A stretch of DNA of 64,000 nucleotides, from positions 23,082 to 87,081 of the forward strand of contig JAAYEC010000015.1 in assembly GCA_012728915.1 (NCBI GenBank). The letters run 5' to 3'. The DNA is from Deltaproteobacteria bacterium (GTDB lineage Bacteria > Desulfobacterota > Syntrophia > Syntrophales > UBA2192). Below, one piece after another: positions 1 to 64,000 of the stretch. Numbering within the stretch: position 1 is the first letter of the stretch; each line of letters opens with the position of its first letter. The notes under the pieces are model-generated. The model made no database searches, was not told where the DNA came from, and saw only the letters and a program-made list of their open reading frames with translations. Made by a program: the position numbers and the translations under genes.

Positions 1-1063
1 TGGAAAGGCGACGGACGAGCTGCGGTCGTTTGCGCGGCGGGCAAAGCTCCCCGTCACGTCGACGCTCATGGGTCTCGGGGCCTTCCCGGGCTCGGACCCC
101 CTCTTCCTGGGGATGCCGGGGATGCACGGCACGTACTTCGCCAACATGGCGATCAGCCACTGCGATCTTCTCATCTGCATCGGCGCCCGCTTCGACGACC
201 GGGTGACGGGAAAGATCGACACCTTCGCGCCCAACGCCCAGATCATCCACATCGACGTGGACCCCTCGTCGATCAACAAGAACATCGTCGTGGATCTGCC
301 CATCGTGAGCGACGCCAGGGGCGCCCTGGAGAACATCAACCGCCTGCTCAAGGACAACAACTACACGGCGACCGACGCGGAGCGGAAGGACTGGTTGGAC
401 GAGATCGCGGGATGGAAGAAGAAGGCCCCCCTGTCCTACTGCCAGGATGCGCAGCACATCAAGCCCCAATGCGTCGTCGAGACCCTCCACGAGCTGACGA
501 AGGGCAAGGCCATCATCACGACCGAGGTGGGGCAGAACCAGATGTGGGCGGCCCAGTTCTACCGCTACGACGACCCCAACACCTTCATCTCCTCGGGCGG
601 CCTCGGGACGATGGGCTACGGATTCCCGGCGGCGATGGGCGTAAAGCTCGCCTTCCCCGACCGGATCGTCGTGGACATCGCCGGCGACGGGAGTATCCAG
701 ATGAACATCCAGGAAATGGCCACGTGCATGCAGTACGGCATCCCCGTGAAGATCGTCCTGCTCAACAACGGCTACCTCGGCATGGTCCGGCAGTGGCAGG
801 AGCTCTTCTATGAGAAGCGATACTCCAACACGGACATGACCTTCCAGCCCGATTTCGTAAAGGTCGCCGAGGCCTACGGATGGCAGGCCCTGCGGGCGAC
901 GAGGCCCGATGAGATCAAGGCCGTCCTCGAGCAGGGGCTCTTCACCGACCGGCCCTGCCTGATGGACTTCCAGGTCGCCCGCGAGGAGTGCGTCTACCCC
1001 ATGGTGAGACCGGGGGCCTCGATCAGCGAGATGACGCTGGGGACGCGGGAGATGACGAATTAG
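1..1063 (+). CDS. ilvB: Acetolactate synthase (AHAS) large subunit, C-terminal ~350 aa; 5' end lies off the window
   Basis: The reading frame is open from the left edge. It carries ThDP-enzyme C-terminal motifs (GGLGTMGYGFPAAMG, IAGDGSIQMNIQE, LNNGYLGMVRQWQ) and is followed by ilvN and ilvC. Confidence 0.92.
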   Translation, partial: GKATDELRSFARRAKLPVTSTLMGLGAFPGSDPLFLGMPGMHGTYFANMAISHCDLLICIGARFDDRVTGKIDTFAPNAQIIHIDVDPSSINKNIVVDLPIVSDARGALENINRLLKDNNYTATDAERKDWLDEIAGWKKKAPLSYCQDAQHIKPQCVVETLHELTKGKAIITTEVGQNQMWAAQFYRYDDPNTFISSGGLGTMGYGFPAAMGVKLAFPDRIVVDIAGDGSIQMNIQEMATCMQYGIPVKIVLLNNGYLGMVRQWQELFYEKRYSNTDMTFQPDFVKVAEAYGWQALRATRPDEIKAVLEQGLFTDRPCLMDFQVAREECVYPMVRPGASISEMTLGTREMTN

Positions 1064-1249
1064 GGCCGAAGGCCCCGGCTCAGGGCACAAGGCGAAAGGC
1101 TAAAGGCAGAATGAACCGGTTTCCTGCCCTTACGCCATACGCCTGAAGCCATTTGCCGAAACCAGTGCAGGGAAAAGCGACAGACCGGCGATGCGAACCC
1201 GACAGCTCGCGGCCGGACGAATATCATGACCAAAGGAAGGCGCGGAAGC

Positions 1250-1735
1250 ATGGAAAAGAGAGAAAACGTCATATCCCTTCTCGTACACAACAAGCCCGAC
1301 GTGCTGGCCCGGGTGGCGGGAACGCTTGGCGGCAAGGGGTACAACATCGAGTCCCTGTGCGTGGACGCCACGGCCAACCCCGAGATCTCGAAGATCATCC
1401 TCACCACGATCGGCACGAAGGCGACCATCCAGAAGATCGAGGCGCAGCTCGAGCGGCTCATCGACGTGATCAGGGTGGAGAACCTCACCGACGTGGAGAC
1501 GGTCAAACGGGAGCTGGCGCTCATCCGGATGAACCTCACGGCGGACAACAAGAACGAGCTGATCCGGACGGTCAACAGGCTCAACTGCAAGATCCTGACC
1601 TTCAACTCGGACCACTGCGTCCTGGAGTTCAGGGGAACCAAGGCCGAGGTCGACCGGGTGCTGGAGACCCTCAAGCCGCTGGGCCTCGACGATATCGCCC
1701 GCACGGGCATCGCCGCCCTGGAGCGGAAAAACTGA
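1250..1735 (+). CDS. ilvN: Acetolactate synthase small (regulatory, ACT-domain) subunit
   Basis: The ACT motif ISLLVHNKPDVLARVAGTLGGKGYNIESL is present. An AAGGAAGG Shine-Dalgarno precedes ATG 1250; ATG 1226 is an alternative start. Confidence 0.88.
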   Translation: MEKRENVISLLVHNKPDVLARVAGTLGGKGYNIESLCVDATANPEISKIILTTIGTKATIQKIEAQLERLIDVIRVENLTDVETVKRELALIRMNLTADNKNELIRTVNRLNCKILTFNSDHCVLEFRGTKAEVDRVLETLKPLGLDDIARTGIAALERKN

Positions 1736-1857
1736 AGACGCCGCGGAAGGCCGTGTCCTGCATCCCCCGTCCGCAGGACGAGAGGGGGGATTTGCCCTTT
1801 TTCGGCCCTTGCGTCGCACGCAACCCATCAAACCCAACTCGAACGAAGGAGGAACCC

Positions 1858-2901
1858 ATGTCAAAGCTCAACATCGGCGGGGTGGTCGAAGACGTCATCA
1901 CCTCTGAGGAGTTCACCCTGGAGAAGGCCCGCGAGGCCCTCAAGAACGAGGTGGTGGCCATCGTCGGCTACGGCGTCCAAGGACGGGGCCAGGCCCTGAA
2001 CCTGCGCGACAACGGGATCAACGTCATCGTCGGCGAAGAGTACAACACGAAGAAGGCCGAGGAGGAAGGCTGGGTGCCCGGCAAGACCCTCTTCCCGCTC
2101 ATCGAGGCGGCGCAGAGGGGAACGATCATCCAGTACCTCATGTCGGATGCCCAGCAGAAGTCACTCTGGCCCCGGCTCAGGCCGACCCTCACCAAGGGCA
2201 AGGCGCTCTACTTTTCCCACGGCTTCTCCATCGTCTACAAGGAACAGACCGGGGTCGTCCCGCCCGCGGACATCGATGTCATCCTCGTGGCTCCCAAGGG
2301 CGCCGGACGCACCGTGCGCGACAACTACCTCGCGGGAAGCGGCATCAATTCGAGCTACGCCGTCTTCCAGGACGCCACGGGGCGCGCCCTCGAGCGTACG
2401 CTTGCCGTCGGCGTGGGGATCGGTTCGGGGTACCTCTTCCCGACGACCTTTGAGCACGAGGTCTGGAGCGACCTGACGGGGGAGCGCGGTGTGCTGATGG
2501 GCGCCATCGCCGGCCTCATGGAGGCGCAGTACAACCTCTTCCGCAAGCACGGCCACAGCCCCAGCGAGGCCTTCAACGAGACCGTGGAGGAACTCACCCA
2601 GAGCCTCATCCCGCTCATCGCCCAGAACGGGATGGACTGGATGTACGCCAACTGCAGCGCCACGGCCCAGCGCGGGGCCCTGGACTGGAAGAACCGCTTC
2701 CGCGATGCCGTCGCCCCCGTGTTCGACGAACTCTACGAGCGGGTGAAGTCCGGCAAGGAGACGGAGATCGTGCTGACAACGGGCGCGGCCGCCGATTACC
2801 GCGACAAGCTGGCCAAGGAGCTCGAGGTGATGCGCAACTCCGAGATGTGGCAGGCCGGCGCCGTGGTCCGCTCGCTGCGGCCGGAGCGCCGCAAGAAATA
2901 G
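1858..2901 (+). CDS. ilvC: Ketol-acid reductoisomerase (class I)
   Basis: The protein begins MSKLNIGG and carries the Rossmann motif GYGVQGRGQALNLRDNG. An AAGGAGG RBS lies just upstream of ATG 1858. The 582-aa ORF in the track is an upstream extension across the antisense of ilvN. Confidence 0.93.
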   Translation: MSKLNIGGVVEDVITSEEFTLEKAREALKNEVVAIVGYGVQGRGQALNLRDNGINVIVGEEYNTKKAEEEGWVPGKTLFPLIEAAQRGTIIQYLMSDAQQKSLWPRLRPTLTKGKALYFSHGFSIVYKEQTGVVPPADIDVILVAPKGAGRTVRDNYLAGSGINSSYAVFQDATGRALERTLAVGVGIGSGYLFPTTFEHEVWSDLTGERGVLMGAIAGLMEAQYNLFRKHGHSPSEAFNETVEELTQSLIPLIAQNGMDWMYANCSATAQRGALDWKNRFRDAVAPVFDELYERVKSGKETEIVLTTGAAADYRDKLAKELEVMRNSEMWQAGAVVRSLRPERRKK

Positions 2902-2911
2902 AACGTACAGA

Positions 2912-3000
2912 AGGTGAGAAGGTAAGAGGGTAAGAAGGTTCGAAGTCGGGGATTCTCCCTGTGGTCTGACCTTCTTACCCTCTCAACCTCTTACCCTCTC
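2912..3000. repeat. Intergenic inverted-repeat element, copy 1. Each arm is three tandem octamers RGGTRAGA plus AGGT, with a 15-bp perfect stem AGAGGGTAAGAAGGT and a 29-nt loop
   Basis: The left arm is 2912-2939 (AGGTGAGA AGGTAAGA GGGTAAGA AGGT). The right arm is 2969-3000, whose reverse complement reads GAGA GGGTAAGA GGTTGAGA GGGTAAGA AGGT. The element lies between ilvC and ilvD. Confidence 0.85.
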
Positions 3001-3085
3001 GCGGAAGGGGGAGGGAGCCAAAGGTTGACCCTCCCTTTTCCGTATGGCATATGGAAGGCATTCCGCAAGCACAAGGGAGGGAACC

Positions 3086-4753
3086 ATGCGAAGTGACCTG
3101 ATGAAGAAAGGCGTGGAGAGGGCGCCCCACCGCTCCCTCTTCAAGGCCATGGGCTACACCGACGAGGAGATCGCGCGCCCCCTGATCGGGGTGGTCAACT
3201 CCTACAACGAGATCGTCCCCGGCCACATCCACCTGCGCACTATCGCCGAGCAGGTCAAGGCGGGCATCCGCATGGCCGGCGGCACCCCCGTCGAATTCCC
3301 CGCCATCGGCGTCTGCGACGGGATCGCCATGGGGCACGTGGGCATGAAGTACTCGCTGGCGAGCCGGGAGCTCATCGCCGACTCCGTCGAGGTCATGGCC
3401 GTGGGCCACCCCTTCGACGGCCTCGTGCTCATCCCCAACTGCGACAAGATCATTCCCGGGATGCTGATGGCGGCCCTGCGGCTCAACATCCCGGCGATCT
3501 TTGTCAGCGGCGGGCCCATGCTCGCCGGGAAGCTGCGCGGCAAGCCCGTCGACCTCATCACCGTCTTCGAGGGCGTGGGCGCCGTCAAGTCGGGGAAGAT
3601 GACCGGGCGGCAGCTCAAGGAGCTCGAGGACTGCGCCTGCCCGGGCTGCGGTTCCTGCTCCGGCATGTACACGGCCAACACGATGAACTGTATGACCGAG
3701 GCCCTCGGCCTGGGGCTGCCCGGAAACGGGACTATCCTGGCGGTGGACTCCGCGCGGATACGCCTGGCCAAGGAAGCGGGCATGCGGATCCTGGAGCTCA
3801 TCAGGAAAAACATCCGGCCCCGGGACATCGCAACACCGGCGGCCTTCAAAAACGCCATTGCCGTCGACAACGCCCTGGGCGGCTCGACGAACACCGTCCT
3901 TCATCTGCCGGCCGTTGCCCACGAGGCGGGGATCCGGCTCGACCTGGAGCTCTTCAACCAGATCGGATTCAAGACCCCCAACCTCTGCAAGCTGAGCCCC
4001 GCCGGATCCCACCACATCGAGGACCTCGAGGCGGCGGGAGGCGTGCAGGCCGTCATGAAGGAGATCAGCAAGCTCGGCGTGATCGACGGGAAGGCAATGA
4101 CCGTTTCCGGGGCCACAGTCGCGAAGAACCTCAAGGAGGCCAGGGTCTGGGATTATTCGGTCATCCGCCCCGTCAAGAACCCCTACAGCCCCGACGGCGG
4201 CCTCGCCGTGGTAAAGGGGAACCTCGCCCCCGAAGGCGGCGTCGTGAAACGCTCCGCCGTGGCCCCGGCCATGCTCGTCAACGAGGGCCGCGCCCGCGTC
4301 TTCGACAGCGAGGATGACGCTATCGAGGCCATCCTGGGCGGGAAAATCAAGCCGGGAGACGTCGTCGTCATCCGGTACGAAGGGCCCAAGGGCGGGCCCG
4401 GGATGCGCGAGATGCTCGCCCCAACCTCCGCGCTGGCCGGTATGGGTCTGGCCGAGTCGGTGGCCCTCCTGACCGACGGGCGGTTCAGCGGCGGCTCCCG
4501 GGGAGCAGCGATCGGTCACATATCCCCCGAGGCGGCAGAGGGCGGTCCCATCGCGCTCGTGAAGGAAGGTGACCGCATCTCCATCGATATCCCGAAGCGC
4601 AGGATCACGCTCCGGGTGAGCGCGGAGGAGCTCAGGCGGCGAAAGAAGGCCTGGAAGCCCCCGAGGCCGAAGGTCCAGTCGGGCTACCTGTCCCGGTACG
4701 CAAGCCTCGTCACCTCCGGGAGCACGGGAGCCATCCTGAAAGACAGGGTTTGA
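3086..4753 (+). CDS. ilvD: Dihydroxy-acid dehydratase
   Basis: The protein begins [24 protein letters not shown] and carries CDGIAMG and [16 protein letters not shown] (Fe-S ligands). The full-length protein is ~555 aa. Confidence 0.94.
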
Positions 4754-4755
4754 TC

Positions 4756-4788
4756 AAGGAAGGGGAGCCGATAAGGCTCCCCTTCCTT
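4756..4788 (+). terminator. Perfect 14-bp hairpin immediately after the ilvD stop codon
   Basis: AAGGAAGGGGAGCC-GATAA-GGCTCCCCTTCCTT. No U-tract follows, so intrinsic-terminator function is uncertain. Confidence 0.5.
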
Positions 4789-4793
4789 GTAGA

Positions 4794-4887
4794 AAGTGAG
4801 AACGTGAGAGGGTAAGAAGGTCGGAACGTTTTGCAGACATTGGGCAGCTTCCGTTTTCCAACCTTCTCACCTTCTTACCCTCTTACC
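4794..4887. repeat. Intergenic inverted-repeat element, copy 2, with the same octamer architecture and the identical 15-bp stem AGAGGGTAAGAAGGT
   Basis: The left arm is 4794-4821 (AAGTGAGA ACGTGAGA GGGTAAGA AGGT). The right arm is 4861-4887 (ACCTTCTC ACCTTCTT ACCCTCTT ACC). The perfect stem pairs 4807-4821 with 4869-4883. Confidence 0.85.
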
Positions 4888-4899
4888 GTCGGTGTTTCA

Positions 4900-5709
4900 A
4901 TGCTCCCCTCCACCCTGCGCGCGATCGCACTTTCCCTCACGGGGGTACTCGCCTTGATGTTCTTCCTGCAGTCGCGACTCGTCTATTTTCCGGACGGGCA
5001 GATCGTCGCCACGCCGGCTGACCGGGGATTGGCCTACGAGGAGGTCCTGTTCGAGGCGGCCGACGGTGTGCAGCTTGCGGCCTGGTACGTGCCGTCGGAG
5101 GCGGGCCGGGGCGTCGTCCTCTTCAGCCACGGAAACGGCGGCAACATCTCCTACAATCTCCCCTTTGTCGAGATCCTGCACCGTGTGGGACTCTCCACGT
5201 TCCTCTATGATTACCGCGGCTACGGCCGGAGCGAAGGGCAGCCCTCCGAAGAAGGAACCTACAGCGATGCGGCCGGGGCCTGGCGATACCTGACGGAGAT
5301 CCGCAAGATTCCCGCCGGACAGGTCTTGCTCTACGGACAGTCCCTCGGCGGGCCGATCGCCGCAAAGCTCGCCCGGGAGAAAACCTCCGCAGCCCTCATC
5401 CTCGACTCCTCCTTCACGAGCTTTGTCGACATTGCGGGGCATCACTACCCGTTTCTGCCCGTGCGGTGGCTCGCCCGCTTCGATTACAACACGCTCGAGC
5501 ACGTCCGCCACGTCCGGTGCCCCGTGCTCGTCATCCACAGCCCCGATGACGAGATCGTGCCCTTCGGCCAGGGGGTCGCCCTCTACGAGGCGGCGCCGGG
5601 GCCGAAAGCCTTCGTCAAGCTGCGCGGCGGGCACAATGACGCCCTCTTTATGTCAGCCGGTGCGTACCGGGAGGGAATCGACGGGTTCCTGAAGAAAATC
5701 GGACGGTAG
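4900..5709 (+). CDS. Alpha/beta hydrolase (serine hydrolase with an N-terminal membrane anchor)
   Basis: The nucleophile elbow GQSLGG, HSPDDEIVP and GGHND are present. The TTG start at 4831 in the track would read through repeat copy 2, so ATG 4900 is preferred. Confidence 0.8.
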   Translation: MLPSTLRAIALSLTGVLALMFFLQSRLVYFPDGQIVATPADRGLAYEEVLFEAADGVQLAAWYVPSEAGRGVVLFSHGNGGNISYNLPFVEILHRVGLSTFLYDYRGYGRSEGQPSEEGTYSDAAGAWRYLTEIRKIPAGQVLLYGQSLGGPIAAKLAREKTSAALILDSSFTSFVDIAGHHYPFLPVRWLARFDYNTLEHVRHVRCPVLVIHSPDDEIVPFGQGVALYEAAPGPKAFVKLRGGHNDALFMSAGAYREGIDGFLKKIGR

Positions 5710-5954
5710 CGGTCGGGAGGGCGGCACTTTTCGTGCGTGACCGACAGGCATACCGATCTCCCCGAAACGGATCATCCGGGCCGGGGCCGCCTTCCGGTTT
5801 CTCCTGCACCTGTTCATCCGCTTCAATCTCCGGCACTGCAGTCGATTGCCGCGACGGAGAAAAACCGGTGGCATCCTTGCGGAAAATCGTGTACATTATT
5901 CACGCTTGTTGTTGCGCTTGGCCCCCACCCCAAAATGACAGAAAGGTCCCGGAA

Positions 5955-7574
5955 ATGAGAGCGAAACCGATCCTCATCGCATCCCTGGCGACATGGCTAT
6001 GCCTTGTCGCCCTGGCCGGCTGGTCCGCGCCGCCGTCGTCGGTGGAACAGGTGCCGCGCCTGTCGAACGAAGACGTCCGGAACATGCTCGGGAAGCCCGA
6101 TGTCGTCATCGTGGACATCCGCTATATCAAGCAGTACGAAGAAAGCGACAGGCATATCCCCGGGGCGGTCTTCACCCAGCCGGACAAACTCGACGAATTC
6201 GTCAAAAACCATCCAAAGAAGGACGCCACTTACGTCCTCTACTGAGCCTGACCCCAGGAGTACACGGCCGCCCGGGTGGCGGTTGAGCTTTACAAGCGGG
6301 GATACACGAAGGCCTACACGATCGAGGGCGGATGGAACGGATGGGTCAAGGCGAACTTCCCCACGGAGCAGAAAGAGGTAACCTCGGCGAAAAACTGTGT
6401 CCTGTGCCACACGGCCATGACCCCCGGGATCGTGGCGGACTGGAAGCTGAGCAAGCACAGCCAGAAGGGGGTCGATTGCGCCGTCTGCCACGGCGACAAG
6501 CACTTCTCCCTCCAGACGGTCGCCCTGGCCGAGGTCCCGACGCCAGAACGCTGCGCCTACTGCCATGGCCCAAAGGTCAAGGAGTTCAAGGACGGCAAAC
6601 ACGCCAAGGCCTGGGCCTCCCTGAAGGCCATGCCCACCTTCCACATGCAGCCCATGGCGTTGATGGACGGCATGAAAGGGTGCGGGGGCTGCCACAAGAT
6701 CGGCACTAAAACAGACAATGAAATCAAAGAGTTGCGCAAACAGGGCGGCCAGTTCGGGGTCGCCTCCTGCGACGCCTGTCACACCCGGCACGTCTTCTCG
6801 AGGAAGGAAGCCCTGCAGCCCCAGGCCTGCCGGACCTGCCACATGGGCATCGACCACCCCCAGTGGGAGATGTATTCCTCCTCTAAGCATGGCGTGCGCT
6901 ACCTGCTGAAGCAAGCGGGCGTCCTGCCCGAGAGCGCCGCAGCGCCCACCTGCCAGAGCTGCCACATGACGGGCGGCAACCACGCCGTGCGGACGGCCTG
7001 GGGGTTCGTGGCCGTCAGGCTCCCCATGCCCGAGGACAAGAAGTGGGCGGCTGACCGGACGACGGTCATCAAGGGTCTTGGTGCTCTCGACCCGTCGGGA
7101 AAACCGACGGCGCGCCTCGGCGTTCTCAAGGACCTGGACATCTTCCGGACCACCCAGGAGGACTGGCAGAAGGAACGGGACCGGATGTTTGCCAACTGCC
7201 GTCAGTGCCATTCGTCCAACTTCGCCAAGGCCGAACTCGAGAAGGGCGACCAGATGATCCGCGAGGCGGACCGGCTGCTCGCCGAGGGGATCGAGATCGT
7301 GGCCGGCCTCTACCGGGACAAGATCATTGCCAGGCCGGCCCATTACGCCTACCCCTATCCCGATCTGCTGGCCTTCCACGACGCCCCGACGTCGATCGAG
7401 CAGAAGCTCTACCTCATGTTCCTGGAACACCGGATGCGGACCTTCCAAGGCACCTTCCACGCCAACCCCGACTACGCCCTCTGGTACGGATGGAGCAAGA
7501 TGGTCTCGGACATCACGGAGATCCGTAAGATGGCGGCCGACCTGAGGAAGGAGAAGAAAGCGGAAAGGCGATAG
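5955..7574 (+). CDS. Exported rhodanese domain fused to an HAO-like octaheme cytochrome c. Two in-frame TGA codons (6243-6245, 6249-6251) are candidate selenocysteines (U-A-U)
   Basis: The signal peptide is MRAKPILIASLATWLCLVALAGWS. The rhodanese N-half ends ...DATYVLY. Then come TGA-GCC-TGA, and the same frame continues PQEYTAARVAVELYKRGYTKAYTIEGGWNGWVKANFP. Eight CXXCH motifs follow (CVLCH, CAVCH, CAYCH, CGGCH, CDACH, CRTCH, CQSCH, CRQCH), and then an HAO-type C-terminal region (CRQCHSSNFAKAELEKGD, FHANPDYALWYGWS). Confidence 0.65.
6265..6285 (+). promoter_or_regulatory. Candidate bacterial SECIS-like hairpin serving the two UGAs of the rhodanese-cytochrome gene
   Basis: The sequence is CGGCCGCC-CGGGU-GGCGGUUG. 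The stem is 8 bp (6 Watson-Crick plus 2 G-U) and the apical loop contains GU. The loop lies ~31-33 nt after the first UGA and ~25-27 nt after the second. Confidence 0.4.
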
Positions 7575-7759
7575 AGACGGAGACCCGCTGAGAACGCCCC
7601 CCGATTCGGGCATTGCCGGCGGGCGCCGGGATATCCTGGGGGACGGGGGTGAATCCCGCCGAAACGAGGCGCTTCCCGCCGGAAGCGCCTTTCGCTTTTT
7701 CCCTCCCTTTACAAACATTCGGGGCGGCCCCATATTGGACGTGTGTAAGGGCTTTGACC

Positions 7760-8875
7760 ATGAGCAAGAGCACTGGGATCATCGCCGCGTTCCTTGCCGT
7801 TTTGTTGCTGAGCTGCCAGGGCACGGAAACGGGGGCCATCGAGGAGAAGAAACCCATGACGAAGGAAAACGCAGCCACGGGGGTCGCCACCTTTGCGGGC
7901 GGCTGTTTCTGGTGCACCGAATCGGATTTCGAAAAGGTGCCGGGGGTCGTGAGGGTCATCTCGGGGTATACGGGCGGCAAGAAAGAGAACCCCACCTACG
8001 AGGAGGTCTCCAGCGGCTGGACAGGCCACGTGGAGGCCGTCCAGGTCCACTACGACCCGGGCAGGATTACCTACGAGCAGCTCCTGGATGTCTTCTGGAG
8101 GCACATCGACCCGACGGACACAGGCGGGCAGTTCGTCGACCGGGGCTCCCAGTACCGCAGCGCGGTCTTTTACCACGACGAGGAGCAGAGGCGGCTCGCC
8201 GAGGCCTCGCGCGATGCCCTTGCCCGTTCCGGGAAGTTCACTCGGCCCGTCACGACGGAAATGCTCCCGTTGACGAAATTCTACGAGGCCGAGGACTACC
8301 ACCAGGACTACTACAAGAAGGATCCCCTGCGTTACCGTCTCTACAGGGCCGGATCGGGGCGGGATTCGTTTCTGAAAAAGACCTGGGGCGACGAGAAGCC
8401 GCAATCGCCGGCCCCCGCCTCAAAGACCTGGCCGAAGCCCGACGAGGAGACCCTCAAGCAGACGCTCACGCCGCTGCAGTACCAGGTGACGCGGAGGGGC
8501 GGGACGGAGCCGCCTTTCCGGAACGAGTACCACGACAACAAGCGCGAGGGGATCTACGTGGACATCGTCTCGGGAGAGCCCCTGTTCAGCTCGCTGGACA
8601 AATATGATTCCGGAACGGGGTGGCCGAGCTTCACGAAGCCGCTGGAGCCGGGAAATGTGGTTGAAAGGCCGGACCGGAGTCACCTCATGGTCCGCACGGA
8701 GGTGCGCAGCCGGCACGGCGACTCCCACCTCGGCCACGTCTTCCCCGACGGCCCCGCGCCGACGGGGCGGCGCTACTGCATGAACTCGGCTGCCCTGCGC
8801 TTTATCCCGAAAGAAAACCTGGAAAAGGAGGGATACGGGAACTATCTCGGACTTTTCGAGGAAAAACAGCCTTGA
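7760..8875 (+). CDS. msrAB: Bifunctional methionine sulfoxide reductase MsrA-MsrB lipoprotein
   Basis: A lipobox LLLSC is present. MsrA is identified by [11 protein letters not shown], and MsrB by [33 protein letters not shown] and [11 protein letters not shown]. Confidence 0.9.
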
Positions 8876-8938
8876 AGTGATTGGTCCAAATCGGGCATCC
8901 AATGCCCGGTGGAATGCCGTGTCGAGGAGGAAAGCACA

Positions 8939-9703
8939 ATGGGGCCGATCAGGGTCATGCCCTGCCTGGACATGAAAAACGGCCGCGTCGTCAAGGGGGT
9001 TCACTTCGTGGACATCCGCGACGCGGGCGACCCCGTGGAAAGCGCCGCCTTCTATGAGAGGGAAGGGGCCGACGAGCTGGCGATGCTGGACATCGCCGCG
9101 ACAGTCGAAAACCGCAAGACCCGCCTCGAGTGGGTCCGGCAGGTCTCGGCCGTCATCACCATCCCCCTGACTGTCGGGGGCGGGATCAACTGCCTGGAGG
9201 ACGTCGGGCTCGCCCTCGGGGCCGGCGCCTCCAGGGTCTCCATGAACAGCGCCGCCGTGAAGAACCCGGAGCTCATCCGGGAGGCGGCAAGGGCGCACGG
9301 GTCGGCCAGGGTCACCGTCGCCATCGATGCGCGACGCAACAGGGCCATGCCCTCGGGCTTCGAACTGGTCATTGCGGGCGGCACCGTCCCCGCGGGCAAG
9401 GACGCCGTCGCCTGGGCAAAACAGTGCCAGGCCCTCGGGGCGGGAGTCATCCTGCCGACGAGCATGGACGGCGACGGGACCCTGGCCGGCTACGATCTCG
9501 AGTTCACGAAGGCGATCGCCGACGCGGTCACCGTGCCCGTCGTGGCCTCCGGCGGGGCCGGCAAACTGGAGCACTTCTACGAGGCCGTCGTGAAGGGCGG
9601 GGCAAGCGTCGTCCTGGCCGCCTCGGTCTTCCACGACCGGACCTTCAGCATACGCCAGGTAAAGGAACACCTGCGGGACAGGGGTCTTCGCGTGAACCTG
9701 TAG
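8939..9703 (+). CDS. hisF: Imidazole glycerol phosphate synthase cyclase subunit
   Basis: IRVMPCLDMKNGRVVKGVHFVDIRDAGDPVE is present, followed by SMDGDGTLAGYD and VVASGGAG. Confidence 0.9.
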   Translation: MGPIRVMPCLDMKNGRVVKGVHFVDIRDAGDPVESAAFYEREGADELAMLDIAATVENRKTRLEWVRQVSAVITIPLTVGGGINCLEDVGLALGAGASRVSMNSAAVKNPELIREAARAHGSARVTVAIDARRNRAMPSGFELVIAGGTVPAGKDAVAWAKQCQALGAGVILPTSMDGDGTLAGYDLEFTKAIADAVTVPVVASGGAGKLEHFYEAVVKGGASVVLAASVFHDRTFSIRQVKEHLRDRGLRVNL

Positions 9704-9807
9704 CCGCCCGCCGCAAAGCCGGACATTCCGGCGCTCCAGCAGGGCAATCCCTTGGATTTGCGGCATCTCCGAGAAAAAACCGCTTGCCCGGCAGTCCGAT
9801 TAGCGGT

Positions 9808-11961
9808 ATGGAATACCGCTTTCGGAGGTTTCGGGAAATGAAAACAGCGGATGCGGGGAACGACCGCATTGCCATGGCGGTCCTGACGGGCATGGTTTTT
9901 TGCGGGGCCGTCCTGCTCTTCGGGCTCGAGCCGCTAACGGGACGCCTGCTGACCCCCTATTTCGGCGGCGCGGCTCACGTCTGGCTCACCTGCCTGATGT
10001 TTTTCCAGGCCATCCTGTTCGTCGGGTACCTTTACTCCCATCTCTTCGCGAGGAAACTCGGCGTCTGGCACCTGGCGATTCTCGCCCTGCCCCTCGTGAA
10101 CCTGCCTCTCCAGGTCCATGCCCAGCCCGACCCCCATGCGCCGCTCGCCCACCTTCTCTACGTGCTGTCCGTGTCCGTGGCAATCCCCTTCGCCGTGCTC
10201 TCCACGACGGCTGTGGTGGCCCAGGCCTGGTTGAGCAAGTCCCGCCTGGGCATGCATCGGGAGCCCTATTTCCTCTATGCCGCATCCAACGCGGGATCGC
10301 TCGTCGCCCTTCTCGGGTATACCTTCGCCGCCGAGCCCCTCATGGGGGTCAGGCTGCAAGGCGCGGCCTGGAGCCTGGCCTATGTGATCTACGCCTGCCT
10401 CGTCGTCGCCTCATGGGTCCTGCTTCGTCCGAACCTCGGACCGGGGACGGAGGGCGGCAAAGAGGAAGCGATCGCCGCGTCACCGGCCGTCGGCGCCGCG
10501 GCCTACGGGAAGTGGCTCCTTCTTTCCATCCTTCCCTCGGCATTCCTGCTGGCCGTGACGAACTACATCGCCCTCGAGGTGGGCTCCTTTCCGCTCACCT
10601 GGATCCTGCCACTCGCCCTGTACCTGGGAAGCTTCATCGTAACCTTCCGGACGGGCGGCGGCGTGCCCCGCTTTCTCCGCAATGCCTGGCCCGAGATCCT
10701 CCTGGCGGGCCTTCTCATGTTTCTGCTGGGACCGGTGCACTGGCTGGCCATCATCGGACACCTGATTGTTTTCTTTCTCGTCTGCCTGATTTCCCATGGC
10801 ACGCTTTACGAGCTGAGGCCCCCGGCGGCGCGGCTGACGAACTTTTACCTGGCGGCGGCCCTGGGGGGCTGGATCGGCGGAGCCCTCGTCAGTCTCGGTG
10901 CGCCCTTCCTGTTTCCGGCGCTCTACGAATACCCGGTCATCGTGCTGCTCCTGGCCCCCGCGTTCTGGTGGTGCCGGGAGAAACCCCTGACCCGCCTTCG
11001 GACTGGCATCTCCTATGCCGCCGTCGTGGGCCGGTCCGTCGTCGTGGCCTTTCTCGTCTTGCTGATCGTGAAGGAAGGCTGGCAGACCCTCCAGGAGCCG
11101 GTTCGCTTTCGCCACCGGAACTTCTACGGCACCTACACGATCTGGGACGTGGCGAGCTATCCGCAGGATATCCGGCAACTTCTCCACGGACGGACCATCC
11201 ACGGCGCGCAGCTGCTGGACCCCGAGACCCGCATGACCCCCATCATGTACTATTTCATCGGGGGCGGAATCGCGGACGTCTACGAGACGGCGCCGCCCGG
11301 CCGGAGGATGGCCGTGCTCGGTTTGGGGGCCGGGGCCGCCGCCTCTTACGTGAAGCCGGGCGAAACCATGGTCTACTACGAGATCGACCCCGACAACGAG
11401 GGGATTGCCCGCCACTGGTTCTCGTTTCTCGACGAGTGCAGGGGCCGCGTGCGGGTGGTCGTGGGGGATGGGCGTCTCGGACTGCAGAACAGCGACCGGC
11501 TGGAGCCTCCCTACGACATCATCCACATGGATGCCTTCACGGGTGACGGCATACCGACCCACCTGCTGACCAGGGAGGCGGTCCGGGTCTACCTGGAGCG
11601 GCTCAGCGGCAACGGCGTGATCCTCTTCCACGTGTCGAACCGCTACTACGAGCTTCGTCCCGTCATCAAGGCCATTGCCGCCGAGCTCGGCCTGGCCGGA
11701 GCCGTCAACGTCCCCACGCCGAAGACCGAGCTGAAGGCGAACCAGAGCGCCACGTGGTGCGTGGTGCTCGCCAGGAACCCCGATCGCCTGGCGGCGCTCG
11801 TCAGAAAGGGGTGGATTCCCTTCGGTCCCGGGGACGGCCTGAGGGAGGTGACGCCCTGGACGGACGACTACATCAACATCCTGCTGCCGCTGCGCGACGG
11901 GATGCGGGAGCGATGGGACGGGTTCAACTTCGCACAGTGGCTGAAGACCCTCCGGCCGTGA
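9808..11961 (+). CDS. Fused polytopic membrane domain / spermidine synthase-like (PABS-fold) protein
   Basis: The N-terminal ~480 aa are multi-TM. The C-terminal part is a class I methyltransferase/spermidine-synthase fold (VLGLGAGAAASY, YYEIDPD, IIHMDAFTGDGIPTHLLT). The start could be ATG 9808 or ATG 9838. Confidence 0.8.
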   Translation: MEYRFRRFREMKTADAGNDRIAMAVLTGMVFCGAVLLFGLEPLTGRLLTPYFGGAAHVWLTCLMFFQAILFVGYLYSHLFARKLGVWHLAILALPLVNLPLQVHAQPDPHAPLAHLLYVLSVSVAIPFAVLSTTAVVAQAWLSKSRLGMHREPYFLYAASNAGSLVALLGYTFAAEPLMGVRLQGAAWSLAYVIYACLVVASWVLLRPNLGPGTEGGKEEAIAASPAVGAAAYGKWLLLSILPSAFLLAVTNYIALEVGSFPLTWILPLALYLGSFIVTFRTGGGVPRFLRNAWPEILLAGLLMFLLGPVHWLAIIGHLIVFFLVCLISHGTLYELRPPAARLTNFYLAAALGGWIGGALVSLGAPFLFPALYEYPVIVLLLAPAFWWCREKPLTRLRTGISYAAVVGRSVVVAFLVLLIVKEGWQTLQEPVRFRHRNFYGTYTIWDVASYPQDIRQLLHGRTIHGAQLLDPETRMTPIMYYFIGGGIADVYETAPPGRRMAVLGLGAGAAASYVKPGETMVYYEIDPDNEGIARHWFSFLDECRGRVRVVVGDGRLGLQNSDRLEPPYDIIHMDAFTGDGIPTHLLTREAVRVYLERLSGNGVILFHVSNRYYELRPVIKAIAAELGLAGAVNVPTPKTELKANQSATWCVVLARNPDRLAALVRKGWIPFGPGDGLREVTPWTDDYINILLPLRDGMRERWDGFNFAQWLKTLRP

Positions 11962-11987
11962 CGATGCGACGTCTCCAGGCGCAGGAA

Positions 11988-12020
11988 AGCCCCCGCTCGT
12001 CCTTCCCGGAAGCGGGGGCT
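11988..12020. terminator. Hairpin between two convergent genes (possible bidirectional terminator)
   Basis: AGCCCCCGC-15 nt-GCGGGGGCT, followed by CCTGTTTG. Confidence 0.45.
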
Positions 12021-12055
12021 CCTGTTTGCGGCCCGGGGCCCGTTGCCTGTTCGCG

Positions 12056-12664
12056 CTAGACGCCCGGCAGGCGAGTGCGGTTCTTCTCGTACTCCTCCAT
12101 GACCTTCTTCGTGTACCAGGTCTTCGGCTCGCTGCTTCGCTGCATGTTCTGCCTTGCCCGGGTGAAGCCGACGTTATAGGCGTACAGGACGGCGTACTCG
12201 TTGTCGTAATGCCGTGAGAGCCACGACAGATAGTAGACGCCGAAACGGACGTTGGCGTGGGGGCAGCGCAGCACGTTCTGCCGATAGGGGATCCCCACCT
12301 CGTCGGAGAACTCGCGGGCCACCACGGGTTTGACCTGCATGATCCCGACGGCCCCCGCGCCGGAAACCACATTGTGGCGGAAGTTGCTCTCGGCATCCAT
12401 GACGGCCAGCACCAGGCGGTAGTCGACCTGGTAGCGCCGCGAGGCGTCGTACATCGTCCGCGCCACTTCCCGAAGTTCTTCGTCCGGGATGAGGGCGTTC
12501 TTTTCTGCAAGGTGGGCAACGATCAGTTCGACGGCGCGCTCCTCATCCCAGTTCAATTCAAAACCGAGGCCGCTGGAAGCGGCCTCATCGGAAAAATTCA
12601 GACTGGTCAGCGAAACAACGCCGACGATCAATCCGAGCATGCCCAGGAATTTCATCGCTTTCAT
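12056..12664 (-). CDS. Lytic transglycosylase (SLT domain), exported
   Basis: A signal peptide MKAMKFLGMLGLIVG is present. The SLT motifs are VMDAESNFRHN, GAVGIMQV and YAYNVG. Confidence 0.85.
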   Translation of the reverse strand: MKAMKFLGMLGLIVGVVSLTSLNFSDEAASSGLGFELNWDEERAVELIVAHLAEKNALIPDEELREVARTMYDASRRYQVDYRLVLAVMDAESNFRHNVVSGAGAVGIMQVKPVVAREFSDEVGIPYRQNVLRCPHANVRFGVYYLSWLSRHYDNEYAVLYAYNVGFTRARQNMQRSSEPKTWYTKKVMEEYEKNRTRLPGV

Positions 12665-13117
12665 GTCTCGTGCCTCCTTTCTCCTGTTCCTCCCCCTTCC
12701 GGCTGGTCGTGTCGCGGGGTTTTTCTCACAGGAGCTTGCGCTGGGAAGTATCAGCGTGAACGTGAAGAGAATACCGGAAGGGCTGTCTGAGCGAGGTCGG
12801 CCTTAATGGCCTGCACCGCCTGTAACCTCTATTTCGGCGAATGTTACAAATCGACGGCAAGGATTGCAAGAAAAAATGGAAAATTTTTGTAAAATGCTCA
12901 TAATATCAGCCACTTAAACTAAAAATACGCCGATTTTGCCCGCCCGGGGCAAAAAACGCTTGATTTTTCCGTAGCCCTTGCTTTCCGGAGTCCCGGCGGC
13001 AGCTTTTTGTTTCCACACTTGCCAACCCTGCGGCGTTTCGGTTAACGTAGAGCCTCCGCGGCGCAGGGCGGCTGCGCTCGCCGGAACCCAACAACAACCC
13101 CTTCGAGGAGACACGTC

Positions 13118-14551
13118 ATGAACAAACGCCGAGCCGAAACGCTTATCCGCGGGTGGCGCCCCATCCTTCCGGCGCTCATCCTGCTTGCCTTCCTGTTCCC
13201 GGGGAGAGCCGATGCCCAGAAGACGGTCGCCCCGGATCTCAGCACCGCCATCATCCGGGTAGCCAAGGACAATATCCCGGCCGTGGTCCATATCGAGGTG
13301 ACCCGGAGCCAGGAGGTCCGGCGCCCGGTCATGCCCTTCGAGGGCGACCCGTTCTTTCGCTTTTTCCAGGACCCGCAGCAGGCCCCCCGCAAGTTCAAGC
13401 GGGAAATGAGGGGGCTCGGCACGGGGATGATCACCGACGCCCAGGGCCACATCCTGACCAACAACCACGTCGTGGGCGGGGCCTCCAGGGTCCAGGTGCT
13501 GCTCGCCGACGGGAGCCGCTTCGAGGCCCGGGTCGTGGGGACGGACCCCAAGACGGACCTGGCTGTCGTCAGGATTAACGCCGGGAAGCCCCTCCCGCAC
13601 GTGCGGTTCGGCGATTCGGACGCCGTCGAGGTGGGCGAATGGGTCGTGGCCATCGGCCACCCCCGGGGCCTCGATCAGACGGTGACAACGGGGATCATCA
13701 GCGCCAAGCACCGCCGGGGGATCACGGACCCGTCGGGCTACCAGGATTTCCTCCAGACCGATGCGGCCATCAACCCCGGCAACAGCGGGGGCCCCCTGCT
13801 GAACCTGCGGGGGGAGGTCGTGGGGGTCAATGCCGCCATCGCCTCCGCATCGGGCGGATTCGAGGGGATCGGCTTCGCGATCCCCAGCAACATGGCCATT
13901 CACATTTCCCGCGAGTTGATCGCCAGGGGAAAGGTCGAGCGGGGCTGGCTGGGCGTTTCCGTCCAGGATCTCACGCACGACCTCTCCAGGACGATGGGCC
14001 TCGAGGCCACCCGGGGCGCCCTCGTCTCGGAGGTTCACAAGGCGAGCCCGGCGGAAAAAGCGGGACTCAGGCAGGGCGACGTCGTCATCGCCTACAACGG
14101 AAGGGAGATTCGTGACGCCTCGCAGCTTCGCAACGAGGCGGCCTCCTCGCCCATCGGCGGGGAGGTCCGGCTCACCATCCTGCGCGAGGGGCAGAAACGG
14201 GAGGTTCCCGTGCGGATCGAGTCCATGGAAAGCCGGACCCTGGCCGCAACCCCCTCGATCCAGGAACGTCTGGGCATCACGGTGCGGGGCGCCACGGCCC
14301 GGGAGGCATCCCGCCTGAAGCTCAAGCCGGGCCAGGGCGTGATCATCACCCGGGTGGAGCCGGCGGGCCCGGGGGCCAAGGCGGGGCTGGAACCCGGGGA
14401 CGCGATCCTGGAGGTCAACGAGATCCCCCTGTCGAGCGCCCAGGACCTCTCGGGGGCCCTGGCCCTGGTGAAACCGGGCGAGCAGATCCTGGCGACGATC
14501 ATGGACGGACGAACCCGGCAGCGCGGCTCGCTGCAGATCAGGCTGCGCTGA
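13118..14551 (+). CDS. htrA: Periplasmic serine endoprotease DegP/DegQ/HtrA family with two PDZ domains
   Basis: The catalytic triad context is TNNHVV, TDLAVVRI and GNSGGPLLN, followed by two PDZ-like repeats. Confidence 0.92.
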   Translation: MNKRRAETLIRGWRPILPALILLAFLFPGRADAQKTVAPDLSTAIIRVAKDNIPAVVHIEVTRSQEVRRPVMPFEGDPFFRFFQDPQQAPRKFKREMRGLGTGMITDAQGHILTNNHVVGGASRVQVLLADGSRFEARVVGTDPKTDLAVVRINAGKPLPHVRFGDSDAVEVGEWVVAIGHPRGLDQTVTTGIISAKHRRGITDPSGYQDFLQTDAAINPGNSGGPLLNLRGEVVGVNAAIASASGGFEGIGFAIPSNMAIHISRELIARGKVERGWLGVSVQDLTHDLSRTMGLEATRGALVSEVHKASPAEKAGLRQGDVVIAYNGREIRDASQLRNEAASSPIGGEVRLTILREGQKREVPVRIESMESRTLAATPSIQERLGITVRGATAREASRLKLKPGQGVIITRVEPAGPGAKAGLEPGDAILEVNEIPLSSAQDLSGALALVKPGEQILATIMDGRTRQRGSLQIRLR

Positions 14552-14695
14552 TCCCCGAAGGGACGGGCCTCCCGGACGGGGCCGCGCGGCCCCTCGCTCT
14601 GTCTGTCCAAGAAACCGTGAATTCGCGCCGCCTTTTTGTTATAGTGGACCGGGCGTTTTCAGTTTTTCGCTCTGCACGGTCCAGGGGGGCATGGG

Positions 14696-15241
14696 ATGGC
14701 GGCGTTCCGGGCGGCAAGGAGGTGGGGGACGGTCTCGGCTCTGGCGTTCATCGTCGCATGCACGCCTTCTCCGCCGACGCCGACGAAGGCCTCCGAGGCC
14801 TTCCGGCAGGAGGTCCTGGCGGCCCGGGAGTCCCTTTCAGCCGTCCTGACGGATGCCGCCGCCGGCCGCGAGCCAGGGACCGCCGAACGCGCCCTCGAGC
14901 AGACCTGCTCCCTGGCCAGGGACAGCGGCCGCCCCTTCGCGTGCGGCATCACCGTCCTGGACAATCACGGCATCACGCTCGCCTCCGCAACCCCCGGGGC
15001 GGCCATCCGCCGTCTCGACTACTCGCGGTACGAGGTCGTCACAAGGGCCCTGGCGGAGCGCAGAATCGTCAAGACGAAACTCCACCTGCAGGACCGCTCG
15101 AAGCTCTACGTCGTTGCGATGCCTCTGGAACGGCGGGGAGAGCTCGTGGGGCTTCTGGTGCTGGCATTCGATCAGGCAGACCTCATGGGCCGGCACGGTC
15201 TGACCGAGGAGGAATTCCAGAACGTCGATCTGGGCCGATGA
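14696..15241 (+). CDS. Hypothetical lipoprotein upstream of the Mla-like transporter
   Basis: A lipobox-like LAFIVAC is present. Third-codon GC is high and no recognisable family was found. Confidence 0.55.
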   Translation: MAAFRAARRWGTVSALAFIVACTPSPPTPTKASEAFRQEVLAARESLSAVLTDAAAGREPGTAERALEQTCSLARDSGRPFACGITVLDNHGITLASATPGAAIRRLDYSRYEVVTRALAERRIVKTKLHLQDRSKLYVVAMPLERRGELVGLLVLAFDQADLMGRHGLTEEEFQNVDLGR

Positions 15242-15263
15242 GGCCCGCCCGGAACGGGGATCA

Positions 15264-16409
15264 ATGGCGGCGATGAACCACTCGGGATACAGGATGACTG
15301 TCGAAGGGACCGCGGGAGAAGAGGCCTCGATCCGGCTGGCAGGCCGCCTGGCCCTCGAGGACCTCAGGCCCCTCATGGCGGAGCTGCGGGCGATTCCGGA
15401 GAGAATGAAGCCCCGCAGAATCGCCCTCGACGTCTCCGGCGTGGAGTACCTGGACAGCGCCGGAGCGCTGGCCCTGATCAAAATGGAAATCCTCTGCGGG
15501 TCCCTCGGAATCCCCTTCGAACTCCTCGGCGTCTCGGAAAAGGACCACGGCCTTCTGCGCCTCATCGACCGGGAGGCCCAGCTGCGGCCGCCGCTCAGGC
15601 CCGAGTCCGAAAGGTCGGACATCGTGGCGAAGCTGGGCGACCGGGCCCGCCGCCAGTACCGGGACGTCCTGGAGATCATGTCCTTCGTCGGGGAGCTCGT
15701 CGCGGCCCTCGCTTTCTGTCTGGCGCACCCGCGTACCGTCCGATGGGAGGAGGTCAAGTTCTACATGAAACGGGCCGGCGCCGACGGACTTCCCATCGTG
15801 GCGCTCATCAGCCTGCTGCTGGGGCTGATCATGGCCTTCATGTCGTCGCTTCAGCTCAAGCAGTTCGGGGCCAACCTCTACGTGGCCAACCTCGTGACCA
15901 TCGCCATGGTTCGCGAGCTGGGGCCCATCATGACGGCCATCCTCGTGGCAGGCCGCTCGGGATCGGCCTTCGCCGCCGAGATCGGCACCATGGTCGTCAA
16001 CGACGAGGTCAATGCGCTGGTGACCATGGGGTTCGACCCGGTCCGGTTCCTGGCCGTCCCGAAAGTGCTCGCGGCCATGATCGTGGTTCCCATCCTGACC
16101 GTCTATGCCGACGTTTTCGCCATGCTTGGCGGTCTCATCGTGGGGGTCACGGGCCTGGATCTCACCGCCTTCACCTACATCCAGCAGACGAAGGCCAGCA
16201 TCCGCGTGTTCGACTTCGCCACGAGCCTGGCCAAGGCCGTCGTCTTCGCCATGCTGATTTCCGGGATCGGCTGTCAGCGGGGGTTCCAGGTGAGGGGGGG
16301 CGCCGAGGGCGTGGGGACGTCGACGACCTCGGCCGTGGTCTCGGCGATCTTCCTGATCATCGTGGCCGACTCGGCCTTTGCCATCATGCTGCATTACGTC
16401 CGGCAGTAA
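15264..16409 (+). CDS. mlaE: MlaE-family ABC permease with an N-terminal STAS domain
   Basis: A STAS-like N-terminus (LDVSGVEYLDSAGALAL) precedes the MlaE core (RELGPIMTAILVAGRSGSAFAAEIGTM, VNDEVNAL). Confidence 0.85.
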   Translation: MAAMNHSGYRMTVEGTAGEEASIRLAGRLALEDLRPLMAELRAIPERMKPRRIALDVSGVEYLDSAGALALIKMEILCGSLGIPFELLGVSEKDHGLLRLIDREAQLRPPLRPESERSDIVAKLGDRARRQYRDVLEIMSFVGELVAALAFCLAHPRTVRWEEVKFYMKRAGADGLPIVALISLLLGLIMAFMSSLQLKQFGANLYVANLVTIAMVRELGPIMTAILVAGRSGSAFAAEIGTMVVNDEVNALVTMGFDPVRFLAVPKVLAAMIVVPILTVYADVFAMLGGLIVGVTGLDLTAFTYIQQTKASIRVFDFATSLAKAVVFAMLISGIGCQRGFQVRGGAEGVGTSTTSAVVSAIFLIIVADSAFAIMLHYVRQ

Positions 16410-16428
16410 CGGGGGAGGGAAGGGACGA

Positions 16429-17190
16429 ATGGCACCGCCCGGCACGGAACCGGTCATCATCGTCGAGGGGCTCACCGCGCGGTACGGGGAGGTGACGATC
16501 CTGCAGGACGTGAGCTTCGAGGTCCGCCGGGGCGAGCGGTTCATGATCCTCGGCGGAAGCGGCTGCGGGAAATCGACGCTGCTCAAGCACATGATCGGGC
16601 TCCTCAGGCCCCATGCGGGCCGCGTCATCATCAACGGCATCGACATCACCCGGGCCGACGAGGGGACGCTGCACCGGGTCCGGAGCCGGCTCGGTGTGCT
16701 CTTCCAGGCCGACGCCCTCTTCGGCTCCATGTCGCTGGCCGAAAACGTGGCCCTGCCCCTCGCGGAGTACACCGATCTTCCGCCGGAGCTGATCCGCGAG
16801 ATCGTCCGGATGAAGCTCGGCCTCGTCAACCTGGCGGGCTACGAAAACCACATGCCGTCGGAGCTCTCGGGGGGAATGCGGAAGCGGGCGGGGCTTGCCC
16901 GGGCCATGGCGCTGGATCCCATGTTCCTGTTCTTCGACGAGCCCTGGGCGGGCCTCGACCCCGTCACGGCCGCGGAACTCGACATCCTGATCCGGAGCCT
17001 CAACGAGGGGACCGGGACGACCATGGTCTTCGTCACGCAGGAGCTGGCCTCCATCTTCAGCCTCGCACAGAGGGTCATCATGCTGCACAGGGACGTAAAG
17101 GGCATCATCGCCCGGGGGGCGCCGCAGGAGCTCCGCGCGTCGTCGACGGACCCTCGGGTCAACCATTTTTTCAACCGCCGGGCGGATTAG
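16429..17190 (+). CDS. mlaF: ABC transporter ATP-binding protein (MlaF-like)
   Basis: Walker A is GGSGCGKST, the signature is LSGGMRKRAGLARA and Walker B is LFFDEP. Confidence 0.9.
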   Translation: MAPPGTEPVIIVEGLTARYGEVTILQDVSFEVRRGERFMILGGSGCGKSTLLKHMIGLLRPHAGRVIINGIDITRADEGTLHRVRSRLGVLFQADALFGSMSLAENVALPLAEYTDLPPELIREIVRMKLGLVNLAGYENHMPSELSGGMRKRAGLARAMALDPMFLFFDEPWAGLDPVTAAELDILIRSLNEGTGTTMVFVTQELASIFSLAQRVIMLHRDVKGIIARGAPQELRASSTDPRVNHFFNRRAD

Positions 17191-17205
17191 GGGAGAAGGA
17201 CAGCG

Positions 17206-18135
17206 ATGACCAGGAAGGTATCCAGCAGGGCCCTCGGCCTCTTCGTGACCGCGGGCGCCCTCCTCGGGGTGGCCGCCGTCATCTGGGTGGGGGCGTCGAA
17301 GTATTTCGAAAAAGGGATGCGCTACGCCACCTACTTCGACGAGAGCGTGCAGGGGCTCCAGCGCGACTCCGCCGTCAAGTACCGGGGCGTGGACGTGGGC
17401 CGCGTGGAGGAGATCCGGGTGGCGCCCGACAACCGCCTCATCGAGATCATCATGAAGATCCGGCTCCGCGAGGACGTGGAGAAGAACACGGTGGCCTCGC
17501 TGAAGGTCGCCGGGATCACGGGCATCGTCTTCGTCGAACTCGACCGCCGCGACCCCGGCGACGCCGACCTGTCTCCGCGGCTGGGCTTCGCCTCCGAGTA
17601 CCCGATCATCCCGTCGCAGCCGTCCCAGATCCGCCAGATCTTCTCGGGCATCGACGAGATCGTCGAGAAGATCAAGCAGGTCGATCTCGAGGGGATCTCG
17701 AAGAGCATCACGCTCTCGGCCAAGGCCGCCGAGGAGCTTCTGTCGGGCCCCCGGGCGCAGAAGATCATGGCAAACCTGGAGTCGATCTCGTCCAATCTCG
17801 ACCGGACCGTCGCCCGTGTGGAGGGGATCACGGCGGAGGGCCGTCTCGAGGGGATCGCCGGGGAGACGCGCGCCGCCCTAGTCGAGGCCCGGGCGCTGAT
17901 TGCGGCAGCGCGGGACGAGGTCAAGGCCCTGCGGCTCGCCGAAACGGCGGAAAAGGCAAACCGGGCCGTGGATCATTTCGCGAGAACGTCGAGAACGACG
18001 GCGCGGGACGTCCAGGCCATGAGCGAGAACCTGCGGCGCGCTTCGGAAACGCTGGAAAGGCTGCTGGAGAGGGTGGAGTCGAATCCGTCGGACCTGCTCT
18101 TCAGCAGACCCCCGGCGGCGGGAAGAGGGGACTGA
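17206..18135 (+). CDS. mlaD: MlaD/MCE-domain substrate-binding protein with a long C-terminal helical region
   Basis: An N-terminal TM segment is followed by the MCE motif GLQRDSAVKYRGVDVGRVEEI. Confidence 0.85.
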   Translation: MTRKVSSRALGLFVTAGALLGVAAVIWVGASKYFEKGMRYATYFDESVQGLQRDSAVKYRGVDVGRVEEIRVAPDNRLIEIIMKIRLREDVEKNTVASLKVAGITGIVFVELDRRDPGDADLSPRLGFASEYPIIPSQPSQIRQIFSGIDEIVEKIKQVDLEGISKSITLSAKAAEELLSGPRAQKIMANLESISSNLDRTVARVEGITAEGRLEGIAGETRAALVEARALIAAARDEVKALRLAETAEKANRAVDHFARTSRTTARDVQAMSENLRRASETLERLLERVESNPSDLLFSRPPAAGRGD

Positions 18136-18180
18136 CAGGGGCAGGTGGCAAAAAGGCAGGAGGGGAAGGGGTTGAGGCGG

Positions 18181-18798
18181 ATGAGACGGATATCGGTTCT
18201 ATTGTTGGCGGTGCTCGTTGCAACGGGCTGCGGGGGCGGGAAATCGACGTACGTCGTGAAGCAGTTTCTCCCCGAGTATGAGCCGCCGTCCGTGACGGGC
18301 CGACCGCGGGTCGACGAGGCGATCCGCATAGAGCCCTTCTCCACGGCGCAGGCCTTCGCCGGAACGGCCATGGTCTACCGGCCGTCCCCTTTCGAGCTCA
18401 ATGCCTACAGCCGGGAGCGCTGGCGCGTGGCGCCGGGCGACATGGTGACGGATTTCCTGCTCCGGGACCTGCGCGCCTCCGGCGCTTTCAAGGCCGTGCT
18501 CGCCTGGGAGGACCCGGGGGAAGGCCGGTACGTCCTGGCCGGGACCGTGGCCGAATTCCTGGAGACGGACGGGGACAGGGGGGCTGCGGCGCGGCTGGCG
18601 GCCGATGTCACGCTGCTCGACACGACCCGGAAGGTGATCACGGAGCGCGTCGTCTTCCAGAAAACCTACACCGTCGAGGAGGCCATGAAGGAGAGATCGG
18701 CCCGGGGGCTTGCCGAGGCCATGAGCGGGGCGATGAGGAAATTCTCCGGGGATCTCCAGGCGGACATCCGCCGCGCCGTGACGGACGCGAAGCCGTAA
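18181..18798 (+). CDS. ABC-type transport auxiliary lipoprotein (DUF330/YmbA/PqiC-like)
   Basis: A lipobox LVATGC is present, and the gene sits directly after mlaD as is typical for this family. Confidence 0.7.
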   Translation: MRRISVLLLAVLVATGCGGGKSTYVVKQFLPEYEPPSVTGRPRVDEAIRIEPFSTAQAFAGTAMVYRPSPFELNAYSRERWRVAPGDMVTDFLLRDLRASGAFKAVLAWEDPGEGRYVLAGTVAEFLETDGDRGAAARLAADVTLLDTTRKVITERVVFQKTYTVEEAMKERSARGLAEAMSGAMRKFSGDLQADIRRAVTDAKP

Positions 18799-18900
18799 TC
18801 GGAAAGAAAGCGGGACAAACGGTTCACGACGGGCTTGCGGCCACCCGCGGGGCGGCGGATGGGGACAGCGGCCGGAGCCCGGCCATGGAAGGGGGAAGTC

Positions 18901-19464
18901 ATGACGACCAAGGGAAGGGATTATTTCGAGGCCCTCTACGAAGTGGCGAAGGTAATCAACGCCTCCCTGGAGCCTTCGGAGGTTCTCGAGAAGATCACCT
19001 GCTGCGTAACGGAGGCCATGGGTGTCAAGGCCTGCTCCCTCCGCCTTCTCGATGCACGGGGCAAGCGGCTTCTGATGGGGGCGGCCTGCGGCCTGTCGAA
19101 AGGCTACCTCGTCAAGGGTCCGGTCCTGGTCAGGGAAAGCGGCATCGACCGCAAGGCCCTGGCCGGGAAAACCATTTGGATCCGGGATGCCCAGTCGGAC
19201 AAAGGGTTTCAGTACACCGCCGAGGCAAGGAAGGAGAAGATCCGGTCCGTCCTCGTCGTCCCCCTGCTGGCGGGCAGGAAGGTCATCGGGGTGCTCCGGG
19301 CCTACACGGGGGAAGAGCGGAAGTTCGACAGGCGGGAAATCCGGTTTCTCGAGGCCGTGGCCAACCTGAGCGCCATCGCCCTGGACAACGCCCGCCTGTA
19401 CAATGCCCTGAAGACGAATTTCGACCTGGTGATCGAACACAAGTACCGGATCGATGACAACTGA
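18901..19464 (+). CDS. Stand-alone GAF-domain protein
   Basis: The sequence reads LEKITCCVTEAMGVKACSLRLLD ... SVLVVPLLAGRKVIGVLRAY ... FLEAVANLSAIALDNARLY. Confidence 0.8.
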   Translation: MTTKGRDYFEALYEVAKVINASLEPSEVLEKITCCVTEAMGVKACSLRLLDARGKRLLMGAACGLSKGYLVKGPVLVRESGIDRKALAGKTIWIRDAQSDKGFQYTAEARKEKIRSVLVVPLLAGRKVIGVLRAYTGEERKFDRREIRFLEAVANLSAIALDNARLYNALKTNFDLVIEHKYRIDDN

Positions 19465-19483
19465 AAGGCAGGCGTAAGGCTGA

Positions 19484-20551
<1,068 letters not shown>

Positions 20552-20619
20552 GGGAAGGCAAAGGGCAAAAGGCCGGAAGCCGACGGACAGATACACAACC
20601 GATCCAGAAGGACAGCGAC

Positions 20620-22749
20620 ATGCCGAAGCTCATTCTACCCCGCAGGATCCGAAAGCGCGACGGCTCCGTCGTCCCGTTCGAAAAGGAGAAGATCCGCTAT
20701 GCCGTCGAGCGGGCCGCCTTCGAGGTCCTCCAGGACCGCCTGCGGTCGATCACCGTCTCCGATGTCGTGACCGAGGCCGTCGTGGCGGACGCGGCGCGCC
20801 TGTACGCGAAGACCGTCCCCGGCGTCGAGGCGATCCAGGATCTCGTCGAGCAGGGACTGATGAAGGCGGGCTATGGCGCCATCGCCAGGGCCTACATCCT
20901 CTACCGGGAGCGCCGCGCCGAGATGCGGCAGGCCAAGGCCGCCCTGGGGCTCCGGGACGACCTCAAATTCCCCATCAACGCCATGGAGGTCCTCAAGAAG
21001 CGCTACCTCGTCAAGGATGACGAGCGGAACATCGTGGAGACGCCGGGTGAGCTCTTCCGCCGGGTGGCGCGGCACGTGGCGAAAGCGGAGAAGGGTTTCA
21101 AGTCGGCCGTCTCGCCCGCCGAAGCCGAGGAGGCCTTCTTCGACAGGATGCGGGATCTCTCGTTCCTGCCGAACTCGCCCACGCTGATGAACGCGGGCAC
21201 GGCCCTGGGCCAGCTCTCGGCCTGCTTCGTCCTCCCCGTGAGCGACTCCATCGACGGGATCTTCGGCGCGCTTCACCACATGGCGAGGATCCACCAGTCC
21301 GGCGGCGGGACGGGATTCAGCTTCTCGCACCTGCGGCCCAAGGGCGACCTGGTGAAGACGACCAAGGGCGAGGCCTCGGGCCCCGTCTCGTTCATGGGCA
21401 TCTTCGACGCCGCCACGGGCGTGATCGTCCAGGGCGGAAGGCGCCGCGGGGCCAACATGGGAATCCTGCGCTGCGATCACCCGGACATCATGGAGTTCAT
21501 CGAGGCCAAGATCGACCGGGGGCGCTTCGCCAACTTCAACCTCTCCGTGGGCGTCACCGACCGCTTCATGGAGGCCGTGCGCCGCAACCGCGGCTTCGAT
21601 CTGCTGAATCCCGGCACGGGAAAGCGAGTCCGCACGGTGAGGGCCCGCACGATCTTCGATCTCATCGTCTACGGGGCCTGGCGCACGGGCGATCCAGGCC
21701 TGCTGTTCCTGGACACGATCAACCGCCAGAACCCGACGCCGGCCGTCGGGCGGCTCGAGGCGACTAACCCCTGCGGGGAGCTGCCGCTGCTGCCCTACGA
21801 GAGCTGCAATTTGGGCTCCCTGAACCTGGCCCGGATGGTGAAGGACGGCAGACCCGACTGGGAGCGGATGGCCGAGACGATCCGGTGGGGGGTGCGCTTT
21901 CTCGACAACGTCATCGAGGTAAACCATTTCCCCCTGGAACAGATCGGCGCGATCACCCGGGCGAACCGCAAAATCGGGCTGGGCGTCATGGGGTTCGCCG
22001 ACATGCTCATTCGCCTGGGGATCCCGTACGGGTCAGCCGAGGCCGAACGTTTTGCCCGCAGGCTCATGGCCTTCGTCCGGCGCGAGTCCCTGAAAGCCTC
22101 GGCGCAGCTGGCGGCCGAGCGGGGCGTCTTCCCGAATTACGCCAAATCGATCTATGCCCGAAGGAACCTCCCTCTCCGCAATGCCACGGTGAACACCGTG
22201 GCCCCCACGGGGACGATCAGCATCATCGCCGGCTGCTCGAGCGGCATCGAGCCCCTTTTCGCCATCAGCTACGTGCGCAATGTCCTGTCGGGCACGAGGC
22301 TCTTCGAGATCAACCCGATCTTCGAGAAGGTCGCCCGGGCCCGGGGAATCTACAGGCGGGAGATCCTCGCCGAGATCGCCCGCTGGGGCTCCCTGCGCAG
22401 GGTCCGGGGCATCCCGCGGGACATCAAGCGTGTCTTCGTCACGGCCTTCGACGTGGAGCCCGATCAGCACCTGCGGGTCCAGGCCGCCTTCCAGGAGAAC
22501 TGCGACAACTCGGTCTCCAAGACGATCAACCTGCCCGCGGAGTCCACGATCGACGACGTGCGCAACGTATACCTCGCGGCGCACCGGCTCCGGTGCAAGG
22601 GGATCACCATCTACCGGTACGGCAGCCGGGCCGAACAGGTTCTCTCCTTCCGCGGCGCCGACGGGGGCCCCGTGATCCTCGAGGAGGACCTCGTGGCGGC
22701 CGATTCGGAATTCGCCGGCGGCTGCATGACGGGGACGTGCGCGTTTTAG
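20620..22749 (+). CDS. nrdJ: Adenosylcobalamin-dependent (class II) ribonucleotide reductase with an ATP-cone
   Basis: An N-terminal ATP-cone (RKRDGSVVPFEKEKIRYAVERA) is present. Other motifs are LPNSPTLMNAG, ATNPCGELPL and a C-terminal Cys pair (GGCMTGTCAF). Confidence 0.9.
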   Translation: MPKLILPRRIRKRDGSVVPFEKEKIRYAVERAAFEVLQDRLRSITVSDVVTEAVVADAARLYAKTVPGVEAIQDLVEQGLMKAGYGAIARAYILYRERRAEMRQAKAALGLRDDLKFPINAMEVLKKRYLVKDDERNIVETPGELFRRVARHVAKAEKGFKSAVSPAEAEEAFFDRMRDLSFLPNSPTLMNAGTALGQLSACFVLPVSDSIDGIFGALHHMARIHQSGGGTGFSFSHLRPKGDLVKTTKGEASGPVSFMGIFDAATGVIVQGGRRRGANMGILRCDHPDIMEFIEAKIDRGRFANFNLSVGVTDRFMEAVRRNRGFDLLNPGTGKRVRTVRARTIFDLIVYGAWRTGDPGLLFLDTINRQNPTPAVGRLEATNPCGELPLLPYESCNLGSLNLARMVKDGRPDWERMAETIRWGVRFLDNVIEVNHFPLEQIGAITRANRKIGLGVMGFADMLIRLGIPYGSAEAERFARRLMAFVRRESLKASAQLAAERGVFPNYAKSIYARRNLPLRNATVNTVAPTGTISIIAGCSSGIEPLFAISYVRNVLSGTRLFEINPIFEKVARARGIYRREILAEIARWGSLRRVRGIPRDIKRVFVTAFDVEPDQHLRVQAAFQENCDNSVSKTINLPAESTIDDVRNVYLAAHRLRCKGITIYRYGSRAEQVLSFRGADGGPVILEEDLVAADSEFAGGCMTGTCAF

Positions 22750-22856
22750 GGCAGGCGAAAGGCGTACGGCGCAGGGCGAAGGTCAGGGCTGGAAAAACGA
22801 GAAGCCCCGTGTCGTGCAAAAAACCGTCAGGAACAAACCAAAGACAGGGGACGGCC

Positions 22857-23321
22857 GTGAAAGAGAGTCTCATCGAGGAAGCGGTAAAACGGCATCAGAA
22901 CGGGTTCAGCTGCGCCCAGGCGATTCTGGCGACCTACGGGCCGGAGCTGGGCCTGGAGAGGGAAACGGCTCTCAAGGTGGCCGGCGGGTTCGGCAGCGGA
23001 ATGGGCCGCATGGCCGGGACCTGCGGGGCCGTGACAGGGGCCTTTATGGTCATCGGCCTTCTCCACGGCATGACGAAAGCGGACGACCAGAAACAGAAGG
23101 AACTCTCCTACGAGGTGGTGCGCCGCTTCGCGGAGAGGTTCAGGCAGCGCCACGGGTCACTGGAGTGCCGGGAGCTGATGGGGGTCGACGTGAGCAAGCC
23201 CGAGGGTCTTGCCGAGGCGAGACGAAGAAACATCTTCCGGACCGCCTGCCCCGGGTACGTGCGGGACGCGGCGGAGATCCTCGAGGAGTTGATGGGCGGG
23301 TCCTTGGAGGACAGCAGGTAA
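22857..23321 (+). CDS. C_GCAxxG_C_C family protein
   Basis: NGFSCAQAIL, GTCGAVTGAFMVIG and ACPGYVRDA are present. The start is GTG with an AGGGGA RBS. Confidence 0.8.
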   Translation: MKESLIEEAVKRHQNGFSCAQAILATYGPELGLERETALKVAGGFGSGMGRMAGTCGAVTGAFMVIGLLHGMTKADDQKQKELSYEVVRRFAERFRQRHGSLECRELMGVDVSKPEGLAEARRRNIFRTACPGYVRDAAEILEELMGGSLEDSR

Positions 23322-23329
23322 GAGGGTCT

Positions 23330-23444
23330 GAAATTGAAGGAGGGCGCTCGCCCTGCCGGCCGCCTTCTCCATCCCCACGAGCTGCATCGCCCCACCCGTG
23401 AAGTAGTCGTTCTGGATGCCCACGGGCAGCAGCCCCCGTTTCAT
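23330..23444 (-). pseudogene. Possible remnant of an isochorismatase/cysteine-hydrolase family gene (N-terminal ~38 codons only)
   Basis: A GGGAGGA RBS and ATG are followed by MKRGLLPVGIQNDYFTGGAMQLVGMEKAAGRASALLQF, which resembles the family N-terminus. The frame then runs into the antisense of the neighbouring gene with no further similarity. Confidence 0.35.
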
Positions 23445-23458
23445 GAACGCTCCTCCCT

Positions 23459-24385
23459 TCAGGCCTTCGCCCCCGATGAGGCCTCTATTCTTTTCAACTC
23501 GTCAAAAAGCCTCCCGTTCACTGGGGTCGGAACGCCGAAGCGTTTCCCCAGCTCGATCACCGTTCCCGCCAGCATGTCCACTTCCGTTTTCCGGCCCGCT
23601 TCCACGTCCTGGAGCATGGAGGTCTTGCCCTCCGCGTGAAGACCCTCGAGGACCCTGTACCACTCCCCGATGTCCTTCTCGTCCAGCTCCACGTTCATGC
23701 GGTGGGCAATGGCGATGACCTCCCGCATGGCCGCGTCCATGAGCTCCCGGGCCTCAGCGGAAGAGCGCAGGGCGCCGTAATCCGCCCCCAGGACGGCCGA
23801 GACCTGGTTGACGCCCACGTTGACCATGTACTTGAACCAGAGGCTGCGGATCATGTCCGGCGGGATGACATGAGCAATCCCGGCGCGGTCGAAGAGTTCG
23901 TGGATGAGCCGGATGCGATCCGTCATCCCGGGGTTTTTCGCTTCGCCGAAAAAGATCCGCCCCTGGTTCTCGTATCGAACGCGGCTGCCTTCGCGGACGG
24001 CATCGATCCCGAGGGTGAGGCCGTAGACCACCTTGTCCATGCCGTAGACGGCGCCGATGCGCTCCTCGCTGTCGATGCCGTTCATGACGGAGAGGACCGT
24101 CGTTGCCGGGCCGACGGCGTTCTTCATCTCGACGATGGCCTGATCGAGGTGATAGTGCTTGACGGCCACGATGAGCAGGTCCGCCGGCGCGGCCTCTTCC
24201 GGGCTGACAACGGCAATCGGGTAGCGCTTGCCGTTGACGACGACGCCGTGCCGGAGCTTTTCGTGCCGGGGGCCGGCCGCGATGAAGCAGACGCAAGCCG
24301 GGTCCGCTTCGTAGAGGAGACTGCCGTAGGCCGCCCCGAGGGCGCCGGCGCCGATGATGGAGATTTTTTCAATGGATGGTTTCAT
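23459..24385 (-). CDS. panE: 2-dehydropantoate 2-reductase (ketopantoate reductase)
   Basis: The N-terminal Rossmann motif is KISIIGAGALGAAYG. The protein is ~308 aa, with an ApbA-type C-terminal region (GKTSMLQDVEAGRKTEVD). Confidence 0.85.
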   Translation of the reverse strand: MKPSIEKISIIGAGALGAAYGSLLYEADPACVCFIAAGPRHEKLRHGVVVNGKRYPIAVVSPEEAAPADLLIVAVKHYHLDQAIVEMKNAVGPATTVLSVMNGIDSEERIGAVYGMDKVVYGLTLGIDAVREGSRVRYENQGRIFFGEAKNPGMTDRIRLIHELFDRAGIAHVIPPDMIRSLWFKYMVNVGVNQVSAVLGADYGALRSSAEARELMDAAMREVIAIAHRMNVELDEKDIGEWYRVLEGLHAEGKTSMLQDVEAGRKTEVDMLAGTVIELGKRFGVPTPVNGRLFDELKRIEASSGAKA

Positions 24386-24438
24386 GGGTTCTCGCTCTAA
24401 AAATTCTTCATTCTGCCCCCGGGTGAAGGGGGTTCCGT

Positions 24439-24972
24439 TTACTTGCGGGCCTTCTTTGCCCCGGACTTTGCCTTGCGTTTCGAGGCAACTGTTTCCAGTT
24501 CGCTCTCGAGGCGGATCACCTTCCTGAGCTCGGCGAACAGGATCTTGTTCTTGGGCCGATCGGCGATGTCGTGGATGTCGATGTAGCGGATGATCCCGTA
24601 CTTGTCGAGCACGAAGATCGCCCGCTCCGAGAATCCTTCCTTGCGCTTCACGCCGTACTTCTTCGCGACGGCCGCCTGCGGAGAAAAATCGCTCAGCAGC
24701 GGGAAGGAGATCCCGCCCAGACTTTCCGCCCATGCCTTCAGGCAGGGGATATGATCGACGCTGATGCCCAGGACCTGGGCATTGAGCCCCGCGAACTTGG
24801 CCGTCTCGGCCTCGTACGAGGGCAGCTGGTTCGTTCAGACCGGCGTCCAGGCAAGGGGGAAGAACGCGATGACAACGGGACCCCGGCCGAGGCATTTTTT
24901 GAGAGTCACTCTTCTGTCGAGGTGACTCGGCAGGGTGAAGTTGGGGGCTTTCTGCCCGACCTTCAGCTTCAT
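24439..24972 (-). CDS. Peroxiredoxin (AhpC/TSA family) with an in-frame TGA (24835-24837, complement) at the peroxidatic Cys position; candidate selenoprotein
   Basis: MKLKVGQKAPNFTLP...VVIAFFPLAWTPV-[TGA]-TNQLPSYEAETAKFAGLNAQVLGISVDH...ERAIFVLDKYGIIRY. The two track ORFs 24835..25176 and 24439..24651 are in the same frame. Confidence 0.7.
24799..24823 (-). promoter_or_regulatory. Hairpin-capable sequence downstream of the peroxiredoxin UGA (candidate SECIS)
   Basis: On the mRNA strand two overlapping hairpins are possible. GCCCU-CGUACG-AGGC begins 12 nt after the UGA, and GGCCG-AGA-CGGCC begins 24 nt after it. Confidence 0.3.
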
Positions 24973-25105
24973 GCAACGACTCCTTTCGACATGGGGTTGC
25001 GCGGCGCGAACGGGCGTGCCCCGGTGCGCGAACGTCGAGCGGCATTCTAGCATGGTTTTCGGGCAGGCGGAATGGGGGTTCTGGTTCCGATCCGGATGAA
25101 TCTCC

Positions 25106-26170
25106 CTATGTGTTCCGGACCCGGCGATACACCCAGCAGTTGGCAAAGAAAAACCAGGCCAGCGGCCCCCCCTCATTCAGGAGACGCCTCGCGAGGCGCT
25201 TGATGCGGCGGCCCTGGCGGCCCAGCTTCACGTCGGAGAGATAGACGGCGAGCACCCCTCTGAGGAGCATTCCCTGGAACCCCGGCTCCGGGAGCCGGCG
25301 AAGCGCCCGGTTCGAGACCCGAAAGAAGTGGATGAACCGTTCGGCCATCTCGTCTTCATCGCGGTAATAATCGCAGAAGTTCAGCTCCCCGGCCAGGTGA
25401 TCCTCCTCGCGGTCCACGCAGTAGTCGAGCAGGATGTGGAGCCCCTGGACCCAGGGGAAATAGGTCTCCTTGATCCTGCGCAGGACGTCGTCGGGGAGAT
25501 CGTCCGCCCAGTTCTGCGAGACGAGCGAGAAGATCCCCAGCGTGGAGCCGGAGGCGGCGCAGAATTCCTGCCACCGGACTCCCGGGAACGATTCCCGGTG
25601 GCCGGCAAACCACGACTCGAGGCGCGGCTGGACCTCCCCGGCCGGCACGTGCTTGTGGACCTGAAGCTCGCGGTAATAGCCGGCAAGCTCCCTGAGCATG
25701 GGGGCGATCCGGCCGTGGCCGGGATGGTCCCTCAGGACGTTCTGGCAGGTCAGGACGAGAGCCGGCAGGTAGCCGCCGTCGTCCTTTTCCCGGCGGAAGC
25801 GGTAATAGTCCCCCGGCTCGGCCCCGGGGGACAGGGCGTCGGCCAGGGCGGTGTGCAGGGTGCGGAAGTCCTCGGGGTCGCGAGAGGTGCCGCGGTCGCA
25901 GAGGTTGTCGAGGTAATCGCTGATCGTCTGGTAGGCGACGATGAAGCGCATGGTCTCGCGGGCGTGCTCCCCCGCCAGGAGCGTGTAGATCCCCCCCCCC
26001 TCGCAGTGGAACGTCTTGGCCCCGATGCTCATCAGGGCCTGCCGCCGAAGCTCGGGATCGGGGATCTTCTTCGCCTTTTCCTTCCACCCGTCAAGGAAAC
26101 GGTGCACGGCGGGAAGGACCCGCGTCATGGCAATGTGAGTCAGCGACGCAAAATTCCCGGGAACGCCCAT
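25106..26170 (-). CDS. YtpB/DUF2600 family protein (tetraprenyl-beta-curcumene synthase-like)
   Basis: The sequence reads TFHCEGGGIYTLLAGEHARETMRFIVAYQTISDYLDNLCDRGTS, which I remember as the signature region of this family. The start could be ATG 26170 or ATG 26128. Confidence 0.7.
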   Translation of the reverse strand: MGVPGNFASLTHIAMTRVLPAVHRFLDGWKEKAKKIPDPELRRQALMSIGAKTFHCEGGGIYTLLAGEHARETMRFIVAYQTISDYLDNLCDRGTSRDPEDFRTLHTALADALSPGAEPGDYYRFRREKDDGGYLPALVLTCQNVLRDHPGHGRIAPMLRELAGYYRELQVHKHVPAGEVQPRLESWFAGHRESFPGVRWQEFCAASGSTLGIFSLVSQNWADDLPDDVLRRIKETYFPWVQGLHILLDYCVDREEDHLAGELNFCDYYRDEDEMAERFIHFFRVSNRALRRLPEPGFQGMLLRGVLAVYLSDVKLGRQGRRIKRLARRLLNEGGPLAWFFFANCWVYRRVRNT

Positions 26171-26463
26171 TGGTGCCTCCGCCGGCCCTTGTAACACAGG
26201 AGGGGGGGTAACACAAGATAGCCCGGATCCCCGCCGCGGCGTGCTTTGCGTCCGCGAGACCCTTCCCGCCCGGCTCGCGAGGATCCTGATCGAAAACAAA
26301 GCCGGTTCAAAATCGCAAACGCCTGTGGTAGGCTGTCAGACCATACAGGGAGGGGTGCGACATCTTCCGCGCCCTGTTCCGAACCGATGCCCGCAGGAAC
26401 GAAAAGATGATCGGCCTCCGGGCCGGCATCGCGGGCGGCAGAACCCCTGGAGCGGTTCCCGGC

Positions 26464-26862
26464 ATGCTGACCCCCGATTTTGCCCGTTACAGCCTGGCCC
26501 TTTTTCACGAGGGCCGGCCGGTTTTCCTCTCCGAGAAGGAAGGGCTTCGGCCGCTCGTGGAATGCATCCGGGCCTGCCGGGGACGGTTCCGCGGCTGCGA
26601 GCTGCACGACCGCGCCATCGGCCTGGCGGCGGCAAAGCTCGTCGTCGCCTCGGAAGGGCTGGTCACCCGGATCGTCACCCGCAGGGCCTCCGCCCGGGCC
26701 GTCGCGCTTCTCGCGAAGCACGCCGTCCCGCTCACCGCGGGCGAGGTCGTGCCGGTCCTCCTGAACCGCGACAGGACGGGTCCCTGCCTCATGGAGCAGA
26801 AGGCCTCGGCCACGGAAGACCCCCGGGAGTTTCTCCGGGAGATCTTCGCGTTTTTCTCGTGA
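26464..26862 (+). CDS. DUF1893-like protein (TM1506 family)
   Basis: The pattern is LALFHEGRPVFLSEKEGLRPL...DRAIGLAAAKL...SARAVALL...NRDRTGPCLME. The start is uncertain (26407 or 26464). Confidence 0.55.
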   Translation: MLTPDFARYSLALFHEGRPVFLSEKEGLRPLVECIRACRGRFRGCELHDRAIGLAAAKLVVASEGLVTRIVTRRASARAVALLAKHAVPLTAGEVVPVLLNRDRTGPCLMEQKASATEDPREFLREIFAFFS

Positions 26863-26931
26863 CCCCTGCCTCGCAGGGGTTCCCCTTCATTCTCGTCGTC
26901 CGGATTTGCGCAACGCAGAGGGCGGAGGGAC

Positions 26932-27882
26932 TCAGGGCTGCTGAGAGAAGCAGACCTGGTTCTTCCCGGAGGCCTTGGCCTTGTAGAGGTTCCGGTCGGC
27001 GCGTCGCAGGAAGTCCATCATCTCTTCGTTTCTGGCGTGCTGGGCGAGCCCGATGCTGACGGTGACCCGGATGTCCTTGTCGGGGCGTGGCTTGAAGATC
27101 TCGTTCTTCAGGGCAATCCGCACGCGCTCGGCCGTGACGATCCCCTGTTCCCCCTTCGTGGCCGGCAGGATGACGGAAAATTCCTCGCCGCCATACCGGT
27201 AGGCCGAGTCGGTCTGGCGGAGACACTCCCGGATGATCTCCGCAAACCGCGCAAGGACGCGGTCGCCCTCCAGGTGCCCGTAGGTGTCGTTGTATTTCTT
27301 GAAGTCGTCGATGTCGAGCATGAGCACGGTGAGCGGGTGATCGTAGCGGTTGGACCGCTCGATCTCGCCGTGGAGAACCGCGTAGAACTGGCGCGAGTTG
27401 AACAGTTTCGTGAGCCCGTCGGTGATGCTCAGTTCCTGGTAGCGCTGCTCGCTCTCCCGGAGCCTTTCCATGGCGTGGTTTCTCTCCCTCAGGAGCGCCC
27501 TCTCCCTCACCACGCGCTTGATCCGGAGGGACAGCTCGGGGATGGCCACGGGCTTGACCATGAAATCGCTCGCCCCCTTGGTGATGATGTCCTCGTAGGA
27601 AAAATCGTCGGTGTAGCCCGTCATGACAATGACACCGACGTCATGCTTCTGCTTGATGTGCTCCGTGAGCTCGAGGCCGTTCATCTCCGGCATCTTGATG
27701 TCCGTCAAGACGATGTCGACGGTGTTTCCGACGAGGCATTCCAGGGCCTCCCGGCCGTTGCCAGCAGTCAGGCACTCGAACCCGGTCAGGGACATCGCCT
27801 CCCGGAGCATCTCCCGAAGCTCGACGTGGTCGTCGACGATCAGGATACGGGTCTTGATCTCTTTGAGTTCGTCTTTTTCCAT
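26932..27882 (-). CDS. Response regulator receiver + GGDEF diguanylate cyclase
   Basis: The REC domain shows ILIVDDH...DIVLTDIKMPEMNG. The GGDEF domain shows LMLDIDDFKKYNDTYGHLEGD and RYGGEEF. Confidence 0.9.
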   Translation of the reverse strand: MEKDELKEIKTRILIVDDHVELREMLREAMSLTGFECLTAGNGREALECLVGNTVDIVLTDIKMPEMNGLELTEHIKQKHDVGVIVMTGYTDDFSYEDIITKGASDFMVKPVAIPELSLRIKRVVRERALLRERNHAMERLRESEQRYQELSITDGLTKLFNSRQFYAVLHGEIERSNRYDHPLTVLMLDIDDFKKYNDTYGHLEGDRVLARFAEIIRECLRQTDSAYRYGGEEFSVILPATKGEQGIVTAERVRIALKNEIFKPRPDKDIRVTVSIGLAQHARNEEMMDFLRRADRNLYKAKASGKNQVCFSQQP

Positions 27883-27998
27883 GGTTCTCGATGGGTGAGG
27901 GCTCCCCTCCCCGGACCGTATGCCTCAGAATCGTGATGCATGAACCGTACCCGAGGCGCGGCGCGGGCAGAGTCCCCCGGGGCGCTGCCCGCTTCCCC

Positions 27999-29039
27999 CT
28001 ACAGGCGGACGAGTTCGTAGCCTCTCCGGCCAAGCCCGATGGACTCGGCGTAGCCGAGGATGTGGGTCCCGTCGATCCGGGTCGCCTTCCTGAAGATGTC
28101 GACGTTGCCGTGCTGCGACTTGACGAGATCGAAGGCGGCCTGCTCGCAGGCGACCGGGTCGACAGAGGAGACAATCCCCACGTCGCGCCCGATCAGCGCG
28201 CTGTCGGCCGCGCAGTCGCAGTCCTTCGCAATGTTGTTGACGAAGGTCATGCAGACGCAGGGCTTTTTGTTCAGGGCCCCGAGGGCGTACTCGGCTGTCC
28301 GCTCCATGACGGCGTTTGCGGCAAGGGCCATCCAGGGAATCTCGACGGCGTCGAACTCGCAGGCCGAGATGCAGCTCGCGCAGCCCTCGCACGCTTGGGG
28401 GTCGATCGCCGCCTTTTGCTCCCCCAGGTGAATCGCATCGGCGGGGCAGACCTCGGCGCACTTGCCGCAGAGGGTGCAGCCTTCCCCGATGAAGGGCTTG
28501 AGAGTGGAATGCATCTGCAGCTTGCCCGCCCGGGAGCCGCATCCCATCCCGAGATTCTTGATCGCTCCCCCGAACCCGAAAAGCATGTGCCCCTTGAAAT
28601 GGGACACCGCGACGAGGGCATCGGACTCGGCAATGCGGCGCGCAATCCGAACCTTTCGAAAGATTTTTCCGTCGATCGGGACTTCCTCTTCCTCCTCGCC
28701 CCGCTCCCCGTCGGCGATCAGAACGGGAACGCCCAGTTCGCAGAATCCGTGCTCTCGGGCGATCTCGAGGTGATCGGTCGCATTGTGGCGTCTGCCCCGG
28801 TACAGGGCATTGGCGTCCGTGAGGAAGTGGTTGCCGTTGCGGACGGCAAGCCTGGAGAGGACTGGACGGAGATTCGCCGGGGAGACGAACCGCGTATTGC
28901 CCTCTTCCCCGAAGTGCACCTTTACGGCGACGCGGTCCCCTTTCGCGATCTTTCCTCCGGTCTCGGACAGGGCTCGCTCGAAGAGACAGCCGATCGCGTC
29001 CGCGCTGAATGTGTCGGAAAAATAGACCTTGACAGCCAT
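27999..29039 (-). CDS. DUF362 domain protein with an inserted 2x[4Fe-4S] ferredoxin domain (cytoplasmic)
   Basis: VAVKVHFGE, SHFKGH and GGAIKNLGMG are present, together with CTLCGKCAEVCP and CEGCASCISACE. Confidence 0.8.
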   Translation of the reverse strand: MAVKVYFSDTFSADAIGCLFERALSETGGKIAKGDRVAVKVHFGEEGNTRFVSPANLRPVLSRLAVRNGNHFLTDANALYRGRRHNATDHLEIAREHGFCELGVPVLIADGERGEEEEEVPIDGKIFRKVRIARRIAESDALVAVSHFKGHMLFGFGGAIKNLGMGCGSRAGKLQMHSTLKPFIGEGCTLCGKCAEVCPADAIHLGEQKAAIDPQACEGCASCISACEFDAVEIPWMALAANAVMERTAEYALGALNKKPCVCMTFVNNIAKDCDCAADSALIGRDVGIVSSVDPVACEQAAFDLVKSQHGNVDIFRKATRIDGTHILGYAESIGLGRRGYELVRL

Positions 29040-29206
29040 CGCTCAACCCCCTGGAGAATGACGGTAAGACCATACCGGAAAAAGGGATCCTTGCCAAGAG
29101 GGGCATCGAGGTATTTCCTTTACAAAACCGGGCCTTTTCATTATAGTAAGAAACGCGAGAGGCCCCGGTCACGTGGGCAGGGCATTTTTTTTGGAGGGGA
29201 ACGCCG

Positions 29207-29383
29207 ATGTCTCAGATGCAGCCCGAGGGCGAGGAAATCAGGAAGGCCATCAAGTGGATCTCCGCAAACATGGAAGAAGGGAAAAAGAAGAGCAAGCTCA
29301 TCGAGGAGGCGGCGATCAAATTCGATCTTTCTCCGGCTCAAACCGACTTCCTCATCAACTTTTTCTCGAAGAAACCGGCCTGA
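29207..29383 (+). CDS. Small hypothetical protein (58 aa), absent from the ORF track
   Basis: A GGAGGGGA RBS lies 7 nt before the ATG. The protein is MSQMQPEGEEIRKAIKWISANMEEGKKKSKLIEEAAIKFDLSPAQTDFLINFFSKKPA. Its codon usage matches that of neighbouring genes. Confidence 0.5.
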   Translation: MSQMQPEGEEIRKAIKWISANMEEGKKKSKLIEEAAIKFDLSPAQTDFLINFFSKKPA

Positions 29384-29465
29384 CCGATCAGGCCCGATCG
29401 GCTGAGATCTTCCGGACGGAGGGGCGCGTCCCGTCCGAACGGAAGGGCCGCCGGCATGGGATTTC

Positions 29466-29777
29466 ATGAGGATTGACGGAACAACCTGGACGGGAAGCCC
29501 GGACCGGATATTCGCGCAGCAGGGCGGCGCCACGGCGGGGGCCCTGGTCCCTGCGGGATCCGGCGAAAGCCGCCGCGGACAGTCCCCGCCGCAGCCGAAT
29601 GTGCCGCCCCATGGGTTTGCCCTCGTCCACGATCCGTCGCACGGGGTTGTCGTCATCGACCTGGTTCACGCCGCCCTTCGCGCCGCCGAGTCGCCGACCT
29701 ACCGTATTTCACGGCACGGCATCTTCGAGATCGACGCGAAACCGTACAAGGGAGGCATCGTCGACCTGAGGGTCTGA
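29466..29777 (+). CDS. Hypothetical protein (103 aa); coding status uncertain
   Basis: Third-codon GC is about 80%, like real genes here, but the RBS is weak and no recognisable family was found. Confidence 0.3.
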   Translation: MRIDGTTWTGSPDRIFAQQGGATAGALVPAGSGESRRGQSPPQPNVPPHGFALVHDPSHGVVVIDLVHAALRAAESPTYRISRHGIFEIDAKPYKGGIVDLRV

Positions 29778-29998
29778 CCCTGCCAGGGCCGGCGGGACCG
29801 GATCTTCGCCGGGTCCGGCGCGCTGCCTTCGACACAGACGGCCTGCGCAGGCTGCCTTGTCGCAGGGAATGAATCCGCAGGATGCCCCAGGATCGTTCAC
29901 GCGGCGCTTCTTTTCCCGGCCCCCGTTCCGTCCCCCGTGTTTTCGTTCGTCCGACTCCAACCGGCAACGACACAGACTCATCAGAAAGGAGCTTCCTC

Positions 29999-30448
29999 AT
30001 GTACGCATTCGCCGACAAGCTGCTGGAAGTGACGGAGCGACATGCCGACAAGATTGCAGCCCAGTGGTGCAAGTCCGTCCGGTCGAACCCGCACACACAG
30101 TGGTTCCATGACCGGAAACCGGATGACTGCACCAACTTTGCCCTGGATTTCTACAGGAACTTCCGGGTCGTCTATTTCGACGAGAAGCCTTACAAGAAGC
30201 TGGAGAAATACTTCGCCGACTACGCCGAGGAGAGCTTCCGCAAGGGGGTGCCGATGGAAGAGGCGATCTACGCCCTGATCATGATGAGACGTCACATCTG
30301 GCTCTACGCGGATTTCCAGGCCCTCTTTGTAACCGCCATCGACGCCCACCGGGCCGTGGAGACGCTCAACCGCACGATTCGCGTCTTCGACCAGGGGATC
30401 TTCGTCATCCTCAAGCGCTACGGGGAGATGCGGAAGGGAAAGGCGTAA
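29999..30448 (+). CDS. Hypothetical protein, possibly an RsbR-N-terminal-like (non-heme globin-like sensor) domain
   Basis: The protein begins MYAFADKLLEVTERHADKIAAQWCKSVRSNPHT and contains AIYALIMMRRHIW. An AAAGGAG RBS is present. The function call is weak. Confidence 0.6.
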   Translation: MYAFADKLLEVTERHADKIAAQWCKSVRSNPHTQWFHDRKPDDCTNFALDFYRNFRVVYFDEKPYKKLEKYFADYAEESFRKGVPMEEAIYALIMMRRHIWLYADFQALFVTAIDAHRAVETLNRTIRVFDQGIFVILKRYGEMRKGKA

Positions 30449-30638
30449 CCGGCATCGGCAGGAAAGGTTGAAAAGCCCCGCGTGCGAGCGCCCGCGGGGC
30501 TTTTCCCGTCACCATGCCCGCTCCCTGCAGCAGGCTGCGGGGTCGCGTGCGATCGTTTGCACGGGGAAAATCCTGGTCATCCGGCTCCGGGCAGCCTCTC
30601 GTTGAAATCATTTCTCTCATGGCTCCCCCGCCTTTCCA

Positions 30639-32213
30639 TCACTTGGCCGGTGCTGCCGGCGGCGGCTGAAGGAGAATCTGGTGCTCCTCCTCGCGTGACT
30701 CTCCCGCGCTTGTCACATAAATGGCCGGCTGGCCGACGACGGGACAGTGCTTCTCGCAGGCCCCGCAGCCGATACAGGCCGCGAGGTCCACGTGAGGCTG
30801 CTGCAGGCGGATCGGCCGGCCATTGCGGTCCTTCACCGCGACCTGCTCGAGCCAGATCGCTTTTTTCGGCGTCGGGCAGATCTCTTCGCAGACGATGCAC
30901 GGGGTGGCGTGGGCGAAGGGCAGGCATCGGCCCCTGTCGATGGCGGCGTGTCCCAGCCTCTCCTGCTGCTTCCGCTCCAGGGGCAGCTTCCGGATGGCCC
31001 CCGTGGGGCAGACCTGGCCGCAGAGGGTGCAGCCGAACTCGCAGTACCCGATCCGCGGCACGAGCACCGGCGTCCAGAGCCCCTCCAGGCCGGCTTCCAG
31101 CAGCGTGGGCTGGAGCCCTCCCGTGATGCATACTTTCATGCATTCGCCGCATCGCACGCAGCTCTGGAGAAACGTCGTTTCCGCAAGCGCGCCGGGCGGC
31201 CGGATGAGCTTCGCGTCCGACATCCGCGGCCGGGCAAGCGGCGAGATGCGCAACAGCGGAACGGCGAAGGCCCCCGCGAAAATCGAGGCCATCACCTTTC
31301 TTCGCCCCAGGTCGAGGCCCCCCCGGGGGCGCCCCTTCATCAGGCCGAAGCTCACGGCGTTCTTCGGGCACGCATCGTCGCAGTTGCTGCACAGGAGGCA
31401 CTCCGAGGCCCGCCACCTGTCCTTGCCGGCGGGCACGGCGTCGGCCTGACACACCCCGACGCAGGCCCCGCAGGAGTCGCACTCCTCGCTCACGCTCCGC
31501 CGCAGCACGGAGCGGCGCGAAAGAAGCCCCAGCAACGCCCCCAGCGGGCAGAGGAACCGGCACCAGAAGCGCCGCTGCACGAGGTTTAGCGCCAGCAGGC
31601 CGAGGAAGGTGAGGCCGATGAAAACCCCCTGTGCAGACCAGGGCTGCCGGAACGGGAGAACCGTCTTCTGGAGCAGGCCGTAGACGGCCTCCGAGGCGGG
31701 GGTGACGAGTGGAAGGTTGAGCCGGCAGATCGCGTCGAAGAGGGACGTGGCCGCAATGCTCGCGGCCGGGTAGAGGGCCAGCGAGAGGGACCGGATGGTG
31801 AGCGAGATGGGGTCCAGGATACCGGCCAGCTGCACGCCGAAGAGCGACATGCCGATAAGGCCCAGGAGGACGTAATACTTCACCCTGAACCCCCCGGCGC
31901 CGGGGGGATTGGGTCGCGTCGTCCGGAGGCCCCCGGCAAGATTGTTGAGAGTGCCCAGGGGGCAGACCCAGCCGCAGAAGATCCGCCCCAGCAGGGCGGT
32001 GAGGCCCGCGAGGACGAGTGCCGGCCAGAAGAGCCCCTCGGCGCGACGGGAGGCAAGGGAGGTCGTCAGGGCAATCAGGGGATCGACGTCGAGAAAAAGC
32101 CTGACGGGCCACCCCAGCTCGTCGGTCCCCTTCGACTCCGTCTGAATGAAGAGAAAGAGGAACAGGGCCAGGAACAGTCCCTGGACGATCCGTCGCGTGC
32201 GCGCCAGTGTCAC
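30639..32213 (-). CDS. Membrane-bound polyferredoxin (NapH/MauN-like 4Fe-4S binding protein)
   Basis: TM segments carry repeated CGWVCPLGT and RFWCRFLCPLGA motifs. Several C-terminal CxxCxxCxxxCP clusters follow. GTG 32213 lies 2 nt after the upstream DUF362 stop codon. Confidence 0.8.
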   Translation of the reverse strand: MTLARTRRIVQGLFLALFLFLFIQTESKGTDELGWPVRLFLDVDPLIALTTSLASRRAEGLFWPALVLAGLTALLGRIFCGWVCPLGTLNNLAGGLRTTRPNPPGAGGFRVKYYVLLGLIGMSLFGVQLAGILDPISLTIRSLSLALYPAASIAATSLFDAICRLNLPLVTPASEAVYGLLQKTVLPFRQPWSAQGVFIGLTFLGLLALNLVQRRFWCRFLCPLGALLGLLSRRSVLRRSVSEECDSCGACVGVCQADAVPAGKDRWRASECLLCSNCDDACPKNAVSFGLMKGRPRGGLDLGRRKVMASIFAGAFAVPLLRISPLARPRMSDAKLIRPPGALAETTFLQSCVRCGECMKVCITGGLQPTLLEAGLEGLWTPVLVPRIGYCEFGCTLCGQVCPTGAIRKLPLERKQQERLGHAAIDRGRCLPFAHATPCIVCEEICPTPKKAIWLEQVAVKDRNGRPIRLQQPHVDLAACIGCGACEKHCPVVGQPAIYVTSAGESREEEHQILLQPPPAAPAK

Positions 32214-32214
32214 C

Positions 32215-33116
32215 TCAGACACCGATCTTCTTGATCTGCAGTTTCGAGAGGTCCATGACCCCGAGGCCCGCATTCGCGGCGAGTCTCACGCTGCCGATGT
32301 CGCTGCCCTTCATCCCGAACAGCGTCGCCCCGAAGGAATCGACAGCCACCTGGTCCGTGCCCGCGACAACGGTGTCGAGACGCTTCACGTCGCTGAGATC
32401 GCCCCCGGTGGGGCCGTTGGCCGTGAGGATGCGAACGGCGTCCAGCACGGTGAGCGCCGGCCTGATGACCCGGACGAGATCGACAAGGCTCTCATCGAGG
32501 CGCTGATGGACGCGGAACCGCGCGCCCCCCATGATGCCCATCCAGTTCTTCATGCCCAGGGTAAGCCCCGACAGGCCGTGGGTCTTGGCGACGGGGACGT
32601 TGATGACCTTGTCCGCCTCGAAGATCTCGCCGTAGAGGGGCCAGGACTTCAGGGCCTTTCCATCGAGTCTGACGTCCCGGTACTTGCGGCCGTCCATGTA
32701 GACCATCTCGGCCCCCGCCGTGGCTGCCGCATCGGCGATCCCGCTCTGCCTGTAGCAGCGCCTCGCGTCGTTCACGGGATTGTCGAGGATCCGGACCTTT
32801 TTCGCCCCCGCCTCGTAGCACAGCTTCGCCAGGGCGCCGACGACATCGGGATTGGTGGTGGCGGCGTACTGCGGGGCGCGGTCCCACCCGATGTTGGGCT
32901 TCAGGACGACGACGTCGCCCGCGGCAACGAAACGTTTCATCCCCCCAGGGCATCCAGGGCCGCACGCACAATTTGCGGGGTCGAGGTCCCCCGGACCACG
33001 ACCAGATCGGGCCCCCGGGCCGCGTGCGCCATGCGGCCCAGCGCGGCAAGGCCGCAGGGCAGCGCCAGCCCCGCCGAGGAAAGGGCCGTCCACTTCAGGA
33101 AATCGCGTCTCTTCAT
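32215..33116 (-). CDS. Tat-exported DUF362 domain protein; the reading frame is broken by a 1-nt shift at a G6 run (32941-32946)
   Basis: The Tat signal is MKRRDFLKWTALSSAGLALPCGLAALGRMAHA. The N-terminal frame ends ...AALDALGG-TGA at 32937-32939. The family continues in the next frame as MKRFVAAGDVVVLKPNIGW...VPVAKTHGLSGLTLGMKNWMG. Confidence 0.7.
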
Positions 33117-33286
33117 CCGGCACCTCAACGGATTGCTGCCTGGGTAAATACCACAACCGGCAGGCCGGGACAAACCGAAAGGGAAGCCGCGTTCTGTCCG
33201 GGCCGGACACCTGCGGGGGAATTTTTATGTGGATTTTGGCCTCCCGAGCCATTACTATACTATCACACTGATAAGGAGGTCCGTCC

Positions 33287-33595
33287 ATGAAATCAAGATC
33301 CCTCGGCCTCGTGGCGATCCTGGCGGCGCTTGCCGTCCTGATCGTCGCCTCGCCCGTCCTGGCAAAGGAACGGGTCGTCCAGCTTTCCCTGCCGGACTGC
33401 TCCTGACCCTTCACCCGCGAGAGGGTCAGTTGGACCGTCGAAAACATCGCAAAGGCGTCCGTCGTGGATATCAACGAGTACACCCACATAGCGGTTGTAA
33501 AGTTCGACGACGAGAAAACGACCGTCGAAAAGATCGTCGATTCCCTCGAGAAGGCGGGGTTCCCCCTGTCGGGACCGCCCAAATTCCTGAAGTAG
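33287..33595 (+). CDS. Exported HMA-fold (heavy-metal-associated-like) protein with in-frame TGA (33404-33406) in a C-S-U motif; candidate selenoprotein, absent from the ORF track
   Basis: An AAGGAGG RBS is present. The signal peptide is MKSRSLGLVAILAALAVLIVASPVLA. The mature part reads KERVVQLSLPDCS-[TGA]-PFTRERVSWTVENIAKASVVDINEYTHIAVVKFDDEKTTVEKIVDSLEKAGFPL. This gives a beta-alpha-beta-beta-alpha-beta pattern with the motif at the CxxC position. Confidence 0.6.
33403..33436 (+). promoter_or_regulatory. Hairpins at and after the UGA of the HMA-like gene (candidate SECIS)
   Basis: CUGACCCU-11 nt-AGGGUCAG is a perfect 8-bp stem that includes the UGA. The alternative GGUC-AGUUG-GACC places its loop 24-28 nt after the UGA. 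Confidence 0.35.
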
Positions 33596-33609
33596 TGGAC
33601 CGGTTAGCC

Positions 33610-33646
33610 GGGGCGGCGGCCCCGAGAGGGTCACCGCCCCTTTTTT
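33610..33646 (+). terminator. Intrinsic terminator after the HMA-like gene
   Basis: GGGGCGG-17 nt-CCGCCCC, followed by TTTTTT. Confidence 0.7.
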
Positions 33647-33713
33647 CGCGCAAGCAGTCGCCCTTCGGCCTGCCTTTTCTGCCCTGCCCGCTGGACCCCG
33701 GAGGCGGAATTCC

Positions 33714-33956
33714 ATGGAAAGTTCCACGAGAGAAAGATACCTCCGCACCCTGATGCGATACCAGGAACAACACGGCCGGGAGAAGGCCTCGGCCATCCAG
33801 GAAAGATTCTGGAAAGACCGGGAGCGGGTCGTCTCGGAAAGCGCGGAGGAAATCGACTGGTTTCCTTCCTGGAAAAAGAACCAGGTCCTCGAGTCCCTGC
33901 TCGAGAAAACTTACAGGGATCTCATCCGTGAAATGGAGCTCGAGGGCCTGCCCTGA
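33714..33956 (+). CDS. Hypothetical protein (80 aa)
   Basis: The ORF begins with ATG and has plausible codon usage. No family was recognised. Confidence 0.45.
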   Translation: MESSTRERYLRTLMRYQEQHGREKASAIQERFWKDRERVVSESAEEIDWFPSWKKNQVLESLLEKTYRDLIREMELEGLP

Positions 33957-34070
33957 ACGCCCCCGTTGCGTAAAGGCGCGATGGCGATCCGGATGACGAT
34001 CCCCTTCAACGCTCGACGGCCGACGGGGGGCCGGCCGTTCACCGGCCCTCCGGGGCCGCGGGAGGTCATC

Positions 34071-35696
34071 ATGGAGTTCAACGTGCTCATCGGCGGGGAG
34101 GCCGGCCAGGGGATGTTCTCCGTGGAGCTGCAGCTCTCGGAGATGCTCTCCCGGCTGGGGTATCCCTTTTTCGCGACAAAGAACTACATGTCGCGGATCC
34201 GCGGCGGCCACAATTTCCACATGATCCGGATCGCCGAGAAGCCTGTCCATGCCCTCAGCGGGAAACCCTGGGACCTGATCGTCGCCATGGACCGGGCCGA
34301 GACGGAGCGCCGGCACAAGCCCTTCCTCCGGGAGGGAGGCCCCTTCATCGGGCCGGAACGCGTCGGACAGATCGAAAGGGAAGCGAAGGGGGAACTGCAG
34401 GACGTAACGGCAACGAGCGTCATCCTGACCGGCCTGATCCTCGCCTTCATCGGGGCGGATGACGCCGCGGCGCAGTCGGCGGCGCCCGACGGGACGGCGC
34501 GGAAGGCGCTGGCGATGGGATGGGACTTCGCCGCCCGCTGGGGGCTGGCGGCCCGAAGGTCCTTCGCCCCGCAGATCGGCGAGCACTGCAAGCTCGACGG
34601 GAACCAGGCCCTCGCCCTCGGGGCTCTACTGGGAGGATGCCAGTTCGTGGCCGGCTACCCCATGACGCCCGCCACTTCGATCCTGCACTACTTCTCCTCC
34701 GTCGCGGAAGAGCTGCCCGTTCATTTCGAACAGGCCGAGGACGAGATCGCCGCCCTGAACATGGCCCTGGGGGCCTCCTATGCGGGGCTCCGGTCCATGG
34801 TGGCCACCTCGGGCGGGGGCTTTGCCCTCATGACCGAAGCCGTCTCGCTGGCCGGGATGACGGAGACACCGGTCGTCATCATCGTCGCCCAGCGGCCCGG
34901 ACCGGCCACGGGACTTCCTACGAGGACCGAGCAGGGCGACCTGAACTTCGTCCTGCACGCCGGGCACGGCGAATTCCCCCGGGTCCTCTTCGCACCGGGA
35001 TCCATTGAAGAGGCCATATCACTGGCGCGCAGGGCCTTCGATGTTGCCGACCGCTGGCAGATCCCCGTGTTCATCCTGACGGACCAGTACCTGGCCGACT
35101 CCCTGCAGATCATGGAAGGACGCGTACCCACCAAGATGCTCAAACGGGACTTGCCCGTTGCCGGGGCGGACTACCGGCGCTACGAGATCACGGACTCCGG
35201 GGTCTCGCCCCTGACCTATCCCGGGCTCTCCGAGGCCCGCGTCGAAGTGGATTCCGACGAGCACACGGAAGACGGCAAGATCACGGAAGATCGCGGGATG
35301 AGGGTCCGGATGGTCGACAAGAGACTCCGGAAATTCGAGGGTCTCCGGAAGGAAGCGGTCATGCCGGCCCGTTTCGGAGACCGGAGGGCACCCACCGTCC
35401 TCGTCTCGTGGGGATCGAACCGACTGATCGTGAACGAGGCCGTCGAGGTGCTTCGGGCCGAAGGGATTTCCGTGTCATCGGCCCACTTCGGCCAGGTCTA
35501 CCCGCTCACCCCGCAGATGGCGCGTGGTCTTGCGCGCAAGCGGCTGATCTGCATCGAAAACAATGCCACGGGGCAGTTCGAACAGTTGCTCCGCCACGAA
35601 TTGGGCCTGAAGGCGACCCATCGGATCCTGAAATACGACGGCGAATGCTTCACCGTGGGAGAACTGGTGGAACGGGTCAAGGGAATTCTGGGTTGA
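34071..35696 (+). CDS. korA: 2-oxoacid:ferredoxin oxidoreductase, fused gamma-alpha subunit
   Basis: The gamma domain shows IGGEAGQGMFSVELQLSEML...RIRGGHNFHMIRI. The alpha domain shows GNQALALGALLGGCQFVAGYPMTPATSI. A GGGAGG RBS is present. Confidence 0.85.
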   Translation: MEFNVLIGGEAGQGMFSVELQLSEMLSRLGYPFFATKNYMSRIRGGHNFHMIRIAEKPVHALSGKPWDLIVAMDRAETERRHKPFLREGGPFIGPERVGQIEREAKGELQDVTATSVILTGLILAFIGADDAAAQSAAPDGTARKALAMGWDFAARWGLAARRSFAPQIGEHCKLDGNQALALGALLGGCQFVAGYPMTPATSILHYFSSVAEELPVHFEQAEDEIAALNMALGASYAGLRSMVATSGGGFALMTEAVSLAGMTETPVVIIVAQRPGPATGLPTRTEQGDLNFVLHAGHGEFPRVLFAPGSIEEAISLARRAFDVADRWQIPVFILTDQYLADSLQIMEGRVPTKMLKRDLPVAGADYRRYEITDSGVSPLTYPGLSEARVEVDSDEHTEDGKITEDRGMRVRMVDKRLRKFEGLRKEAVMPARFGDRRAPTVLVSWGSNRLIVNEAVEVLRAEGISVSSAHFGQVYPLTPQMARGLARKRLICIENNATGQFEQLLRHELGLKATHRILKYDGECFTVGELVERVKGILG

Positions 35697-35719
35697 CGGA
35701 AACGAAAGGGCAGAACTCC

Positions 35720-36541
35720 ATGGATAGACAGGATATCGCCTGGTGCCCGGGCTGCGGGGATTTCCCGATCCGGGCAACCCTTGAAAAGGTCCTCGGAGGG
35801 CTTCCGCTCCCGGCAAAGGACATTGTGCTCACGTCGGGCATCGGCCAGGCAGCCAAGATGCCCCATTACCTCTCGTACAGCTATTTCAACGGCCTCCACG
35901 GCCGGTCCCTGCCTCTTGCCGTGGGCATCAAGCTCGCCCGTCCCGATCTGACGGTCATCGCCGTTTCGGGAGACGGATGTCATTACGGCGAAGGCGGCAA
36001 CCACTTCATCCATACGATCCGGCGAAGGCTGGATATCACGATCCTCGTCTGCGACAACAAGGTGTATGGACTGACGAAAGGCCAGAGTTCCCCGACGACG
36101 GATCTCGGGAGGAAAAATGCTCTCGACCCCGAGGGCAACCGCAATGCCCCGTTCAGCCCGCTGGCGGTGGCCCTCGCGGCAGGCGCCCCCTTCGTGGCCC
36201 GGACCTTCGCGGGGGATCCCGAGCACATGGGAAAGATCATGCGCGAGGCGATCCTCTTCAGGGGCCCTTCCGTTGTCGACATCCTTCAGCCCTGCGTGAG
36301 TTTCAACAAGGTGAATTCCTTTGCCTGGTACCGGGAGCGGGTCTATCGGCTGGATGACTCCCTGAAGGACCGGTACGAGGCCATCCGCCTGTCGGATGAC
36401 TGGGGGGAGCGCATCCCCATCGGCGTCTTCTGGCGGGACGATCGTTTCCCGTGCAGGGAGGGCAAACAGATGTTCCGCAAGCCCGTTACGGAATCGGCTG
36501 TGGCGCGGCTTCTGAACACGAAGTGCATCATGATGAGGTAG
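35720..36541 (+). CDS. korB: 2-oxoacid:ferredoxin oxidoreductase beta (ThDP-binding) subunit
   Basis: WCPGCGDF, GIGQAAKMPHY, SGDGCHYGEGGNHFIH and CDNKVYGLTKGQ are present. Confidence 0.88.
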   Translation: MDRQDIAWCPGCGDFPIRATLEKVLGGLPLPAKDIVLTSGIGQAAKMPHYLSYSYFNGLHGRSLPLAVGIKLARPDLTVIAVSGDGCHYGEGGNHFIHTIRRRLDITILVCDNKVYGLTKGQSSPTTDLGRKNALDPEGNRNAPFSPLAVALAAGAPFVARTFAGDPEHMGKIMREAILFRGPSVVDILQPCVSFNKVNSFAWYRERVYRLDDSLKDRYEAIRLSDDWGERIPIGVFWRDDRFPCREGKQMFRKPVTESAVARLLNTKCIMMR

Positions 36542-37095
36542 CGGGCTTTCCGGGGAGGAGGCGGGGACAGTCAATTTTCCGGCGACAGGGTCGACCGAGG
36601 TGACAGAATTCCGTCACAAGCCGCCGATCACGCGCCAGTAGTTTTCATCTTTTTCGGGTTCGATCTTTTTCTTTCCTTTCTTATTCATGGACAAAAAAAG
36701 AATGAGAAAAACAATCAGAAAGGGCTGCTTCCCGGAGCTTTTCATCAGCCTGCGGACCAGCGATTTTTCCAAACCCTCGAGAATTCCCACGAGTCCTGCC
36801 GCCGTCGTCTCTGAATTTGGTCACGCCGGGCGTGACGATATTTATATCCGATAAAAAAGAAAGCTTGTAAAGACAAAAAAGGGATAAAAAAAGATTGGGT
36901 GCCAGGTGAAGGAGGGGAAACTGGCACCCAGAGAGAGATAAATGGGGTTTCAGGTCGTCAGATTTGCCTGATATATATGCAACAACCATGACAGATACAT
37001 GCGTTCGCAAAAAAATATTTTCGACTATGTGCAAGTCCTGACGAAAGCGCGTGGCCGGGCCCCCTCAAGCGGTGAGGGCGGGAGACGAGGCGGGC

Positions 37096-37593
37096 TCAGG
37101 CGGCGGGCACTGCGGGAGATGCACGGCGGGCCGCAATGAACGGAAGAACCATAAGGCCTGAAATATACTTAATAATTGCTTGGCCAAGGATGGCGGGCCA
37201 GACGGGGCCGAAGACCAGCAGAACAAAAATCAGGGAGTCAACCGGGCAGGAAACGAGGTTGGACCAGACAACCCGGGAGAGGAAAGACCGCTTCAGTACC
37301 CGGAAGAGGAGCCAGTCGAGGCTCTCCGAGACGAAGAAGGCGGCAGTGGAGGCCAGGGCCACGTCGAGGTTGAAGAAAAGCGTGATCAGTGAAGCGGCGA
37401 TCATCCAGCCCCATGTGGCCCAGTCCCCCCAGTAGCGCTGGACAAAGTCGCGAAATGAAAAGGTCAATCCGATCCAGACGACCCCGGCCGGGAAAGAAAG
37501 GCCGGCAACGGTAATAATGCCGAACCAGATGACGAATGCATTGCCCAGGAGGATGCTCAGGAGGTAGAGCAGCCCCCATGTCCATTTTTTCAT
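37096..37593 (-). CDS. VUT-family (DUF165, YhhQ-like queuosine-precursor transporter family) membrane protein, short form
   Basis: The protein has 5-6 TM segments. The pattern is FPAGVVWIGLTFSFRDFVQRYWG...ALASTAAFFVSESLDWLLF...SCPVDSLIF. Confidence 0.55.
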   Translation of the reverse strand: MKKWTWGLLYLLSILLGNAFVIWFGIITVAGLSFPAGVVWIGLTFSFRDFVQRYWGDWATWGWMIAASLITLFFNLDVALASTAAFFVSESLDWLLFRVLKRSFLSRVVWSNLVSCPVDSLIFVLLVFGPVWPAILGQAIIKYISGLMVLPFIAARRASPAVPAA

Positions 37594-37662
37594 GACGCCC
37601 GTCCTACATTTTTTGTAGGGTCATCTACAAAGGGAGGCTTTTTATTTCACAGAACCTCCTCC
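37594..37662 (-). promoter_or_regulatory. Structured 5' leader of the VUT-family gene with alternative pairings involving the SD region
   Basis: On the mRNA strand the sequence is GGAGG-UUCUGUGAAAUAAAAAG-CCUCC, then UUGUAG-AUGACC-CUACAA-AAAA-UGUAGGAC. The CUACA segment can pair with either UGUAG copy, and the second copy overlaps the AGGA SD. Confidence 0.3.
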
Positions 37663-37716
37663 GATTCAAGATTTTTTGCCTCAATCGAGGCATGAGGCAG
37701 ACAGGATTCAGGCAGA

Positions 37717-38967
37717 ATGAGCTCCGAAGGATCCTCCCTGAAGCAAATAGCCGTTTCGGCCGCCGTTCTGGAAAAGGACGGCAGGGTTTTGATCGCTCGC
37801 CGCAGGCGGGGAGACCGCATGGAGGGCAAGTGGGAGTTCCCCGGAGGAAAAATAGAATCCGGCGAGACCGCCCAGGGATGCCTGCGAAGGGAGATGAAGG
37901 AGGAGTTCGGGATCGATATCGCCGTGGGTCCCCTCGTGGGACGTAGCCGTCACGCCTATCCCCATGCGGAAGTTGACCTCTGGGCTTACCGGGTAGCCCA
38001 CCGCGCGGGCGATTTCCTGCTCCGTGACCACGAGGAGATCCTCTGGGTGAGGCCTTCCAGCTTGCAATCGTACGATTTCTCCGCTGCCGACGTCCCGATC
38101 ACGAAAATCCTGGCGGGCAAACGGAACGCGACGCCGGTCGACTCCTCTCCGCGAGCCGAGCATTTCCTTCAAATCGCGGGCCTGCGGTTCCGCATCCTGG
38201 AACGGGGCCCGGACGCCGGAAGGCCCCTTCTCCTTCTCCACGGCACCGGGGACAACGCCCATACCTGGGACCTGCTTGCCCCGCCTCTGGCGAAGTCCTT
38301 CCGGGTCCTGGCTATGGATCAGCGCGGACACGGTGAAAGCGACTGGGCCGTGCCGCCCGCCTACGGATGCGACGACTATCTGCGGGACCTGCGCGCCGTC
38401 ATCGATATCCTCGGCCTCGAGGACGTGATCCTGCTCGGGCACTCCATGGGGGCCCTGCACGCAAGCCTGTACACTGCGACGAGCCCCGGCCGGGTTGCGG
38501 CCCTCGTCCATGTGGACATCGAGCCCTTCCCTCCGGACTGGAACCGCAAATACCTTCTCGGGTTGTACAGGAATCTGCCGGACTCCTATTCCGACATGGA
38601 CGAGTACATCGAGGAAATCGCCGGAAACGCCCCCTACGCTCGCCGGGAGCGCCTGCTGGACCTGGCATCGAAATCCCTGGCCCGTATGGGCGACAGGTGG
38701 CGCAGGATCTACGACCGGGAGATCCTCGCCCGGTTCGACCATTATGACCTGCGGGACCGTCTTGCAGACATCCGCTGCCCCGCGCTGGTGATCCGCGGAG
38801 CCGAGAGCCGGGTGCTCGGCCGGGAAGCGGCGGAACAGATGGTTCGGGCCCTTCCGGCAGGCGAGTTCGCCGAGATCCCGAGGGCTGCGCATCCGGCGCA
38901 CCTGGACAACCCCGGGGCATTCCGGGACGCGGTCATGGGGTTTTTGGCGAGGCACGAGTTGGTGTGA
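37717..38967 (+). CDS. Fusion protein: NUDIX (MutT-like) hydrolase + alpha/beta hydrolase
   Basis: The Nudix box is GGKIESGETAQGCLRREMKEEFGI. The second domain shows LLLLHGTGDNAHTW, DQRGHGES and LLGHSMGA. Confidence 0.85.
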   Translation: MSSEGSSLKQIAVSAAVLEKDGRVLIARRRRGDRMEGKWEFPGGKIESGETAQGCLRREMKEEFGIDIAVGPLVGRSRHAYPHAEVDLWAYRVAHRAGDFLLRDHEEILWVRPSSLQSYDFSAADVPITKILAGKRNATPVDSSPRAEHFLQIAGLRFRILERGPDAGRPLLLLHGTGDNAHTWDLLAPPLAKSFRVLAMDQRGHGESDWAVPPAYGCDDYLRDLRAVIDILGLEDVILLGHSMGALHASLYTATSPGRVAALVHVDIEPFPPDWNRKYLLGLYRNLPDSYSDMDEYIEEIAGNAPYARRERLLDLASKSLARMGDRWRRIYDREILARFDHYDLRDRLADIRCPALVIRGAESRVLGREAAEQMVRALPAGEFAEIPRAAHPAHLDNPGAFRDAVMGFLARHELV

Positions 38968-39033
38968 CGGAGTAGAAAGTCTAGAGGGGAAGAGTAAATC
39001 CATGTCAACGGCCGACGAACAGAGGAGGGAATC

Positions 39034-39606
39034 ATGGACGTATTCGACGCCATCATTGGTCGCAGAAGCTGCAGAAAATTCCTGCCCGGGGCGGTAAGCG
39101 ATGCAGATATCGAGAAGATCCTCGAGGCGGGCAACTGGGCCCCGTCGCCCGCCAACCAGCAACCCTGGGAATTCGTCGTCATCACGGATCCCGGCATCAA
39201 GGCGAGGATCTTCACCGAGAGCGAGGCCTGCCGGAAGAAGCTCTTCGAGCGCAGCGGCTGGAAGTGGCTTGAGAAGTTCTCCATCGATTTCGTGAAGGAG
39301 GCGGCTGTCATCGTCGCCGTGGTGGGCGACCCGAGAAAGAGCGGCGCGGACATGTTCCTCGACGAGGGGGCAGGCCGGGGTTACCTGGAAGGCTGCTCGG
39401 CCGCCGTCCAGAACATGATGCTGGCGGCCCACGCCCTGGGCCTCGGGAGCCTCTGGTTCTCCCTGTTCGAGGCCGCAGCGGTGCGGCAGGTTCTCGGGCT
39501 CGACGCCGGCAAGGACCCCGTGGCCCTGCTCTGCATCGGCAGACCCGGCACGGTGCCCGCATCGAAGCGCAAGGATTTCCGGGAAAAAACAACGTATCTC
39601 CGGTAG
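39034..39606 (+). CDS. Nitroreductase family protein
   Basis: IIGRRSCRKF and APSPANQQPWEFVVI are present. Confidence 0.88.
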   Translation: MDVFDAIIGRRSCRKFLPGAVSDADIEKILEAGNWAPSPANQQPWEFVVITDPGIKARIFTESEACRKKLFERSGWKWLEKFSIDFVKEAAVIVAVVGDPRKSGADMFLDEGAGRGYLEGCSAAVQNMMLAAHALGLGSLWFSLFEAAAVRQVLGLDAGKDPVALLCIGRPGTVPASKRKDFREKTTYLR

Positions 39607-39769
39607 CGGCCCGTTCCCGGGAGAACCCGTTGAGTACTTAAAATATCTGTCGACATTTTCCGCCGACACGGGTATAAGGCTCTCACGAGCGTCGCAGGTC
39701 CCCGAACCGCTGCGGTCGCCGGTGGCAGCCGGCGGTTTTTTTGTACAAATTTTGCAACCTCGAACCGTG

Positions 39770-41470
39770 ATGAGCCCCTCTCCTGCCCGACATCTGCTCC
39801 GGCTTTCCCTGCTTCTGGCCCTCGTTGCCCTCTGCGCGGACAGCGCTTCGGCCCAGGCTCCGCCGGATGACATCCGCAAGAGCATCGAGAGGGCCGTCAA
39901 GTCCGGCGCCGTCTCGAAAACGGTCTGTTCAGGCGCCCCCTGGTGCAATCCGGGCTCGGTGAGCCGCTTCTACCAGATGCGAAAGTACGAGCCGGCCTGG
40001 ACGCGCGACGGCACGCCGCTGCCCGTGGCGGACACCCTGGCCCGGACACTCAAGTCGGCCGACGCGGAGGGCCTCCGGCCGAAGGATTACCACATCGAAG
40101 GCATCGAGGCCGCCCTCGGCGAGAACCGGCAGATTCTCGCCCGAAATGAAAAGCCCGATGCGGGGAAGATCATCGCCCTGGAATTTCTCCTGTCCGACGC
40201 CTATCTCGTCTATGCGGCCCACCTGCTCAACGGCCGCGTCAACCCCGAGACGCTCCATGCCGACGAATGGACGATCTACCCCTCTCGGTTCAACCTGGCC
40301 CGCCATCTCCAGAAGGCGCTGGAGGCCGGCGATTTAGAGGGGAGTCTCCAGGGCCTCATGCCGGCCCATCCGGGCTACGGCCGGCTCAAGACGGCGCTGC
40401 TCGTTTACCGGGCGCTGGCCGAGAGGGGCGGATGGCCCGCCGTTGCCGGCGGCGGAAAGCTCGAAAAGGGAATGAAGAGTGAGCGCGTGCCCGCGCTTCG
40501 CGCCCGCCTCAAGGTCACGGGCGAGATGCTGGCGGCGATCAATGGGGCGAACGATCTCTTCGACGAGGCCGTCGAGGAGGCGGTCAAGCGCTTCCAGCAG
40601 AGCCATGGTCTGTTCGCCGACGGAATCGTGGGCGCCAGGACCCTGAAGGCCCTCAACGTGACGGCCTCGAGCCGAGTACGCCAGATCGAGCTGAACCTGG
40701 AGCGCTGGCGCTGGCTGCCCCAGAACCTGGGAAACCCCTATATCCTGGTGAATATCGCGGGCTACGGGCTCGAGGTGGTCGAGGACGAAGCACCGGTCTT
40801 GACCATGAAGATCGTCGTCGGCACGGCCTACCAGAAGACGCCCGTTTTCAGCGGAAAGATGACCTACATCGAGATGAACCCCTACTGGAACGTCCCCCAC
40901 AGCATTGCCACGGAGGAAACGCTGGGAAAGATCCGGAAGGACCCGAAAGCCTTTTTCGCCAAGGAGAACATGAGAGTCTTCAGGGCGGGGCAAAACGGCG
41001 AAGCGGTCGATCCCGCCACGATCGACTGGTCGACGCTCTCGGCCAACAGCTTCCCCTACCGCTTGCGCCAGGAGCCGGGCCCGCGAAACCCCCTGGGACA
41101 CATCAAGTTCATGTTCCCCAACAAGCACAGCGTCTACCTGCACGACACCTCCGACCCGCAGCTCTTCGACAGGGAACGCCGGGGTTTCAGTCACGGTTGC
41201 ATCCGCATCGAGAAGCCTCTGGAGATGGCGGATTTCGTGATGAGGGGAAGCCGGGAGTGGTCACGCAAGAAGATCGAGGCCGTGCTGAAGACGACGGAGA
41301 CGACGGTGGCCTACCTGCCGAGGCCCATCCCCGTACACATCCTCTACTTCACGGCCTGGGGAAACGGGGACGGGACGGTTCATTTCCTGGAGGACATCTA
41401 CCGCCGCGACGAGCGGCTCGACAGGGCTCTTCAGCCGAAAACAAAGCCTGCCGGGGCATCAAAGCCCTGA
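39770..41470 (+). CDS. L,D-transpeptidase (YcbB/LdtD-like) with a peptidoglycan-binding domain
   Basis: A signal peptide is present. The PG-binding domain shows FQQSHGLFADGIVGARTLKAL. The YkuD catalytic motif is HSVYLHDT...FSHGCIRIEKP. Confidence 0.88.
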   Translation: MSPSPARHLLRLSLLLALVALCADSASAQAPPDDIRKSIERAVKSGAVSKTVCSGAPWCNPGSVSRFYQMRKYEPAWTRDGTPLPVADTLARTLKSADAEGLRPKDYHIEGIEAALGENRQILARNEKPDAGKIIALEFLLSDAYLVYAAHLLNGRVNPETLHADEWTIYPSRFNLARHLQKALEAGDLEGSLQGLMPAHPGYGRLKTALLVYRALAERGGWPAVAGGGKLEKGMKSERVPALRARLKVTGEMLAAINGANDLFDEAVEEAVKRFQQSHGLFADGIVGARTLKALNVTASSRVRQIELNLERWRWLPQNLGNPYILVNIAGYGLEVVEDEAPVLTMKIVVGTAYQKTPVFSGKMTYIEMNPYWNVPHSIATEETLGKIRKDPKAFFAKENMRVFRAGQNGEAVDPATIDWSTLSANSFPYRLRQEPGPRNPLGHIKFMFPNKHSVYLHDTSDPQLFDRERRGFSHGCIRIEKPLEMADFVMRGSREWSRKKIEAVLKTTETTVAYLPRPIPVHILYFTAWGNGDGTVHFLEDIYRRDERLDRALQPKTKPAGASKP

Positions 41471-41519
41471 CAGGCCGTACGGTTTCTCATCGATTTCCCG
41501 AGCGCGGTCGCCAGCGCAC

Positions 41520-42212
41520 TCAGGTCTTCCTGGTCGCCTTGACGGGTCTTCTCTTTCTCCTCCGTCCACCCTGCCAGGTCCGGACACTGCCGACATCGAC
41601 GTGCACGAAACCGCGCCTGGCGTAGTACCCCACCCCGCCGCATTGCATGTCCAGTGCAGCATGACAAAGGTGCTTGGCATGCAGCTCGGGCACCCTCAGA
41701 TCGACGGCCATGCCTTCCATATGCAGGCTGTTGCGGGCCACGTTGCGGTTGCGCCTGCGCAGGGCGGCGTTGGTCTTGGGCGATCGGTAACCGGAAAGCA
41801 CGTGGAACGGATTTTTTGTTTCCAGCTTCTGGTTGAGGTGGAAAAGCAGGTCAAGCAGGTCCGGGCTGATTTCCTTCACGAGGTTCGCCCTGTAGTCGCG
41901 CAGGAGATAATTGATCTCATCGAGAGACTGGGAGATGTATTCCCCGTCGGCCCAGTACACTCCGTTGAAGGTCTCGCCCGTGTTGGTGCTGTAAAGGTGG
42001 AGCCTCCTTTCTTCGGAAGGCTCGAGGACAAGTCCGGCTTCCCCGTTCCAGCCGGGAGATCCGATGATCTCGGGCGAAATGACCGGTTCGAGCGCGGCAA
42101 GCACCTTAGACGGAAGGACGAGCAGGGCGGAGCCGAGAACACCCAGCTTCAGGAAGGAGCGACGGTTGAGGAATCCCGCAGGAATGTCGTCATGTTTTCT
42201 AAAGGAACGCAT
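41520..42212 (-). CDS. DUF882/peptidase M15A (YcbK/MepK-like murein endopeptidase) with a Tat-type signal
   Basis: NRRSFLKLGVLGSALL, SGYRSPKTN, HMEGMAVD and FVHVDVG are present. The gene is paired convergently with the LdtD-like gene. Confidence 0.8.
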   Translation of the reverse strand: MRSFRKHDDIPAGFLNRRSFLKLGVLGSALLVLPSKVLAALEPVISPEIIGSPGWNGEAGLVLEPSEERRLHLYSTNTGETFNGVYWADGEYISQSLDEINYLLRDYRANLVKEISPDLLDLLFHLNQKLETKNPFHVLSGYRSPKTNAALRRRNRNVARNSLHMEGMAVDLRVPELHAKHLCHAALDMQCGGVGYYARRGFVHVDVGSVRTWQGGRRRKRRPVKATRKT

Positions 42213-42490
42213 GGTCCCCTCCTTTGCTTTTTCCTTAGAAAGCATGCGCCATTGACGCAAAAGTGCCGTTTTTTTACCCCGGGCCGAAGAAAAAAATCAA
42301 GAGAAAATTTTATTCCCTAACATTATTCGTGCCATATCGCGTTTCGGTTGCAGAACAGGGGCACGGGGACCCTGGCCCTGAAGGAGTTATCGGCCTCGTC
42401 GGCTTCGACTTGAGCGGACCGCGCCCCCGAAGCCCCGCCTTCCCTTCGGGGGGAAAATGGACTATATTGAGCCAGAAGGAGCAGCCATTG

Positions 42491-43348
42491 ATGCCCTCCG
42501 GCCCGGAACTCAAGGAAGACATCACAAGATTCTGCAAGGAGCGCGGTGCCGATCTCGTGGGATTTGCGCCCGTGGAGCGCTGGGACGAGGACGGCATCGT
42601 CCCGCCCGCTTTCCGACCGAGGGCCCTGTTCCCGCAGGCACGCACCGTGATCGTCATCAGCATGGCCATGCCGCTGCCCGTTGTGGAGACGACGCCGTCG
42701 GCCCTCCACAAGGAACTCTACGACACCACGAACCGCCAGCTCGACGATCTGGCCGTGGCGCTCACGCGGCATCTCAACCGGCTGGGACGCGCCTCGTACC
42801 CTTTTACCCGCGACACCTACACGTCCATGCGTGCCCTGCGGGAAAACAACCGGGCCGCCTTCGGCCACGTCCCGGCGGCAAAGTATGCCGGACTGGGGAC
42901 AATCGGGATGAACCAGTGCATCCTCACGCCCGGGTTCGGGCCCCGTGTCCGCTTCGTATCCGTCTTGACCGCCGCGGAGATCCCGCCGGACCCCATGCAG
43001 TCGAGGGAGCTCTGCATCCGGTGCGGACTGTGCGCCGAGTGCTGCCCCAAGAGCGCCATAACGCCCCGGGAGGACCGGGTTATCGGGGACTACGACAAGA
43101 CGGCCTGCCTCGAGATGCACGAGGAGTTGGTGAAAAGGCGCGTTTACCCCTGCGGCATCTGCACGAAGGTGTGCCCCGTGGGGAAAGACCGGTTGCTCTA
43201 CAGGAGCAAGGGGATCCGGAAGAAATACCGGGAAGAACGGGAGACCCTCGCGGCAAACCCCGACGCCCCCGAATACGGGTCGTGGACCCACGTGCGCAAG
43301 TATGGGACCCCCCGCAAATCCAGGGAAAAAGGGAAGGACCAGTTGTAG
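42491..43348 (+). CDS. QueG/reductive-dehalogenase-superfamily Fe-S protein (epoxyqueuosine reductase-like)
   Basis: AAKYAGLGTIGMNQCILTPGFGPRVRFVSVLT, CIRCGLCAECCP and YPCGICTKVCP are present. Confidence 0.6.
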   Translation: MPSGPELKEDITRFCKERGADLVGFAPVERWDEDGIVPPAFRPRALFPQARTVIVISMAMPLPVVETTPSALHKELYDTTNRQLDDLAVALTRHLNRLGRASYPFTRDTYTSMRALRENNRAAFGHVPAAKYAGLGTIGMNQCILTPGFGPRVRFVSVLTAAEIPPDPMQSRELCIRCGLCAECCPKSAITPREDRVIGDYDKTACLEMHEELVKRRVYPCGICTKVCPVGKDRLLYRSKGIRKKYREERETLAANPDAPEYGSWTHVRKYGTPRKSREKGKDQL

Positions 43349-43352
43349 GGGA

Positions 43353-44081
43353 ATGGTACGGTTCGAGGCCTTCTGCGGGAAGCTCGCGGCGATGCTCGCC
43401 CGCGAAAGCGGCATGATGCGACAAATAGAAAAGTCGAGGGAGCTCGTCGCCGAGCTGAATTCGAGCCCGGGGTGGTTTTTCGAGACCCTGGAGAAAATGG
43501 TTCTCGAGCCCGCGGCCATCGCACGCCAGAAAACCGGCATCTGGCCCAACGAGTTCACGCTTCACCGGGCCCCCGACCGTTCCTTTGTCGTGCTGGCCTA
43601 CATCTGGGACGCGGGCCTGGCGGACATCATCCACGATCACGGCTCCTGGGGAATTATCGGGACGCTGGTCGCGAAGCTGGGGGAGAGGAAATACGAGAGA
43701 ATCGACGACGGCCGTCGCGAGGGTTACTGCGAGCTCCGGGAAACCTCCGGCGGCGTCTTCGGCCCCGGCGAGACGACCTTCGTCCTGCCCCTCGACGAGG
43801 GCCTCCACGCCATGCACAACCCCACGGACGGGGTCGCTGTGAGCGTCAACGTGTACGGCAAAACGGTACGCCCGGGCTACATCCGGTTCTTCGATCCGGC
43901 CAGGCGCACCGTCACCCGGACCTACCCGCCGCAGACCCTGAAGGAAGTGCTCGCGGTAAAGACCCTGGCGGCAATCGACCCGGGCCGGGCCGAGGGGGTC
44001 TTCCGGAAAGCCCTCGGCACATCGCGCCCCCCGCAACTCCGGCAGGAATACGAGGAAGCCCTCCGGAAGTTGAGGGGCTGA
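43353..44081 (+). CDS. Cupin, cysteine-dioxygenase-type-I-like family protein
   Basis: IIHDHGSWGIIG...LHAMHNP...VSVNVYG gives a His-x-His ... His pattern. The function call is tentative. Confidence 0.5.
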   Translation: MVRFEAFCGKLAAMLARESGMMRQIEKSRELVAELNSSPGWFFETLEKMVLEPAAIARQKTGIWPNEFTLHRAPDRSFVVLAYIWDAGLADIIHDHGSWGIIGTLVAKLGERKYERIDDGRREGYCELRETSGGVFGPGETTFVLPLDEGLHAMHNPTDGVAVSVNVYGKTVRPGYIRFFDPARRTVTRTYPPQTLKEVLAVKTLAAIDPGRAEGVFRKALGTSRPPQLRQEYEEALRKLRG

Positions 44082-44099
44082 ACGAGGGAGCGGACGCCC

Positions 44100-44474
44100 T
44101 CACAGGAGCTTCTCGGGTGATGTCTGCAAGTCCTTCTCTTCGTAGAAAACGACCAGAAAAATCTCCCGGCCGGAGCGGTTCACGATAGCGTGGGGAAGGC
44201 CCGCGGGGATCTCGAAGAGCTCCGGCTCCTCCCCGCTGACAAGGACCTCCTCCTCCCCGGCCACCAGCGTCGCCGGCCCCCCGCAGAGAAGCAGCCACTC
44301 CGCGGCGGACGCGTGGGCGTGGTTCCCCCGGATCGAGCCGGGCTGCATGGAAGCCACGTGGAGATTTCCCAGGGGCCTCCCCTCGAGACCGGCCAGGGAA
44401 AGAGGGTTGAGCACCCAGCCCCGGCCGTCTTTCCATACCCTGTCGCCGATCATGACCCGCCTGATTCCCGCCAT
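44100..44474 (-). CDS. Small cupin-domain protein (WxcM/sugar-epimerase-like fold)
   Basis: GSIRGNHAH...FEIPAGLPHAIVN is present. The 417-aa track ORF is an upstream extension through the antisense of the next gene. Confidence 0.55.
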   Translation of the reverse strand: MAGIRRVMIGDRVWKDGRGWVLNPLSLAGLEGRPLGNLHVASMQPGSIRGNHAHASAAEWLLLCGGPATLVAGEEEVLVSGEEPELFEIPAGLPHAIVNRSGREIFLVVFYEEKDLQTSPEKLL

Positions 44475-44615
44475 GGGCCCTCCCGCCCGTCCGTTTCCTT
44501 TCACCGTCTCCATTCCTAGCACGCCGGCGGGGCCGCAGGCAAGTGCGGCAACGCGGGGCGCCACGGCCCGCGCGCGGGGTTGGCCTTCGGGACGCGCTGT
44601 GCTAGGATGCCCGGC

Positions 44616-45563
44616 ATGGAGAAGATCCGCATCGGCATCAGCTCCTGCCTGTTGGGCAACGAGGTCCGCTGGGACGGCGGCCATGCCCTGGACCGTTTCA
44701 TGGCCCGAACGATAGGCGGATTCGTCGATTACCTCCCCGTCTGCCCCGAGGTGGAGTGCGGCTTCGGCACCCCCCGCGACACCTTCCGCCTCGTCGGCGA
44801 TCCGCGGAGGCCCCGCCTCGAGATCACCCGGACGGGAGCCGACCACACGGCGAGAATGGAAACCTGGGCCCGCAGGCGCGTCGAGGAACTGGGCAGAGAG
44901 AAGCTCTGCGGCTTTATCTTCAAAAGCAGCTCGCCCTCGTGCGGCATGGAATGCGTCAAGGTCTACGGCGCAAGGGGAGTGCCGCGAAAGGCCGGTGAGG
45001 GAATCTTCGCCCGCATCTTTATGGAATGCTTCCCCCTGACGCCCGTCGAGGAAGAGGGCCGCCTGTACGACCCCGCCCTGCGCGAGAACTTCATCGAACG
45101 CATCTTCGCCTGCAAGCGCTACAGCGACATCCGGGAGGGAACCGGGAAGGCCAAGCGACTGGTGGACTTTCACGCCGAGCACAGGCTGCAGCTCATGGCG
45201 CACAGCCCGAAGCGCCTTAAGGAGATGGACGGCCTCGTGGCCCGGGCGAAGCAGATCCCGGCACCCGGGCTCGTGGAGGGCTACGGGAGGCTTTTCATGG
45301 AGGCCATGGCGATCAAGCCTACGGCGGCCCGGCACGAAAACGTCCTGACTCACATCCTGGGCTTATTCCAGAGAGACCTCGACGGCGTCGAGAAGCGGGA
45401 GCTCCTCGACGTGATCCGCTCGTACCGCAAGGGGCTCATCCCCCTCGTCGTTCCCGTTACCCTGCTTGCCCATTATGCCCGAACGCATGGCCCGCCCTGT
45501 CTGGAGGAACAGACCTATCTCAATCCGCACCCGGCAGAGCTGAGGCTACGGTACCATCTCTGA
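44616..45563 (+). CDS. DUF523 + DUF1722 fusion protein (YbbK/YbgA family)
   Basis: IGISSCLLGNEVRWDGG, PVCPEVECGFGTPR and SPSCG are present, followed by a DUF1722-like C-terminal half. Confidence 0.75.
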   Translation: MEKIRIGISSCLLGNEVRWDGGHALDRFMARTIGGFVDYLPVCPEVECGFGTPRDTFRLVGDPRRPRLEITRTGADHTARMETWARRRVEELGREKLCGFIFKSSSPSCGMECVKVYGARGVPRKAGEGIFARIFMECFPLTPVEEEGRLYDPALRENFIERIFACKRYSDIREGTGKAKRLVDFHAEHRLQLMAHSPKRLKEMDGLVARAKQIPAPGLVEGYGRLFMEAMAIKPTAARHENVLTHILGLFQRDLDGVEKRELLDVIRSYRKGLIPLVVPVTLLAHYARTHGPPCLEEQTYLNPHPAELRLRYHL

Positions 45564-45682
45564 CTTTCATCTCTGCAGGGCGCCTTGCATCCGGGATGGC
45601 GGGTCGACCCCTGAAGGAACGCCATCGAGGCGCAAGGCGCCCCGGGGTTGACGCCGCGCATTGCCGCAAGTATCCTGTCCGC

Positions 45683-46774
45683 ATGGGGCGCAACGTCGAG
45701 AAGGAGATCCCCCGGCTTCTGTTTGACTGGTACCGGACAAACAGGCGAGACCTGCCCTGGCGCGGGACGAAGGACCCCTACCGGACCTGGGTGGCCGAGA
45801 TCATGCTCCAGCAGACCCGGGTAGACACCGTCATCCCCTACTACGAGCGGTTCCTGAAACGCTTCCCCGACGTGAGGGCCCTTGCCCGGGCCCGCGAGGA
45901 CGACGTCCTCAAGGCATGGGAGAACCTCGGCTACTACTCCCGCGCCCGGCACTTGAGCGAGGCGGCACGCATCGTCGTGGAGCGCTTCGGCGGGTCCATC
46001 CCCTCGACGATGGAGGGGCTCCGGGCGCTGCCCGGTGTGGGCGCCTACACGGCCGGGGCGATCCTGAGCATCGCCTTCGGCCGGCCGATCGCCGCCGTCG
46101 ACGGCAACGTGATCCGCGTCATCGCGAGGCTCTTCGGGATCGAGGATTCAATAGCCCGGCCGGGCACAAGAAAGAAAATCGGGGAAATCGTCCGTCGGCT
46201 CGTACCGACGGAAGAGCCCGGCCACTTTAACGAGGCCCTCATGGACCTCGGCTCCGGTATCTGCACGCCCCGGAGGCCGGCCTGTCCGGCCTGCCCCCTG
46301 TCGGCGGCCTGCCTTGCGCTCGCGAGAGGAATCCAGGCCTCGCTGCCGGCGAGGGACAAGGCCGCAGCCCTTCCGAGGCGCGAAGCGTCGGTCGCCGTCA
46401 TCCGGGACGGCGGGGGCAGGGTCCTTCTGGTGAAGCGGCCCCGGAGGGGGCTGCTCGGCGGGCTGTGGCGGTTCCCCGGGGCGGAGGGAAAGGAAGCGCG
46501 GGCGCTGCGAAGCGCGCTGAAAAAGCAACAGGGGCTGGATGTCGTCGTGGGCAAGGAGATCTTCACGGTCGAGCACGCCTACTCCCACTTCTCCGTGACC
46601 GTTCACGTGTTCGACTGCCGCCTCCGGGCGGGGACGCCGCAGGCCCGGCCGGTTCCCGCCCGCTGGGTGGCGACGGGCGGGACGGCCCGCCTGGCCCTCT
46701 CGAAGCTGGAGAGGATGATCCTGCAGCGCCTGAAAAACCCGCGGGACCGCGCGCGGACACTTCCCCGTGGATAA
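45683..46774 (+). CDS. mutY: A/G-specific adenine DNA glycosylase
   Basis: RDLPWR...DPYRTWVAEIMLQQTRV, GLGYYSRARH and an Fe-S loop (CTPRRPACPACPLSAAC) are present, followed by a Nudix-like C-terminal domain. Confidence 0.9.
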   Translation: MGRNVEKEIPRLLFDWYRTNRRDLPWRGTKDPYRTWVAEIMLQQTRVDTVIPYYERFLKRFPDVRALARAREDDVLKAWENLGYYSRARHLSEAARIVVERFGGSIPSTMEGLRALPGVGAYTAGAILSIAFGRPIAAVDGNVIRVIARLFGIEDSIARPGTRKKIGEIVRRLVPTEEPGHFNEALMDLGSGICTPRRPACPACPLSAACLALARGIQASLPARDKAAALPRREASVAVIRDGGGRVLLVKRPRRGLLGGLWRFPGAEGKEARALRSALKKQQGLDVVVGKEIFTVEHAYSHFSVTVHVFDCRLRAGTPQARPVPARWVATGGTARLALSKLERMILQRLKNPRDRARTLPRG

Positions 46775-46827
46775 CCGGGGGCAAATCGTGTTACGGTGCG
46801 GGGAACACAAAACGATCAGGGCGGACC

Positions 46828-47310
46828 ATGAGCAGGGAGCACGTGCCGGCAACCCCGGCCATCCGGGTCCTGAAGGACAGCAGGGTCGACTTTATCCCCC
46901 GCCCCTACAAGTACGAGGAGCGGGGCGGAACGGACACGGCGGCCAGGGAACTCGGCGTGGACGAGCACCTGACCGTGAAGACGCTCGTCATGGAGGACGA
47001 GAAGAAATCGCCGTTCATTGTCCTGATGCACGGCGACCGGGAGGTCTCCACCAAGGAACTCGCCCGCATCCTCGGCGTCAAGGGGATCCATCCCTGCGAC
47101 CCGGCCGCGGCCAACCGCCACACGGGATACATGGTGGGCGGCACATCACCCTTCGGCACACGGAAGGTCCTTCCCGTCTACGTGGAGGAGTCCATCCTAT
47201 CCCTGCCCGTGATCTATATCAACGCCGGGCGCAAGGGGCTGCTTGTGGAAATGAAACCGGACGATTTGCAGCGGATATTGAAACCGGTGCCGGTAAGAGT
47301 GGCACGGTGA
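46828..47310 (+). CDS. ybaK: Cys-tRNA(Pro)/Cys-tRNA(Cys) deacylase
   Basis: TPAIRVLKDSRVDF, VKTLVMEDEKKSPFIVLMHGDREVSTKELARILG and GYMVGGTSPFG are present. Confidence 0.85.
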   Translation: MSREHVPATPAIRVLKDSRVDFIPRPYKYEERGGTDTAARELGVDEHLTVKTLVMEDEKKSPFIVLMHGDREVSTKELARILGVKGIHPCDPAAANRHTGYMVGGTSPFGTRKVLPVYVEESILSLPVIYINAGRKGLLVEMKPDDLQRILKPVPVRVAR

Positions 47311-47433
47311 AAAGTCGGACGGCAGACAGCCGAGACGGGGTGAAAAGCGGAAGGGCCGGGATCCGGAAAATGCCGCTGCCCGGTCCGACCCTCGTGACGC
47401 CGATGCCGTAAGGAGCATGGGGCCGGCGCGTCG

Positions 47434-47910
47434 ATGAAACTCAAGAAGGCGATGGACAAGGAATCTGTCATCATCGAGTGCCTGCGCTGCGGGACCCGGA
47501 ACCGCCTGCCCCGGGGGCGCATCCAGGACAGGCCGCGCTGCGGGAAGTGCCATGCCCCCCTCGACGTCCGCAGCTTTGCGGTGCGGCCCCTGGAGACGAG
47601 CGACGCGAAATTCGCCGTCGACGTCCTCGCCGCCGCGGAGCCTGCCCTTGTCCTTTTCTACTCGCCGTCCTGCCCGTACTGCCGGATGCTCTCGCCGGTC
47701 ATCGACGAGCTTGCCGTCAAATTCGAGGGGGCGGCCCTCGTGGCCCGGATCGACGTCAACACAAACCCCACCGTCGCCCGTCAGTACGGCATCCAGGGAG
47801 TGCCGACGCTGCTGCTGTTCCGCGAGGGGAAGCTGATGAAGCGGATGGCGGGGGTACTATCGGGCGACGAGATCGAACGGAGCCTGAAAGGAATCATTAA
47901 ACTATCGTGA
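47434..47910 (+). CDS. Thioredoxin-2-like protein (N-terminal zinc-finger + Trx fold) with an atypical SCPYC active site
   Basis: The zinc finger is CLRCGTRNRL...RCGKCHAPL. The Trx fold shows LVLFYSPSCPYCRML...GVPTLLLF. Confidence 0.85.
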   Translation: MKLKKAMDKESVIIECLRCGTRNRLPRGRIQDRPRCGKCHAPLDVRSFAVRPLETSDAKFAVDVLAAAEPALVLFYSPSCPYCRMLSPVIDELAVKFEGAALVARIDVNTNPTVARQYGIQGVPTLLLFREGKLMKRMAGVLSGDEIERSLKGIIKLS

Positions 47911-48854
47911 CCGAAACGCGGGCGAAACTCCAGGAGGGTGCCCGGAACGGATTGAAGCGGGGATGGGCGGCGTTCCTGTGGATGATCAAGATCATCCTCC
48001 CCATCTCCTTCCTTACGGCTGTGCTCGCCTGGACCGGGTGGCTGGCGAACCTGGACTTCTTGCTGGCGCCCCTCATGGGGTTCATGGGTCTGCCGTCCAT
48101 GGCGGCCTTGCCCATCCTGATCGGCGGGCTCACGGGTATTTACGGCGGGATCGCCGCCATGGCGGTGCTGCCCTTCACCATGGCCGAGATGACCCTGCTG
48201 GCCAATTTTCTGCTCATCTGCCACAACCTGATCCAGGAGGGTGTCGTCCAGGCCAAGTCCGGACTCAACCCCGTAAAGGCGACGCTTTTCCGGATTTCAG
48301 CGGCCGTGACCACCGTCTGGGTCATGACTTTTTTCATCCCCACCGATCCTTTTTCGTCCGCACAGGCCGGCGCGGTGGCCGCCTCCGCGCAGACATTTGA
48401 CGCCATGGCCTGCGAATGGGCCGTCTCGATGCTGAATCTCTGCGTGAAGGTCTTCTTCATCATCATGGCGATCCTCACGCTCCTGGAAATCGCCAAGAGC
48501 ATGGGCTGGGTCATGCCCGTCGTCAGGGCCCTGTCGCCTGCCCTGAAGCTGCTGGGGCTGAGCGAAAAGGTGGGCATCCTCTGGATGACGGCCGTCGTCT
48601 TCGGTCTCGCCTACGGGGGCGCGGTGATCGTCGAGGAGGCCCGGCAGGGGCACATCTCGAAGGAGGAACTCGAGGAGCTGCAGCTTTCCATCGGGATCAA
48701 CCACTCGATGGTGGAAGACCCCATCCTGTTCATGGCCTTTGGGATCGGCGCCTTCTGGCTCTGGGTGCCGAGGATCATCACGGCCATGGCGGCCACCCGG
48801 ATGCTCACCCTCTGGGTGTCGTGGCGGAAAAAATCCCTCAAGACCGCCGCTTGA
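47907..48854 (+). CDS. Nucleoside-recognition (Gate) domain membrane protein
   Basis: The protein is multi-TM and contains LLAPLMGFMGLPSMAALPILIGGLTGIYGG. Its GTG start overlaps the thioredoxin stop codon (GTGA). Confidence 0.7.
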   Translation: MTETRAKLQEGARNGLKRGWAAFLWMIKIILPISFLTAVLAWTGWLANLDFLLAPLMGFMGLPSMAALPILIGGLTGIYGGIAAMAVLPFTMAEMTLLANFLLICHNLIQEGVVQAKSGLNPVKATLFRISAAVTTVWVMTFFIPTDPFSSAQAGAVAASAQTFDAMACEWAVSMLNLCVKVFFIIMAILTLLEIAKSMGWVMPVVRALSPALKLLGLSEKVGILWMTAVVFGLAYGGAVIVEEARQGHISKEELEELQLSIGINHSMVEDPILFMAFGIGAFWLWVPRIITAMAATRMLTLWVSWRKKSLKTAA

Positions 48855-49125
48855 CTTTTTCCACTATCGCAGACAGGAGAGTGCGCGCCTCCTCGAGTCC
48901 GTTACGATAGGCCTCGTCGAAGGCCTCGTCGCCCATCCGGCAGGAGAGAAAAAGAGGGGTGTAATAAATCGACGTGAATTCGCGGACCTCTGCCGACTCG
49001 TCTCCGTAAAGGGACTTCAGGGTTTCTTCCGTCTGTTTTCGCCACCGGGCGAACCCCCCCGACACGGCCGTTTGATCCCTCAGCCCGTCGATGGCATCTA
49101 TCTGCTTTTTCAGTTCTTCAAACAT
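48838..49125 (-). CDS. Hypothetical protein (95 aa)
   Basis: The ORF begins with ATG and has a plausible composition. No family was recognised. Confidence 0.5.
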   Translation of the reverse strand: MFEELKKQIDAIDGLRDQTAVSGGFARWRKQTEETLKSLYGDESAEVREFTSIYYTPLFLSCRMGDEAFDEAYRNGLEEARTLLSAIVEKVKRRS

Positions 49126-49971
49126 TTTCCGGAAACGTTCATATCACATTGCTACGTCCGGGAACAGCCGTCCCTCGAACGAAGCAAATGCTTCGCCGAT
49201 GAAGCAATTGCTCAATCTATGCAACTTATCGAAATTCCTTATCGTTCTTCAATGGCGGGCCTCGTGACCCCGGCGGATGGAGGATATGCTTCTTTTTTTT
49301 CGATAAGCGCCGAGGGCACACGCATAAAATAATCAACAATATACGGATATTACAAACCTGCCCGGCCGGGCACGGCGATTGCTCCCAAGAAAGTCATCAC
49401 GGAAGATACGAGAGAAGGCGGCATCATGAAAAGTCTGAATGATTTCACTGAGATTTGTCAGCTGCCTGCTGATCCGATCCCGGCCTGTTCCGGAAGAACC
49501 CGGGCGCGCGTAGCGGAAGTGATGACGGATGACCCGATCCCCGTAAGGCAGGCCGGGCCCGCCGTCGGGAACGCGGCACGGGTCAGAAGGCTTCCCGGGC
49601 GCACCATAAAGTACACGAAGCGGGGGGCTGTAGGCATCATCACGGCGCAGGTGGACAATATCGGCGATGTCTTCGACGAACTCGATGCCCAGCTGGAGCG
49701 GATCGAGCGGGACGAGGAAGTCCGGGTCGTCGCCATCTACACCCTCAGCGGCCTGTTCGCCACGTTGTCCGTCCGCTGACCAACGAAGCACAGTCCGCCC
49801 GGCGGCGCGCCCTTCGCCGACCCGGGACAAACCTGACCCCCGGAAAACCATCTGGGGTGCCCCTGCGAGCCTCGCGCGTCGCCCTGTCTTCAGCGAAGAA
49901 AAGCCTTGCGGTTCGGGCACAGTAGCGTATCATCACGATGGGGAAAGGAAACCGGCCGCACCGGGGGGATC

Positions 49972-51637
<1,666 letters not shown>

Positions 51638-51651
<14 letters not shown>

Positions 51652-53008
51652 GATTCTCATCGTCGACGACGACAAGCTGCTGCAGGCATCCCTGGACGAC
51701 ATCCTGTCGGAGAGCTACGACACGCTCATCGCCGGCAGCGGCGAGGAAGCCCTGCGGCTGCTGAAGAGCCGCTCCGTCGACCTCGTCATGCTGGACATCC
51801 GGCTGCCGGGCATCAACGGGATCGAAACGCTCCGGCGCATGAAAGAGATGGGCGGCGAGACCGTCGTGATCATGATGACGGCCTATGAAGACGTCAAATC
51901 GGTCATCAGCTCCATGAAGATGGGAGCCTTCGATTACCTCGTCAAGCCCCTCGACATCGAAGAACTCGAAATCATCATCGAAAAGGCCCTCGAAAACCTG
52001 AAGCTCAAGCGGGAGGTCGAGGAACTCCGGCGGCAGTTCGTCAAGGAGTACAACCTCGACAACATCGTCGCCCAGAGCAACAGCATGAGACTCGCCCTGC
52101 GGCTGGCCGACACCATTGCCCGCAGCCACGACACCACGGTGCTGATCGAGGGGGAAACGGGAACGGGCAAGGAGGTCATCGCCCGATTCATTCACCATCG
52201 AAGCAGCCGGTTCAATAAGCCCTTCGTCAACATCAACTGCGGCGCCATCACGAAGGAACTCGTGGAGAGCGAGCTTTTCGGTTACGAGAAGGGCTCGTTC
52301 ACGGGTGGATTGCAGGAGGGAAAGCGGGGAAAATTCGAAACCGCCGACGGGGGCTCGATTCTACTCGACGAGATCAGCGAACTGCTTCCCGCAACACAGG
52401 TCAAGCTTCTCACGTTTCTCGAGGAAAAGGCCTTTTACCCCGTGGGCGGCTCCGAGAAGCGGCATGTCGATGTCCGGATCATCGCCGCCACGAACAAAAG
52501 CCTCGAGGAAGGCATCCGGGAGGGAACCTTCCGCGAGGACCTCTTCTACCGGCTGAACGTGGCCCGGATCACCATCCCGCCCCTGCGGGAGCGCCAGGCG
52601 GACATTCTGCCTCTTGCCCTCTTCTTCATGGACAAGTTCAACGAAAAATTCCGGAAGCAGTTCAGGACAATTTCCGAGGAAGCCAGGCGGCTGCTCCTGG
52701 AACACCCCTGGACCGGAAACGTCAGGGAGATCAGAAACGTCATCGAGCGCGTCGTCCTGATGGAAACCGGCGACGAGATCGAACCCGGCCATCTGGCCTT
52801 TATGAAAAAATCTTTCGGTGATGCCGCGACCGCGGCCCGGGCGATCAGACTCCCGGCGACCGGTCTGAATCTCGACGAACTGACGAAAGACCTGATCTTG
52901 CAGGCCCTGGAGCGCACAGGCGGACACCGCGGCCGGGCCGCCAAGCTCCTCGGCATCTCCCGCCCCACGATGATCTACCGCATCGAAAAGTACGGCATCA
53001 AGGTCTAG
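51638..53008 (+). CDS. Sigma-54-dependent response regulator (NtrC/AtoC family)
   Basis: The REC domain shows ILIVDDD...LVMLDIRLPG. The AAA+ domain shows GETGTGKE, the GAFTGA-type loop ELFGYEKGSFTGG and a Fis-type HTH (RAAKLLGISRPTMIYRI). The gene overlaps the kinase gene by 14 nt. Confidence 0.92.
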
Positions 53009-53017
53009 CCTCCCCGG

Positions 53018-53938
53018 TCACCGGATGATCATCCACCGGTACTCGCGAATGTGATCGAGGAATTCCAGGATCAACGCCTGCTCATCCGTCGAGCACGCCC
53101 GGGCGTTGAAGACGAAGCGGGCCTTTTCCGCGTTGGCGTAGCCGACCCATTCCAGGAGACTCCCCGTCTCGACCTTCCGGCCGAACGCACGGGCGACCTG
53201 TTCGAGGTGGGAGAACCGGATGGTATACTCCGAGTGGGCCGTGAGCCGAATCTCCCGCGGCCAGCCAGTCGCTTCGAGGCCCTTCGCGAGAAAGGGCATC
53301 TCCCGCGGGATGATCGGATCGCTCGAGTGCTCCGACAGAAACGCAGGCGCGCTTTTGCGGCAGATCGCCTCGACAAGCCGGATCGCCCCGATGTTGACGT
53401 GAAAAGGCCCCTCCCGGGGAACGGCAAGCCCGAAGCGGGCCACGACGGCCTCCGCATCGGCGGGAAGCCGCTTCGGGTCGAGCCCCGTCCGGACGGGGAG
53501 ATCGCCGATCATCTCGTTGATGATGAAAAGATCGATCCCGGAGAGCGCCGGCAGCACTTCGAGAGCGTCAGCCAGAATGACACTCACCCGTTCCTTCCAG
53601 GGCTCCATCGCCTTGCGCTGAATGTCGATGAGGAACCGGGAGAGATCCACCATCAAGACCCGCCTCACGAGATCCCCGTGAGCCTCCAACAGCCCCCGCA
53701 TCAGGCTGCCGTAGCCGCCTCCGATCTCGCAGATGCGGCATCCTTTCCACAGCAGCCCCCTGTCCCGCAACCGATCACCCAGGCGCGCCCCGTAGGTCCT
53801 TGCCAGCCCCAGGGCCCGGAGGGTCGGCGACCTCGGGCTTCCCAGGGATTCGCAGACGGTAAACTCCGTCATGAGATCGACGGGGTGGTGCAGGTGGTAC
53901 CGTCGGGTGTCGTGAAGGTCGGGCACGGAAGTGTCCAC
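53018..53938 (-). CDS. Class I SAM-dependent methyltransferase-like protein
   Basis: The ICEIGGGYGSLMRGLL motif is present. The start is uncertain; GTG 53938 has an AAAGGA RBS and ATG 53872 is the alternative. Confidence 0.65.
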   Translation of the reverse strand: MDTSVPDLHDTRRYHLHHPVDLMTEFTVCESLGSPRSPTLRALGLARTYGARLGDRLRDRGLLWKGCRICEIGGGYGSLMRGLLEAHGDLVRRVLMVDLSRFLIDIQRKAMEPWKERVSVILADALEVLPALSGIDLFIINEMIGDLPVRTGLDPKRLPADAEAVVARFGLAVPREGPFHVNIGAIRLVEAICRKSAPAFLSEHSSDPIIPREMPFLAKGLEATGWPREIRLTAHSEYTIRFSHLEQVARAFGRKVETGSLLEWVGYANAEKARFVFNARACSTDEQALILEFLDHIREYRWMIIR

Positions 53939-53975
53939 ATTTTTCCTTTCTACACGGCGGACACGGGTGTATAGA

Positions 53976-54371
53976 ATGAACGGGCAATTCGATATCTCGC
54001 CATACCAACATCCCCATCCCCGCGTCAAGCCCGGAGGATTCCTTTTGGCGGACAACCCCGACACCCCCTGCCTGCGCTGCGGCACCTGCTGCATGGCCAA
54101 CATGGTCGCCGACGCCGACCCCGATGACCTCGCGCGCTGGCGGCGCGAAGGCCGCGACGACATCCTGCGGGTCTGGCATGACGCCCTCTGGGTGGGCGAC
54201 CGTCTCTTGTCCGTCACCACGGGCATGGCCATCCGCGACTGCCCCTTCCTGGACTTCAGGGATGGGGTTTTTGCCTGCACGATCTACGAGACACGCCCCC
54301 GCGTCTGCCGGGACTTCGAGCCCGGTTCGTCAGCCATCTGCCCGCTGGGCGGCAAACGACCGCCCGGGTGA
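53976..54371 (+). CDS. YkgJ-family cysteine-cluster protein (UPF0153)
   Basis: CLRCGTCC...CPFL...CTIYETRPRVCRDF is present. Confidence 0.8.
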   Translation: MNGQFDISPYQHPHPRVKPGGFLLADNPDTPCLRCGTCCMANMVADADPDDLARWRREGRDDILRVWHDALWVGDRLLSVTTGMAIRDCPFLDFRDGVFACTIYETRPRVCRDFEPGSSAICPLGGKRPPG

Positions 54372-54661
54372 CAGGCCCCAGATCTCCGATACCATCGGGG
54401 ATCCCCGGAGCCCCGATGGCCATGAACTTCGTGGTCGCCCCGTGTGCCGGCGGAGCACGCGGAGAGGGACGGGGCGGTTCGAACCCGCCTTCGACGGGAG
54501 CAGGCGGAACCGGCGGGTCGCAGGAAGGCCCATTTTACTTGACAATCCGGCGCCGATTGTGGATATTCCCCGCGGAATCGATACCCGGTTGTTGAGTCAG
54601 GACGTCCTGCACGGCCAGGAAACATGACTCGACGGATCCCGCCGGACCCTGGCGAACCATC

Positions 54662-55006
54662 ATGACAAAAGCAAAAGCCGGCAAACCATCTGCCGCCAAA
54701 AAGCCCTCGACGAAAAAACCGACTCCGAAGAACGAAGAGGCGGTCCCGAACCCGCGCGTGGAAGCCCTCGAGGACATCAAGCTCCGGGGCCTGTTCCTGC
54801 ACGGATACGCCATCACGATCAATGCCGCACCGGTGATATTCGACACGGAGGAGTTCCGGGGCCTGGTGGACCAGTTCTACGAGGAGAACAGGGACGTCGT
54901 CACGCCCGCCATTCACCGCGCCTGCCGGGAGAACTACGAGTTCTTCATGACCATGGTCGAGAAGGCCCTGAACCACTTCAACACCCCCCCACGGGAAGAC
55001 CCCTGA
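54662..55006 (+). CDS. Hypothetical protein with a lysine-rich N-terminus
   Basis: The ORF begins with ATG and has good codon usage. No family was recognised. Confidence 0.55.
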   Translation: MTKAKAGKPSAAKKPSTKKPTPKNEEAVPNPRVEALEDIKLRGLFLHGYAITINAAPVIFDTEEFRGLVDQFYEENRDVVTPAIHRACRENYEFFMTMVEKALNHFNTPPREDP

Positions 55007-55357
55007 TCGGTGAGTTCACCCGTCAAATCCCGGTGCTGATCTCATTCAGCCATGCGAAATCATTGAGAAATCTACGACTTGACTTTCCTGCCGGTCCTTG
55101 GGATCATAGGGTCAACCATGTTGAGGGAGGATGGAGTGAGCGCTGGTGAGCAACCGGCAGGTTACGGGGTGTAAGCCCGGGCCGCCTGTCAATCCCTTCC
55201 ATCACCGGGGTACTTCCCGACCGTAACCTTCTCGAGCAGCTTCCCGCAGCCAAAACCGGACGGCAAACGTGCGCCCGCCCGGCAGGGGCTGCTGTTTCCC
55301 GATCCTCCAGGCGCCGTATCCGGCGAAAACCCGATCCCGAGCCGTTCCACCGGGGAG

Positions 55358-55615
55358 GTGTCTGCCATGATCACAAAACTTGTCCTGATTTTCTTCGCGG
55401 GCTTTGTCGTCGACCTGCTCATCACCAAGTACACGAGCGACGTGGCCCAGAGGCGCGTCTGGCGCGCAACGGTGCTGAGCGGGCTCATCACGGTCGCCAA
55501 CTTCCTGCTGCTCACGGTGATCCTGAAGGACAGCGCCATGGACGGCGTCTTCAGCATCATGGCTTTTGCCGGGGGCAACAGCCTGGGGACCTTCTTCGCC
55601 ATGAGACACGCCTGA
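55358..55615 (+). CDS. Small 3-TM membrane protein, DUF5698/UPF0316-N-terminal-like
   Basis: LVLIFFAGFVVDLLITKYT...RRVWRATVLSGLITVANF...IMAFAGGNSLGTFFA. A GGGGAGG RBS is present. Confidence 0.6.
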   Translation: MSAMITKLVLIFFAGFVVDLLITKYTSDVAQRRVWRATVLSGLITVANFLLLTVILKDSAMDGVFSIMAFAGGNSLGTFFAMRHA

Positions 55616-55715
55616 GAAAAATCCCTTTGCATCGCATTGCGCTGTGATAAGATGACCCCCCGGGGCCGGGCACAGGGCCCCGGCCGGGAGAAACGCCAGA
55701 CAGGAGGTTCATCGC

Positions 55716-56444
55716 ATGGGAAAGACCTTCGTCCTTTTTGCCCTCGCCATGATTGCGCTTGCCTGCAGCACGGCCATGGCTCAGGCGCCGGCGGAGCCCG
55801 GCACCCGTCCGCCGCCCACGGTGACCGTGACGGGCACCGGGGAGGTCCATGCCAGGCCGGACTTCGCACAGGTGCAGATGGGGGTCGTCACCGAGGGCGC
55901 CACGGCGGCCGAAGCGCTGAGGAAAAACAACGAAGCCATGAACCAGCTCGTCCTCCTGATCCGCAAGCGGGGGATCGAGGACAGGGACCTGCAGACGACC
56001 CACTTCAACGTCGCCCCGCGCTACAGGTACGACAAGGGCCAGCAGGATCCCCCGAAGATCACCGGCTACCAGGTCACAAACGAGGTCCAGCTGAAGATCC
56101 GCGACATGGACCGGCTGGAGGCGTTCCTGGACGAGACGGTCTCCGCGGGGGCAAACCAGGTCCGGGGGGTGAGCTTCGGCGTAGCCGAGCCTGCCGGGCT
56201 GATGGACGAAGCCCGCAGGAAGGCCATGGCCGACGCGCAGAGGCGCGCCCGGGTCTACGCGGATACGGCGGGGGTGAAGATCGGAAAGCCCCTGAAGATC
56301 TCCGAGCAGGCGGGCGGCCGCCCGGGCCCCTTCCCGGTTGCCCGCATGGAGGCCGCCGCGGCCTCCAGTGTGCCCGTCGCACCCGGCGAGCAGACCTTCA
56401 CCGTGAATGTCACCGTGAGCTACGCCATCGAGGACGGAAAGTGA
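55716..56444 (+). CDS. SIMPL/DUF541 periplasmic protein
   Basis: A signal peptide is present. The sequence reads VTVTGTGEVHARPDFAQVQMGV...ITGYQVTNEVQLKIRDMD...GEQTFTVNVTVSYAI. Confidence 0.8.
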   Translation: MGKTFVLFALAMIALACSTAMAQAPAEPGTRPPPTVTVTGTGEVHARPDFAQVQMGVVTEGATAAEALRKNNEAMNQLVLLIRKRGIEDRDLQTTHFNVAPRYRYDKGQQDPPKITGYQVTNEVQLKIRDMDRLEAFLDETVSAGANQVRGVSFGVAEPAGLMDEARRKAMADAQRRARVYADTAGVKIGKPLKISEQAGGRPGPFPVARMEAAAASSVPVAPGEQTFTVNVTVSYAIEDGK

Positions 56445-56452
56445 CGCCGGCC

Positions 56453-56827
56453 ATGGCGCAGAAGATCCGAATCACCGCCGGTTCCGCGGTTGTCCTGGCC
56501 GAGCTGTCCGATACGGAGTGCGCCAGGGCGATTGCCTCGACGCTCCCGATCGAGACGGTCCCGAACGAGTGGGGCGACGAGTTCTACTTCACCGTCCCCG
56601 TGAAGTTGCCCCTTGATGCCACGGCCACGAGGAAGGTAAAAGTCGGCGACATCGGCTACTGGCCGCCGGGCAGTGCGCTGGCCATCTTCTTCGGGCGCAC
56701 GCCCATGAGCACGGGGCCGGACCCGGTGCCGGCAAGCGAAGTGAATCTTGTCGGCCGGATCACCTCCGATGCGTTAATGCTGAGAAAGGCCAAGGGGGCC
56801 TCGAGCATCCGTATCGAAAAGGAGTAA
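56453..56827 (+). CDS. Cyclophilin-like fold protein (TM1367-like)
   Basis: KIRITAGSAVVLAELSDTECARAI...WGDEFYF...GDIGYWPPGSALAIFFG is present. The alternative GTG start at 56441 overlaps the upstream stop codon. Confidence 0.65.
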   Translation: MAQKIRITAGSAVVLAELSDTECARAIASTLPIETVPNEWGDEFYFTVPVKLPLDATATRKVKVGDIGYWPPGSALAIFFGRTPMSTGPDPVPASEVNLVGRITSDALMLRKAKGASSIRIEKE

Positions 56828-56831
56828 AACC

Positions 56832-57248
56832 ATGAGAGAGCTCGTACGGCTCGGCCTGATCCTCCTTGCACTCGTCCTCGTCGGCTGCGGCGCCACGAAG
56901 CGCCCTGTCCTGTACCCGAACCATCACCTGAAGGCGGTCGGCACGGCCCAGGGGGAACGGGACATCGACGACTGCATGCAGATGGCCGAGACCTACGTCA
57001 AGAAGAACCAGGAATCCAAGGTGGCCGAGGGGGCCGTGAAGGGCGGCGCTGTCGGAGCGGCTACGGGGGCGGCGGTGGGCGCCGTGACGGGCAACTTCGG
57101 CAGAGGCCTTGCAGCGGGAGCGGCAGGCGGCGCGGCAGGCGGGGCCACGCATGGACTCTTCAAGGCGGCCGAGCCGAGCCCGGTGTACAAGAACTTCGTC
57201 AACCGGTGCCTCAAGGACAAGGGTTATGAGCCGATGGGGTGGCAGTAG
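56832..57248 (+). CDS. Glycine-zipper lipoprotein
   Basis: A lipobox LVLVGC is present, with a Gly/Ala zipper (GAVKGGAVGAATGAAVGAVTGNFGRGLAAGAAGGAAGGA). Confidence 0.75.
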   Translation: MRELVRLGLILLALVLVGCGATKRPVLYPNHHLKAVGTAQGERDIDDCMQMAETYVKKNQESKVAEGAVKGGAVGAATGAAVGAVTGNFGRGLAAGAAGGAAGGATHGLFKAAEPSPVYKNFVNRCLKDKGYEPMGWQ

Positions 57249-57291
57249 GGTAGGGGGGGCCGCAGACCCTGGAAATATCGCCGATTGCCGA

Positions 57292-57957
57292 TCATAGATA
57301 AGGGAAAATCTCTTCGATCACCCTGTCGAAGTTCTTCTTCACGTTCGATCTCCCCGTTACCATACCCATGTGACCGGGAAGCAGGTACTCCACATCAAGC
57401 CTGGAGAGACTCAGGATGCTCTCCCGGAGGAGCTTGCTGTCGCCGCCGGGGAAATCGGATCGGCCCACGTTCATCTGGAAGATCACGTCGCCGGAGAAGA
57501 GGACCTTCTTCGCCGGCCAGTACAGGCCGATGGAGCCCGGCGAGTGGCCCGGCACGATGGAAACCTGGAATGTCTCCGCGCCCAGCTGCAGCTCCCCCTC
57601 CTTCAGCGGAAGGTTCACGTCCACGTCCGGCGCCTTGAGGCCGAAGAGCCCGTAGAGATAGGCGCCGGGGCCCTTCATGAAATCCATCTCGATCTCCGAA
57701 AGGGCGATCTTCACCCGCGAGCCGTCGAAGAGCGCCGAGGCCTCATAGTGGTCGGGATGCGAGTGGGTGTTGACGACGATCTTGATGTCCTCCTTCCCGA
57801 TCCCGTCCCTGGACATCCGCCGGAGCAGATCCGGCAGGTGAGCGCTCAGGCCCGGGTCCACGAGGGCCCCAACGGCGCCGCCGATGAAGTAGCTGTTGCA
57901 GTTGTTCTCGAAGTAGTTCGTCCACTCGTAGACGTAGAGGTTCTCGGCAAGCTTCAC
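57292..57957 (-). CDS. MBL-fold metallo-hydrolase
   Basis: The HSHPDHY motif is present, with PGHSPGS and LLPGH. Confidence 0.88.
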   Translation of the reverse strand: MKLAENLYVYEWTNYFENNCNSYFIGGAVGALVDPGLSAHLPDLLRRMSRDGIGKEDIKIVVNTHSHPDHYEASALFDGSRVKIALSEIEMDFMKGPGAYLYGLFGLKAPDVDVNLPLKEGELQLGAETFQVSIVPGHSPGSIGLYWPAKKVLFSGDVIFQMNVGRSDFPGGDSKLLRESILSLSRLDVEYLLPGHMGMVTGRSNVKKNFDRVIEEIFPYL

Positions 57958-58103
57958 GGCATCTCCTTTTCGCGGGCGGTGTCATGCGGTCGTCCAGTCT
58001 ATAGCCGATAGGGGCGTCGAAGACAAGGTCATTCTCCACTTTCCCGTTGCGTCCGGCGGAGTTCTGTGATTAGCAGGGCGGAAGAAGGGGGATCCCTGCG
58101 TCG

Positions 58104-58994
58104 ATGGAGCGACAGACAAGGGCCTATCTCTATGCCGTGGCAACCGTTGGGCTCTGGTCGACCGTGGCTTCGGCCTTCAAGCTGACCCTCGACCACATGG
58201 GTTTTCTCGAGATGCTTCTCGGGGCATCCGTCGTGTCGCTTGCCGCCCTTTTTGTCATCGTGCTGGCCCAGGGCAAGCTTGCCGCCATCGCGCATTCCTC
58301 AGCGAAAGACCTCGCTTGCTCGGCCGCCCTGGGGTTTCTCAACCCTTTCCTCTACTACGTGATCCTCTTCAAGGCCTACTCCGTGCTGCCGGCGCAGGAG
58401 GCCCAGCCCCTGAACTGGACCTGGCCGATCATGCTGGTGCTGCTCTCCATCGCGATCCTCAAACAGCCGATCCGTTGGGCGAGCGTGCTGGCCGTCGCGA
58501 TCAGCTTCTCGGGCGTCCTGGTCATCTCCACCCGCGGCGACGTGCTGGCCTTCCGCTTCACGAACCTGCCCGGGGCGCTCCTGGCGCTCGGCAGCTCCAT
58601 CGTCTGGGCCCTCTTCTGGATCTACAACGTGAAGGACTATCGCGACGAGATCGTGAAGCTCTTCCTCAATTTCGTCTTCGGGTCGATCTTCACCCTCGCA
58701 GCGGTTCTTTTCTTCGGAGAGCTTCGGGTCCCCCCTTCGGCGGGCCTCCTGGGGGTTCTCTGGATCGGCCTCTTCGAGATGGGAATCACCTTCGTCAGCT
58801 GGCTCAAGGCGCTTCAGCTCTCGCGAACGACGGCACAGGTGAGCAACCTCGTCTACGCCGCGCCCTTCCTGTCCCTGTTTCTCATCCACTTCATCGTCGG
58901 CGAAGAGATCCTGCCCTCCACGGTGCTCGGGCTTGTCCTCATCGTGGCGGGGGTCATCGTGCAGCAGTACGCGAATCGCTCAAAAAAGGCATAA
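58104..58994 (+). CDS. EamA/DMT-family transporter
   Basis: The protein has ten predicted TM segments in a duplicated EamA-like pattern. Confidence 0.8.
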   Translation: MERQTRAYLYAVATVGLWSTVASAFKLTLDHMGFLEMLLGASVVSLAALFVIVLAQGKLAAIAHSSAKDLACSAALGFLNPFLYYVILFKAYSVLPAQEAQPLNWTWPIMLVLLSIAILKQPIRWASVLAVAISFSGVLVISTRGDVLAFRFTNLPGALLALGSSIVWALFWIYNVKDYRDEIVKLFLNFVFGSIFTLAAVLFFGELRVPPSAGLLGVLWIGLFEMGITFVSWLKALQLSRTTAQVSNLVYAAPFLSLFLIHFIVGEEILPSTVLGLVLIVAGVIVQQYANRSKKA

Positions 58995-59232
58995 CAGACG
59001 GCGGGGACATTCGAAGACATCCGGAACGTCCTTCCGGAAAGCGAGGCCGCCATGAGGGGGTTTCCAGACGGGGGATTCTATGGCGCCTGAACGGCTCAGG
59101 CCGGGAGGGTTCTGCCGGCACGCATCACCGTCGCGTTCGTGAAATCCCGGCGGCAAGCGGGAACTGCGGGCGGGGCGAGGGAGTCGCGGTTGCAGTGAGT
59201 GGTTCGAGCTATTTCAGGGGACGCAAACGGCA

Positions 59233-59268
59233 GGCTCCCCGCCGTGCAGGTCGGGGAGCCCTTTTTCT
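59233..59268 (+). terminator. Intrinsic terminator-like hairpin, 240 nt after the EamA gene
   Basis: GGCTCCCCG-10 nt-CGGGGAGCC, followed by CTTTTTCT. Confidence 0.55.
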
Positions 59269-59285
59269 CGTGGTGGCCGTAATGC

Positions 59286-59561
59286 TCAGCCGATCATGGT
59301 CTTGATCGCATCGGCAACGGGAGAGGTGAAGAGGGCTATCATCACCGCGTAGAGCGCGAAGGAGCCGGCGGCCTCGCTCAGGTAGAGCTTCTCATACTTC
59401 TGCTTGAGCGAGAGGATCGTAAGCCCGCCGATCACGATGGCGCCGAGGTGGAAGTAGGGGAAGTTGTCCGCACCCGCGGCGGCGTATTCAGCAAAGCTGA
59501 AGGTGGCGGTGATGAGAACGACTAGGACGGTCAGGGCCAGCATCGAAAGCGACTTTTTCAT
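59286..59561 (-). CDS. Small hypothetical membrane protein (91 aa)
   Basis: A GGAGGAAA RBS is present. The protein has a signal/TM segment plus two further TM segments. Confidence 0.6.
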   Translation of the reverse strand: MKKSLSMLALTVLVVLITATFSFAEYAAAGADNFPYFHLGAIVIGGLTILSLKQKYEKLYLSEAAGSFALYAVMIALFTSPVADAIKTMIG

Positions 59562-59836
59562 TTTCTATTTCCTCCTTGCGACTGGTTTATTTCCGATCTT
59601 TGCCTTTCTCTATTGAAACGATCGTGCCAAGTCGCAACGGCGAAACAGAAAATTTGTAACTGCTGGTCATGATTGAAAAAACAGCGGTTCAGTTCAACCG
59701 CCCTTTGCGCGGGGGGGCCAGGAAAGGGGCTGCCCGTTGAATGGAACGTTCAACCGCGTTGAACGGATATTTCAAACGAAGATCTTCCCTGTCCGCAATG
59801 ATCCCCGTTCGGCCCACGGCCGAAGGGTCAGACGTC

Positions 59837-60043
59837 TCAGGTCCCGCCGTAGCCCACGGTCACTTTCCCGCCTTCGACGATGACGGGGACAAGCCTTTTG
59901 CCCCCGGAGAGCTTCAGCATCTCGGCAAGCCGCCCTGTATCCTTTTTCACATCCACGTAATCCGCCCCGGCGCCATAGGCCGACCTGGCCCTGTCCGTGT
60001 AAGGTCAGCCCGCCTTGCCGTAGATGACCGCCTTGTCCGCCAT
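59837..60043 (-). CDS. Glutaredoxin-like protein with in-frame TGA (60005-60007, complement) at the first active-site Cys (U-P-Y-T); candidate selenoprotein, absent from the ORF track
   Basis: An AGGAGG RBS lies 9 nt upstream, and the ATG is 28 nt after the rtcB stop codon. The protein is MADKAVIYGKAG-[TGA]-PYTDRARSAYGAGADYVDVKKDTGRLAEMLKLSGGKRLVPVIVEGGKVTVGYGGT. This matches the glutaredoxin pattern VxIYxKxxCPYCxxA...vP.i.i.G..igG. Confidence 0.6.
59978..59990 (-). promoter_or_regulatory. Candidate SECIS-like hairpin after the glutaredoxin-like UGA
   Basis: On the mRNA strand the sequence is GGCC-AGGUC-GGCC. The loop contains GGUC and lies ~21-25 nt after the UGA. Confidence 0.35.
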
Positions 60044-60071
60044 GACCGCGACCCTCCTGTTGTCTTTCCGC

Positions 60072-61514
60072 CTACCCCTTGATGCATCCGATGGCCTTGA
60101 GTCTCGCAACCTTGCGGGAGATCCCCGCACCGTGGACAACCCTGATGACCTCGTCGATATCCTTATAGGCCTCGGGGATCTCCTCGGCCAGGGTCCCCTT
60201 GGCGGCGGCCATGACGAGGACCCCGCGATCCTCCATTTCGCGGCGAATCGCGCGGCCCTTGCTGGCCTTGATGGCCGCGGCCCGGCTCAATACGCGCCCC
60301 GCGCCGTGGCAGGTGCTCCCGAAGGTCTGCTCCATGGCCCTTTCGGTCCCCACGAGCACGTAGGATCCCGCGCCCATGTCTCCGGGGATCAGCACGGGCT
60401 GGCCCGTCTTGCGGTACTTCTCCGGGAGAGCCGGGTGCCCCGGCGGGAACGCGCGGGTGGCCCCCTTGCGGTGGACGCAGAGGGTCATCTTCTTCCCGTC
60501 CACGACGTGCTCTTCGATCTTGGCGATATTGTGGCTCACATCGTAGATGAGGCGCATGCCGAGATCGCGGGGACTCAGCCCCAAGGCGCGTTCGAGGGCC
60601 TCGCCTGCCCGGTGCATGAGCATCTGGCGGTTGGCCCAGGCGTAGTTTGCCGCGCACGCCATGGCCGAAAGGTACTGCTGCCCCTCCGGCGAGCGGATGT
60701 AGGCGCAGGCAAGCTGCCTGTCCGGAAGGACGATCCCCATCCTGTCGACGTACTTCACCAGTCTTGCCAGGTAGTCGTCGCAGACCTGGTGCCCGAGGCC
60801 GCGGGAGCCGCTGTGGATCATGACGACCACCTGCCCCGTCTCGATGCCCAGGGCGGAGGCCGCGTCGCGGTCGAAGATCTCCTCGACGATCTCCACCTCG
60901 AGGAAGTGATTGCCGGAGCCCAGGGTGCCCACCTGGTCCTTTCCCCGTTCGAGGGCGCGCTCGCTGACCGCGTCCGGGTCGGCGCCGGGCAGGCAGCCCC
61001 CGTCCTCCATAGAATCCAGATCTCCGGCGGAACCATAGCCGTTTTTTACGGCCCAGCGGGCCCCCTCGGCGAGAACCTGCTTTTCTTCGCTGCGCGACAG
61101 CCTCAGGGCCCCTTTCGAGCCCACGCCCGAGGGCACATGCTGGAACAGGGCGGTGACGATCTTCTCCATCTGCGGGCGGATCTCCTCATGGTTGAGGTTG
61201 GTCGCCATCAGGCGACAGCCGCAGTTGATGTCGTACCCCACCCCTCCGGGCGAGATGACGCCGCCGTCGAGTTCGAAAGCGGCCACCCCTCCGATGGGAA
61301 AGCCGTAGCCCCAGTGCATGTCGGGCATGGCGAGCGAGTGCTTCACGATCCCCGGCAAATGGGCCACGTTGGCTACCTGCCTGGGGCTTTCGTCCTGCCC
61401 CATGGCCTTCATCAGTTTCGCGCTTGCGTAGATCATCCCGGGAACGCGCATGGAGCCTTCCCTCGGGACTTCCCAGCGGTACTCGTCGAGGCGGCGCAGC
61501 TTTACGTCAGACAT
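60072..61514 (-). CDS. rtcB: RNA-splicing ligase RtcB
   Basis: LPGIVKHSLAMPDMHWGYGFPIGGV, GYDINCGCR, GSGNHFLE, HSGSRGLGHQ and TCHGAGR are present. Confidence 0.95.
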   Translation of the reverse strand: MSDVKLRRLDEYRWEVPREGSMRVPGMIYASAKLMKAMGQDESPRQVANVAHLPGIVKHSLAMPDMHWGYGFPIGGVAAFELDGGVISPGGVGYDINCGCRLMATNLNHEEIRPQMEKIVTALFQHVPSGVGSKGALRLSRSEEKQVLAEGARWAVKNGYGSAGDLDSMEDGGCLPGADPDAVSERALERGKDQVGTLGSGNHFLEVEIVEEIFDRDAASALGIETGQVVVMIHSGSRGLGHQVCDDYLARLVKYVDRMGIVLPDRQLACAYIRSPEGQQYLSAMACAANYAWANRQMLMHRAGEALERALGLSPRDLGMRLIYDVSHNIAKIEEHVVDGKKMTLCVHRKGATRAFPPGHPALPEKYRKTGQPVLIPGDMGAGSYVLVGTERAMEQTFGSTCHGAGRVLSRAAAIKASKGRAIRREMEDRGVLVMAAAKGTLAEEIPEAYKDIDEVIRVVHGAGISRKVARLKAIGCIKG

Positions 61515-61923
61515 CGAAGATCACCCTTGCCTCCCAGCCGTCGGCCGTCTGACCGACCCGGGCCTGGTGATAGGTAACGGCCTTGATTTCCTTGCAGACC
61601 TCGTGCTTCCGCCCGTCGAGGGGCTCGCCACAAGCCTCGGCCTCGAGCGCGTTGTCCTTTACCTGTATAACGCGAATCTCCTTCAACAGCCAGCGCTCGC
61701 CATTATAGAGGTAAAGAATCTCGCGAAGGAAGTTGACGAGGAGATCCTCCGGACTGTCCCCTTCCGCATGAATTCTCCGAACCTCGAGGGCTTCAACCCG
61801 GCCCAGATCGGTGATGGTGTCGAAGACGGCGAAGGCGGCGTTTGCATAGAGATCCCCTTCCGTCTCTCCGGTTACCAGGAGACCCAGATCCGCCGTATGA
61901 TCAAACGTCTGGTATGGTTTCAT
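61507..61923 (-). CDS. Archease (RtcB activator)
   Basis: The protein begins MKPYQTFDHTADLGLLV and contains IKAVTYHQ. It overlaps the rtcB start by 8 nt (gATGTCTGAc). Confidence 0.9.
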   Translation of the reverse strand: MKPYQTFDHTADLGLLVTGETEGDLYANAAFAVFDTITDLGRVEALEVRRIHAEGDSPEDLLVNFLREILYLYNGERWLLKEIRVIQVKDNALEAEACGEPLDGRKHEVCKEIKAVTYHQARVGQTADGWEARVIFDV

Positions 61924-62179
61924 GATTCGATTCTATTGATCCTGGCGTGGGCCTGTCAACTTCCGGATCTCCCCTTTTCGCCGTTCCTGGAAGAATTGTC
62001 TCCTTTCGTCAATTTTGTCGATCCTGCCCCGTCTCTTCGGTTTTTCGACGGCCACAGGCGATTTTCTTTTTTCCAATCCTCTCAATTCCGACATTTATTG
62101 CCGGACTGCACGTCCCTCGAACGGGGCCGTCTTCGGAAAATGCTTAGCTATATCTATTGGTTACAAGACCATTGCCTTC

Positions 62180-62195
62180 TGGCACGCCTGGTGCA
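62180..62195 (+). promoter_or_regulatory. Sigma-54 (-24/-12) promoter
   Basis: TGGCACGCCTGGTGCA matches the consensus TGGCACG-N4-TTGCA. The GG and GC dinucleotides are separated by exactly 10 nt, and there is a single mismatch (G for T at the first T of TTGC). Confidence 0.7.
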
Positions 62196-62205
62196 ATATA
62201 AAAAG

Positions 62206-62358
62206 GCAACTCGTTTGACAGCACGAGTGAAACAGGAAACCGAAGAAAGCGAAGCCGGAAACCAGAAGACAAACGATCTCCTCCAGGGAGGCGACCCTCA
62301 AGGGTCGTCTCCCTCCCCCCCTGCTGCAAAGGCCCCGGCGGAAACGGGGTCTTTTTTT
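62206..62358 (+). ncRNA. Candidate sigma-54-dependent small RNA (~150 nt) ending at an intrinsic terminator
   Basis: There is no ATG and no plausible ORF between promoter and terminator. The 5' hairpin is CUCGU-UUGACAGC-ACGAG. An A/G-rich single-stranded stretch carries repeated GGAAAC/GAAAC motifs. A 12-bp hairpin GGGAGGCGACCC-UCAA-GGGUCGUCUCCC spans 62286-62313. The terminator is GGCCCCG-GCGGAAA-CGGGGUC followed by U7 (62331-62358). Confidence 0.55.
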
Positions 62359-62512
62359 GCCCGTCGAATGAGCGGGGTTTCCGTAACGAGCACTCTCCTT
62401 TCGGCGTGCTTCGCCCATTGCCGGCCGGGGCCGGCACGGTGCTTGGCTTCCTGTGAACCGCTCAGCGATCCCCGCCGTCGGCCGCCGAGGCCGGGGACCG
62501 GGCCGAAGGCCC

Positions 62513-62704
62513 TCATATGTTCATGACCTTCATGCGGTCCAGGATAGTCCGAATGATGGCCTCCCTGTGTTTCAGGCTTCGGCGGAAATCCTTGTCGTCG
62601 GTGTTGGCAATCTCGACGCGAAGGTCGTAATAATACCGTTCGATGAAGGAAAGCAGCTCCTTCTCTTCCTCAGAGCTCAGTTCCAGCTGTCCCATATCCG
62701 GCAC
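62513..62704 (-). CDS. Hypothetical protein (63 aa)
   Basis: The protein begins MPDMGQLELSSEEEKELLSFIERYYYDLRVEIANTDD. It lies 30 nt after the DUF3303-like gene on the same strand. Confidence 0.5.
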   Translation of the reverse strand: MPDMGQLELSSEEEKELLSFIERYYYDLRVEIANTDDKDFRRSLKHREAIIRTILDRMKVMNI

Positions 62705-62733
62705 CTCCTTTCAAGGCAGATGTCTCCCCGTCC

Positions 62734-63000
62734 TCATGCCCCCTGCTTCCTCACCAGATCCTTGGTCGCCCCGAGAGGCCACACGGGGAAGATCTCGAAC
62801 ATCAGCAGATTGATCCATGCCGCCCGGCAGGCGATGAGCCCTGCCGCATCGCAGTCGACCACGTAGACGGTCCGGCAACCCTGGAGATCGAAGTACTCCG
62901 AGATCACCCGCACCTCCTTCGGCCACTCCCAGTTGGCCCGCTTGGTCCTGACCTCCCGTTCGTCTTGCGGATCCCAAGTGCAAATCATCATGAACAGCAT
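62734..63000 (-). CDS. DUF3303-like small protein (88 aa)
   Basis: The protein begins MLFMMICTWDPQDEREVRTKRANWEWPKEVRVISEYFDLQG. A GGGAGGTGG RBS is present. The 176-aa track ORF is an upstream extension. Confidence 0.6.
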   Translation of the reverse strand: MLFMMICTWDPQDEREVRTKRANWEWPKEVRVISEYFDLQGCRTVYVVDCDAAGLIACRAAWINLLMFEIFPVWPLGATKDLVRKQGA

Positions 63001-63242
63001 ATGACCACCTCCCGTTCTGGACTTTTCCCCGTTACGGGCGCGCGGTGGCGACGGTGGGGATTTTCCTGCGGCCCGACGGCGGGGAACCGTTTGCTGGTGA
63101 GTTGACCTGTTGTGACGCGGACGAAAATGAACGGATGATGCCGGGATTGGAGCGCCGAGCCGTGAATGCGAGCGGGAAACGAAAACTGTGGCAAGAAACG
63201 GTCTATAATTATTTCTAGCGCGGCAACTGCGGCAAGTCAACG

Positions 63243-63278
63243 AAAAACAGCCGGGCGGTCCCATCGCCCGCCCGGCTG
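63243..63278 (-). terminator. Intrinsic terminator after the DUF4124-glutaredoxin gene
   Basis: On the minus strand the sequence is CAGCCGGGCGG-9 nt-CCGCCCGGCTG (11-bp stem), followed by TTTTT. Confidence 0.75.
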
Positions 63279-63310
63279 TACGGAGTCATCGTTTCGGGCC
63301 GGTGCGGCCG

Positions 63311-63784
63311 CTACTCCTTGAAGATCTCGTTGAGGCGGCTCTGATTGAATCCGACGATCACCTCATCGCCTACGACGATCACGGGCACGCCCGTCTGCCC
63401 GGAAATCTTCACCATCTCGTCGAGCCCGCTACGGTCGCTCGTGATATCGATTTCCCTGTAGCGGATCTTCTTGTCCCGAAGCCAGGCCTTTGCCCGGTGG
63501 CACCAGGGGCAGGTCGGCGTCGTGTAGATGGTGACCTCTGCAGGACGGACGCGGAACACCTTGTTCTCTGCAGGCGGCCCTGCCTTCGCCCCCTTGTCGG
63601 CATCCTCCACCGCGATCGCCTGGGCAGCGTCCATCTTTCCTTCCGGCGGGCTCTCCGAGACATGGACCACTCCCCGGTCATCGACCCAGCGGTAGAGGAT
63701 CGCGGCACCGCTCAGACCGGCGATGAGGGTCACAGCGAATGCGGCCGCGACGGCTAACCACAGGAGGCAGGGCGCTCGTCTCAT
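63311..63784 (-). CDS. Membrane-anchored DUF4124-like + glutaredoxin protein (Cys form, CPWC)
   Basis: ILYRWVDDRGVVHVSESPP is DUF4124-like. It is followed by VTIYTTPTCPWCHRAKAWL...GVPVIVVGDEVIVGF. Confidence 0.8.
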   Translation of the reverse strand: MRRAPCLLWLAVAAAFAVTLIAGLSGAAILYRWVDDRGVVHVSESPPEGKMDAAQAIAVEDADKGAKAGPPAENKVFRVRPAEVTIYTTPTCPWCHRAKAWLRDKKIRYREIDITSDRSGLDEMVKISGQTGVPVIVVGDEVIVGFNQSRLNEIFKE

Positions 63785-63839
63785 TCGGAAGACTCCTTAT
63801 TCCATCTCTTTGATCATTGGACCGTGCCTCCCCGATACC

Positions 63840-63964
63840 AGACTGTGTCATAATCAGTTCTCGTCATTGCGAGCGACCGAAGGGAGCGCGGCACAATCTT
63901 TTCGATACCATCCTGGATTGCTTCAGTCGCTTCGCTCCTTCGCAATGACATGGTGACACAGTCT
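63840..63964. repeat. Imperfect ~125-bp palindromic element (MITE/REP-like)
   Basis: The outer arms are AGACTGTGTCA (63840-63850) and TGACACAGTCT (63954-63964). The inner arms are GTCATTGCGA (63864-63873) and TCGCAATGAC (63940-63949). The core resembles the widespread GTCATTGCGAGCG...CGCTCGCAATGAC repeat class. Confidence 0.65.
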
Positions 63965-64000
63965 CTACGGCGGGAGGGTTTTCCTGTCCAATCGGTCCGG

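What the first reader, a model, noticed from the sequence alone, without database searches (positions are those of the whole stretch)
5955..7574. Exported rhodanese fused to an HAO-like octaheme cytochrome c, intact only if two TGA codons on the CxC active-site cysteines are read as selenocysteine (U-A-U)
Seen in sequence. One frame runs from ATG 5955 to stop 7574 and is interrupted only by TGA 6243-6245 and TGA 6249-6251, which are separated by GCC. Upstream of them lie a Sec-type signal peptide and the N-half of a rhodanese domain (...DATYVLY). Downstream, the same frame gives the rest of that domain (PQEYTAARVAVELYKRGYTKAYTIEGGWNGWVKANFP). After that come eight CXXCH heme sites and an HAO-type helical C-terminus. 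The downstream part has no signal peptide, ATG or SD of its own, yet c-type cytochromes must be exported, so it cannot be an independent gene. From memory, Cys-containing members of this rhodanese subfamily read Y-C-x-C-P-x-E-x-[ST]-A-A-R-V-A, so both TGAs fall exactly on cysteine positions. An 8-bp hairpin with a CGGGU loop (6265-6285) lies 25-33 nt downstream. This is within the UGA-to-loop distance I recall for bacterial SECIS elements. TGA also terminates many ordinary genes in this window, so global reassignment is unlikely. I know of no described rhodanese-HAO fusion and no U-x-U rhodanese site. Inference: a periplasmic persulfide/perselenide-carrying domain feeds, or is reduced by, an eight-heme wire. 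It could be a reductase or oxidase for an S, Se or N oxyanion or a polysulfide-type substrate.
Basis: partly seen in the sequence, partly recalled or inferred. Interest (0 to 1): 0.92.

Follow-up and report, generated by a model that had tools for sequence, protein, structure and literature searches.

The report
Two-selenocysteine rhodanese fused to octaheme cytochrome
This is one real gene for an exported protein in which a sulfur-carrier (rhodanese) domain with two selenocysteines is fused to an eight-heme cytochrome; the selenium-containing rhodanese was already known, but the fusion seems undescribed and is routinely mis-annotated as two broken genes.

Summary
ATG 5955 to TAG 7574 is one frame, broken only by TGA 6243-6245 and TGA 6249-6251. 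A rhodanese domain spans both TGAs, and eight CXXCH motifs of a hydroxylamine-oxidoreductase (HAO)-family cytochrome follow.

The same interrupted gene recurs in about 100 independent genome and metagenome loci, mostly Syntrophales and other Desulfobacterota. The second TGA is present in every Sec-type locus. The first position alternates between TGA and Cys. A hairpin (5-bp core, 5-nt loop) follows at a fixed distance and shows compensatory changes. It is absent from a homologue without TGA. TGA ends 17 of 32 supported genes in the window, which also holds two other selenoprotein genes.

The rhodanese part scores above the curated cut-off of NCBIfam NF041203, "rhodanese_LYCAU, rhodanese-related (seleno)protein". 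A U-x-U rhodanese was published in 2007, so that part is not new. No C-x-C homologue was found.

The fusion to an HAO-type octaheme appears undescribed. I found no paper and no curated model for it, and NCBI annotation splits it into two genes. Function is inferred only. My preferred reading is a periplasmic reductase for sulfane sulfur (polysulfide-type), by analogy with MccSep and Sud.

The parts
5940..5946 (+). Shine-Dalgarno-like AGAAAGG, 8 nt upstream of the start codon
   Evidence: Read directly from the sequence.
5955..7574 (+). Complete coding sequence: 539 residues including two Sec, then TAG. Architecture: signal peptide, rhodanese (LY-U-A-U), HAO-family octaheme cytochrome c.
   Evidence: The same architecture occurs in more than 60 other loci.
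5955..6020 (+). Sec-type signal peptide (MRAKPILIASLATWLCLVALAG|WSAPP). The boundary is approximate.
   Evidence: Sequence features only: basic n-region, hydrophobic core, ALAG. It is conserved in orthologues. No predictor was run.
6003..6374 (+). Rhodanese domain of the LYCAU (seleno)protein family, residues 17-140
   Evidence: NCBIfam NF041203 scores 129.2 bits against a cut-off of 115, over profile positions 4-126 of 126. Pfam PF00581 covers residues 38-132.
6243..6245 (+). First in-frame TGA (codon 97). Read as Sec; it is Cys (TGT/TGC) in many orthologues.
   Evidence: TGA or Cys codon at the aligned position in all family loci. Metagenome loci: 58 U-x-U against 19 C-x-U.
6249..6251 (+). 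Second in-frame TGA (codon 99). This is the family-defining Sec of the LYCAU motif. By spacing to the following helix it sits at the canonical rhodanese catalytic position.
   Evidence: TGA in 77 of 77 metagenome loci and in 27 of 28 genome-collection family loci. The exception is L033, which has C-A-S. Alignments to solved rhodaneses are ambiguous between the two positions.
6265..6285 (+). SECIS-like hairpin: 8 bp in this lineage, conserved core 6268-6272 paired with 6278-6282, loop CGGGU at 6273-6277. The loop starts 27 nt after UGA1 and 21 nt after UGA2.
   Evidence: fold; the core is conserved in 23 of 23 sequences, two pairs covary, 0 of 500 shuffles reach the observed score, and RNAalifold finds the same stem. 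The hairpin is absent in the TGA-free homologue L033.
6396..7571 (+). HAO-family octaheme cytochrome c module. CXXCH motifs start at 6396, 6477, 6552, 6681, 6768, 6828, 6951 and 7197.
   Evidence: It is 55-91% identical to the cytochrome part of other fused loci and about 70% identical to stand-alone 415-aa octahemes.
7666..7701 (+). Intrinsic-terminator-like hairpin (11 pairs, 7 G-C) followed by a T run. This suggests a monocistronic gene.

Best explanation
5955-7574 is one intact gene for an exported selenoprotein with two selenocysteines.

How it is made. Translation starts at ATG 5955. Both UGA codons (6243 and 6249) are read as Sec, directed by a single hairpin 21-27 nt downstream. The product is a periplasmic protein. 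Its N-terminal rhodanese domain belongs to the known 'LYCAU' rhodanese selenoprotein family. Here it is in the rarer LY-U-A-U form, where the family's Cys has also become Sec. After a roughly 10-residue linker comes an eight-heme cytochrome c of the hydroxylamine-oxidoreductase family. That module is essentially identical to a widespread stand-alone periplasmic octaheme.

What is shown. The gene structure, the recoding sites, the hairpin, both family assignments and the recurrence of the fusion are shown.

What is inferred (about 0.3-0.35 on its own). The U-x-U pair acts as a sulfane-sulfur acceptor. It would form a Se-S-S(n) adduct that resolves into a Se-Se bond while releasing sulfide. The heme chain would then re-reduce that bond, or the sulfur would be handed to the catalytic heme. 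This would make the protein a periplasmic polysulfide- or sulfane-sulfur-type reductase.
For: One gene:
- Pfam and NCBIfam rhodanese models span both TGAs.
- The cytochrome part lacks a signal peptide, while stand-alone relatives have one.
- Gene-caller starts differ between orthologues.
- An SD-like site and an ATG occur only at 5955, and a terminator-like hairpin follows the TAG.

Recoding:
- Y-TGA-GCN-TGA or Y-TGY-GCN-TGA is conserved in 5 + 27 + 77 loci, with synonymous variation around it.
- In a scan of 1.84 billion representative proteins, almost all of the best 150 of 168 hits are 90-100 aa calls whose match ends at, or two residues before, their C-terminus. All 15 N-terminal fragments whose sequences I read (9, 6 exact-length ones) end in ...LY or ...LYC[ADSK], which is truncation at these codons.
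- NF041203 is a curated (seleno)protein model named for the motif LYCAU.
- A U-x-U rhodanese has been published.

Hairpin:
- Pairs 29:43 (GC/CG) and 30:42 (UA/CG/UG) covary, the latter through synonymous third positions. No sequence is unpaired at 30:42.
- The covariation score is 0.334 against 0.170 for shuffles, with 0 of 500 shuffles reaching it. Slid controls score 0.08 or less.
- RNAalifold finds the same stem.

Sec use by this organism:
- TGA ends 17 of 32 supported ORFs.
- The window holds two other selenoprotein genes. One is a UXX-star glutaredoxin-like protein above the NCBIfam cut-off (100 bits against 72). The other is a peroxiredoxin with TGA at the peroxidatic Cys position.
- Their UGA-to-loop distances are 19-28 nt, which brackets the 21 and 27 nt found here.

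Function, by analogy:
- MccSep is a periplasmic Sec-containing multiheme polysulfide reductase (PMC13510729).
- Its Geobacter gene cluster also encodes a rhodanese-like protein, ExtH (PMC5877670).
- Multiheme enzymes are promiscuous between N and S substrates.
Against: - No selA, selB, selC or selD gene and no tRNA-Sec lies in the 64-kb window.
- No Rfam model matches the hairpin, and its folding energy is not better than shuffled sequence.
- No Cys counterpart of the second Sec was found, only Ser or Lys in four TGA-free relatives. The classic Sec/Cys-pair criterion is therefore met only at the first position.
- One hairpin serving two UGAs 6 nt apart has not been demonstrated.

Against the functional model:
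- The cytochrome module shows no group-specific residue differences from the stand-alone octahemes. It probably keeps its own HAO-type chemistry, which could be N-oxide reduction.
- The closest solved relative is a nitrite-reducing HAO.
- Gene neighbourhoods are uninformative.
Confidence: 0.85

Rival explanations
1. Same gene and recoding, but the enzyme is an HAO-type reductase for a nitrogen oxide (nitrite, NO or hydroxylamine). The selenium-rhodanese module would be an accessory: a redox switch, a protective or regulatory module, or an electron entry point.
For: The best solved relative is the nitrite-reducing Kuenenia HAO (6h5l) and the other hits are also HAO or HDH enzymes. Reductive HAOs that lack the Tyr cross-link reduce nitrite and hydroxylamine (PMC8042395). 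The cytochrome module is indistinguishable from the stand-alone octahemes, which work without a rhodanese. JGI labels many of them 'hydroxylamine dehydrogenase'.
Against: No nitrogen-cycle genes lie nearby. Rhodanese domains are sulfur or selenium carriers, and no role for them in N-oxide chemistry is known. The costly Sec pair suggests it takes part directly in catalysis. The presence or absence of the cross-link Tyr could not be determined.
Confidence: 0.25
2. Same gene, but the substrate is selenium or tellurium. The U-x-U loop would bind Se as a perselenide or triselenide, and the hemes would reduce selenite or tellurite, or deliver Se, in the periplasm.
For: Rhodanese can carry selenium as a perselenide (Ogasawara et al. 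2001, seen only as a reference-list entry of PMC5877670; not read). That paper's title implicates ExtI, the porin of the Geobacter ext cluster (rhodanese-like ExtH, porin ExtI, Sec-cytochrome ExtKL), in selenite and tellurite reduction.
Against: The evidence is entirely indirect. MccSep from that cluster turned out to be a polysulfide reductase. There are no Se-metabolism genes in the neighbourhood.
Confidence: 0.1
3. The UGAs are read through, but as a standard amino acid (Trp, Cys or Gly, by near-cognate or suppressor decoding) rather than as Sec.
For: The Sec machinery is not visible in the window. No Cys homologue exists for the second position.
Against: A conserved covarying hairpin sits at SECIS distance. 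The protein belongs to a curated selenoprotein family. TGA alternates with Cys codons at position 1. The window has two other selenoprotein genes with TGA at catalytic Cys positions. TGA is the commonest ordinary stop codon here.
Confidence: 0.04
4. It is a pseudogene, an assembly error, or two separate truncated genes.
For: Automatic annotation calls two genes: a 96-aa 'rhodanese-like/hypothetical' protein and a 416-440-aa 'multiheme c-type cytochrome'.
Against: The same two codons recur in about 100 independent assemblies, down to 40% identity in the rhodanese part. Both halves are incomplete domains. An exported cytochrome cannot work without a signal peptide. Real pseudogenes in the family look different: L034 has TAA at a conserved Trp, and L013 is frameshifted.
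Confidence: 0.01

Closest known systems
[quoted passage not shown]
   Same: The N-terminal 140 residues score above the curated cut-off over the whole profile. They share the signal peptide, the TGA at the U of L-Y-C-A-U, the downstream hairpin and the ...PTE.K domain end.
   Different: The family is a stand-alone protein of about 130 aa with one Sec. Here the Cys is also Sec (LY-U-A-U), and the domain continues into a 390-aa octaheme cytochrome instead of ending in a stop codon.
U-x-U rhodanese-related sulfurtransferase from the Olavius algarvensis delta-proteobacterial symbionts (Zhang & Gladyshev 2007, PMC1976440)
   Same: It is a rhodanese selenoprotein in which a second Sec evolved to give a UxU motif.
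   Different: No cytochrome fusion is mentioned there. I could not see the figure, so sequence-level identity of the family is inferred, not checked.
Reductive HAO-family octahemes: Kuenenia Kustc0458 (6h5l; called HAOr in PMC8042395) and epsilonproteobacterial Hao
   Same: Eight CXXCH motifs. Sequence similarity runs through the heme core and the C-terminal helices, including a shared CHMGxDHP segment. All are soluble periplasm-type proteins.
   Different: The match is only about 1e-29, and the module is shorter (about 390 aa against 500-570). There is no diheme partner gene. The status of the Tyr cross-link and the substrate are unknown. No HAO is known with a rhodanese or a Sec.
MccSep / ExtKL of Geobacter sulfurreducens (PMC13510729)
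   Same: It is a periplasmic multiheme cytochrome c selenoprotein, also mis-annotated as two genes split at a UGA. Sec is essential for polysulfide reduction. Its gene cluster also encodes a rhodanese-like protein, ExtH.
   Different: It has five hemes and one Sec in a GUPTPNR loop next to a Cys-ligated heme, and no rhodanese domain in the polypeptide. The family is unrelated: there was no NF040886 hit.
Sud, the periplasmic polysulfide-sulfur transferase of Wolinella succinogenes (PDB 1qxn), working with polysulfide reductase
   Same: It is a periplasmic single-domain rhodanese that carries sulfane sulfur to a respiratory reductase. This role is from my own knowledge. The sequence match is weak (E = 0.084).
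   Different: It is Cys-based, is a separate protein and has a molybdoenzyme partner. There is no close sequence relationship.

Membership tests
NF041203 rhodanese_LYCAU (seleno)protein | HMM score above the curated cut-off over the full profile | tested here: met
   129.2 bits against a cut-off of 115; residues 17-140; profile positions 4-126 of 126.
NF041203 rhodanese_LYCAU (seleno)protein | Motif L-Y-C-A-U with TGA at the U position | tested here: met
   The sequence is L-Y-U-A-U. The U position is TGA 6249-6251. The C position is also TGA, which is a variant.
NF041203 rhodanese_LYCAU (seleno)protein | Stand-alone exported protein of about 126-135 aa ending after ...PTE.K | tested here: not met
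   The frame continues into an octaheme cytochrome. Stand-alone members (L026-L032, L093-L132) stop 41 codons after the motif.
Bacterial selenoprotein gene (Sec decoding of UGA) | In-frame UGA conserved in orthologues, with coding conservation on both sides | tested here: met
Bacterial selenoprotein gene (Sec decoding of UGA) | Cys-containing homologues aligned with the UGA | tested here: inconclusive
   Position 1: met (TGT or TGC in many loci). Position 2: no Cys seen, only Ser or Lys in four TGA-free relatives.
Bacterial selenoprotein gene (Sec decoding of UGA) | SECIS stem-loop immediately downstream of the UGA | tested here: met
   A conserved hairpin (5-bp core, 5-nt loop) with G at loop position 2 in all 23 aligned sequences, two covarying pairs and 0 of 500 shuffles reaching the score. 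Loop distances are 21 and 27 nt, inside the 19-28 nt seen in the window's other selenoprotein genes. No curated model exists to score it.
Bacterial selenoprotein gene (Sec decoding of UGA) | selA, selB, selC (tRNA-Sec) and selD in the genome | not testable with these tools
Indirect support: two further selenoprotein genes lie in the window.
Bacterial selenoprotein gene (Sec decoding of UGA) | Selenium in the protein | not testable with these tools
   This needs 75Se labelling or mass spectrometry.
HAO family of octaheme cytochromes c | Eight CXXCH motifs and sequence homology to solved HAO, HDH or HAOr structures | tested here: met
   Eight motifs. Hits: 6h5l 1e-29, 6t5e 4e-27, 4n4j 2e-26, 6hif 3e-22, 1fgj 2e-20. 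The Pfam Multi-haem_cyto and Cytochrome_C554 models also match.
HAO family of octaheme cytochromes c | One five-coordinate catalytic heme and seven bis-His hemes | not tested
   The segment CHMGIDHPQW aligns with CHMGPDHP of 6h5l, and eleven further His residues are conserved. Ligand assignment would need a structure.
HAO family of octaheme cytochromes c | Tyr-heme cross-link and covalent trimer (oxidative subclass only) | not tested
   The C-terminal region does not align with NeHAO by sequence. The full-length sequence could not be submitted for structure prediction.
MccSep / ExtKL pentaheme selenoprotein (NF040886) | Five hemes, Sec in a G-U-P loop, Cys-ligated catalytic heme | tested here: not met
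   There are eight hemes and the Sec residues lie in a rhodanese loop. NF040886 is not among the NCBIfam hits at E <= 0.01.
TsoB rhodanese/DsbD fusion-like selenoprotein (NF045694, UxxxxU) | HMM score above the cut-off | tested here: not met
   25.8 bits against a cut-off of 805.

The most novel reading that the evidence does not exclude
The fusion defines a new class of periplasmic selenoenzyme. In this reading a diselenide/diselenol (U-x-U) or selenenylsulfide (C-x-U) centre on a rhodanese loop is wired directly to an HAO-type eight-heme module, so that chalcogen-transfer chemistry (polysulfide, thiosulfate or selenium species) is coupled to a heme wire within one polypeptide. It would also be a natural case of one bacterial SECIS hairpin recoding two UGA codons that are one codon apart.
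Probability: 0.3. Interest if true: 0.8.

Novelty: new variant of a known kind. Interest (0 to 1): 0.6.

Why it matters
1. Annotation. A widespread gene is systematically split into a 'hypothetical/rhodanese-like' stub and a signal-less 'multiheme cytochrome'. I found it in at least 21 species-level genomes and about 46 metagenome loci, from wetlands, sediments, sewage sludge and digesters. As a result it is invisible to metabolic reconstructions of Syntrophales and other Desulfobacterota.

2. Function of an uncharacterised family. The fusion links two modules that each lack a known function: the LYCAU selenium-rhodanese and a very conserved orphan octaheme found across many phyla. By Rosetta-stone logic the fusion gives a testable hint that the octaheme family may act on sulfur or selenium substrates rather than, or in addition to, nitrogen oxides.

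3. Recoding. After MccSep, it would be a second kind of Sec-containing periplasmic multiheme enzyme. It is also a natural system for asking how one SECIS serves two closely spaced UGA codons.

Tried and rejected
- Rfam, at gathering thresholds on the whole window and at E <= 10 on 6180-6340, found no SECIS family. This is uninformative, because no Rfam family matched; whether Rfam holds a model suited to this hairpin was not checked.
- The single-sequence fold z-score was not significant, so I did not use it as evidence.
- The search of protein representatives and structure prediction refuse the read-through protein (U replaced by C) and translations containing stops. I therefore searched with the exact N-terminal 69 residues instead. 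No full-length model or interdomain geometry could be obtained.
- The third homologous-protein search, with a 95-aa junction query, found only 4 candidates. I cannot exclude rare full-length Cys-type fusions. None appeared among the top 120 hits to the full-length query.
- Gene-neighbourhood analysis of fused loci, stand-alone rhodaneses (no octaheme within 3 kb) and stand-alone octahemes found no conserved partner and gave no functional clue.
- The other in-frame-TGA candidates were rejected as adjacent genes or non-coding frames, for example 33954 (a small ORF followed by 2-oxoacid:ferredoxin oxidoreductase) and 8873 (MsrAB followed by HisF).
- Literature searches for a rhodanese-HAO or rhodanese-octaheme fusion returned nothing relevant.
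Full report
**1. The observation**

The frame that opens at ATG 5955 runs to TAG 7572-7574. It is interrupted only by TGA 6243-6245 and TGA 6249-6251, with GCC between them. The translation reads ...KKDATYVLY*A*PQEYTAARVAVELYKRGY....

Domain content:
- The Pfam Rhodanese model covers residues 38-132 almost end to end (profile 2-101 of 102). The two stops therefore sit inside one domain.
- Eight CXXCH motifs follow, at residues 148, 175, 200, 243, 272, 292, 333 and 415.
- A sequence search of all solved structures returns only HAO-family octahemes at the top: 6h5l at 1e-29, then 6t5e, 4n4j, hydrazine dehydrogenase 6hif and Nitrosomonas HAO 1fgj. Matched stretches extend into the C-terminal helical region.

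Signals around the gene:
- An SD-like AGAAAGG lies 8 nt before the ATG.
- A strong terminator-like hairpin (7666-7691, then a T run) follows the stop.
- TGA ends 17 of 32 Pfam-supported ORFs in the window, so the code is standard.

**2. One gene, not two**

Database proteins similar to the read-through product fall into two classes.
- One class is about 415 aa, has its own signal peptide and starts immediately before the first CXXCH. It occurs in Acidobacteriota, Zixibacteria, KSB1, Nitrospirota and many others.
- The other class is 416-440 aa, has no signal peptide and starts at different, non-homologous points inside the C-terminal half of a rhodanese domain. These come from Syntrophales and relatives, and they are gene-caller artefacts.

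Upstream of each member of the second class lies a 96-aa 'rhodanese' stub ending in ...YVLY.

Fetching the DNA shows the same interrupted frame. L001 (67% identical) and L004 (89%) read Y-TGA-GCC/GCT-TGA-CCN. L005 does the same, and L006 reads Y-TGT-GCG-TGA.

**3. Breadth and the pattern at the two codons**

I scanned one genome per species with the rhodanese part as query. This gave 28 family loci, all from Syntrophales/Syntrophaceae, Syntrophobacterales, Desulfobacteraceae and other Thermodesulfobacteriota MAGs.
- 21 are fused to the octaheme.
- 7 are stand-alone rhodaneses that stop after ...PTE.K.

A metagenome scan gave 77 analysable loci:

| Active-site pattern | Fused | Stand-alone | Contig too short |
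|---|---|---|---|
| U-x-U | 40 | 14 | 4 |
| C-x-U | 6 | 13 | 0 |

What the pattern shows:
- The second codon is TGA in all 77 metagenome loci and in 27 of the 28 genome loci.
- The first position is TGA or a Cys codon.
- In an exhaustive HMMER scan of 1.84 billion representative proteins with the N-terminal 69 residues, almost all of the best 150 of 168 hits are 90-100 aa calls. Their match ends at, or two residues before, their C-terminus. Every N-terminal fragment whose sequence I read (9, 6 exact-length ones) ends in ...LY or ...LYC[ADSK].
- Only three TGA-free full-length relatives appeared. They read C-A-S, C-L-K and C-A-K; locus L033 also reads C-A-S.
Position 1 shows classic Sec/Cys alternation. 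Position 2 is Sec or a non-redox residue.
- L054, from an independent activated-sludge assembly, is identical in DNA across the whole site.

**4. The hairpin**

In a gapless alignment of 23 diverse Sec-type loci, a 5-bp stem with a 5-nt loop (window 6268-6282) is present in every sequence. G occupies loop position 2 in all of them.

Evidence that it is a real structure:
- Pair 30:42 is C-G in 9 sequences, U-A in 11 and U-G in 3. It is never unpaired, and both sides are third codon positions (Ala/Ser and Ala).
- Pair 29:43 switches between G-C and C-G.
- The covariation score is 0.334 against 0.170 ± 0.027 for shuffles, with 0 of 500 shuffles reaching it. Slid controls score 0.08 or less.
- RNAalifold finds the same stem on its own.
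- Within the window's own clade the path C-G, U-G, U-A is visible (window, then L008/L009, then L020).
- The TGA-free homologue L033 has no hairpin.

In the window the stem extends to 8 bp (6265-6285). The loop starts 21 nt after UGA2 and 27 nt after UGA1. The hairpin keeps the same distance to UGA2 in C-x-U members. It was therefore presumably set up for UGA2, and the newer UGA1 uses it as well.

Two caveats apply. The single-sequence energy is not better than shuffled GC-rich sequence. No Rfam model applies.

**5. Does this organism use Sec?**

No tRNA-Sec and no selA, selB or selD lies in the window. However, the window contains two further genes with TGA at catalytic Cys positions.
- An AhpC/TSA peroxiredoxin on the minus strand (24972-24439, TGA at 24837-24835, FFPLAWTPV-U-T). 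The Pfam model spans the TGA.
- A glutaredoxin-like protein on the minus strand (60043-59828). It has G-U-PYT near the N-terminus and a C-terminal T-U-D-V-stop followed by a 10-bp hairpin. It scores 100 bits against a cut-off of 72 for NCBIfam NF041114, 'UXX-star selenoprotein family 1'.

Their UGA-to-loop distances are 28, 27 and 19 nt. These values bracket the 21 and 27 nt of the target gene.

**6. What is already known**

- The rhodanese part scores 129.2 bits (cut-off 115), over the full profile, for NCBIfam NF041203 'rhodanese_LYCAU, rhodanese-related (seleno)protein'. The model name spells the motif.
- Zhang and Gladyshev reported in 2007 a rhodanese-related sulfurtransferase 'wherein a second Sec evolved ... 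resulting in a UxU motif' (PMC1976440).

The Sec-rhodanese and its U-x-U form are therefore not new.

**7. What appears to be new**

- The cytochrome part has no specific NCBIfam. Its best hit is hydrazine_HDH at 85 bits against a cut-off of 900.
- Three literature searches for a rhodanese-HAO or rhodanese-octaheme combination found nothing relevant.
- NCBI names the halves separately, as 'multiheme c-type cytochrome' (431 aa) and 'hypothetical' or 'rhodanese-like domain-containing protein' (96 aa).
- No full-length product appears among the top 120 database hits.

**8. Function**

Context gives no help.
- Fused genes look monocistronic, and their neighbours vary. In this clade they are an alpha/beta hydrolase upstream and a periplasmic MsrAB downstream. 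In another clade they are EF-P, a radical-SAM protein and EamA.
- Stand-alone octahemes are orphan genes too.
- Stand-alone LYCAU rhodaneses have no octaheme within 3 kb.
- The cytochrome modules of fused and stand-alone forms show no group-specific residue. The rhodanese is therefore an add-on to an otherwise unchanged enzyme.

By spacing to the helix that follows, the constant Sec (U99) occupies the canonical rhodanese catalytic position, and residue 97 lies two residues upstream. Alignments to solved rhodaneses are ambiguous between the two.

My preferred mechanism (an inference, about one in three) has three steps.
1. The selenolate takes sulfane sulfur from polysulfide, or from a thiosulfate-type donor.
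2. The neighbouring Sec or Cys resolves the adduct, releasing sulfide and forming a Se-Se or Se-S bond.
3. The heme chain re-reduces that bond, or the sulfur is passed to the catalytic heme.

Precedents:
- MccSep, a periplasmic Sec-dependent multiheme polysulfide reductase that is also split by annotation at its UGA (PMC13510729).
- Its gene cluster, which also encodes a rhodanese-like protein, ExtH (PMC5877670).
- Sud with polysulfide reductase (own knowledge).

The main rival is that the module stays an HAO-type N-oxide reductase, like its nearest solved relative.

**9. Verdict**

The finding is real and well observed. The recoding interpretation is strongly supported by comparative evidence. 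The claimed novelty has to be narrowed from 'U-x-U rhodanese' to 'fusion of the LYCAU selenium-rhodanese with an HAO-family octaheme'. I rate it a new variant of known kinds, of moderate to high interest. It matters mainly as a mis-annotated, widespread selenoenzyme of unknown function and as a natural two-UGA, one-hairpin system.

Noticed in passing
window 24439-24972, minus strand (TGA at 24835-24837): An AhpC/TSA peroxiredoxin gene with an in-frame TGA exactly at the peroxidatic Cys position (FFPLAWTPV-U-TNQLP). The Pfam model spans the TGA, and a hairpin loop starts 28 nt downstream. It is probably a Sec-peroxiredoxin. It is below the cut-off of every NCBIfam model.
   Followed up: partly
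window 59828-60043, minus strand (TGA at 60005-60007 and 59837-59839; stop at 59828-59830): A glutaredoxin-like 'UXX-star' selenoprotein with two Sec: G-U-PYT at the redox motif, and T-U-D-V-stop at the C-terminus followed at once by a 10-bp hairpin. NCBIfam NF041114 scores 100 bits against a cut-off of 72. Together with the peroxiredoxin, this gives three selenoprotein genes in 64 kb.
   Followed up: partly
P0019-P0120 (for example P0028, P0102); loci L134-L139: The stand-alone 415-aa octaheme family is about 70% identical across very distant phyla (Acidobacteriota, Zixibacteria, KSB1, Nitrospirota, Desulfobacterota). More than 6000 database clusters match at E <= 1e-5. The genes are always orphans with no conserved partner, and no NCBIfam equivalog exists. 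It is a very conserved periplasmic enzyme of unknown function.
   Followed up: partly
window about 7760-8875 (+); L004 3346-4449: A signal-peptide-bearing MsrA-MsrB fusion (periplasmic methionine sulfoxide reductase) lies just downstream of the target gene. It sits behind its own promoter-like site and after a terminator. The same neighbour occurs in the 89%-identical locus L004.
   Followed up: no
L034 646-780; L013 3358-4510: These are real decay products in the family. The L034 stand-alone rhodanese has TAA at the conserved Trp of GGWxxW. The L013 cytochrome part is frameshifted. They show what a pseudogene looks like here, in contrast with the conserved TGAs.
   Followed up: partly
L005 1-576: In one fused locus the upstream gene is an exported thioredoxin-like (TlpA/ResA-type, CPHC) protein. 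It could be a reductant for the Se-Se or Se-S centre. It was seen only once.
   Followed up: no
P0306 (134 aa) compared with the family: One TGA-free relative has a loop two residues shorter (C-A-K-G-L-T-S-A-R). This puts its Cys, the family's position 1, at the canonical rhodanese C-x-x-G-x-[RT]-S spacing. Either of the two positions may therefore be able to serve as the catalytic residue.
   Followed up: no
window 3086-4753 (+): The window's IlvD protein occurs with an identical sequence in 220 blocks of the public collection. These include sewage metagenomes and NCBI MAG GCA_035356165.1, so the organism is a common inhabitant of wastewater and digesters.
   Followed up: partly

Follow-up and report, generated by a model that had tools for sequence, protein, structure and literature searches.

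Four candidate selenoprotein genes with six in-frame UGA codons in a 64-kb region of an uncultured Syntrophales bacterium

Recoding of UGA as selenocysteine (Sec, U) involves a SECIS hairpin, which brings SelB and its Sec-tRNA(Sec) to a ribosome that has the UGA in its A site. Several described families lie close to the proteins discussed here. In Sec-containing peroxiredoxins (TxxU, e.g. PrxU, NF040737), which share the AhpC/TSA fold, Sec takes the place of the peroxidatic Cys in TPxC, and the HMA-type selenoproteins available for comparison are NF041115 (UxxU metal-binding) and NF045683 (MerT/CopZ fusion). The rhodanese family NF041203 (rhodanese_LYCAU) is catalogued as CxU with one Sec, its model spanning 126 positions. 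UXX-star selenoprotein family 1 is catalogued as ‘UxxT, 2 Sec’ (PMC13188914), and MccSep (ExtKL, NF040886) of Geobacter sulfurreducens is a pentahaem, Sec-containing polysulfide reductase (PMC13510729).

The DNA analysed is a 64-kb stretch (the window; all positions are counted within it) from an uncultured Syntrophaceae/Syntrophales bacterium. Metagenomes from wastewater and digesters commonly contain this organism.

Four unlinked genes in the window contain six specific UGA codons that, judging by homologous sequences, are very probably decoded as Sec. The original prediction, which covered positions 5955–60043 (bounded by the ATG codons of the rhodanese and Grx-like genes), was of five in-frame UGAs in four redox genes. 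All five are present, in frame with recognisable domains, but a second TGA in the Grx-like gene also appears to be recoded, so the count is six. The core of that prediction, namely that these are selenoprotein genes whose UGAs occupy the positions of redox or ligand Cys residues, is upheld by Sec/Cys columns, downstream hairpins and curated models. In other species the sequence on either side of every TGA is conserved in the same frame, and relatives hold TGA or Cys codons in the same columns. Identical TGA columns recur in species at about 30–86% identity, so the recoded TGAs are not due to chance. Curated selenoprotein models are passed by two of the four genes (NF041203, NF041114). Two genes belong to catalogued families, a peroxiredoxin (Prx) with TPVU and a member of UXX-star family 1 (2 Sec); the other two forms, a UxU rhodanese fused to an octahaem cytochrome and an exported MerP-like CxU/CxC protein, lie beyond the catalogue lists examined.

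The rhodanese-cytochrome gene (5955–7574, + strand) would encode an exported protein of 539 aa, in which a signal peptide is followed by a rhodanese domain, whose active-site loop reads U-A-U (VLY-U-A-U-PQEY), and, fused in frame C-terminal to it, an HAO-like octahaem cytochrome c in which eight CxxCH motifs were counted. Pfam matches are Rhodanese and Multi-haem_cyto, and NF041203 scores 129.2 bits (cut-off 115). The in-frame fusion is also found in 10 further species (56–86% identity), with a loop of Y-U-A-U-P in seven and Y-C-A-U-P in three. The first putative Sec codon (6243–6245, +, residue 97) is TGA in L013-L019 and TGC (Cys) in L020-L022, while the second (6249–6251, +, residue 99), the counterpart of the Sec in the LYCAU motif of the model name, is TGA in all 11 sequences. 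The Ala codon between them shows synonymous variation only (GCC/GCG/GCA/GCT). The protein shares with NF041203 the L-Y-x-A-U-P loop and the invariant Sec at its second position, but has UxU rather than CxU and, unlike the catalogued form, its rhodanese is the N-terminal module of an octahaem cytochrome.

The cytochrome part has PDB matches to HAO, HOX and HDH. Eight CxxCH motifs are common to it and the HAO family (HAO, HOX, hydrazine dehydrogenase; PDB 6h5l, 4n4j, 6hif, 1fgj), and its haem core can be aligned with those of HAO and HDH. Widespread stand-alone homologues of ~415 aa (‘multiheme c-type cytochrome’) are 65–73% identical to it; in the window protein, their signal peptide is replaced by a signal peptide plus the Sec-rhodanese domain. 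In the 432-aa downstream cytochrome ORF no signal peptide is present (as read from the translation), whereas the stand-alone homologues have one, so that the cytochrome part would reach the periplasm only by read-through. By analogy, the rhodanese selenol(s) may attack S–S or Se-containing substrates with electrons from the haems. MccSep is a functional precedent for haem-fed, Sec-based chalcogen chemistry, being likewise a periplasmic multihaem cytochrome c that joins haem electron transfer to a catalytic Sec. However, it is a different family, with five haems, no rhodanese domain and one Sec that lies within the cytochrome fold (GUPTP context), so this is resemblance and not membership.

The Prx gene (24439–24972, − strand) would encode a probably cytoplasmic protein of 177 aa, without signal peptide, in which Sec (WTPV-U; residue 46, codon 24835–24837, −) is the presumed peroxidatic residue. 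PF00578 scores 118 bits. Cys homologues (P0163, P0179, P0215) have WTPVC or FTPVC at the same column, and two relatives keep the TGA (L095, FTPVU; L096, WTPIU). Many of the closest database matches are fragments that begin just past the U. The fold and Sec position are those of the Sec-containing peroxiredoxins, but the protein passes no NCBIfam Prx model, and assignment as a PrxU equivalog is ruled out (52 bits against a cut-off of 270). Some close relatives have an extra C-terminal CPDC domain that is absent from the window protein.

The MerP-like gene (33287–33595, + strand) encodes a protein of 102 aa that is predicted to be exported, having a signal peptide, and whose metal loop reads C-S-U (LPDCS-U-PFT; candidate Sec codon 33404–33406, +, residue 40). 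It shares with MerP (TIGR02052) the signal peptide and an HMA/ferredoxin-like domain with a soft-ligand loop at the same place, and its U-P-F-T aligns with the C-P-I/F-T of MerP, Sec standing at the second Cys of CxxC. The predicted TGA in an HMA metal loop is thus present, but the C-x-U or C-x-C loop of this type is one residue shorter than the GMTCxxC of MerP. PDB MerP 1osd is matched (E=3e-7); TIGR02052 gives 48.6 bits, under its cut-off of 92.55, and the protein reaches no NCBIfam cut-off, all clades lying far under every curated one. TGA-bearing homologues form three clades (32–98% identity); among the loci read, TGA is kept in 17 further ones and in one 98% strain variant, and Cys (as CLC or CRC) is found in five. 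The gene, unlike that of MerP, has no mer operon; conserved beside it instead are genes for a polyferredoxin, a 2-oxoacid:ferredoxin oxidoreductase and a TAT-exported DUF362 protein. Periplasmic binding of a soft metal or chalcogen is proposed by analogy.

The Grx-like gene (59828–60043, − strand) would encode 71 aa with two Sec residues, at position 13 in a UPYT motif near the N-terminus (GKAG-U-PYT; 60005–60007, −) and at position 69 (GGT-U-D-V-stop; 59837–59839, −), the actual stop being the TGA at 59828–59830. It scores 107.9 bits with NF041114 (cut-off 72) and is a plain member of UXX-star selenoprotein family 1, sharing the UxxT motif, the C-terminal U-x-x-stop and the two Sec; nothing material differs. 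TGA occurs at both sites in a relative, L097, four database translations have W at both, and Cys forms read GCPYT. Of the motifs originally assigned to the TGAs, that of the Grx-like protein needs correcting: it has Thr, not Cys, at its fourth position. In the window the gene lies directly downstream of archease-RtcB, a synteny that is not conserved.

A hairpin is found about 12–24 nt downstream of each TGA. Short, rich in G+C and with GG or GU in the loop, these hairpins would represent the bacterial SECIS arrangement that directs recoding. The rhodanese gene has a single one (6268–6282, +; 5-bp core, 5-nt loop CGGGU), lying 22 nt and 16 nt past the first and second UGA, respectively, and presumably serving both. 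Its stem extends to 6265–6285 in the window, the loop GG is kept in 11 of 11 sequences, 98% of cells are paired (31–78% in slid controls), and two pairs show compensatory change (GC<->CG, CG<->UA). For the MerP-like hairpin (33421–33439, +; 7-bp stem, 5-nt loop, 14 nt past the UGA), 93.7% of cells are paired across 18 sequences, against 23–49% in slid controls, with compensatory changes in four of seven pairs; the loop is AGUUG in the window and AGGUU in clade C. The window copy contains one G-G mismatch, and the minimum-energy fold there favours an alternative hairpin that takes in the UGA itself. Compensatory changes mark these two hairpins; the support is thinner in Prx and Grx. The Prx stem-loop (24788–24822, −) has an apical hairpin at 24799–24811 (GGCC-GAGAC-GGCC, 23 nt past the UGA), which occurs at the same place in L095 with another sequence, GGAA/UUCC (three sequences compared); its single-sequence folding z-score is −2.1. 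The hairpin for the first Grx-like Sec (59977–59991, −; GGCC-AGGUC-GGCC, 13 nt past the UGA) recurs in L097, where one pair has changed in a compensatory way from G-C to A-U, and that for the second, in the 3′ UTR (59808–59824, −; UUCGGCC-GUG-GGCCGAA, 12 nt past the UGA), has the same position and stem core there (CGGCC-GGU-GGCCG), two sequences being compared in each case. The L097 copy of the latter may double as a terminator, since a U run follows it. An Rfam search gave no match, and single-sequence folding energies were no better than shuffles in four of the five hairpins.

Public gene calls treat the TGAs as stops. The rhodanese-cytochrome gene is split into a 96-aa ‘rhodanese-like’ and a 432-aa ‘multiheme cytochrome’ product, Prx is a 45-aa N-terminal fragment, the MerP-like gene gives fragments of 39 and 43 aa, and the Grx-like protein has 39 aa in JGI records and 68 aa in NCBI-derived ones. 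All four are split or truncated, as anticipated, but to say that annotation would miscall or miss all of them is slightly too strong, because the NCBI Grx-like call reads through the first TGA and stops at the second. If the calls were right, each locus would be a split or decaying pseudogene or else a set of independent small genes (for instance the 96-aa rhodanese and the 432-aa cytochrome), and one genuine frameshift is indeed present in the window, in a DUF362 gene. This reading is very improbable, given that both flanks are in frame and conserved down to 32% identity, that Cys codons replace TGA in some relatives, that only synonymous variation affects the Ala codon separating the rhodanese TGAs, that the cytochrome half lacks a signal peptide, and that the fragments lack start codons or essential domain halves. 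Sequencing or assembly error (e.g. a misread TGC or TGT) might be suspected in a metagenome-assembled source with one homopolymer-length difference in the window. However, each of the four gene regions has 100% identical copies in 2–4 independent assemblies (NCBI MAGs, ENA and JGI metagenomes), from different samples and pipelines, and the same TGAs occur in other species, so that artefact, raised at the outset as a possible refutation, has next to no probability and is effectively refuted already. A strain 98% identical (L098) keeps the TGA, with the adjacent Cys codon changed from TGC to TGT. A genome in which TGA is translated throughout (code 4 or 25), implied by W at TGA sites in some JGI and ENA gene calls (P0121, P0122, P0125, P0127), is, finally, scarcely credible. 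TGA is the commonest stop, ending 36 of the 57 called genes in the window, and the genetic code is therefore standard; moreover, in-frame TGAs occur only at Cys-equivalent positions, and the W calls stem from short contigs (0.5–2 kb).

With Sec decoding preferred overall, two narrower points concern the extent of the set. It is unlikely, though conceivable, that the second Grx-like TGA is a real stop, which would leave five Sec codons. The NCBI-derived calls end there, and the hairpin beyond it, followed by a U run in L097, could be a plain terminator; against this, the window hairpin has no U run after it, U-x-x-stop is the defining feature of the curated family, which is catalogued with two Sec, and the tail is always exactly two codons, Val last, before a second stop (UDV, UGV, UNV). 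The ‘unusual density’ of the original prediction is true against published averages, but nothing beyond a chance concentration in a Sec-rich lineage emerges. Selenoproteins number 19 in cultured Syntrophus aciditrophicus and 31–39 in Syntrophobacter fumaroxidans, or about one per 130–170 kb, so that the window, with four such genes in its 64 kb, has roughly ten times the average density of these Sec-rich relatives. A functional island, co-regulated or co-inherited, is quite improbable, even though all four products are thiol or selenol redox or ligand proteins with MsrAB, Trx and Grx paralogues nearby. The genes lie 9–27 kb apart, on both strands, amid unrelated housekeeping genes (ilv, his, mla, gap, nrd, POR, RtcB), and have other contexts in relatives; with a mean of ~0.4–0.8 per window, one with at least four is not rare among many screened.

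As originally noted, the window holds no selA, selB, selC or selD: no tRNA was found in the 64 kb, and no SelA, SelB or SelD Pfam domains among its called genes. The four sel genes presumably lie elsewhere in the genome. The Cys-form paralogues nearby are as described, namely an exported CPWC glutaredoxin with a DUF4124 domain (63311–63784, −), an SCPYC thioredoxin with an N-terminal zinc ribbon (47434–47910, +), and a GCFWC MsrA-MsrB fusion (7760–8875, +) directly downstream of the rhodanese-cytochrome gene.

Four genes in the window contain in-frame TGA codons that are read here as selenocysteine (Sec, U), six codons in all. All five in-frame TGAs of the original prediction were found again by motif searches and by a frame-aware scan for TGAs flanked on each side by sequence with coding potential, and the total rises to six with a second candidate Sec codon at 59837–59839, in the Grx-like gene. 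In all four genes the UGA lies in frame within an ORF that is conserved on both flanks, and Cys is paired with Sec at the UGA column: YCAUP/YUAUP in the rhodanese-cytochrome gene, WTPVC/WTPVU in the peroxiredoxin (Prx) gene, C-x-C/C-x-U in the MerP-like gene and GCPYT/GUPYT in the Grx-like gene. The observation is confirmed and enlarged, and the selenoprotein interpretation is supported. Two of the genes belong to known families, and the other two (the U-x-U rhodanese-octahaem cytochrome and the MerP-like C-x-U protein) are variants worth reporting. Public gene calls split or truncate all four, much as had been expected of standard annotation, except that an NCBI-derived call for the Grx-like gene passes its first TGA. 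The annotated proteome of this organism, which abounds in wastewater and digester metagenomes, therefore lacks four redox proteins.

The same TGAs could also be read as assembly errors, as a sign of genetic code 4/25, or as marks of pseudogenes. Proteins of the window are matched exactly on many wastewater-type metagenome contigs, and on MAGs labelled Syntrophaceae, Syntrophales and Syntrophobacterales, and for each of the four gene regions between two and four independent assemblies give the very same sequence (100% identity). This means that the TGAs are not assembly errors, and the artefact that might have undone the prediction is set aside. TGA ends 36 of the 57 called genes with mappable ends, which shows that the standard code is in use. 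Together with the comparative evidence, the assembly identity and TGA stop usage led to rejection of all three readings in favour of Sec. Translation of TGA as Trp (code 4) does occur in JGI/ENA calls on short contigs (database proteins P0121, P0122, P0125, P0127, P0129 and P0137). Full-length entries with a 'W' at a Cys/Sec column are a flag for hidden selenoproteins, and a source of wrong database sequences.

Bacterial Sec decoding depends on a hairpin just downstream of the UGA, which binds SelB with Sec-tRNA(Sec) and delivers it at the UGA in the A-site. All six Sec sites are followed, at a suitable distance, by a hairpin whose loop contains GG or GU, in agreement with a SECIS element (a stem-loop near the UGA with G/U in the apical loop). 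Covariation is seen for the rhodanese and MerP-like hairpins; those of Prx and of both Grx-like sites are conserved in position, as judged from 2–3 sequences only. Folding of single sequences downstream of the TGAs gave z values of −2.1 to +1.1, which are not significant and, at 64% G+C (63.7% for the window), uninformative alone. An Rfam scan of the whole window returned no match, and ARAGORN, also run on the whole window, detected no tRNA and no tRNA-Sec. The prediction that selA, selB, selC and selD are all absent from the window is borne out. The source genome is expected to encode these four genes, as for this order, where relatives are established Sec users.

The rhodanese-cytochrome gene (5955–7574, + strand) specifies a product of 539 aa with a signal peptide, and has TGAs at 6243–6245 and 6249–6251 in the context KKDATYVLY-U-A-U-PQEYTAARVA. 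With U replaced by C in the query, as in all family searches (NCBIfam, Pfam), residues 17–140 score 129.2 bits against NF041203 ('rhodanese-related (seleno)protein, LYCAU'; cut-off 115). The catalogued motif of that family is CxU with one Sec, whereas the loop here is U-A-U with two TGAs. NF041203 would also be single-domain, to judge from its 126-position model, whereas the window copy is fused to an octahaem cytochrome of ~400 aa. The cytochrome part, in the same ORF as the rhodanese domain, matches PF13447 (84 bits) and PF13435; eight CxxCH motifs were counted in it, as befits an HAO-family octahaem protein, and the haem core matches structures of HAO, HOX and hydrazine dehydrogenase (6h5l, E=2e-29). 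At 84.8 bits it does not reach the hydrazine dehydrogenase equivalog (cut-off 900).

Homologues of the cytochrome part number more than 6,000 in a protein search, and are mostly stand-alone proteins of ~415 aa with their own signal peptide. Some begin inside the C-terminal half of the rhodanese domain, indicating truncated fusions. A scan of species-representative genomes gave, among the matches listed, at least 10 full-length in-frame fusions (56–86% identity), in MAGs assigned to Syntrophaceae, Syntrophales, Desulfatiglandales and Syntrophobacteria. The loop is Y-U-A-U-P in seven of the ten listed and Y-C-A-U-P in three, so that the first position forms a Sec/Cys pair; the second is TGA in every fusion listed. 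All four synonymous forms of the Ala codon between the TGAs occur. As the cytochrome half lacks its own signal peptide, the periplasm and haem attachment are reachable only by read-through of both TGAs. The gene is split in every public record inspected, into a 96-aa 'rhodanese-like' protein and a 432-aa 'multiheme c-type cytochrome'. Starting 16 nt past the second TGA is a hairpin, GCC-(C/A)GGNN-GGC, extended to 8 bp in the window; 98% of cells are paired (31–78% with slid partners) and two pairs change on both sides. This one hairpin, at distances of 22 nt from the first UGA and 16 nt from the second, would serve both, which makes the gene a natural example of Sec inserted at two codons spaced by six nucleotides, apparently with a single SECIS hairpin. 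Closely spaced double Sec sites have been catalogued in other families, as UxxU and UxxxxU (PMC13188914).

PDB alignments are ambiguous as to which position of U-A-U corresponds to the catalytic rhodanese Cys; the invariant Sec is the second. The two Sec are separated by two residues, and a diselenide or selenenylsulfide could arise in the loop. It is suggested that one Sec would handle an intermediate of the persulfide or selenide type, which the other would resolve, with electrons from the fused haem chain. By analogy with MccSep (ExtKL, NF040886) of Geobacter sulfurreducens, a functional precedent but of another family, the protein may be a clade-specific periplasmic enzyme that reduces polysulfide, thiosulfate or selenium compounds with electrons fed in by its haems. 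MccSep is a pentahaem selenoenzyme that acts as a polysulfide reductase and reduces selenite too (PMC13510729). It was the first haem-plus-selenium enzyme of such type to be characterised, only shortly before the fusion emerged as a testable candidate for another, new one in sulfur/selenium metabolism.

The MerP-like gene (33287–33595, + strand) has its TGA at 33404–33406, in the context VVQLSLPDCS-U-PFTRERV. The protein is clearly homologous to MerP structures (1osd, E=3e-7), and the HMA domain PF00403 scores 24.1 bits against a Pfam gathering threshold of 24.8. The loop of MerP is GMTCxxC, whereas this one reads D-C-S-U-P with C-x-U spacing. Only two full-length database matches exist, both with 'W' at the Sec column and TGA in the DNA, which indicates that their contigs were translated with code 4. 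A metagenome scan added three clades that keep the TGA: A with C-[SE]-U-P-F-T-R (65–98% identity), B with C-G-U-P (~40%) and C with C-[ILM]-U-G-G (~32%). The scan also gave Cys forms (C-L-C-Q, C-R-C-A) and, more distant, true MerP with CxxC. Alignment of U-P-F-T with the C-P-I/F-T of MerP implies that the place of the second metal-binding Cys is taken by Sec, the loop being one residue shorter. No NCBIfam cut-off is passed by any clade: TIGR02052 (MerP) gives 48.6 bits, and 37–57 in the other clades, against 92.55, and across all clades NF041115 (UxxU metal-binding (seleno)protein) gives 17.8–21.1 against 95 and NF045683 (MerT/CopZ selenoprotein) 20.5–38.1 against 375. No HMA/PF00403 entry with C-x-U was found in the 2026 prokaryotic selenoprotein catalogue (PMC13188914).

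The hairpin of this gene has 7 bp and a 5-nt loop, starts 14 nt after the UGA and keeps an equal register in all three clades. Its loops are AGUUG, AGUUC or AGUUA in clades A and B, and AGGUU or AGGAU in clade C; pairing is 93.7%, against 23–49% in slid controls, and four of the seven pairs are compensatory. A minimum-energy hairpin that includes the UGA was set aside, the downstream one being preferred as it covaries across the three clades. Public records contain the gene as pieces of 39 and 43 aa. Its neighbours in clades A and B are, to one side, a divergent pair encoding a TAT-exported DUF362 protein and a polyferredoxin and, to the other, a 2-oxoacid:ferredoxin oxidoreductase; this conserved setting points to a redox or carrier function in the periplasm rather than to resistance against mercury. 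The C-x-U proteins may be an exported family syntenic with the DUF362/polyferredoxin module. Such a family, for which there is no curated model, would add an exported Sec-containing metal- or chalcogen-binding module.

The gene order common to clades A and B (~40% identity) spans 30639–35696 in the window and recurs at six loci (L099, L101, L104, L107, L109, L111). The membrane polyferredoxin (Fer4_5) and TAT-exported DUF362 genes share one strand, and the MerP-like gene, a conserved ORF of ~80 aa and the 2-oxoacid:ferredoxin oxidoreductase genes diverge from them. At four other loci (L093:59–968, L094:710–1575, L105 and L106) the MerP-like gene follows, by ~60 nt, an exported peroxiredoxin gene with its own in-frame TGA (YTP[TV]-U); this two-selenoprotein gene pair is limited to one sub-lineage. 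The DUF362 gene of the window (32215–33116, − strand) is split: an ORF of 59 aa with the TAT signal overlaps one of 241 aa by ATGA (junction 32937–32940), where the relatives L099, L101 and L104 have a single 300-aa ORF. The G run at the junction differs by 1 nt (GGGGGG in the window, GGGGGGG in L101 and L104, GGGTGGG in L099). The split is identical in both other same-species assemblies that cover the site (L007, L008), and could reflect a pseudogene, a slippery site or phase variation.

The Grx-like gene (59828–60043, − strand) has Sec codons at 60005–60007, in the context MADKAVIYGKAG-U-PYTDRAR, and at 59837–59839, where GYGGT-TGA-GAC-GTC-TGA reads U-D-V-stop. It passes NF041114 (UXX-star selenoprotein family 1) with 107.9 bits against a cut-off of 72, and has both the UxxT motif (UPYT) and the C-terminal U-x-x-stop (U-D-V-TGA) of a protein with two Sec. 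As the family is catalogued as 'UxxT, 2' Sec (PMC13188914), the gene is an ordinary member. Homologues show GCPYT, or GWPYT...GSWGV in code-4 translations, and in one GWPYT-type homologue (L097) both codons are TGA in the DNA. The tail invariably consists of U, one residue, Val and stop. The first UGA is followed by a hairpin, GGCC-AGGUC-GGCC, with one compensatory pair in L097; that of the second, UUCGGCC-GUG-GGCCGAA, lies in the 3' UTR at equal distance in L097. With two sequences per site, these hairpins are suggestive only. Public calls are of 39 aa (JGI) and 68 aa (NCBI-derived, ending at the second TGA). In our view the two Sec might form a redox pair. The gene starts 29 nt past the stop of RtcB, which overlaps archease (59828–61923, − strand), and the three are probably one transcript. 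In L097, the one relative checked, the upstream neighbour is different from RtcB.

The Prx gene (24439–24972, − strand) has its TGA at 24835–24837, in the context FFPLAWTPV-U-TNQLPSY. It matches PF00578 (AhpC/TSA, 118 bits) with U at the peroxidatic Cys, as in Sec-peroxiredoxins (TxxU), and the selenol would be the peroxidatic nucleophile. The PrxU equivalog NF040737 is not reached (52.3 bits against 270). In a protein search with only the 131 residues after the Sec as query, the top full-length homologues have Cys at the Sec column (P0163, with WTPVC and 61% identity, P0179 and P0215), and many of the nearest matches are fragments that begin a few residues past the U. At the DNA level the TGA is kept in two relatives, L095 (FTPVU) and L096 (WTPIU). 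Among the three sequences compared, the hairpin is in the same place and differs in sequence (GGCC/GGCC vs GGAA/UUCC). The public call is a 45-aa fragment. P0163 and L096 (1338–1944) have an extra C-terminal Grx/Trx-like domain (VMYCTxWCPDC) that is absent from the window Prx, and the L096 gene carries an internal frameshift, probably an assembly error.

Published counts of selenoprotein genes are 19 for Syntrophus aciditrophicus, 31–39 for Syntrophobacter fumaroxidans and 43 for the current record holder. With the genome sizes of the compared Sec-rich species, this is roughly one selenoprotein gene per 100–170 kb. The density of the window, with four in 64 kb, is about ten times the published average, and to this extent the 'unusual density' of the original prediction stands against the averages of relatives. 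No sign of a selenoprotein island accompanies it: the genes are 9–27 kb apart, on both strands, amid ilv, his, mla, gap, nrd, POR and RtcB, and the surroundings of their relatives are different. Screening of many windows makes a concentration of this kind not very surprising, and specialists would expect a selenoprotein gene cluster in a genome of the Desulfobacterota, which makes the headline claim less remarkable. Another possible meaning of the local density is an exceptionally large selenoproteome in this Syntrophales lineage. The joint reading, of two selenoprotein types outside the lists consulted (U-A-U rhodanese-cytochrome and MerP-like C-x-U) and possibly such a large lineage selenoproteome, is tentative and rather unlikely to hold as a whole.

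Nine further in-frame TGAs have coding-like flanks (at 8873, 18133, 19462, 20549, 29775, 33954 and 59088 on the + strand, and 14659 and 49144 on the − strand), and all were judged to be ordinary stops or neighbouring genes sharing a frame by chance. One ends a 103-aa ORF (29466–29777, + strand) with GGIVDLRV-TGA-CCC-TGC (U-P-C; TGA 29775–29777), and is treated as an ordinary stop because the downstream peptide, though stop-free for more than 50 codons, looks non-coding. Three gene pairs are in the same frame with only a TGA and a short spacer between them, and mimic read-through candidates in a naive scan: MsrAB (7760–8875) and hisF (8909–9703), mlaD (17206–18135) and a lipoprotein gene (18145–18798), and a small ORF (33714–33956) and POR (34071–35696). 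The C_GCAxxG_C_C gene (about 22.9–23.3 kb), whose family includes known Sec forms, was discounted as an all-Cys copy. Beside it (~22.8–23.0 kb) the same-species assemblies L005 and L006 (15.6–16.3 kb) differ by an indel of ~155 bp, and the gene is called as 106 aa in one assembly and 154 aa in the other, the window having the L006 form.

What the first reader, a model, noticed from the sequence alone, without database searches (positions are those of the whole stretch)
33287..33595. Unannotated periplasmic HMA-fold protein with a C-S-U motif (in-frame TGA) and its own terminator
Seen in sequence. A strong AAGGAGG RBS and ATG 33287 open a 102-codon frame that the ORF track misses, because TGA 33404-33406 splits it into pieces below the size cutoff. 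Read through, the frame gives a signal peptide followed by a ferredoxin-like beta-alpha-beta-beta-alpha-beta pattern. The sequence is VVQLSLPDCS-U-PFTRERV...IAVVKFDDEKTTVEKIVDSLEKAGF. This is the heavy-metal-associated (MerP/CopZ-type) layout, with the TGA at the metal-binding loop where CxxC normally sits. An 8-bp perfect stem (CUGACCCU/AGGGUCAG) includes the UGA. An alternative GGUC-AGUUG-GACC hairpin follows it. A clean intrinsic terminator (33610-33646) closes the unit. The gene is transcribed divergently from the Tat-DUF362/polyferredoxin operon. The C-x-U spacing differs from the canonical CxxC and suggests a selenosulfide redox or metal/selenium-binding site in the periplasm.
Basis: partly seen in the sequence, partly recalled or inferred. 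Interest (0 to 1): 0.78.

Follow-up and report, generated by a model that had tools for sequence, protein, structure and literature searches.

The report
Secreted MerP-like selenoprotein gene, unannotated
A small gene that databases cut in two at a TGA "stop" most likely encodes one exported, MerP-like metal-binding-fold protein in which the TGA is read as selenocysteine; it represents an uncatalogued selenoprotein family of anaerobic bacteria.

Summary
ATG 33287 to TAG 33595 is one 102-codon gene with an AAGGAGG ribosome-binding site, an in-frame TGA (33404-33406) and an intrinsic terminator (33610-33646).

The TGA is very probably decoded as selenocysteine:
- Fifteen loci carry a TGA in this loop. 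The nine close Syntrophales orthologues have it at the identical codon.
- Both flanks evolve as coding sequence in one frame.
- Relatives have Cys at that column (CxC and CxxC forms).
- A 7-bp, 5-nt-loop hairpin lies 14 nt after the UGA (33421-33439). Its pairs covary strongly: 97% paired, 5 of 7 pairs compensatory.

The window also holds a peroxiredoxin gene with TGA at its peroxidatic position, and TGA is the window's commonest true stop.

An orthologue models confidently as signal peptide plus a beta-alpha-beta-beta-alpha-beta fold. Its best structural match is MerP (1osd). Cys38 and Sec40 sit in the metal-binding loop.

No curated family reaches its cut-off, and a 2026 compilation of prokaryotic selenoprotein families lists nothing like it. 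Public records call a 43-aa fragment.

Function is inferred: periplasmic soft-metal binding, or possibly selenosulfide redox. Some relatives sit next to secreted thioredoxin-fold selenoproteins.

The parts
33229..33258 (+). Promoter-like block conserved with the gene: GTGGATTTTG (-35-like TGGATT at 33230-33235), 17 nt, then TACTAT (33253-33258)
   Evidence: The upstream alignment of 9 loci shows invariant T.GTGGATTTTG and TA..AT positions, even though the upstream gene differs between loci. The sigma-70 consensus scan found nothing here, so promoter function is inferred.
33273..33279 (+). Shine-Dalgarno sequence AAGGAGG, 7 nt before the start codon
   Evidence: Read directly from the sequence. 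It is invariant in all 9 close orthologues.
33287..33364 (+). Start codon and Sec-type signal peptide (codons 1-26, MKSRSLGLVAILAALAVLIVASPVLA), with predicted cleavage before KERVV
   Evidence: Sequence features are positive K2/R4, a hydrophobic core and V-L-A at positions -3 to -1. A[ML]A-KERVVQ is conserved in orthologues. The model shows an N-terminal helix at 3-24 ahead of the domain. The MerP HMM alignment spans residues 10-94. Cleavage is inferred; no signal-peptide predictor was available.
33365..33592 (+). Mature 76-residue HMA/MerP-like domain (K27-K102), including the family-specific C-terminal tail G-P-P-K-F-L-K
   Evidence: AlphaFold model of orthologue P0001: beta1 28-34, loop 35-40, alpha1 41-53, beta2 59-63, beta3 68-74, alpha2 80-89, beta4 99-100. 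Foldseek against the PDB gives MerP, Ccc2a, Atx1 and CopZ. A PDB sequence search gives MerP at E 1.5e-7.
33398..33406 (+). Active-site codons TGC-TCC-TGA, giving Cys38-Ser39-Sec40; the TGA is at 33404-33406
   Evidence: The TGA is at the same codon in window and L001-L008. It sits at C-x-U or C-x-x-U in the six more distant Sec-form loci L009, L010, L011, L013, L015, L016 (L014 and L017 are near-duplicates of L013 and L016). Cys occupies the same column in CxC/CxxC relatives.
33421..33439 (+). Bacterial SECIS-like hairpin: 5' arm GAGGGUC (33421-33427), loop AGUUG (33428-33432), 3' arm GACCGUC (33433-33439). It has one G.G mismatch and starts 14 nt after the UGA
   Evidence: The same 7-bp stem and 5-nt loop (R-G-K-U-N) is present in all 15 Sec-form loci. 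Pair count: 97.4% paired, 5 of 7 pairs with compensatory changes, 0 of 500 shuffles as high, slid controls at most 48%. The covariance model gives a unique 30.6-bit hit in the window.
33403..33429 (+). Alternative 8-bp stem CUGACCCU/AGGGUCAG that includes the UGA; it is mutually exclusive with the SECIS 5' arm
   Evidence: It is present in the window's minimum-free-energy fold. It shows no covariation and is absent from Smithella. Its role, if any, is unknown.
33593..33595 (+). True stop codon TAG
   Evidence: All orthologues stop at the same position.
33610..33646 (+). Intrinsic terminator: GGGGCGG-C-GGCCC-CGAGA-GGGUC-A-CCGCCCC followed by UUUUUU
   Evidence: Fold (centroid -26.7 kcal/mol, followed by a U6 tract). 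The stability z-score is only -0.97 in this G+C-rich context, and the consensus scanner did not list it.

Best explanation
Window 33229-33646 is a self-contained transcription unit: a conserved promoter-like block, a strong Shine-Dalgarno sequence, a 102-codon ORF and an intrinsic terminator. It encodes a small exported selenoprotein.

Proposed steps:
1. During translation, UGA 33404 is read as selenocysteine. The hairpin at 33421-33439, with its AGUUG loop 14 nt downstream, would recruit SelB carrying Sec-tRNA(Sec).
2. The 26-residue signal peptide sends the chain through the Sec translocon and is cleaved before KERVV.
3. The 76-residue mature protein folds as a MerP-like HMA (ferredoxin-like beta-alpha-beta-beta-alpha-beta) domain.
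4. Cys38 and Sec40 lie in the beta1-alpha1 loop, at the N-terminus of helix 1, where MerP and CopZ carry CxxC.
5. I commit to this function: the thiolate/selenolate pair binds a thiophilic metal ion in the periplasm (Hg(II)/Cu(I)/Cd(II) class) and buffers it or hands it on. Sec would give a lower pKa and higher affinity in a sulfidic, anaerobic habitat.
6. The site can also close as a Cys-Sec selenosulfide. In some relatives it is probably kept reduced by adjacent secreted thioredoxin-fold (seleno)proteins.

Shown here: the gene structure, the conservation of the TGA, the Sec/Cys pairs, hairpin covariation, the fold, and the neighbourhoods. Inferred: actual Sec insertion, signal-peptide cleavage, which metal is bound, and the redox partnership.

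My probabilities: about 0.93 that it is a genuine selenoprotein, and about 0.55-0.6 that its main role is metal binding.
For: Gene and recoding:
- The in-frame TGA is at the identical codon in 9 orthologues of 64-97% amino-acid identity, from independent MAGs and metagenomes. It is in the same loop in six more distant Sec-form loci at about 30-37% identity.
- Substitutions pile up at third codon positions on both sides of the TGA in one frame: 98/34/178 before and 362/248/943 after.
- Identical sequence occurs in independent assemblies, so a sequencing error is excluded.
- TGA is the commonest true stop in the window (18 of 34 long ORFs), so the code is not reassigned.
- Cys forms occupy the same column: eight cluster representatives with CxC, of which P0013 (C-D-C-P) and P0027 (C-T-C-G) were confirmed to translate normally, and two with CxxC.

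SECIS:
- A 7-bp stem with a 5-nt loop lies at a fixed distance in 15 of 15 loci, with different stem sequences. 97.4% of cells pair, 5 of 7 pairs carry compensatory changes, and 0 of 500 shuffles reach the observed score.

Sec use in this genome:
- Window 24439-24972(-) is an AhpC/TSA gene (118 bits) with TGA at the peroxidatic position. The identical NCBI record calls it full length.
- Syntrophus aciditrophicus is documented with 19 selenoproteins (PMC1794560).

Fold:
- pLDDT 84.7. MerP 1osd is the top hit (E 3.8e-6, TM 0.85, rmsd 1.5 A, 31% identity), followed by Ccc2a, Atx1, GolB and CopZ.
- MerP HMM E 8.6e-13. The VTFDDxKT...AG[FY]P signature is shared with MerP.

Redox-partner hint:
- A secreted Sec-peroxiredoxin lies immediately upstream in L001, L002 and L004.
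- A secreted U-A-V-C redoxin lies upstream in L016 and L017.
- A thioredoxin gene overlaps the Cys form in L012.
Against: - There is no direct evidence of Se incorporation or of metal binding.
- No selA, selB, selC or selD was seen in the window (no tRNA at all), and the rest of the genome could not be read.
- The window's own hairpin has a G.G mismatch (6 of 7 pairs), the only internal mismatch among the 15 loci.
- The local fold energy is not better than shuffled sequence.
- The protein misses the Pfam HMA gathering score (24.1 against 24.8), and only its C-terminal half aligns. It also misses the MerP cut-off (48.6 against 92.55).
- The canonical GMxCxxC motif is absent. One-residue C-x-U spacing is not the classic linear bis-thiolate geometry.
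- No mer, cop or P-type ATPase genes are nearby, and the neighbourhood is not conserved across the family.
- Some family members lack both Cys and Sec in the loop, so metal binding cannot be universal in the family.
Confidence: 0.6

Rival explanations
1. It is the same selenoprotein, but the HMA scaffold has been repurposed as a periplasmic redox shuttle. Cys38 and Sec40 would cycle between the reduced form and an intramolecular selenosulfide. The protein would donate electrons to, or resolve, secreted thioredoxin-fold enzymes such as the Cys-free 1-Sec peroxiredoxin encoded next to it in some genomes. Metal binding would not be its job.
For: - Thioredoxin-fold genes lie immediately upstream, on the same strand, in three independent contexts.
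- The L001 secreted Sec-Prx has no other Cys in its mature sequence, so it needs an external reductant.
- CxC/CxU spacing and Sec are typical of redox motifs in published selenoprotein tables (PMC13188914).
- MerP itself can form the Cys14-Cys17 disulfide (the 1osd entry is 'oxidized MerP').
- No metal-homeostasis genes are nearby.
Against: - The window, L003, L005-L008 and Smithella lack any thioredoxin-fold neighbour.
- Even where the genes are adjacent, the HMA-like gene keeps its own promoter-like block.
- To my knowledge, no HMA-fold protein is known as a dedicated oxidoreductase.
- MerP-type signatures (TFDDxKT, AG[FY]P) are retained.
Confidence: 0.3
2. The TGA is a real stop. The locus would encode a 39-residue peptide (essentially a signal peptide) and, separately or not at all, a 43-residue ORF starting at GTG 33464, as public annotations show.
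For: Gene callers split it this way. TGA is the commonest stop codon in this genome.
Against: - Codons 41-59, between the TGA and GTG 33464, are conserved as protein (PFTR[ED]RVSWT), and codons 41-102 as a whole show third-position bias.
- I see no Shine-Dalgarno-like sequence directly before the GTG.
- Full-length Cys forms exist.
- The two halves together make one compact domain.
- A covarying hairpin lies at the SECIS distance.
Confidence: 0.04
3. The TGA is read through as Trp or another standard amino acid (an alternative code or leaky stop), or the gene is a decaying pseudogene or assembly artefact.
For: JGI and ENA gene callers printed W at this position.
Against: - Every tested W is a TGA translated under code 4 on a short contig.
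- The genome has 64% G+C and uses TGA as a normal stop.
- No relative has TGG at this column; relatives have Cys.
- The TGA is fixed across loci of 30-97% identity and across independent assemblies, which is incompatible with a pseudogene or sequencing error.
Confidence: 0.03

Closest known systems
MerP, periplasmic mercury-binding protein (TIGR02052; structures 1osd, 1afi)
   Same: - A signal peptide followed by a single HMA domain of about 72-76 residues.
- Best structural match (TM 0.85, rmsd 1.5 A, 31% identity) and best sequence match.
- Shared VTFDDxKT...AG[YF]P signature.
- The reactive residues sit in the beta1-alpha1 loop.
- U-P-F-T can be aligned with MerP's Cys17-P-I-T.
   Different: - Scores 48.6 bits against a cut-off of 92.55.
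- C-S-U replaces GMTCxxC: one residue shorter, no Gly-Met, and Sec in place of one Cys.
- Has an extra C-terminal tail, G-x-P-x-[FYW]-[LIV]-[KN].
- No merR, merT or merA genes nearby.
- Found in strictly anaerobic Syntrophales.
NF041115 'UxxU metal-binding (seleno)protein' ('putative mercuric reductase' in selenoproteome tables)
   Same: A stand-alone HMA-type domain in which Sec replaces the metal-ligand Cys residues. The kind 'HMA selenoprotein' is therefore already known (PMC13188914).
   Different: - Only 19.3 bits against a cut-off of 95.
- That family's motif is UxxU (two Sec), against C-x-U (one Sec) here.
- The model is 74 positions long and matches only residues 39-92 of this protein, so it does not cover the signal peptide or the C-terminal tail.
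NF045683 MerT/CopZ fusion-like selenoprotein, MerT-type 'putative mercuric transport' selenoproteins, and Sec-containing P-type ATPase HMA domains (UxxC)
   Same: Selenoproteins of heavy-metal handling that use an HMA or MerT metal site (PMC9312934; PMC13188914; bioRxiv 10.1101/2022.07.06.499078).
   Different: - Those are membrane or fusion proteins.
- The score here is 20.5 bits against a cut-off of 375.
- The Sec position and spacing differ.
CopZ / Atx1 copper chaperones
   Same: The same fold, with the ligands in the same loop. JGI names some orthologues 'copper chaperone CopZ'.
   Different: - Those are cytoplasmic proteins with MxCxxC.
- Similarity is weak (22-23 bits).
- No CopA or CsoR context here.
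'Mercuric transport protein MerP' selenoprotein listed in the 2008 GOS selenoproteome (PMC2398784)
   Same: Only the name.
   Different: That entry is a 33-residue read fragment, HHARTSAPAGTUCQSGVQ..., with a U-C motif and no resemblance to this family.

Membership tests
Bacterial selenoprotein (UGA decoded as Sec) | An in-frame UGA conserved at the same position among orthologues, with coding conservation on both sides | tested here: met
   Nine of nine close loci have it at the identical codon, and six more distant Sec-form loci have it in the same loop. Third-position bias is seen on both sides.
Bacterial selenoprotein (UGA decoded as Sec) | Homologues with Cys aligned to the Sec position | tested here: met
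   CxC forms are P0007, P0013, P0021, P0023, P0026, P0027, P0035 and P0058. CxxC forms are P0012 and P0038. P0013 and P0027 translate normally from their DNA.
Bacterial selenoprotein (UGA decoded as Sec) | A bacterial SECIS: a stem-loop shortly downstream of the UGA with G/U in the apical loop (definition recalled from the fdhF and bSECISearch literature) | tested here: met
   The hairpin at 33421-33439 has loop AGUUG, 21 nt from the UGA to the loop. It covaries across 15 loci. No Rfam model exists to test against.
Bacterial selenoprotein (UGA decoded as Sec) | Sec machinery (selA, selB, selC, selD) in the same genome | tested here: inconclusive
   There is no tRNA in the window and the rest of the MAG could not be read. 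Indirect support comes from a second TGA-containing gene (peroxiredoxin, 24439-24972 on the minus strand) that NCBI's record calls full length, and from documented Sec use in a cultured relative, Syntrophus aciditrophicus (PMC1794560).
Bacterial selenoprotein (UGA decoded as Sec) | Selenium demonstrated in the protein | not testable with these tools
   This needs 75Se labelling or mass spectrometry.
HMA domain (Pfam PF00403) | Score at or above the Pfam gathering threshold | tested here: not met
   24.1 bits against 24.8, aligned only over residues 55-92. Twenty of 29 family members match at E<1e-3.
HMA domain (Pfam PF00403) | A beta-alpha-beta-beta-alpha-beta ferredoxin-like fold that superposes on solved HMA domains | tested here: met
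   Model of the orthologue: pLDDT 84.7. The top 37 PDB matches are all HMA proteins.
HMA domain (Pfam PF00403) | The G-M-x-C-x-x-C metal-binding motif in the beta1-alpha1 loop | tested here: not met
   The loop reads L-P-D-C-S-U-P. Two chalcogen ligands are in the right loop, but with one-residue spacing and no Gly-Met.
MerP (TIGR02052 equivalog) | Score at or above the curated cut-off | tested here: not met
   48.6 bits against 92.55. The ten further family members scanned individually score 28.9-61.9 bits.
MerP (TIGR02052 equivalog) | A signal peptide plus a single HMA domain | tested here: met
   Cleavage of the signal peptide is inferred from sequence features.
MerP (TIGR02052 equivalog) | A mer operon context (merR, merT, merA) | tested here: not met
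   The neighbours are DUF362, a polyferredoxin, 2-oxoacid:ferredoxin oxidoreductase, a Vut_1 transporter and others. No GMxCxxC or HgcA motif occurs anywhere in the window.
NF041115 UxxU metal-binding selenoprotein | Score at or above the cut-off, with a UxxU motif | tested here: not met
   19.3 bits against 95, and the motif is C-x-U.
NF045683 MerT/CopZ fusion-like selenoprotein | Score at or above the cut-off, with the MerT membrane part present | tested here: not met
   20.5 bits against 375, aligned only to the CopZ-like end of the model (142-228 of 235). The protein has 102 residues.

The most novel reading that the evidence does not exclude
The family is not a metal chaperone at all. It would be the electron-carrying partner of an all-selenium periplasmic redox relay in strict anaerobes. 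In this reading an HMA scaffold carrying a Cys-x-Sec selenosulfide recycles secreted 1-Sec peroxiredoxins and UxxC redoxins that have no other reductant in the periplasm. That would be a new role for the HMA fold and a new extracytoplasmic antioxidant or thiol-redox pathway.
Probability: 0.2. Interest if true: 0.72.

Novelty: new variant of a known kind. Interest (0 to 1): 0.5.

Why it matters
- **Catalogue.** It adds a family to the prokaryotic selenoproteome that curated resources miss. No NCBIfam or Pfam model reaches its cut-off, and a 2026 compilation of prokaryotic selenoprotein families lists nothing like it.
- **Annotation.** The exact 43-aa C-terminal fragment of this gene is indexed in 470 blocks of the assembly collection. 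It is annotated there as a 43-aa hypothetical protein, or as 'CopZ' with a spurious Trp. A family model would correct these records.
- **Biology.** It places a selenolate in the classic MerP/CopZ metal site of an exported protein, with an unusual one-residue C-x-U spacing. Matched Cys forms (CxC, CxxC) exist, giving a natural series for asking what Sec contributes to metal affinity or redox potential outside the cytoplasm.
- **Testable link.** Its recurrent adjacency to secreted Sec-peroxiredoxin and UxxC redoxin genes suggests a connection between periplasmic thiol/selenol redox chemistry and metal handling in syntrophic anaerobes. That link can be tested directly.

Tried and rejected
- **Rfam.** Neither the gathering-threshold scan of the whole window nor a permissive scan of 33380-33480 found anything relevant. 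No Rfam family matched this hairpin at either threshold.
- **UGA-containing 8-bp stem as the SECIS.** Rejected. It shows no covariation and is absent in Smithella.
- **Fold energy as evidence.** The z-scores are uninformative in this 64% G+C context.
- **Sigma-70 and terminator consensus scan.** It found no promoter and did not list the terminator on the + strand.
- **DUF362/polyferredoxin as a functional partner.** Rejected. The linkage is synteny among close Syntrophales only.
- **The GOS 2008 'MerP selenoprotein' as prior description.** Rejected. It is an unrelated 33-aa fragment.
- **ExtJ (selenite/tellurite operon protein).** One of 29 family members gave a weak hit (E 7.4e-5). It was not among the ten members rescanned, and I did not pursue it further.
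- **Other selenoprotein genes in the window.** A covariance model of the hairpin gave weaker hits, but none follows an in-frame TGA in a coding frame.
  - The U-to-C window protein could not be submitted to the exhaustive search or to structure prediction, so I used fragments and orthologue P0001 instead.
  - The AlphaFold-DB Foldseek library was unavailable.
  - My regex tally of loop motifs was unreliable; the counts I give were read by eye.
Full report
**1. What is in the sequence**

- The ribosome-binding site AAGGAGG is at 33273-33279, and ATG is at 33287.
- A single in-frame TGA lies at 33404-33406, and the frame ends at TAG 33593-33595.
- The product reads MKSRSLGLVAILAALAVLIVASPVLA|KERVVQLSLPDCS-U-PFTRERVSWTVENIAKASVVDINEYTHIAVVKFDDEKTTVEKIVDSLEKAGFPLSGPPKFLK.
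- Mechanical ORF calling yields only a 39-aa and a 43-aa piece.
- The terminator is real. Positions 33610-33640 fold into an interrupted 12-bp G+C-rich stem (centroid -26.7 kcal/mol), followed by U6. The simple scanner did not list it on the + strand.
- The 8-bp stem that includes the UGA is present.

**2. One gene, conserved through the TGA**

- A word-indexed search with U replaced by C found two 102-aa proteins of 65-66% identity carrying 'W' at the Sec column. Their DNA has TGA there, so the W comes from code-4 gene calling on short contigs.
- A scan of one genome per species found eight more loci, all Syntrophaceae or Smithella MAGs.
- The window and L001-L008 all read LP[DN]C[SE]-TGA-PFTR[ED]RVSWT. 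Two Smithella loci read IPGCSA-TGA-NTKARM.
- Among the nine close orthologues, substitutions concentrate at third codon positions on both sides of the TGA in one frame: 98/34/178 before and 362/248/943 after.
- Window 23464-43595 is 100% identical to NCBI record DAOSGD010000003.1 (GCA_035364355.1) and 99.9% identical to two ENA assemblies, so the TGA is not a sequencing error.
- Those records call the gene as 39 aa plus 43 aa, or only 43 aa. GenBank members of the 43-aa cluster are named 'hypothetical protein [Syntrophales bacterium]'; JGI names them 'copper chaperone CopZ'.
- TGA is also the commonest genuine stop in the window (18 of 34 long high-GC3 ORFs). This excludes a reassigned genetic code.

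**3. The recoding signal**

- The nucleotides after the TGA are unusually invariant.
- Every Sec-form locus has a 7-bp stem with a 5-nt loop (consensus R-G-K-U-N) starting 14 nt after the UGA, or 11 nt in Smithella. This holds for the window clade, Smithella, and the distant members L011, L013, L015 and L016.
- The stem sequences differ widely: GAGGGUC/GACCCUC, UAGGGUA/UAUCCUG, CAGUAUA/UAUACUG, GACGAUA/UGUCGUC and others.
- On the in-register alignment, 97.4% of cells pair and 5 of 7 pairs show compensatory changes (18 cells). None of 500 shuffles reaches the observed score, and slid controls pair at 48% or less (the smaller set is).
- Caveat: I set the register by hand, including the 3-nt shift for Smithella.
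- In the window the hairpin is 33421-33427 / 33428-33432 (AGUUG) / 33433-33439, with one G.G mismatch.
- From my knowledge of the fdhF SECIS and the bSECISearch criteria, this distance and a G/U-containing apical loop are what SelB-dependent recoding requires.
It competes with the 5' arm of the real hairpin.
- A covariance model of the hairpin hits the window once at 30.6 bits; the next hit scores 14.9 bits. None of the weaker hits follows an in-frame TGA.

**4. Does this organism use Sec?**

- No tRNA and no Sec-machinery gene were seen in the 64 kb, and I could not read the rest of the MAG.
- Indirect evidence is good. Window 24439-24972(-) is an AhpC/TSA peroxiredoxin (118 bits) reading ...FFPLAWTPV-TGA-TNQLP..., with the TGA at the peroxidatic Cys position. 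The identical NCBI record calls it as a full 177-aa protein.
- Related contigs encode further TGA-containing thioredoxin-fold genes.
- Syntrophus aciditrophicus has 19 reported selenoproteins (PMC1794560).

**5. Fold and family**

- With U replaced by C, the protein scores 24.1 bits on Pfam HMA (cut-off 24.8), aligned over its C-terminal half only. It scores 48.6 bits on MerP TIGR02052 (cut-off 92.55).
- It scores only 19-23 bits on CopZ models and on the known HMA-type selenoprotein models NF041115 (UxxU) and NF045683 (MerT/CopZ fusion).
- An AlphaFold model of orthologue P0001, built with a 28-sequence family alignment, is confident (pLDDT 84.7). It shows a signal helix at 3-24, beta1 28-34, loop 35-40 (Cys38, Sec40), alpha1 41-53, beta2, beta3, alpha2 and beta4.
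- Foldseek's best PDB match is MerP 1osd (E 3.8e-6, TM 0.85, rmsd 1.5 A, 31% identity). Next come HMA7, Ccc2a, Atx1, TM0320, GolB and CopZ.
- The sequence alignment to MerP is ambiguous by one register. Either Sec40 aligns with Cys14, or Cys38 aligns with Cys14 and Sec40-P-F-T aligns with Cys17-P-I-T. In both cases the Sec lies in the metal-binding loop at the N-terminus of helix 1.

**6. A wider, uncatalogued family**

- An exhaustive profile search of 1.84 billion cluster representatives gave 98 hits at E<=1e-3.
- Besides true MerPs, there is a coherent set of proteins of about 100 aa. They share a signal peptide, (V)P.C in the loop, TFDDxKT, and a distinctive C-terminal G-x-P-x-[FYW]-[LIV]-[KN].
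- Read by eye, the loop motifs are:

| Loop motif | Number of cluster representatives |
|---|---|
| C-x-'W' | 9 |
| C-x-x-'W' | 5 |
| C-x-C | 8 |
| C-x-x-C | 2 |

- A few members have no Cys in the loop. At least 16 hits are fragments ending or starting at the TGA.
- Every 'W' I checked is a TGA followed by the hairpin: P0001, P0002, P0006, P0008, P0009 and P0014. The Cys forms P0013 (C-D-C-P) and P0027 (C-T-C-G) translate normally.
- All 29 aligned members hit the MerP model. The ten further members scanned individually scored 28.9-61.9 bits, below the 92.55 cut-off.

**7. Transcription unit and neighbourhood**

- A promoter-like block travels with the gene even where the upstream gene differs: GTGGATTTTG, 17 nt, then TA(C/A)(T/A/G)AT (window 33229-33258).
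- Together with the terminator, this makes the gene a monocistronic unit.
- In the window and in L003-L006, the gene lies between a divergent DUF362 plus polyferredoxin pair and a 2-oxoacid:ferredoxin oxidoreductase. L003-L008 additionally have a 429-aa 4Fe-4S protein gene upstream that the window lacks.
- This arrangement is synteny by descent. Smithella (between maf and a mannose-1-P guanylyltransferase-like gene, by my reading of the ORFs), P0038 (two-component system), P0117 (between two formate dehydrogenases) and P0027 have unrelated neighbours.
- The one recurring theme is an upstream, same-strand, exported thioredoxin-fold gene:
  - a signal-peptide Sec-peroxiredoxin (FFPAAYTP[TV]-TGA) in L001, L002 and L004;
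  - a signal-anchored U-A-V-C redoxin in L016 and L017;
  - an overlapping thioredoxin (WCPYS) for the Cys form in L012.

**8. Mechanism and rivals**

- Best supported: an exported MerP-like selenoprotein whose Cys38/Sec40 pair binds a thiophilic metal in the periplasm. The site can close as a selenosulfide and may be kept reduced by thioredoxin-fold partners. This is analogous to TlpA-type reductants of copper chaperones, an analogy I draw from memory and did not test.
- The main rival keeps the selenoprotein but makes it a redox shuttle for those partners. It is favoured by the Cys-free 1-Sec peroxiredoxin neighbour and by the absence of metal genes. It is disfavoured by the many loci without such partners and by the retained MerP signatures.
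- A real stop, Trp read-through, a pseudogene or a sequencing error are each contradicted by several independent results (sections 2, 3 and 6).

**9. Comparison with what is known**

- HMA- or MerT-type selenoproteins are already in the literature and in NCBIfam: the UxxU metal-binding protein NF041115, UxxC P-type ATPases, MerT C/SxxU, and the MerT/CopZ fusion (PMC9312934; PMC13188914; bioRxiv 10.1101/2022.07.06.499078). The general idea is therefore not new.
- This family differs in four ways. It is secreted and stand-alone. It has a single Sec with C-x-U or C-x-x-U spacing. It has its own C-terminal tail. It falls below every curated cut-off.
- I found it neither in the 2026 compilation nor in NCBI's annotation of the very record that matches the window.
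- The 2008 GOS 'MerP selenoprotein' is an unrelated 33-aa fragment.
- I therefore rate it a new variant of a known kind, of moderate interest.

**10. Caveats**

- Sec insertion, signal cleavage and function are all inferred.
- The modelled protein is a 65%-identical orthologue with Trp at the Sec position.
- The window's hairpin carries one mismatch.
- The Sec machinery was not located.

Noticed in passing
window 24439-24972 (- strand); TGA at 24837-24835: This is a peroxiredoxin (AhpC/TSA, 118 bits) with an in-frame TGA at the peroxidatic Cys position (...FFPLAWTPV-U-TNQLP...). It has no signal peptide and an AAAGGAG ribosome-binding site. ENA gene calls split it into 70 aa plus 45 aa, whereas the identical NCBI record calls it as 177 aa.
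   Followed up: partly
window 32215-33116 (- strand); G-run at about 32941-32945: The divergent 'Tat-DUF362' gene is frameshifted in this genome. A 1-nt deletion in a G-run, relative to five orthologues, separates the 59-aa twin-arginine signal part (32937-33116) from the 241-aa DUF362 part (32215-32940). The two overlap at ATGA. Three independent assemblies show the same split. Possible readings are a pseudogene, a homopolymer sequencing error, or a domain now made without its export signal.
   Followed up: partly
L001 59-595; L002 710-1207; L004 9401-9934: This is a secreted peroxiredoxin with TGA at the peroxidatic position (FFPAAYTP[TV]-U-[TA]GEM) and no Cys in the mature L001 sequence. 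It lies 60-65 nt upstream of the HMA-like selenoprotein gene in two lineages of the window's clade, and it is absent from the window.
   Followed up: partly
L016 153-773; L017 511-1086: This is a signal-anchored thioredoxin/TlpA-like protein with an in-frame TGA in a U-A-V-C motif (...EFSNST-U-AVCQ...). It lies upstream, on the same strand, of a distant C-V-U member of the family. Its TGA is followed by a CCUGU-AGUUA-ACAGG hairpin.
   Followed up: no
L003 8590-9879 (also L004-L008): A 429-aa protein with a 4Fe-4S dicluster domain sits between the DUF362 gene and the HMA-like gene in related MAGs. It is missing from the window, where the intergenic gap is only 170 bp.
   Followed up: no
window 33714-33956 (+): This 80-aa ORF has no Pfam match. 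It is conserved in six syntenic loci directly upstream of the 2-oxoacid:ferredoxin oxidoreductase alpha/gamma gene (33966-35696). It may be a small subunit of that enzyme.
   Followed up: no
L019 6001-6306; L020; L021: A Cys form of the family (C-R-P-C, P0117) lies between an FdnGHI-like formate dehydrogenase and a NAD-type formate dehydrogenase alpha subunit, next to a 326-aa DUF5018-like protein and LysR-type regulators.
   Followed up: no
Proteins P0001, P0002, P0006, P0008, P0009, P0014 and their neighbours on short contigs: Metagenome gene callers (JGI, ENA) translated TGA as Trp on short contigs that carry selenoprotein genes. This produced full-length 'proteins' with a spurious W at the Sec position. 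These records are a useful handle for finding selenoproteins, and also a source of wrong sequences in protein databases.
   Followed up: yes
Alignment A6, one member (not identified): One family member gave a weak match (E 7.4e-5) to NCBIfam NF040942, 'selenite/tellurite reduction operon protein ExtJ'. This hints that ExtJ may be a related small periplasmic HMA-like protein.
   Followed up: partly
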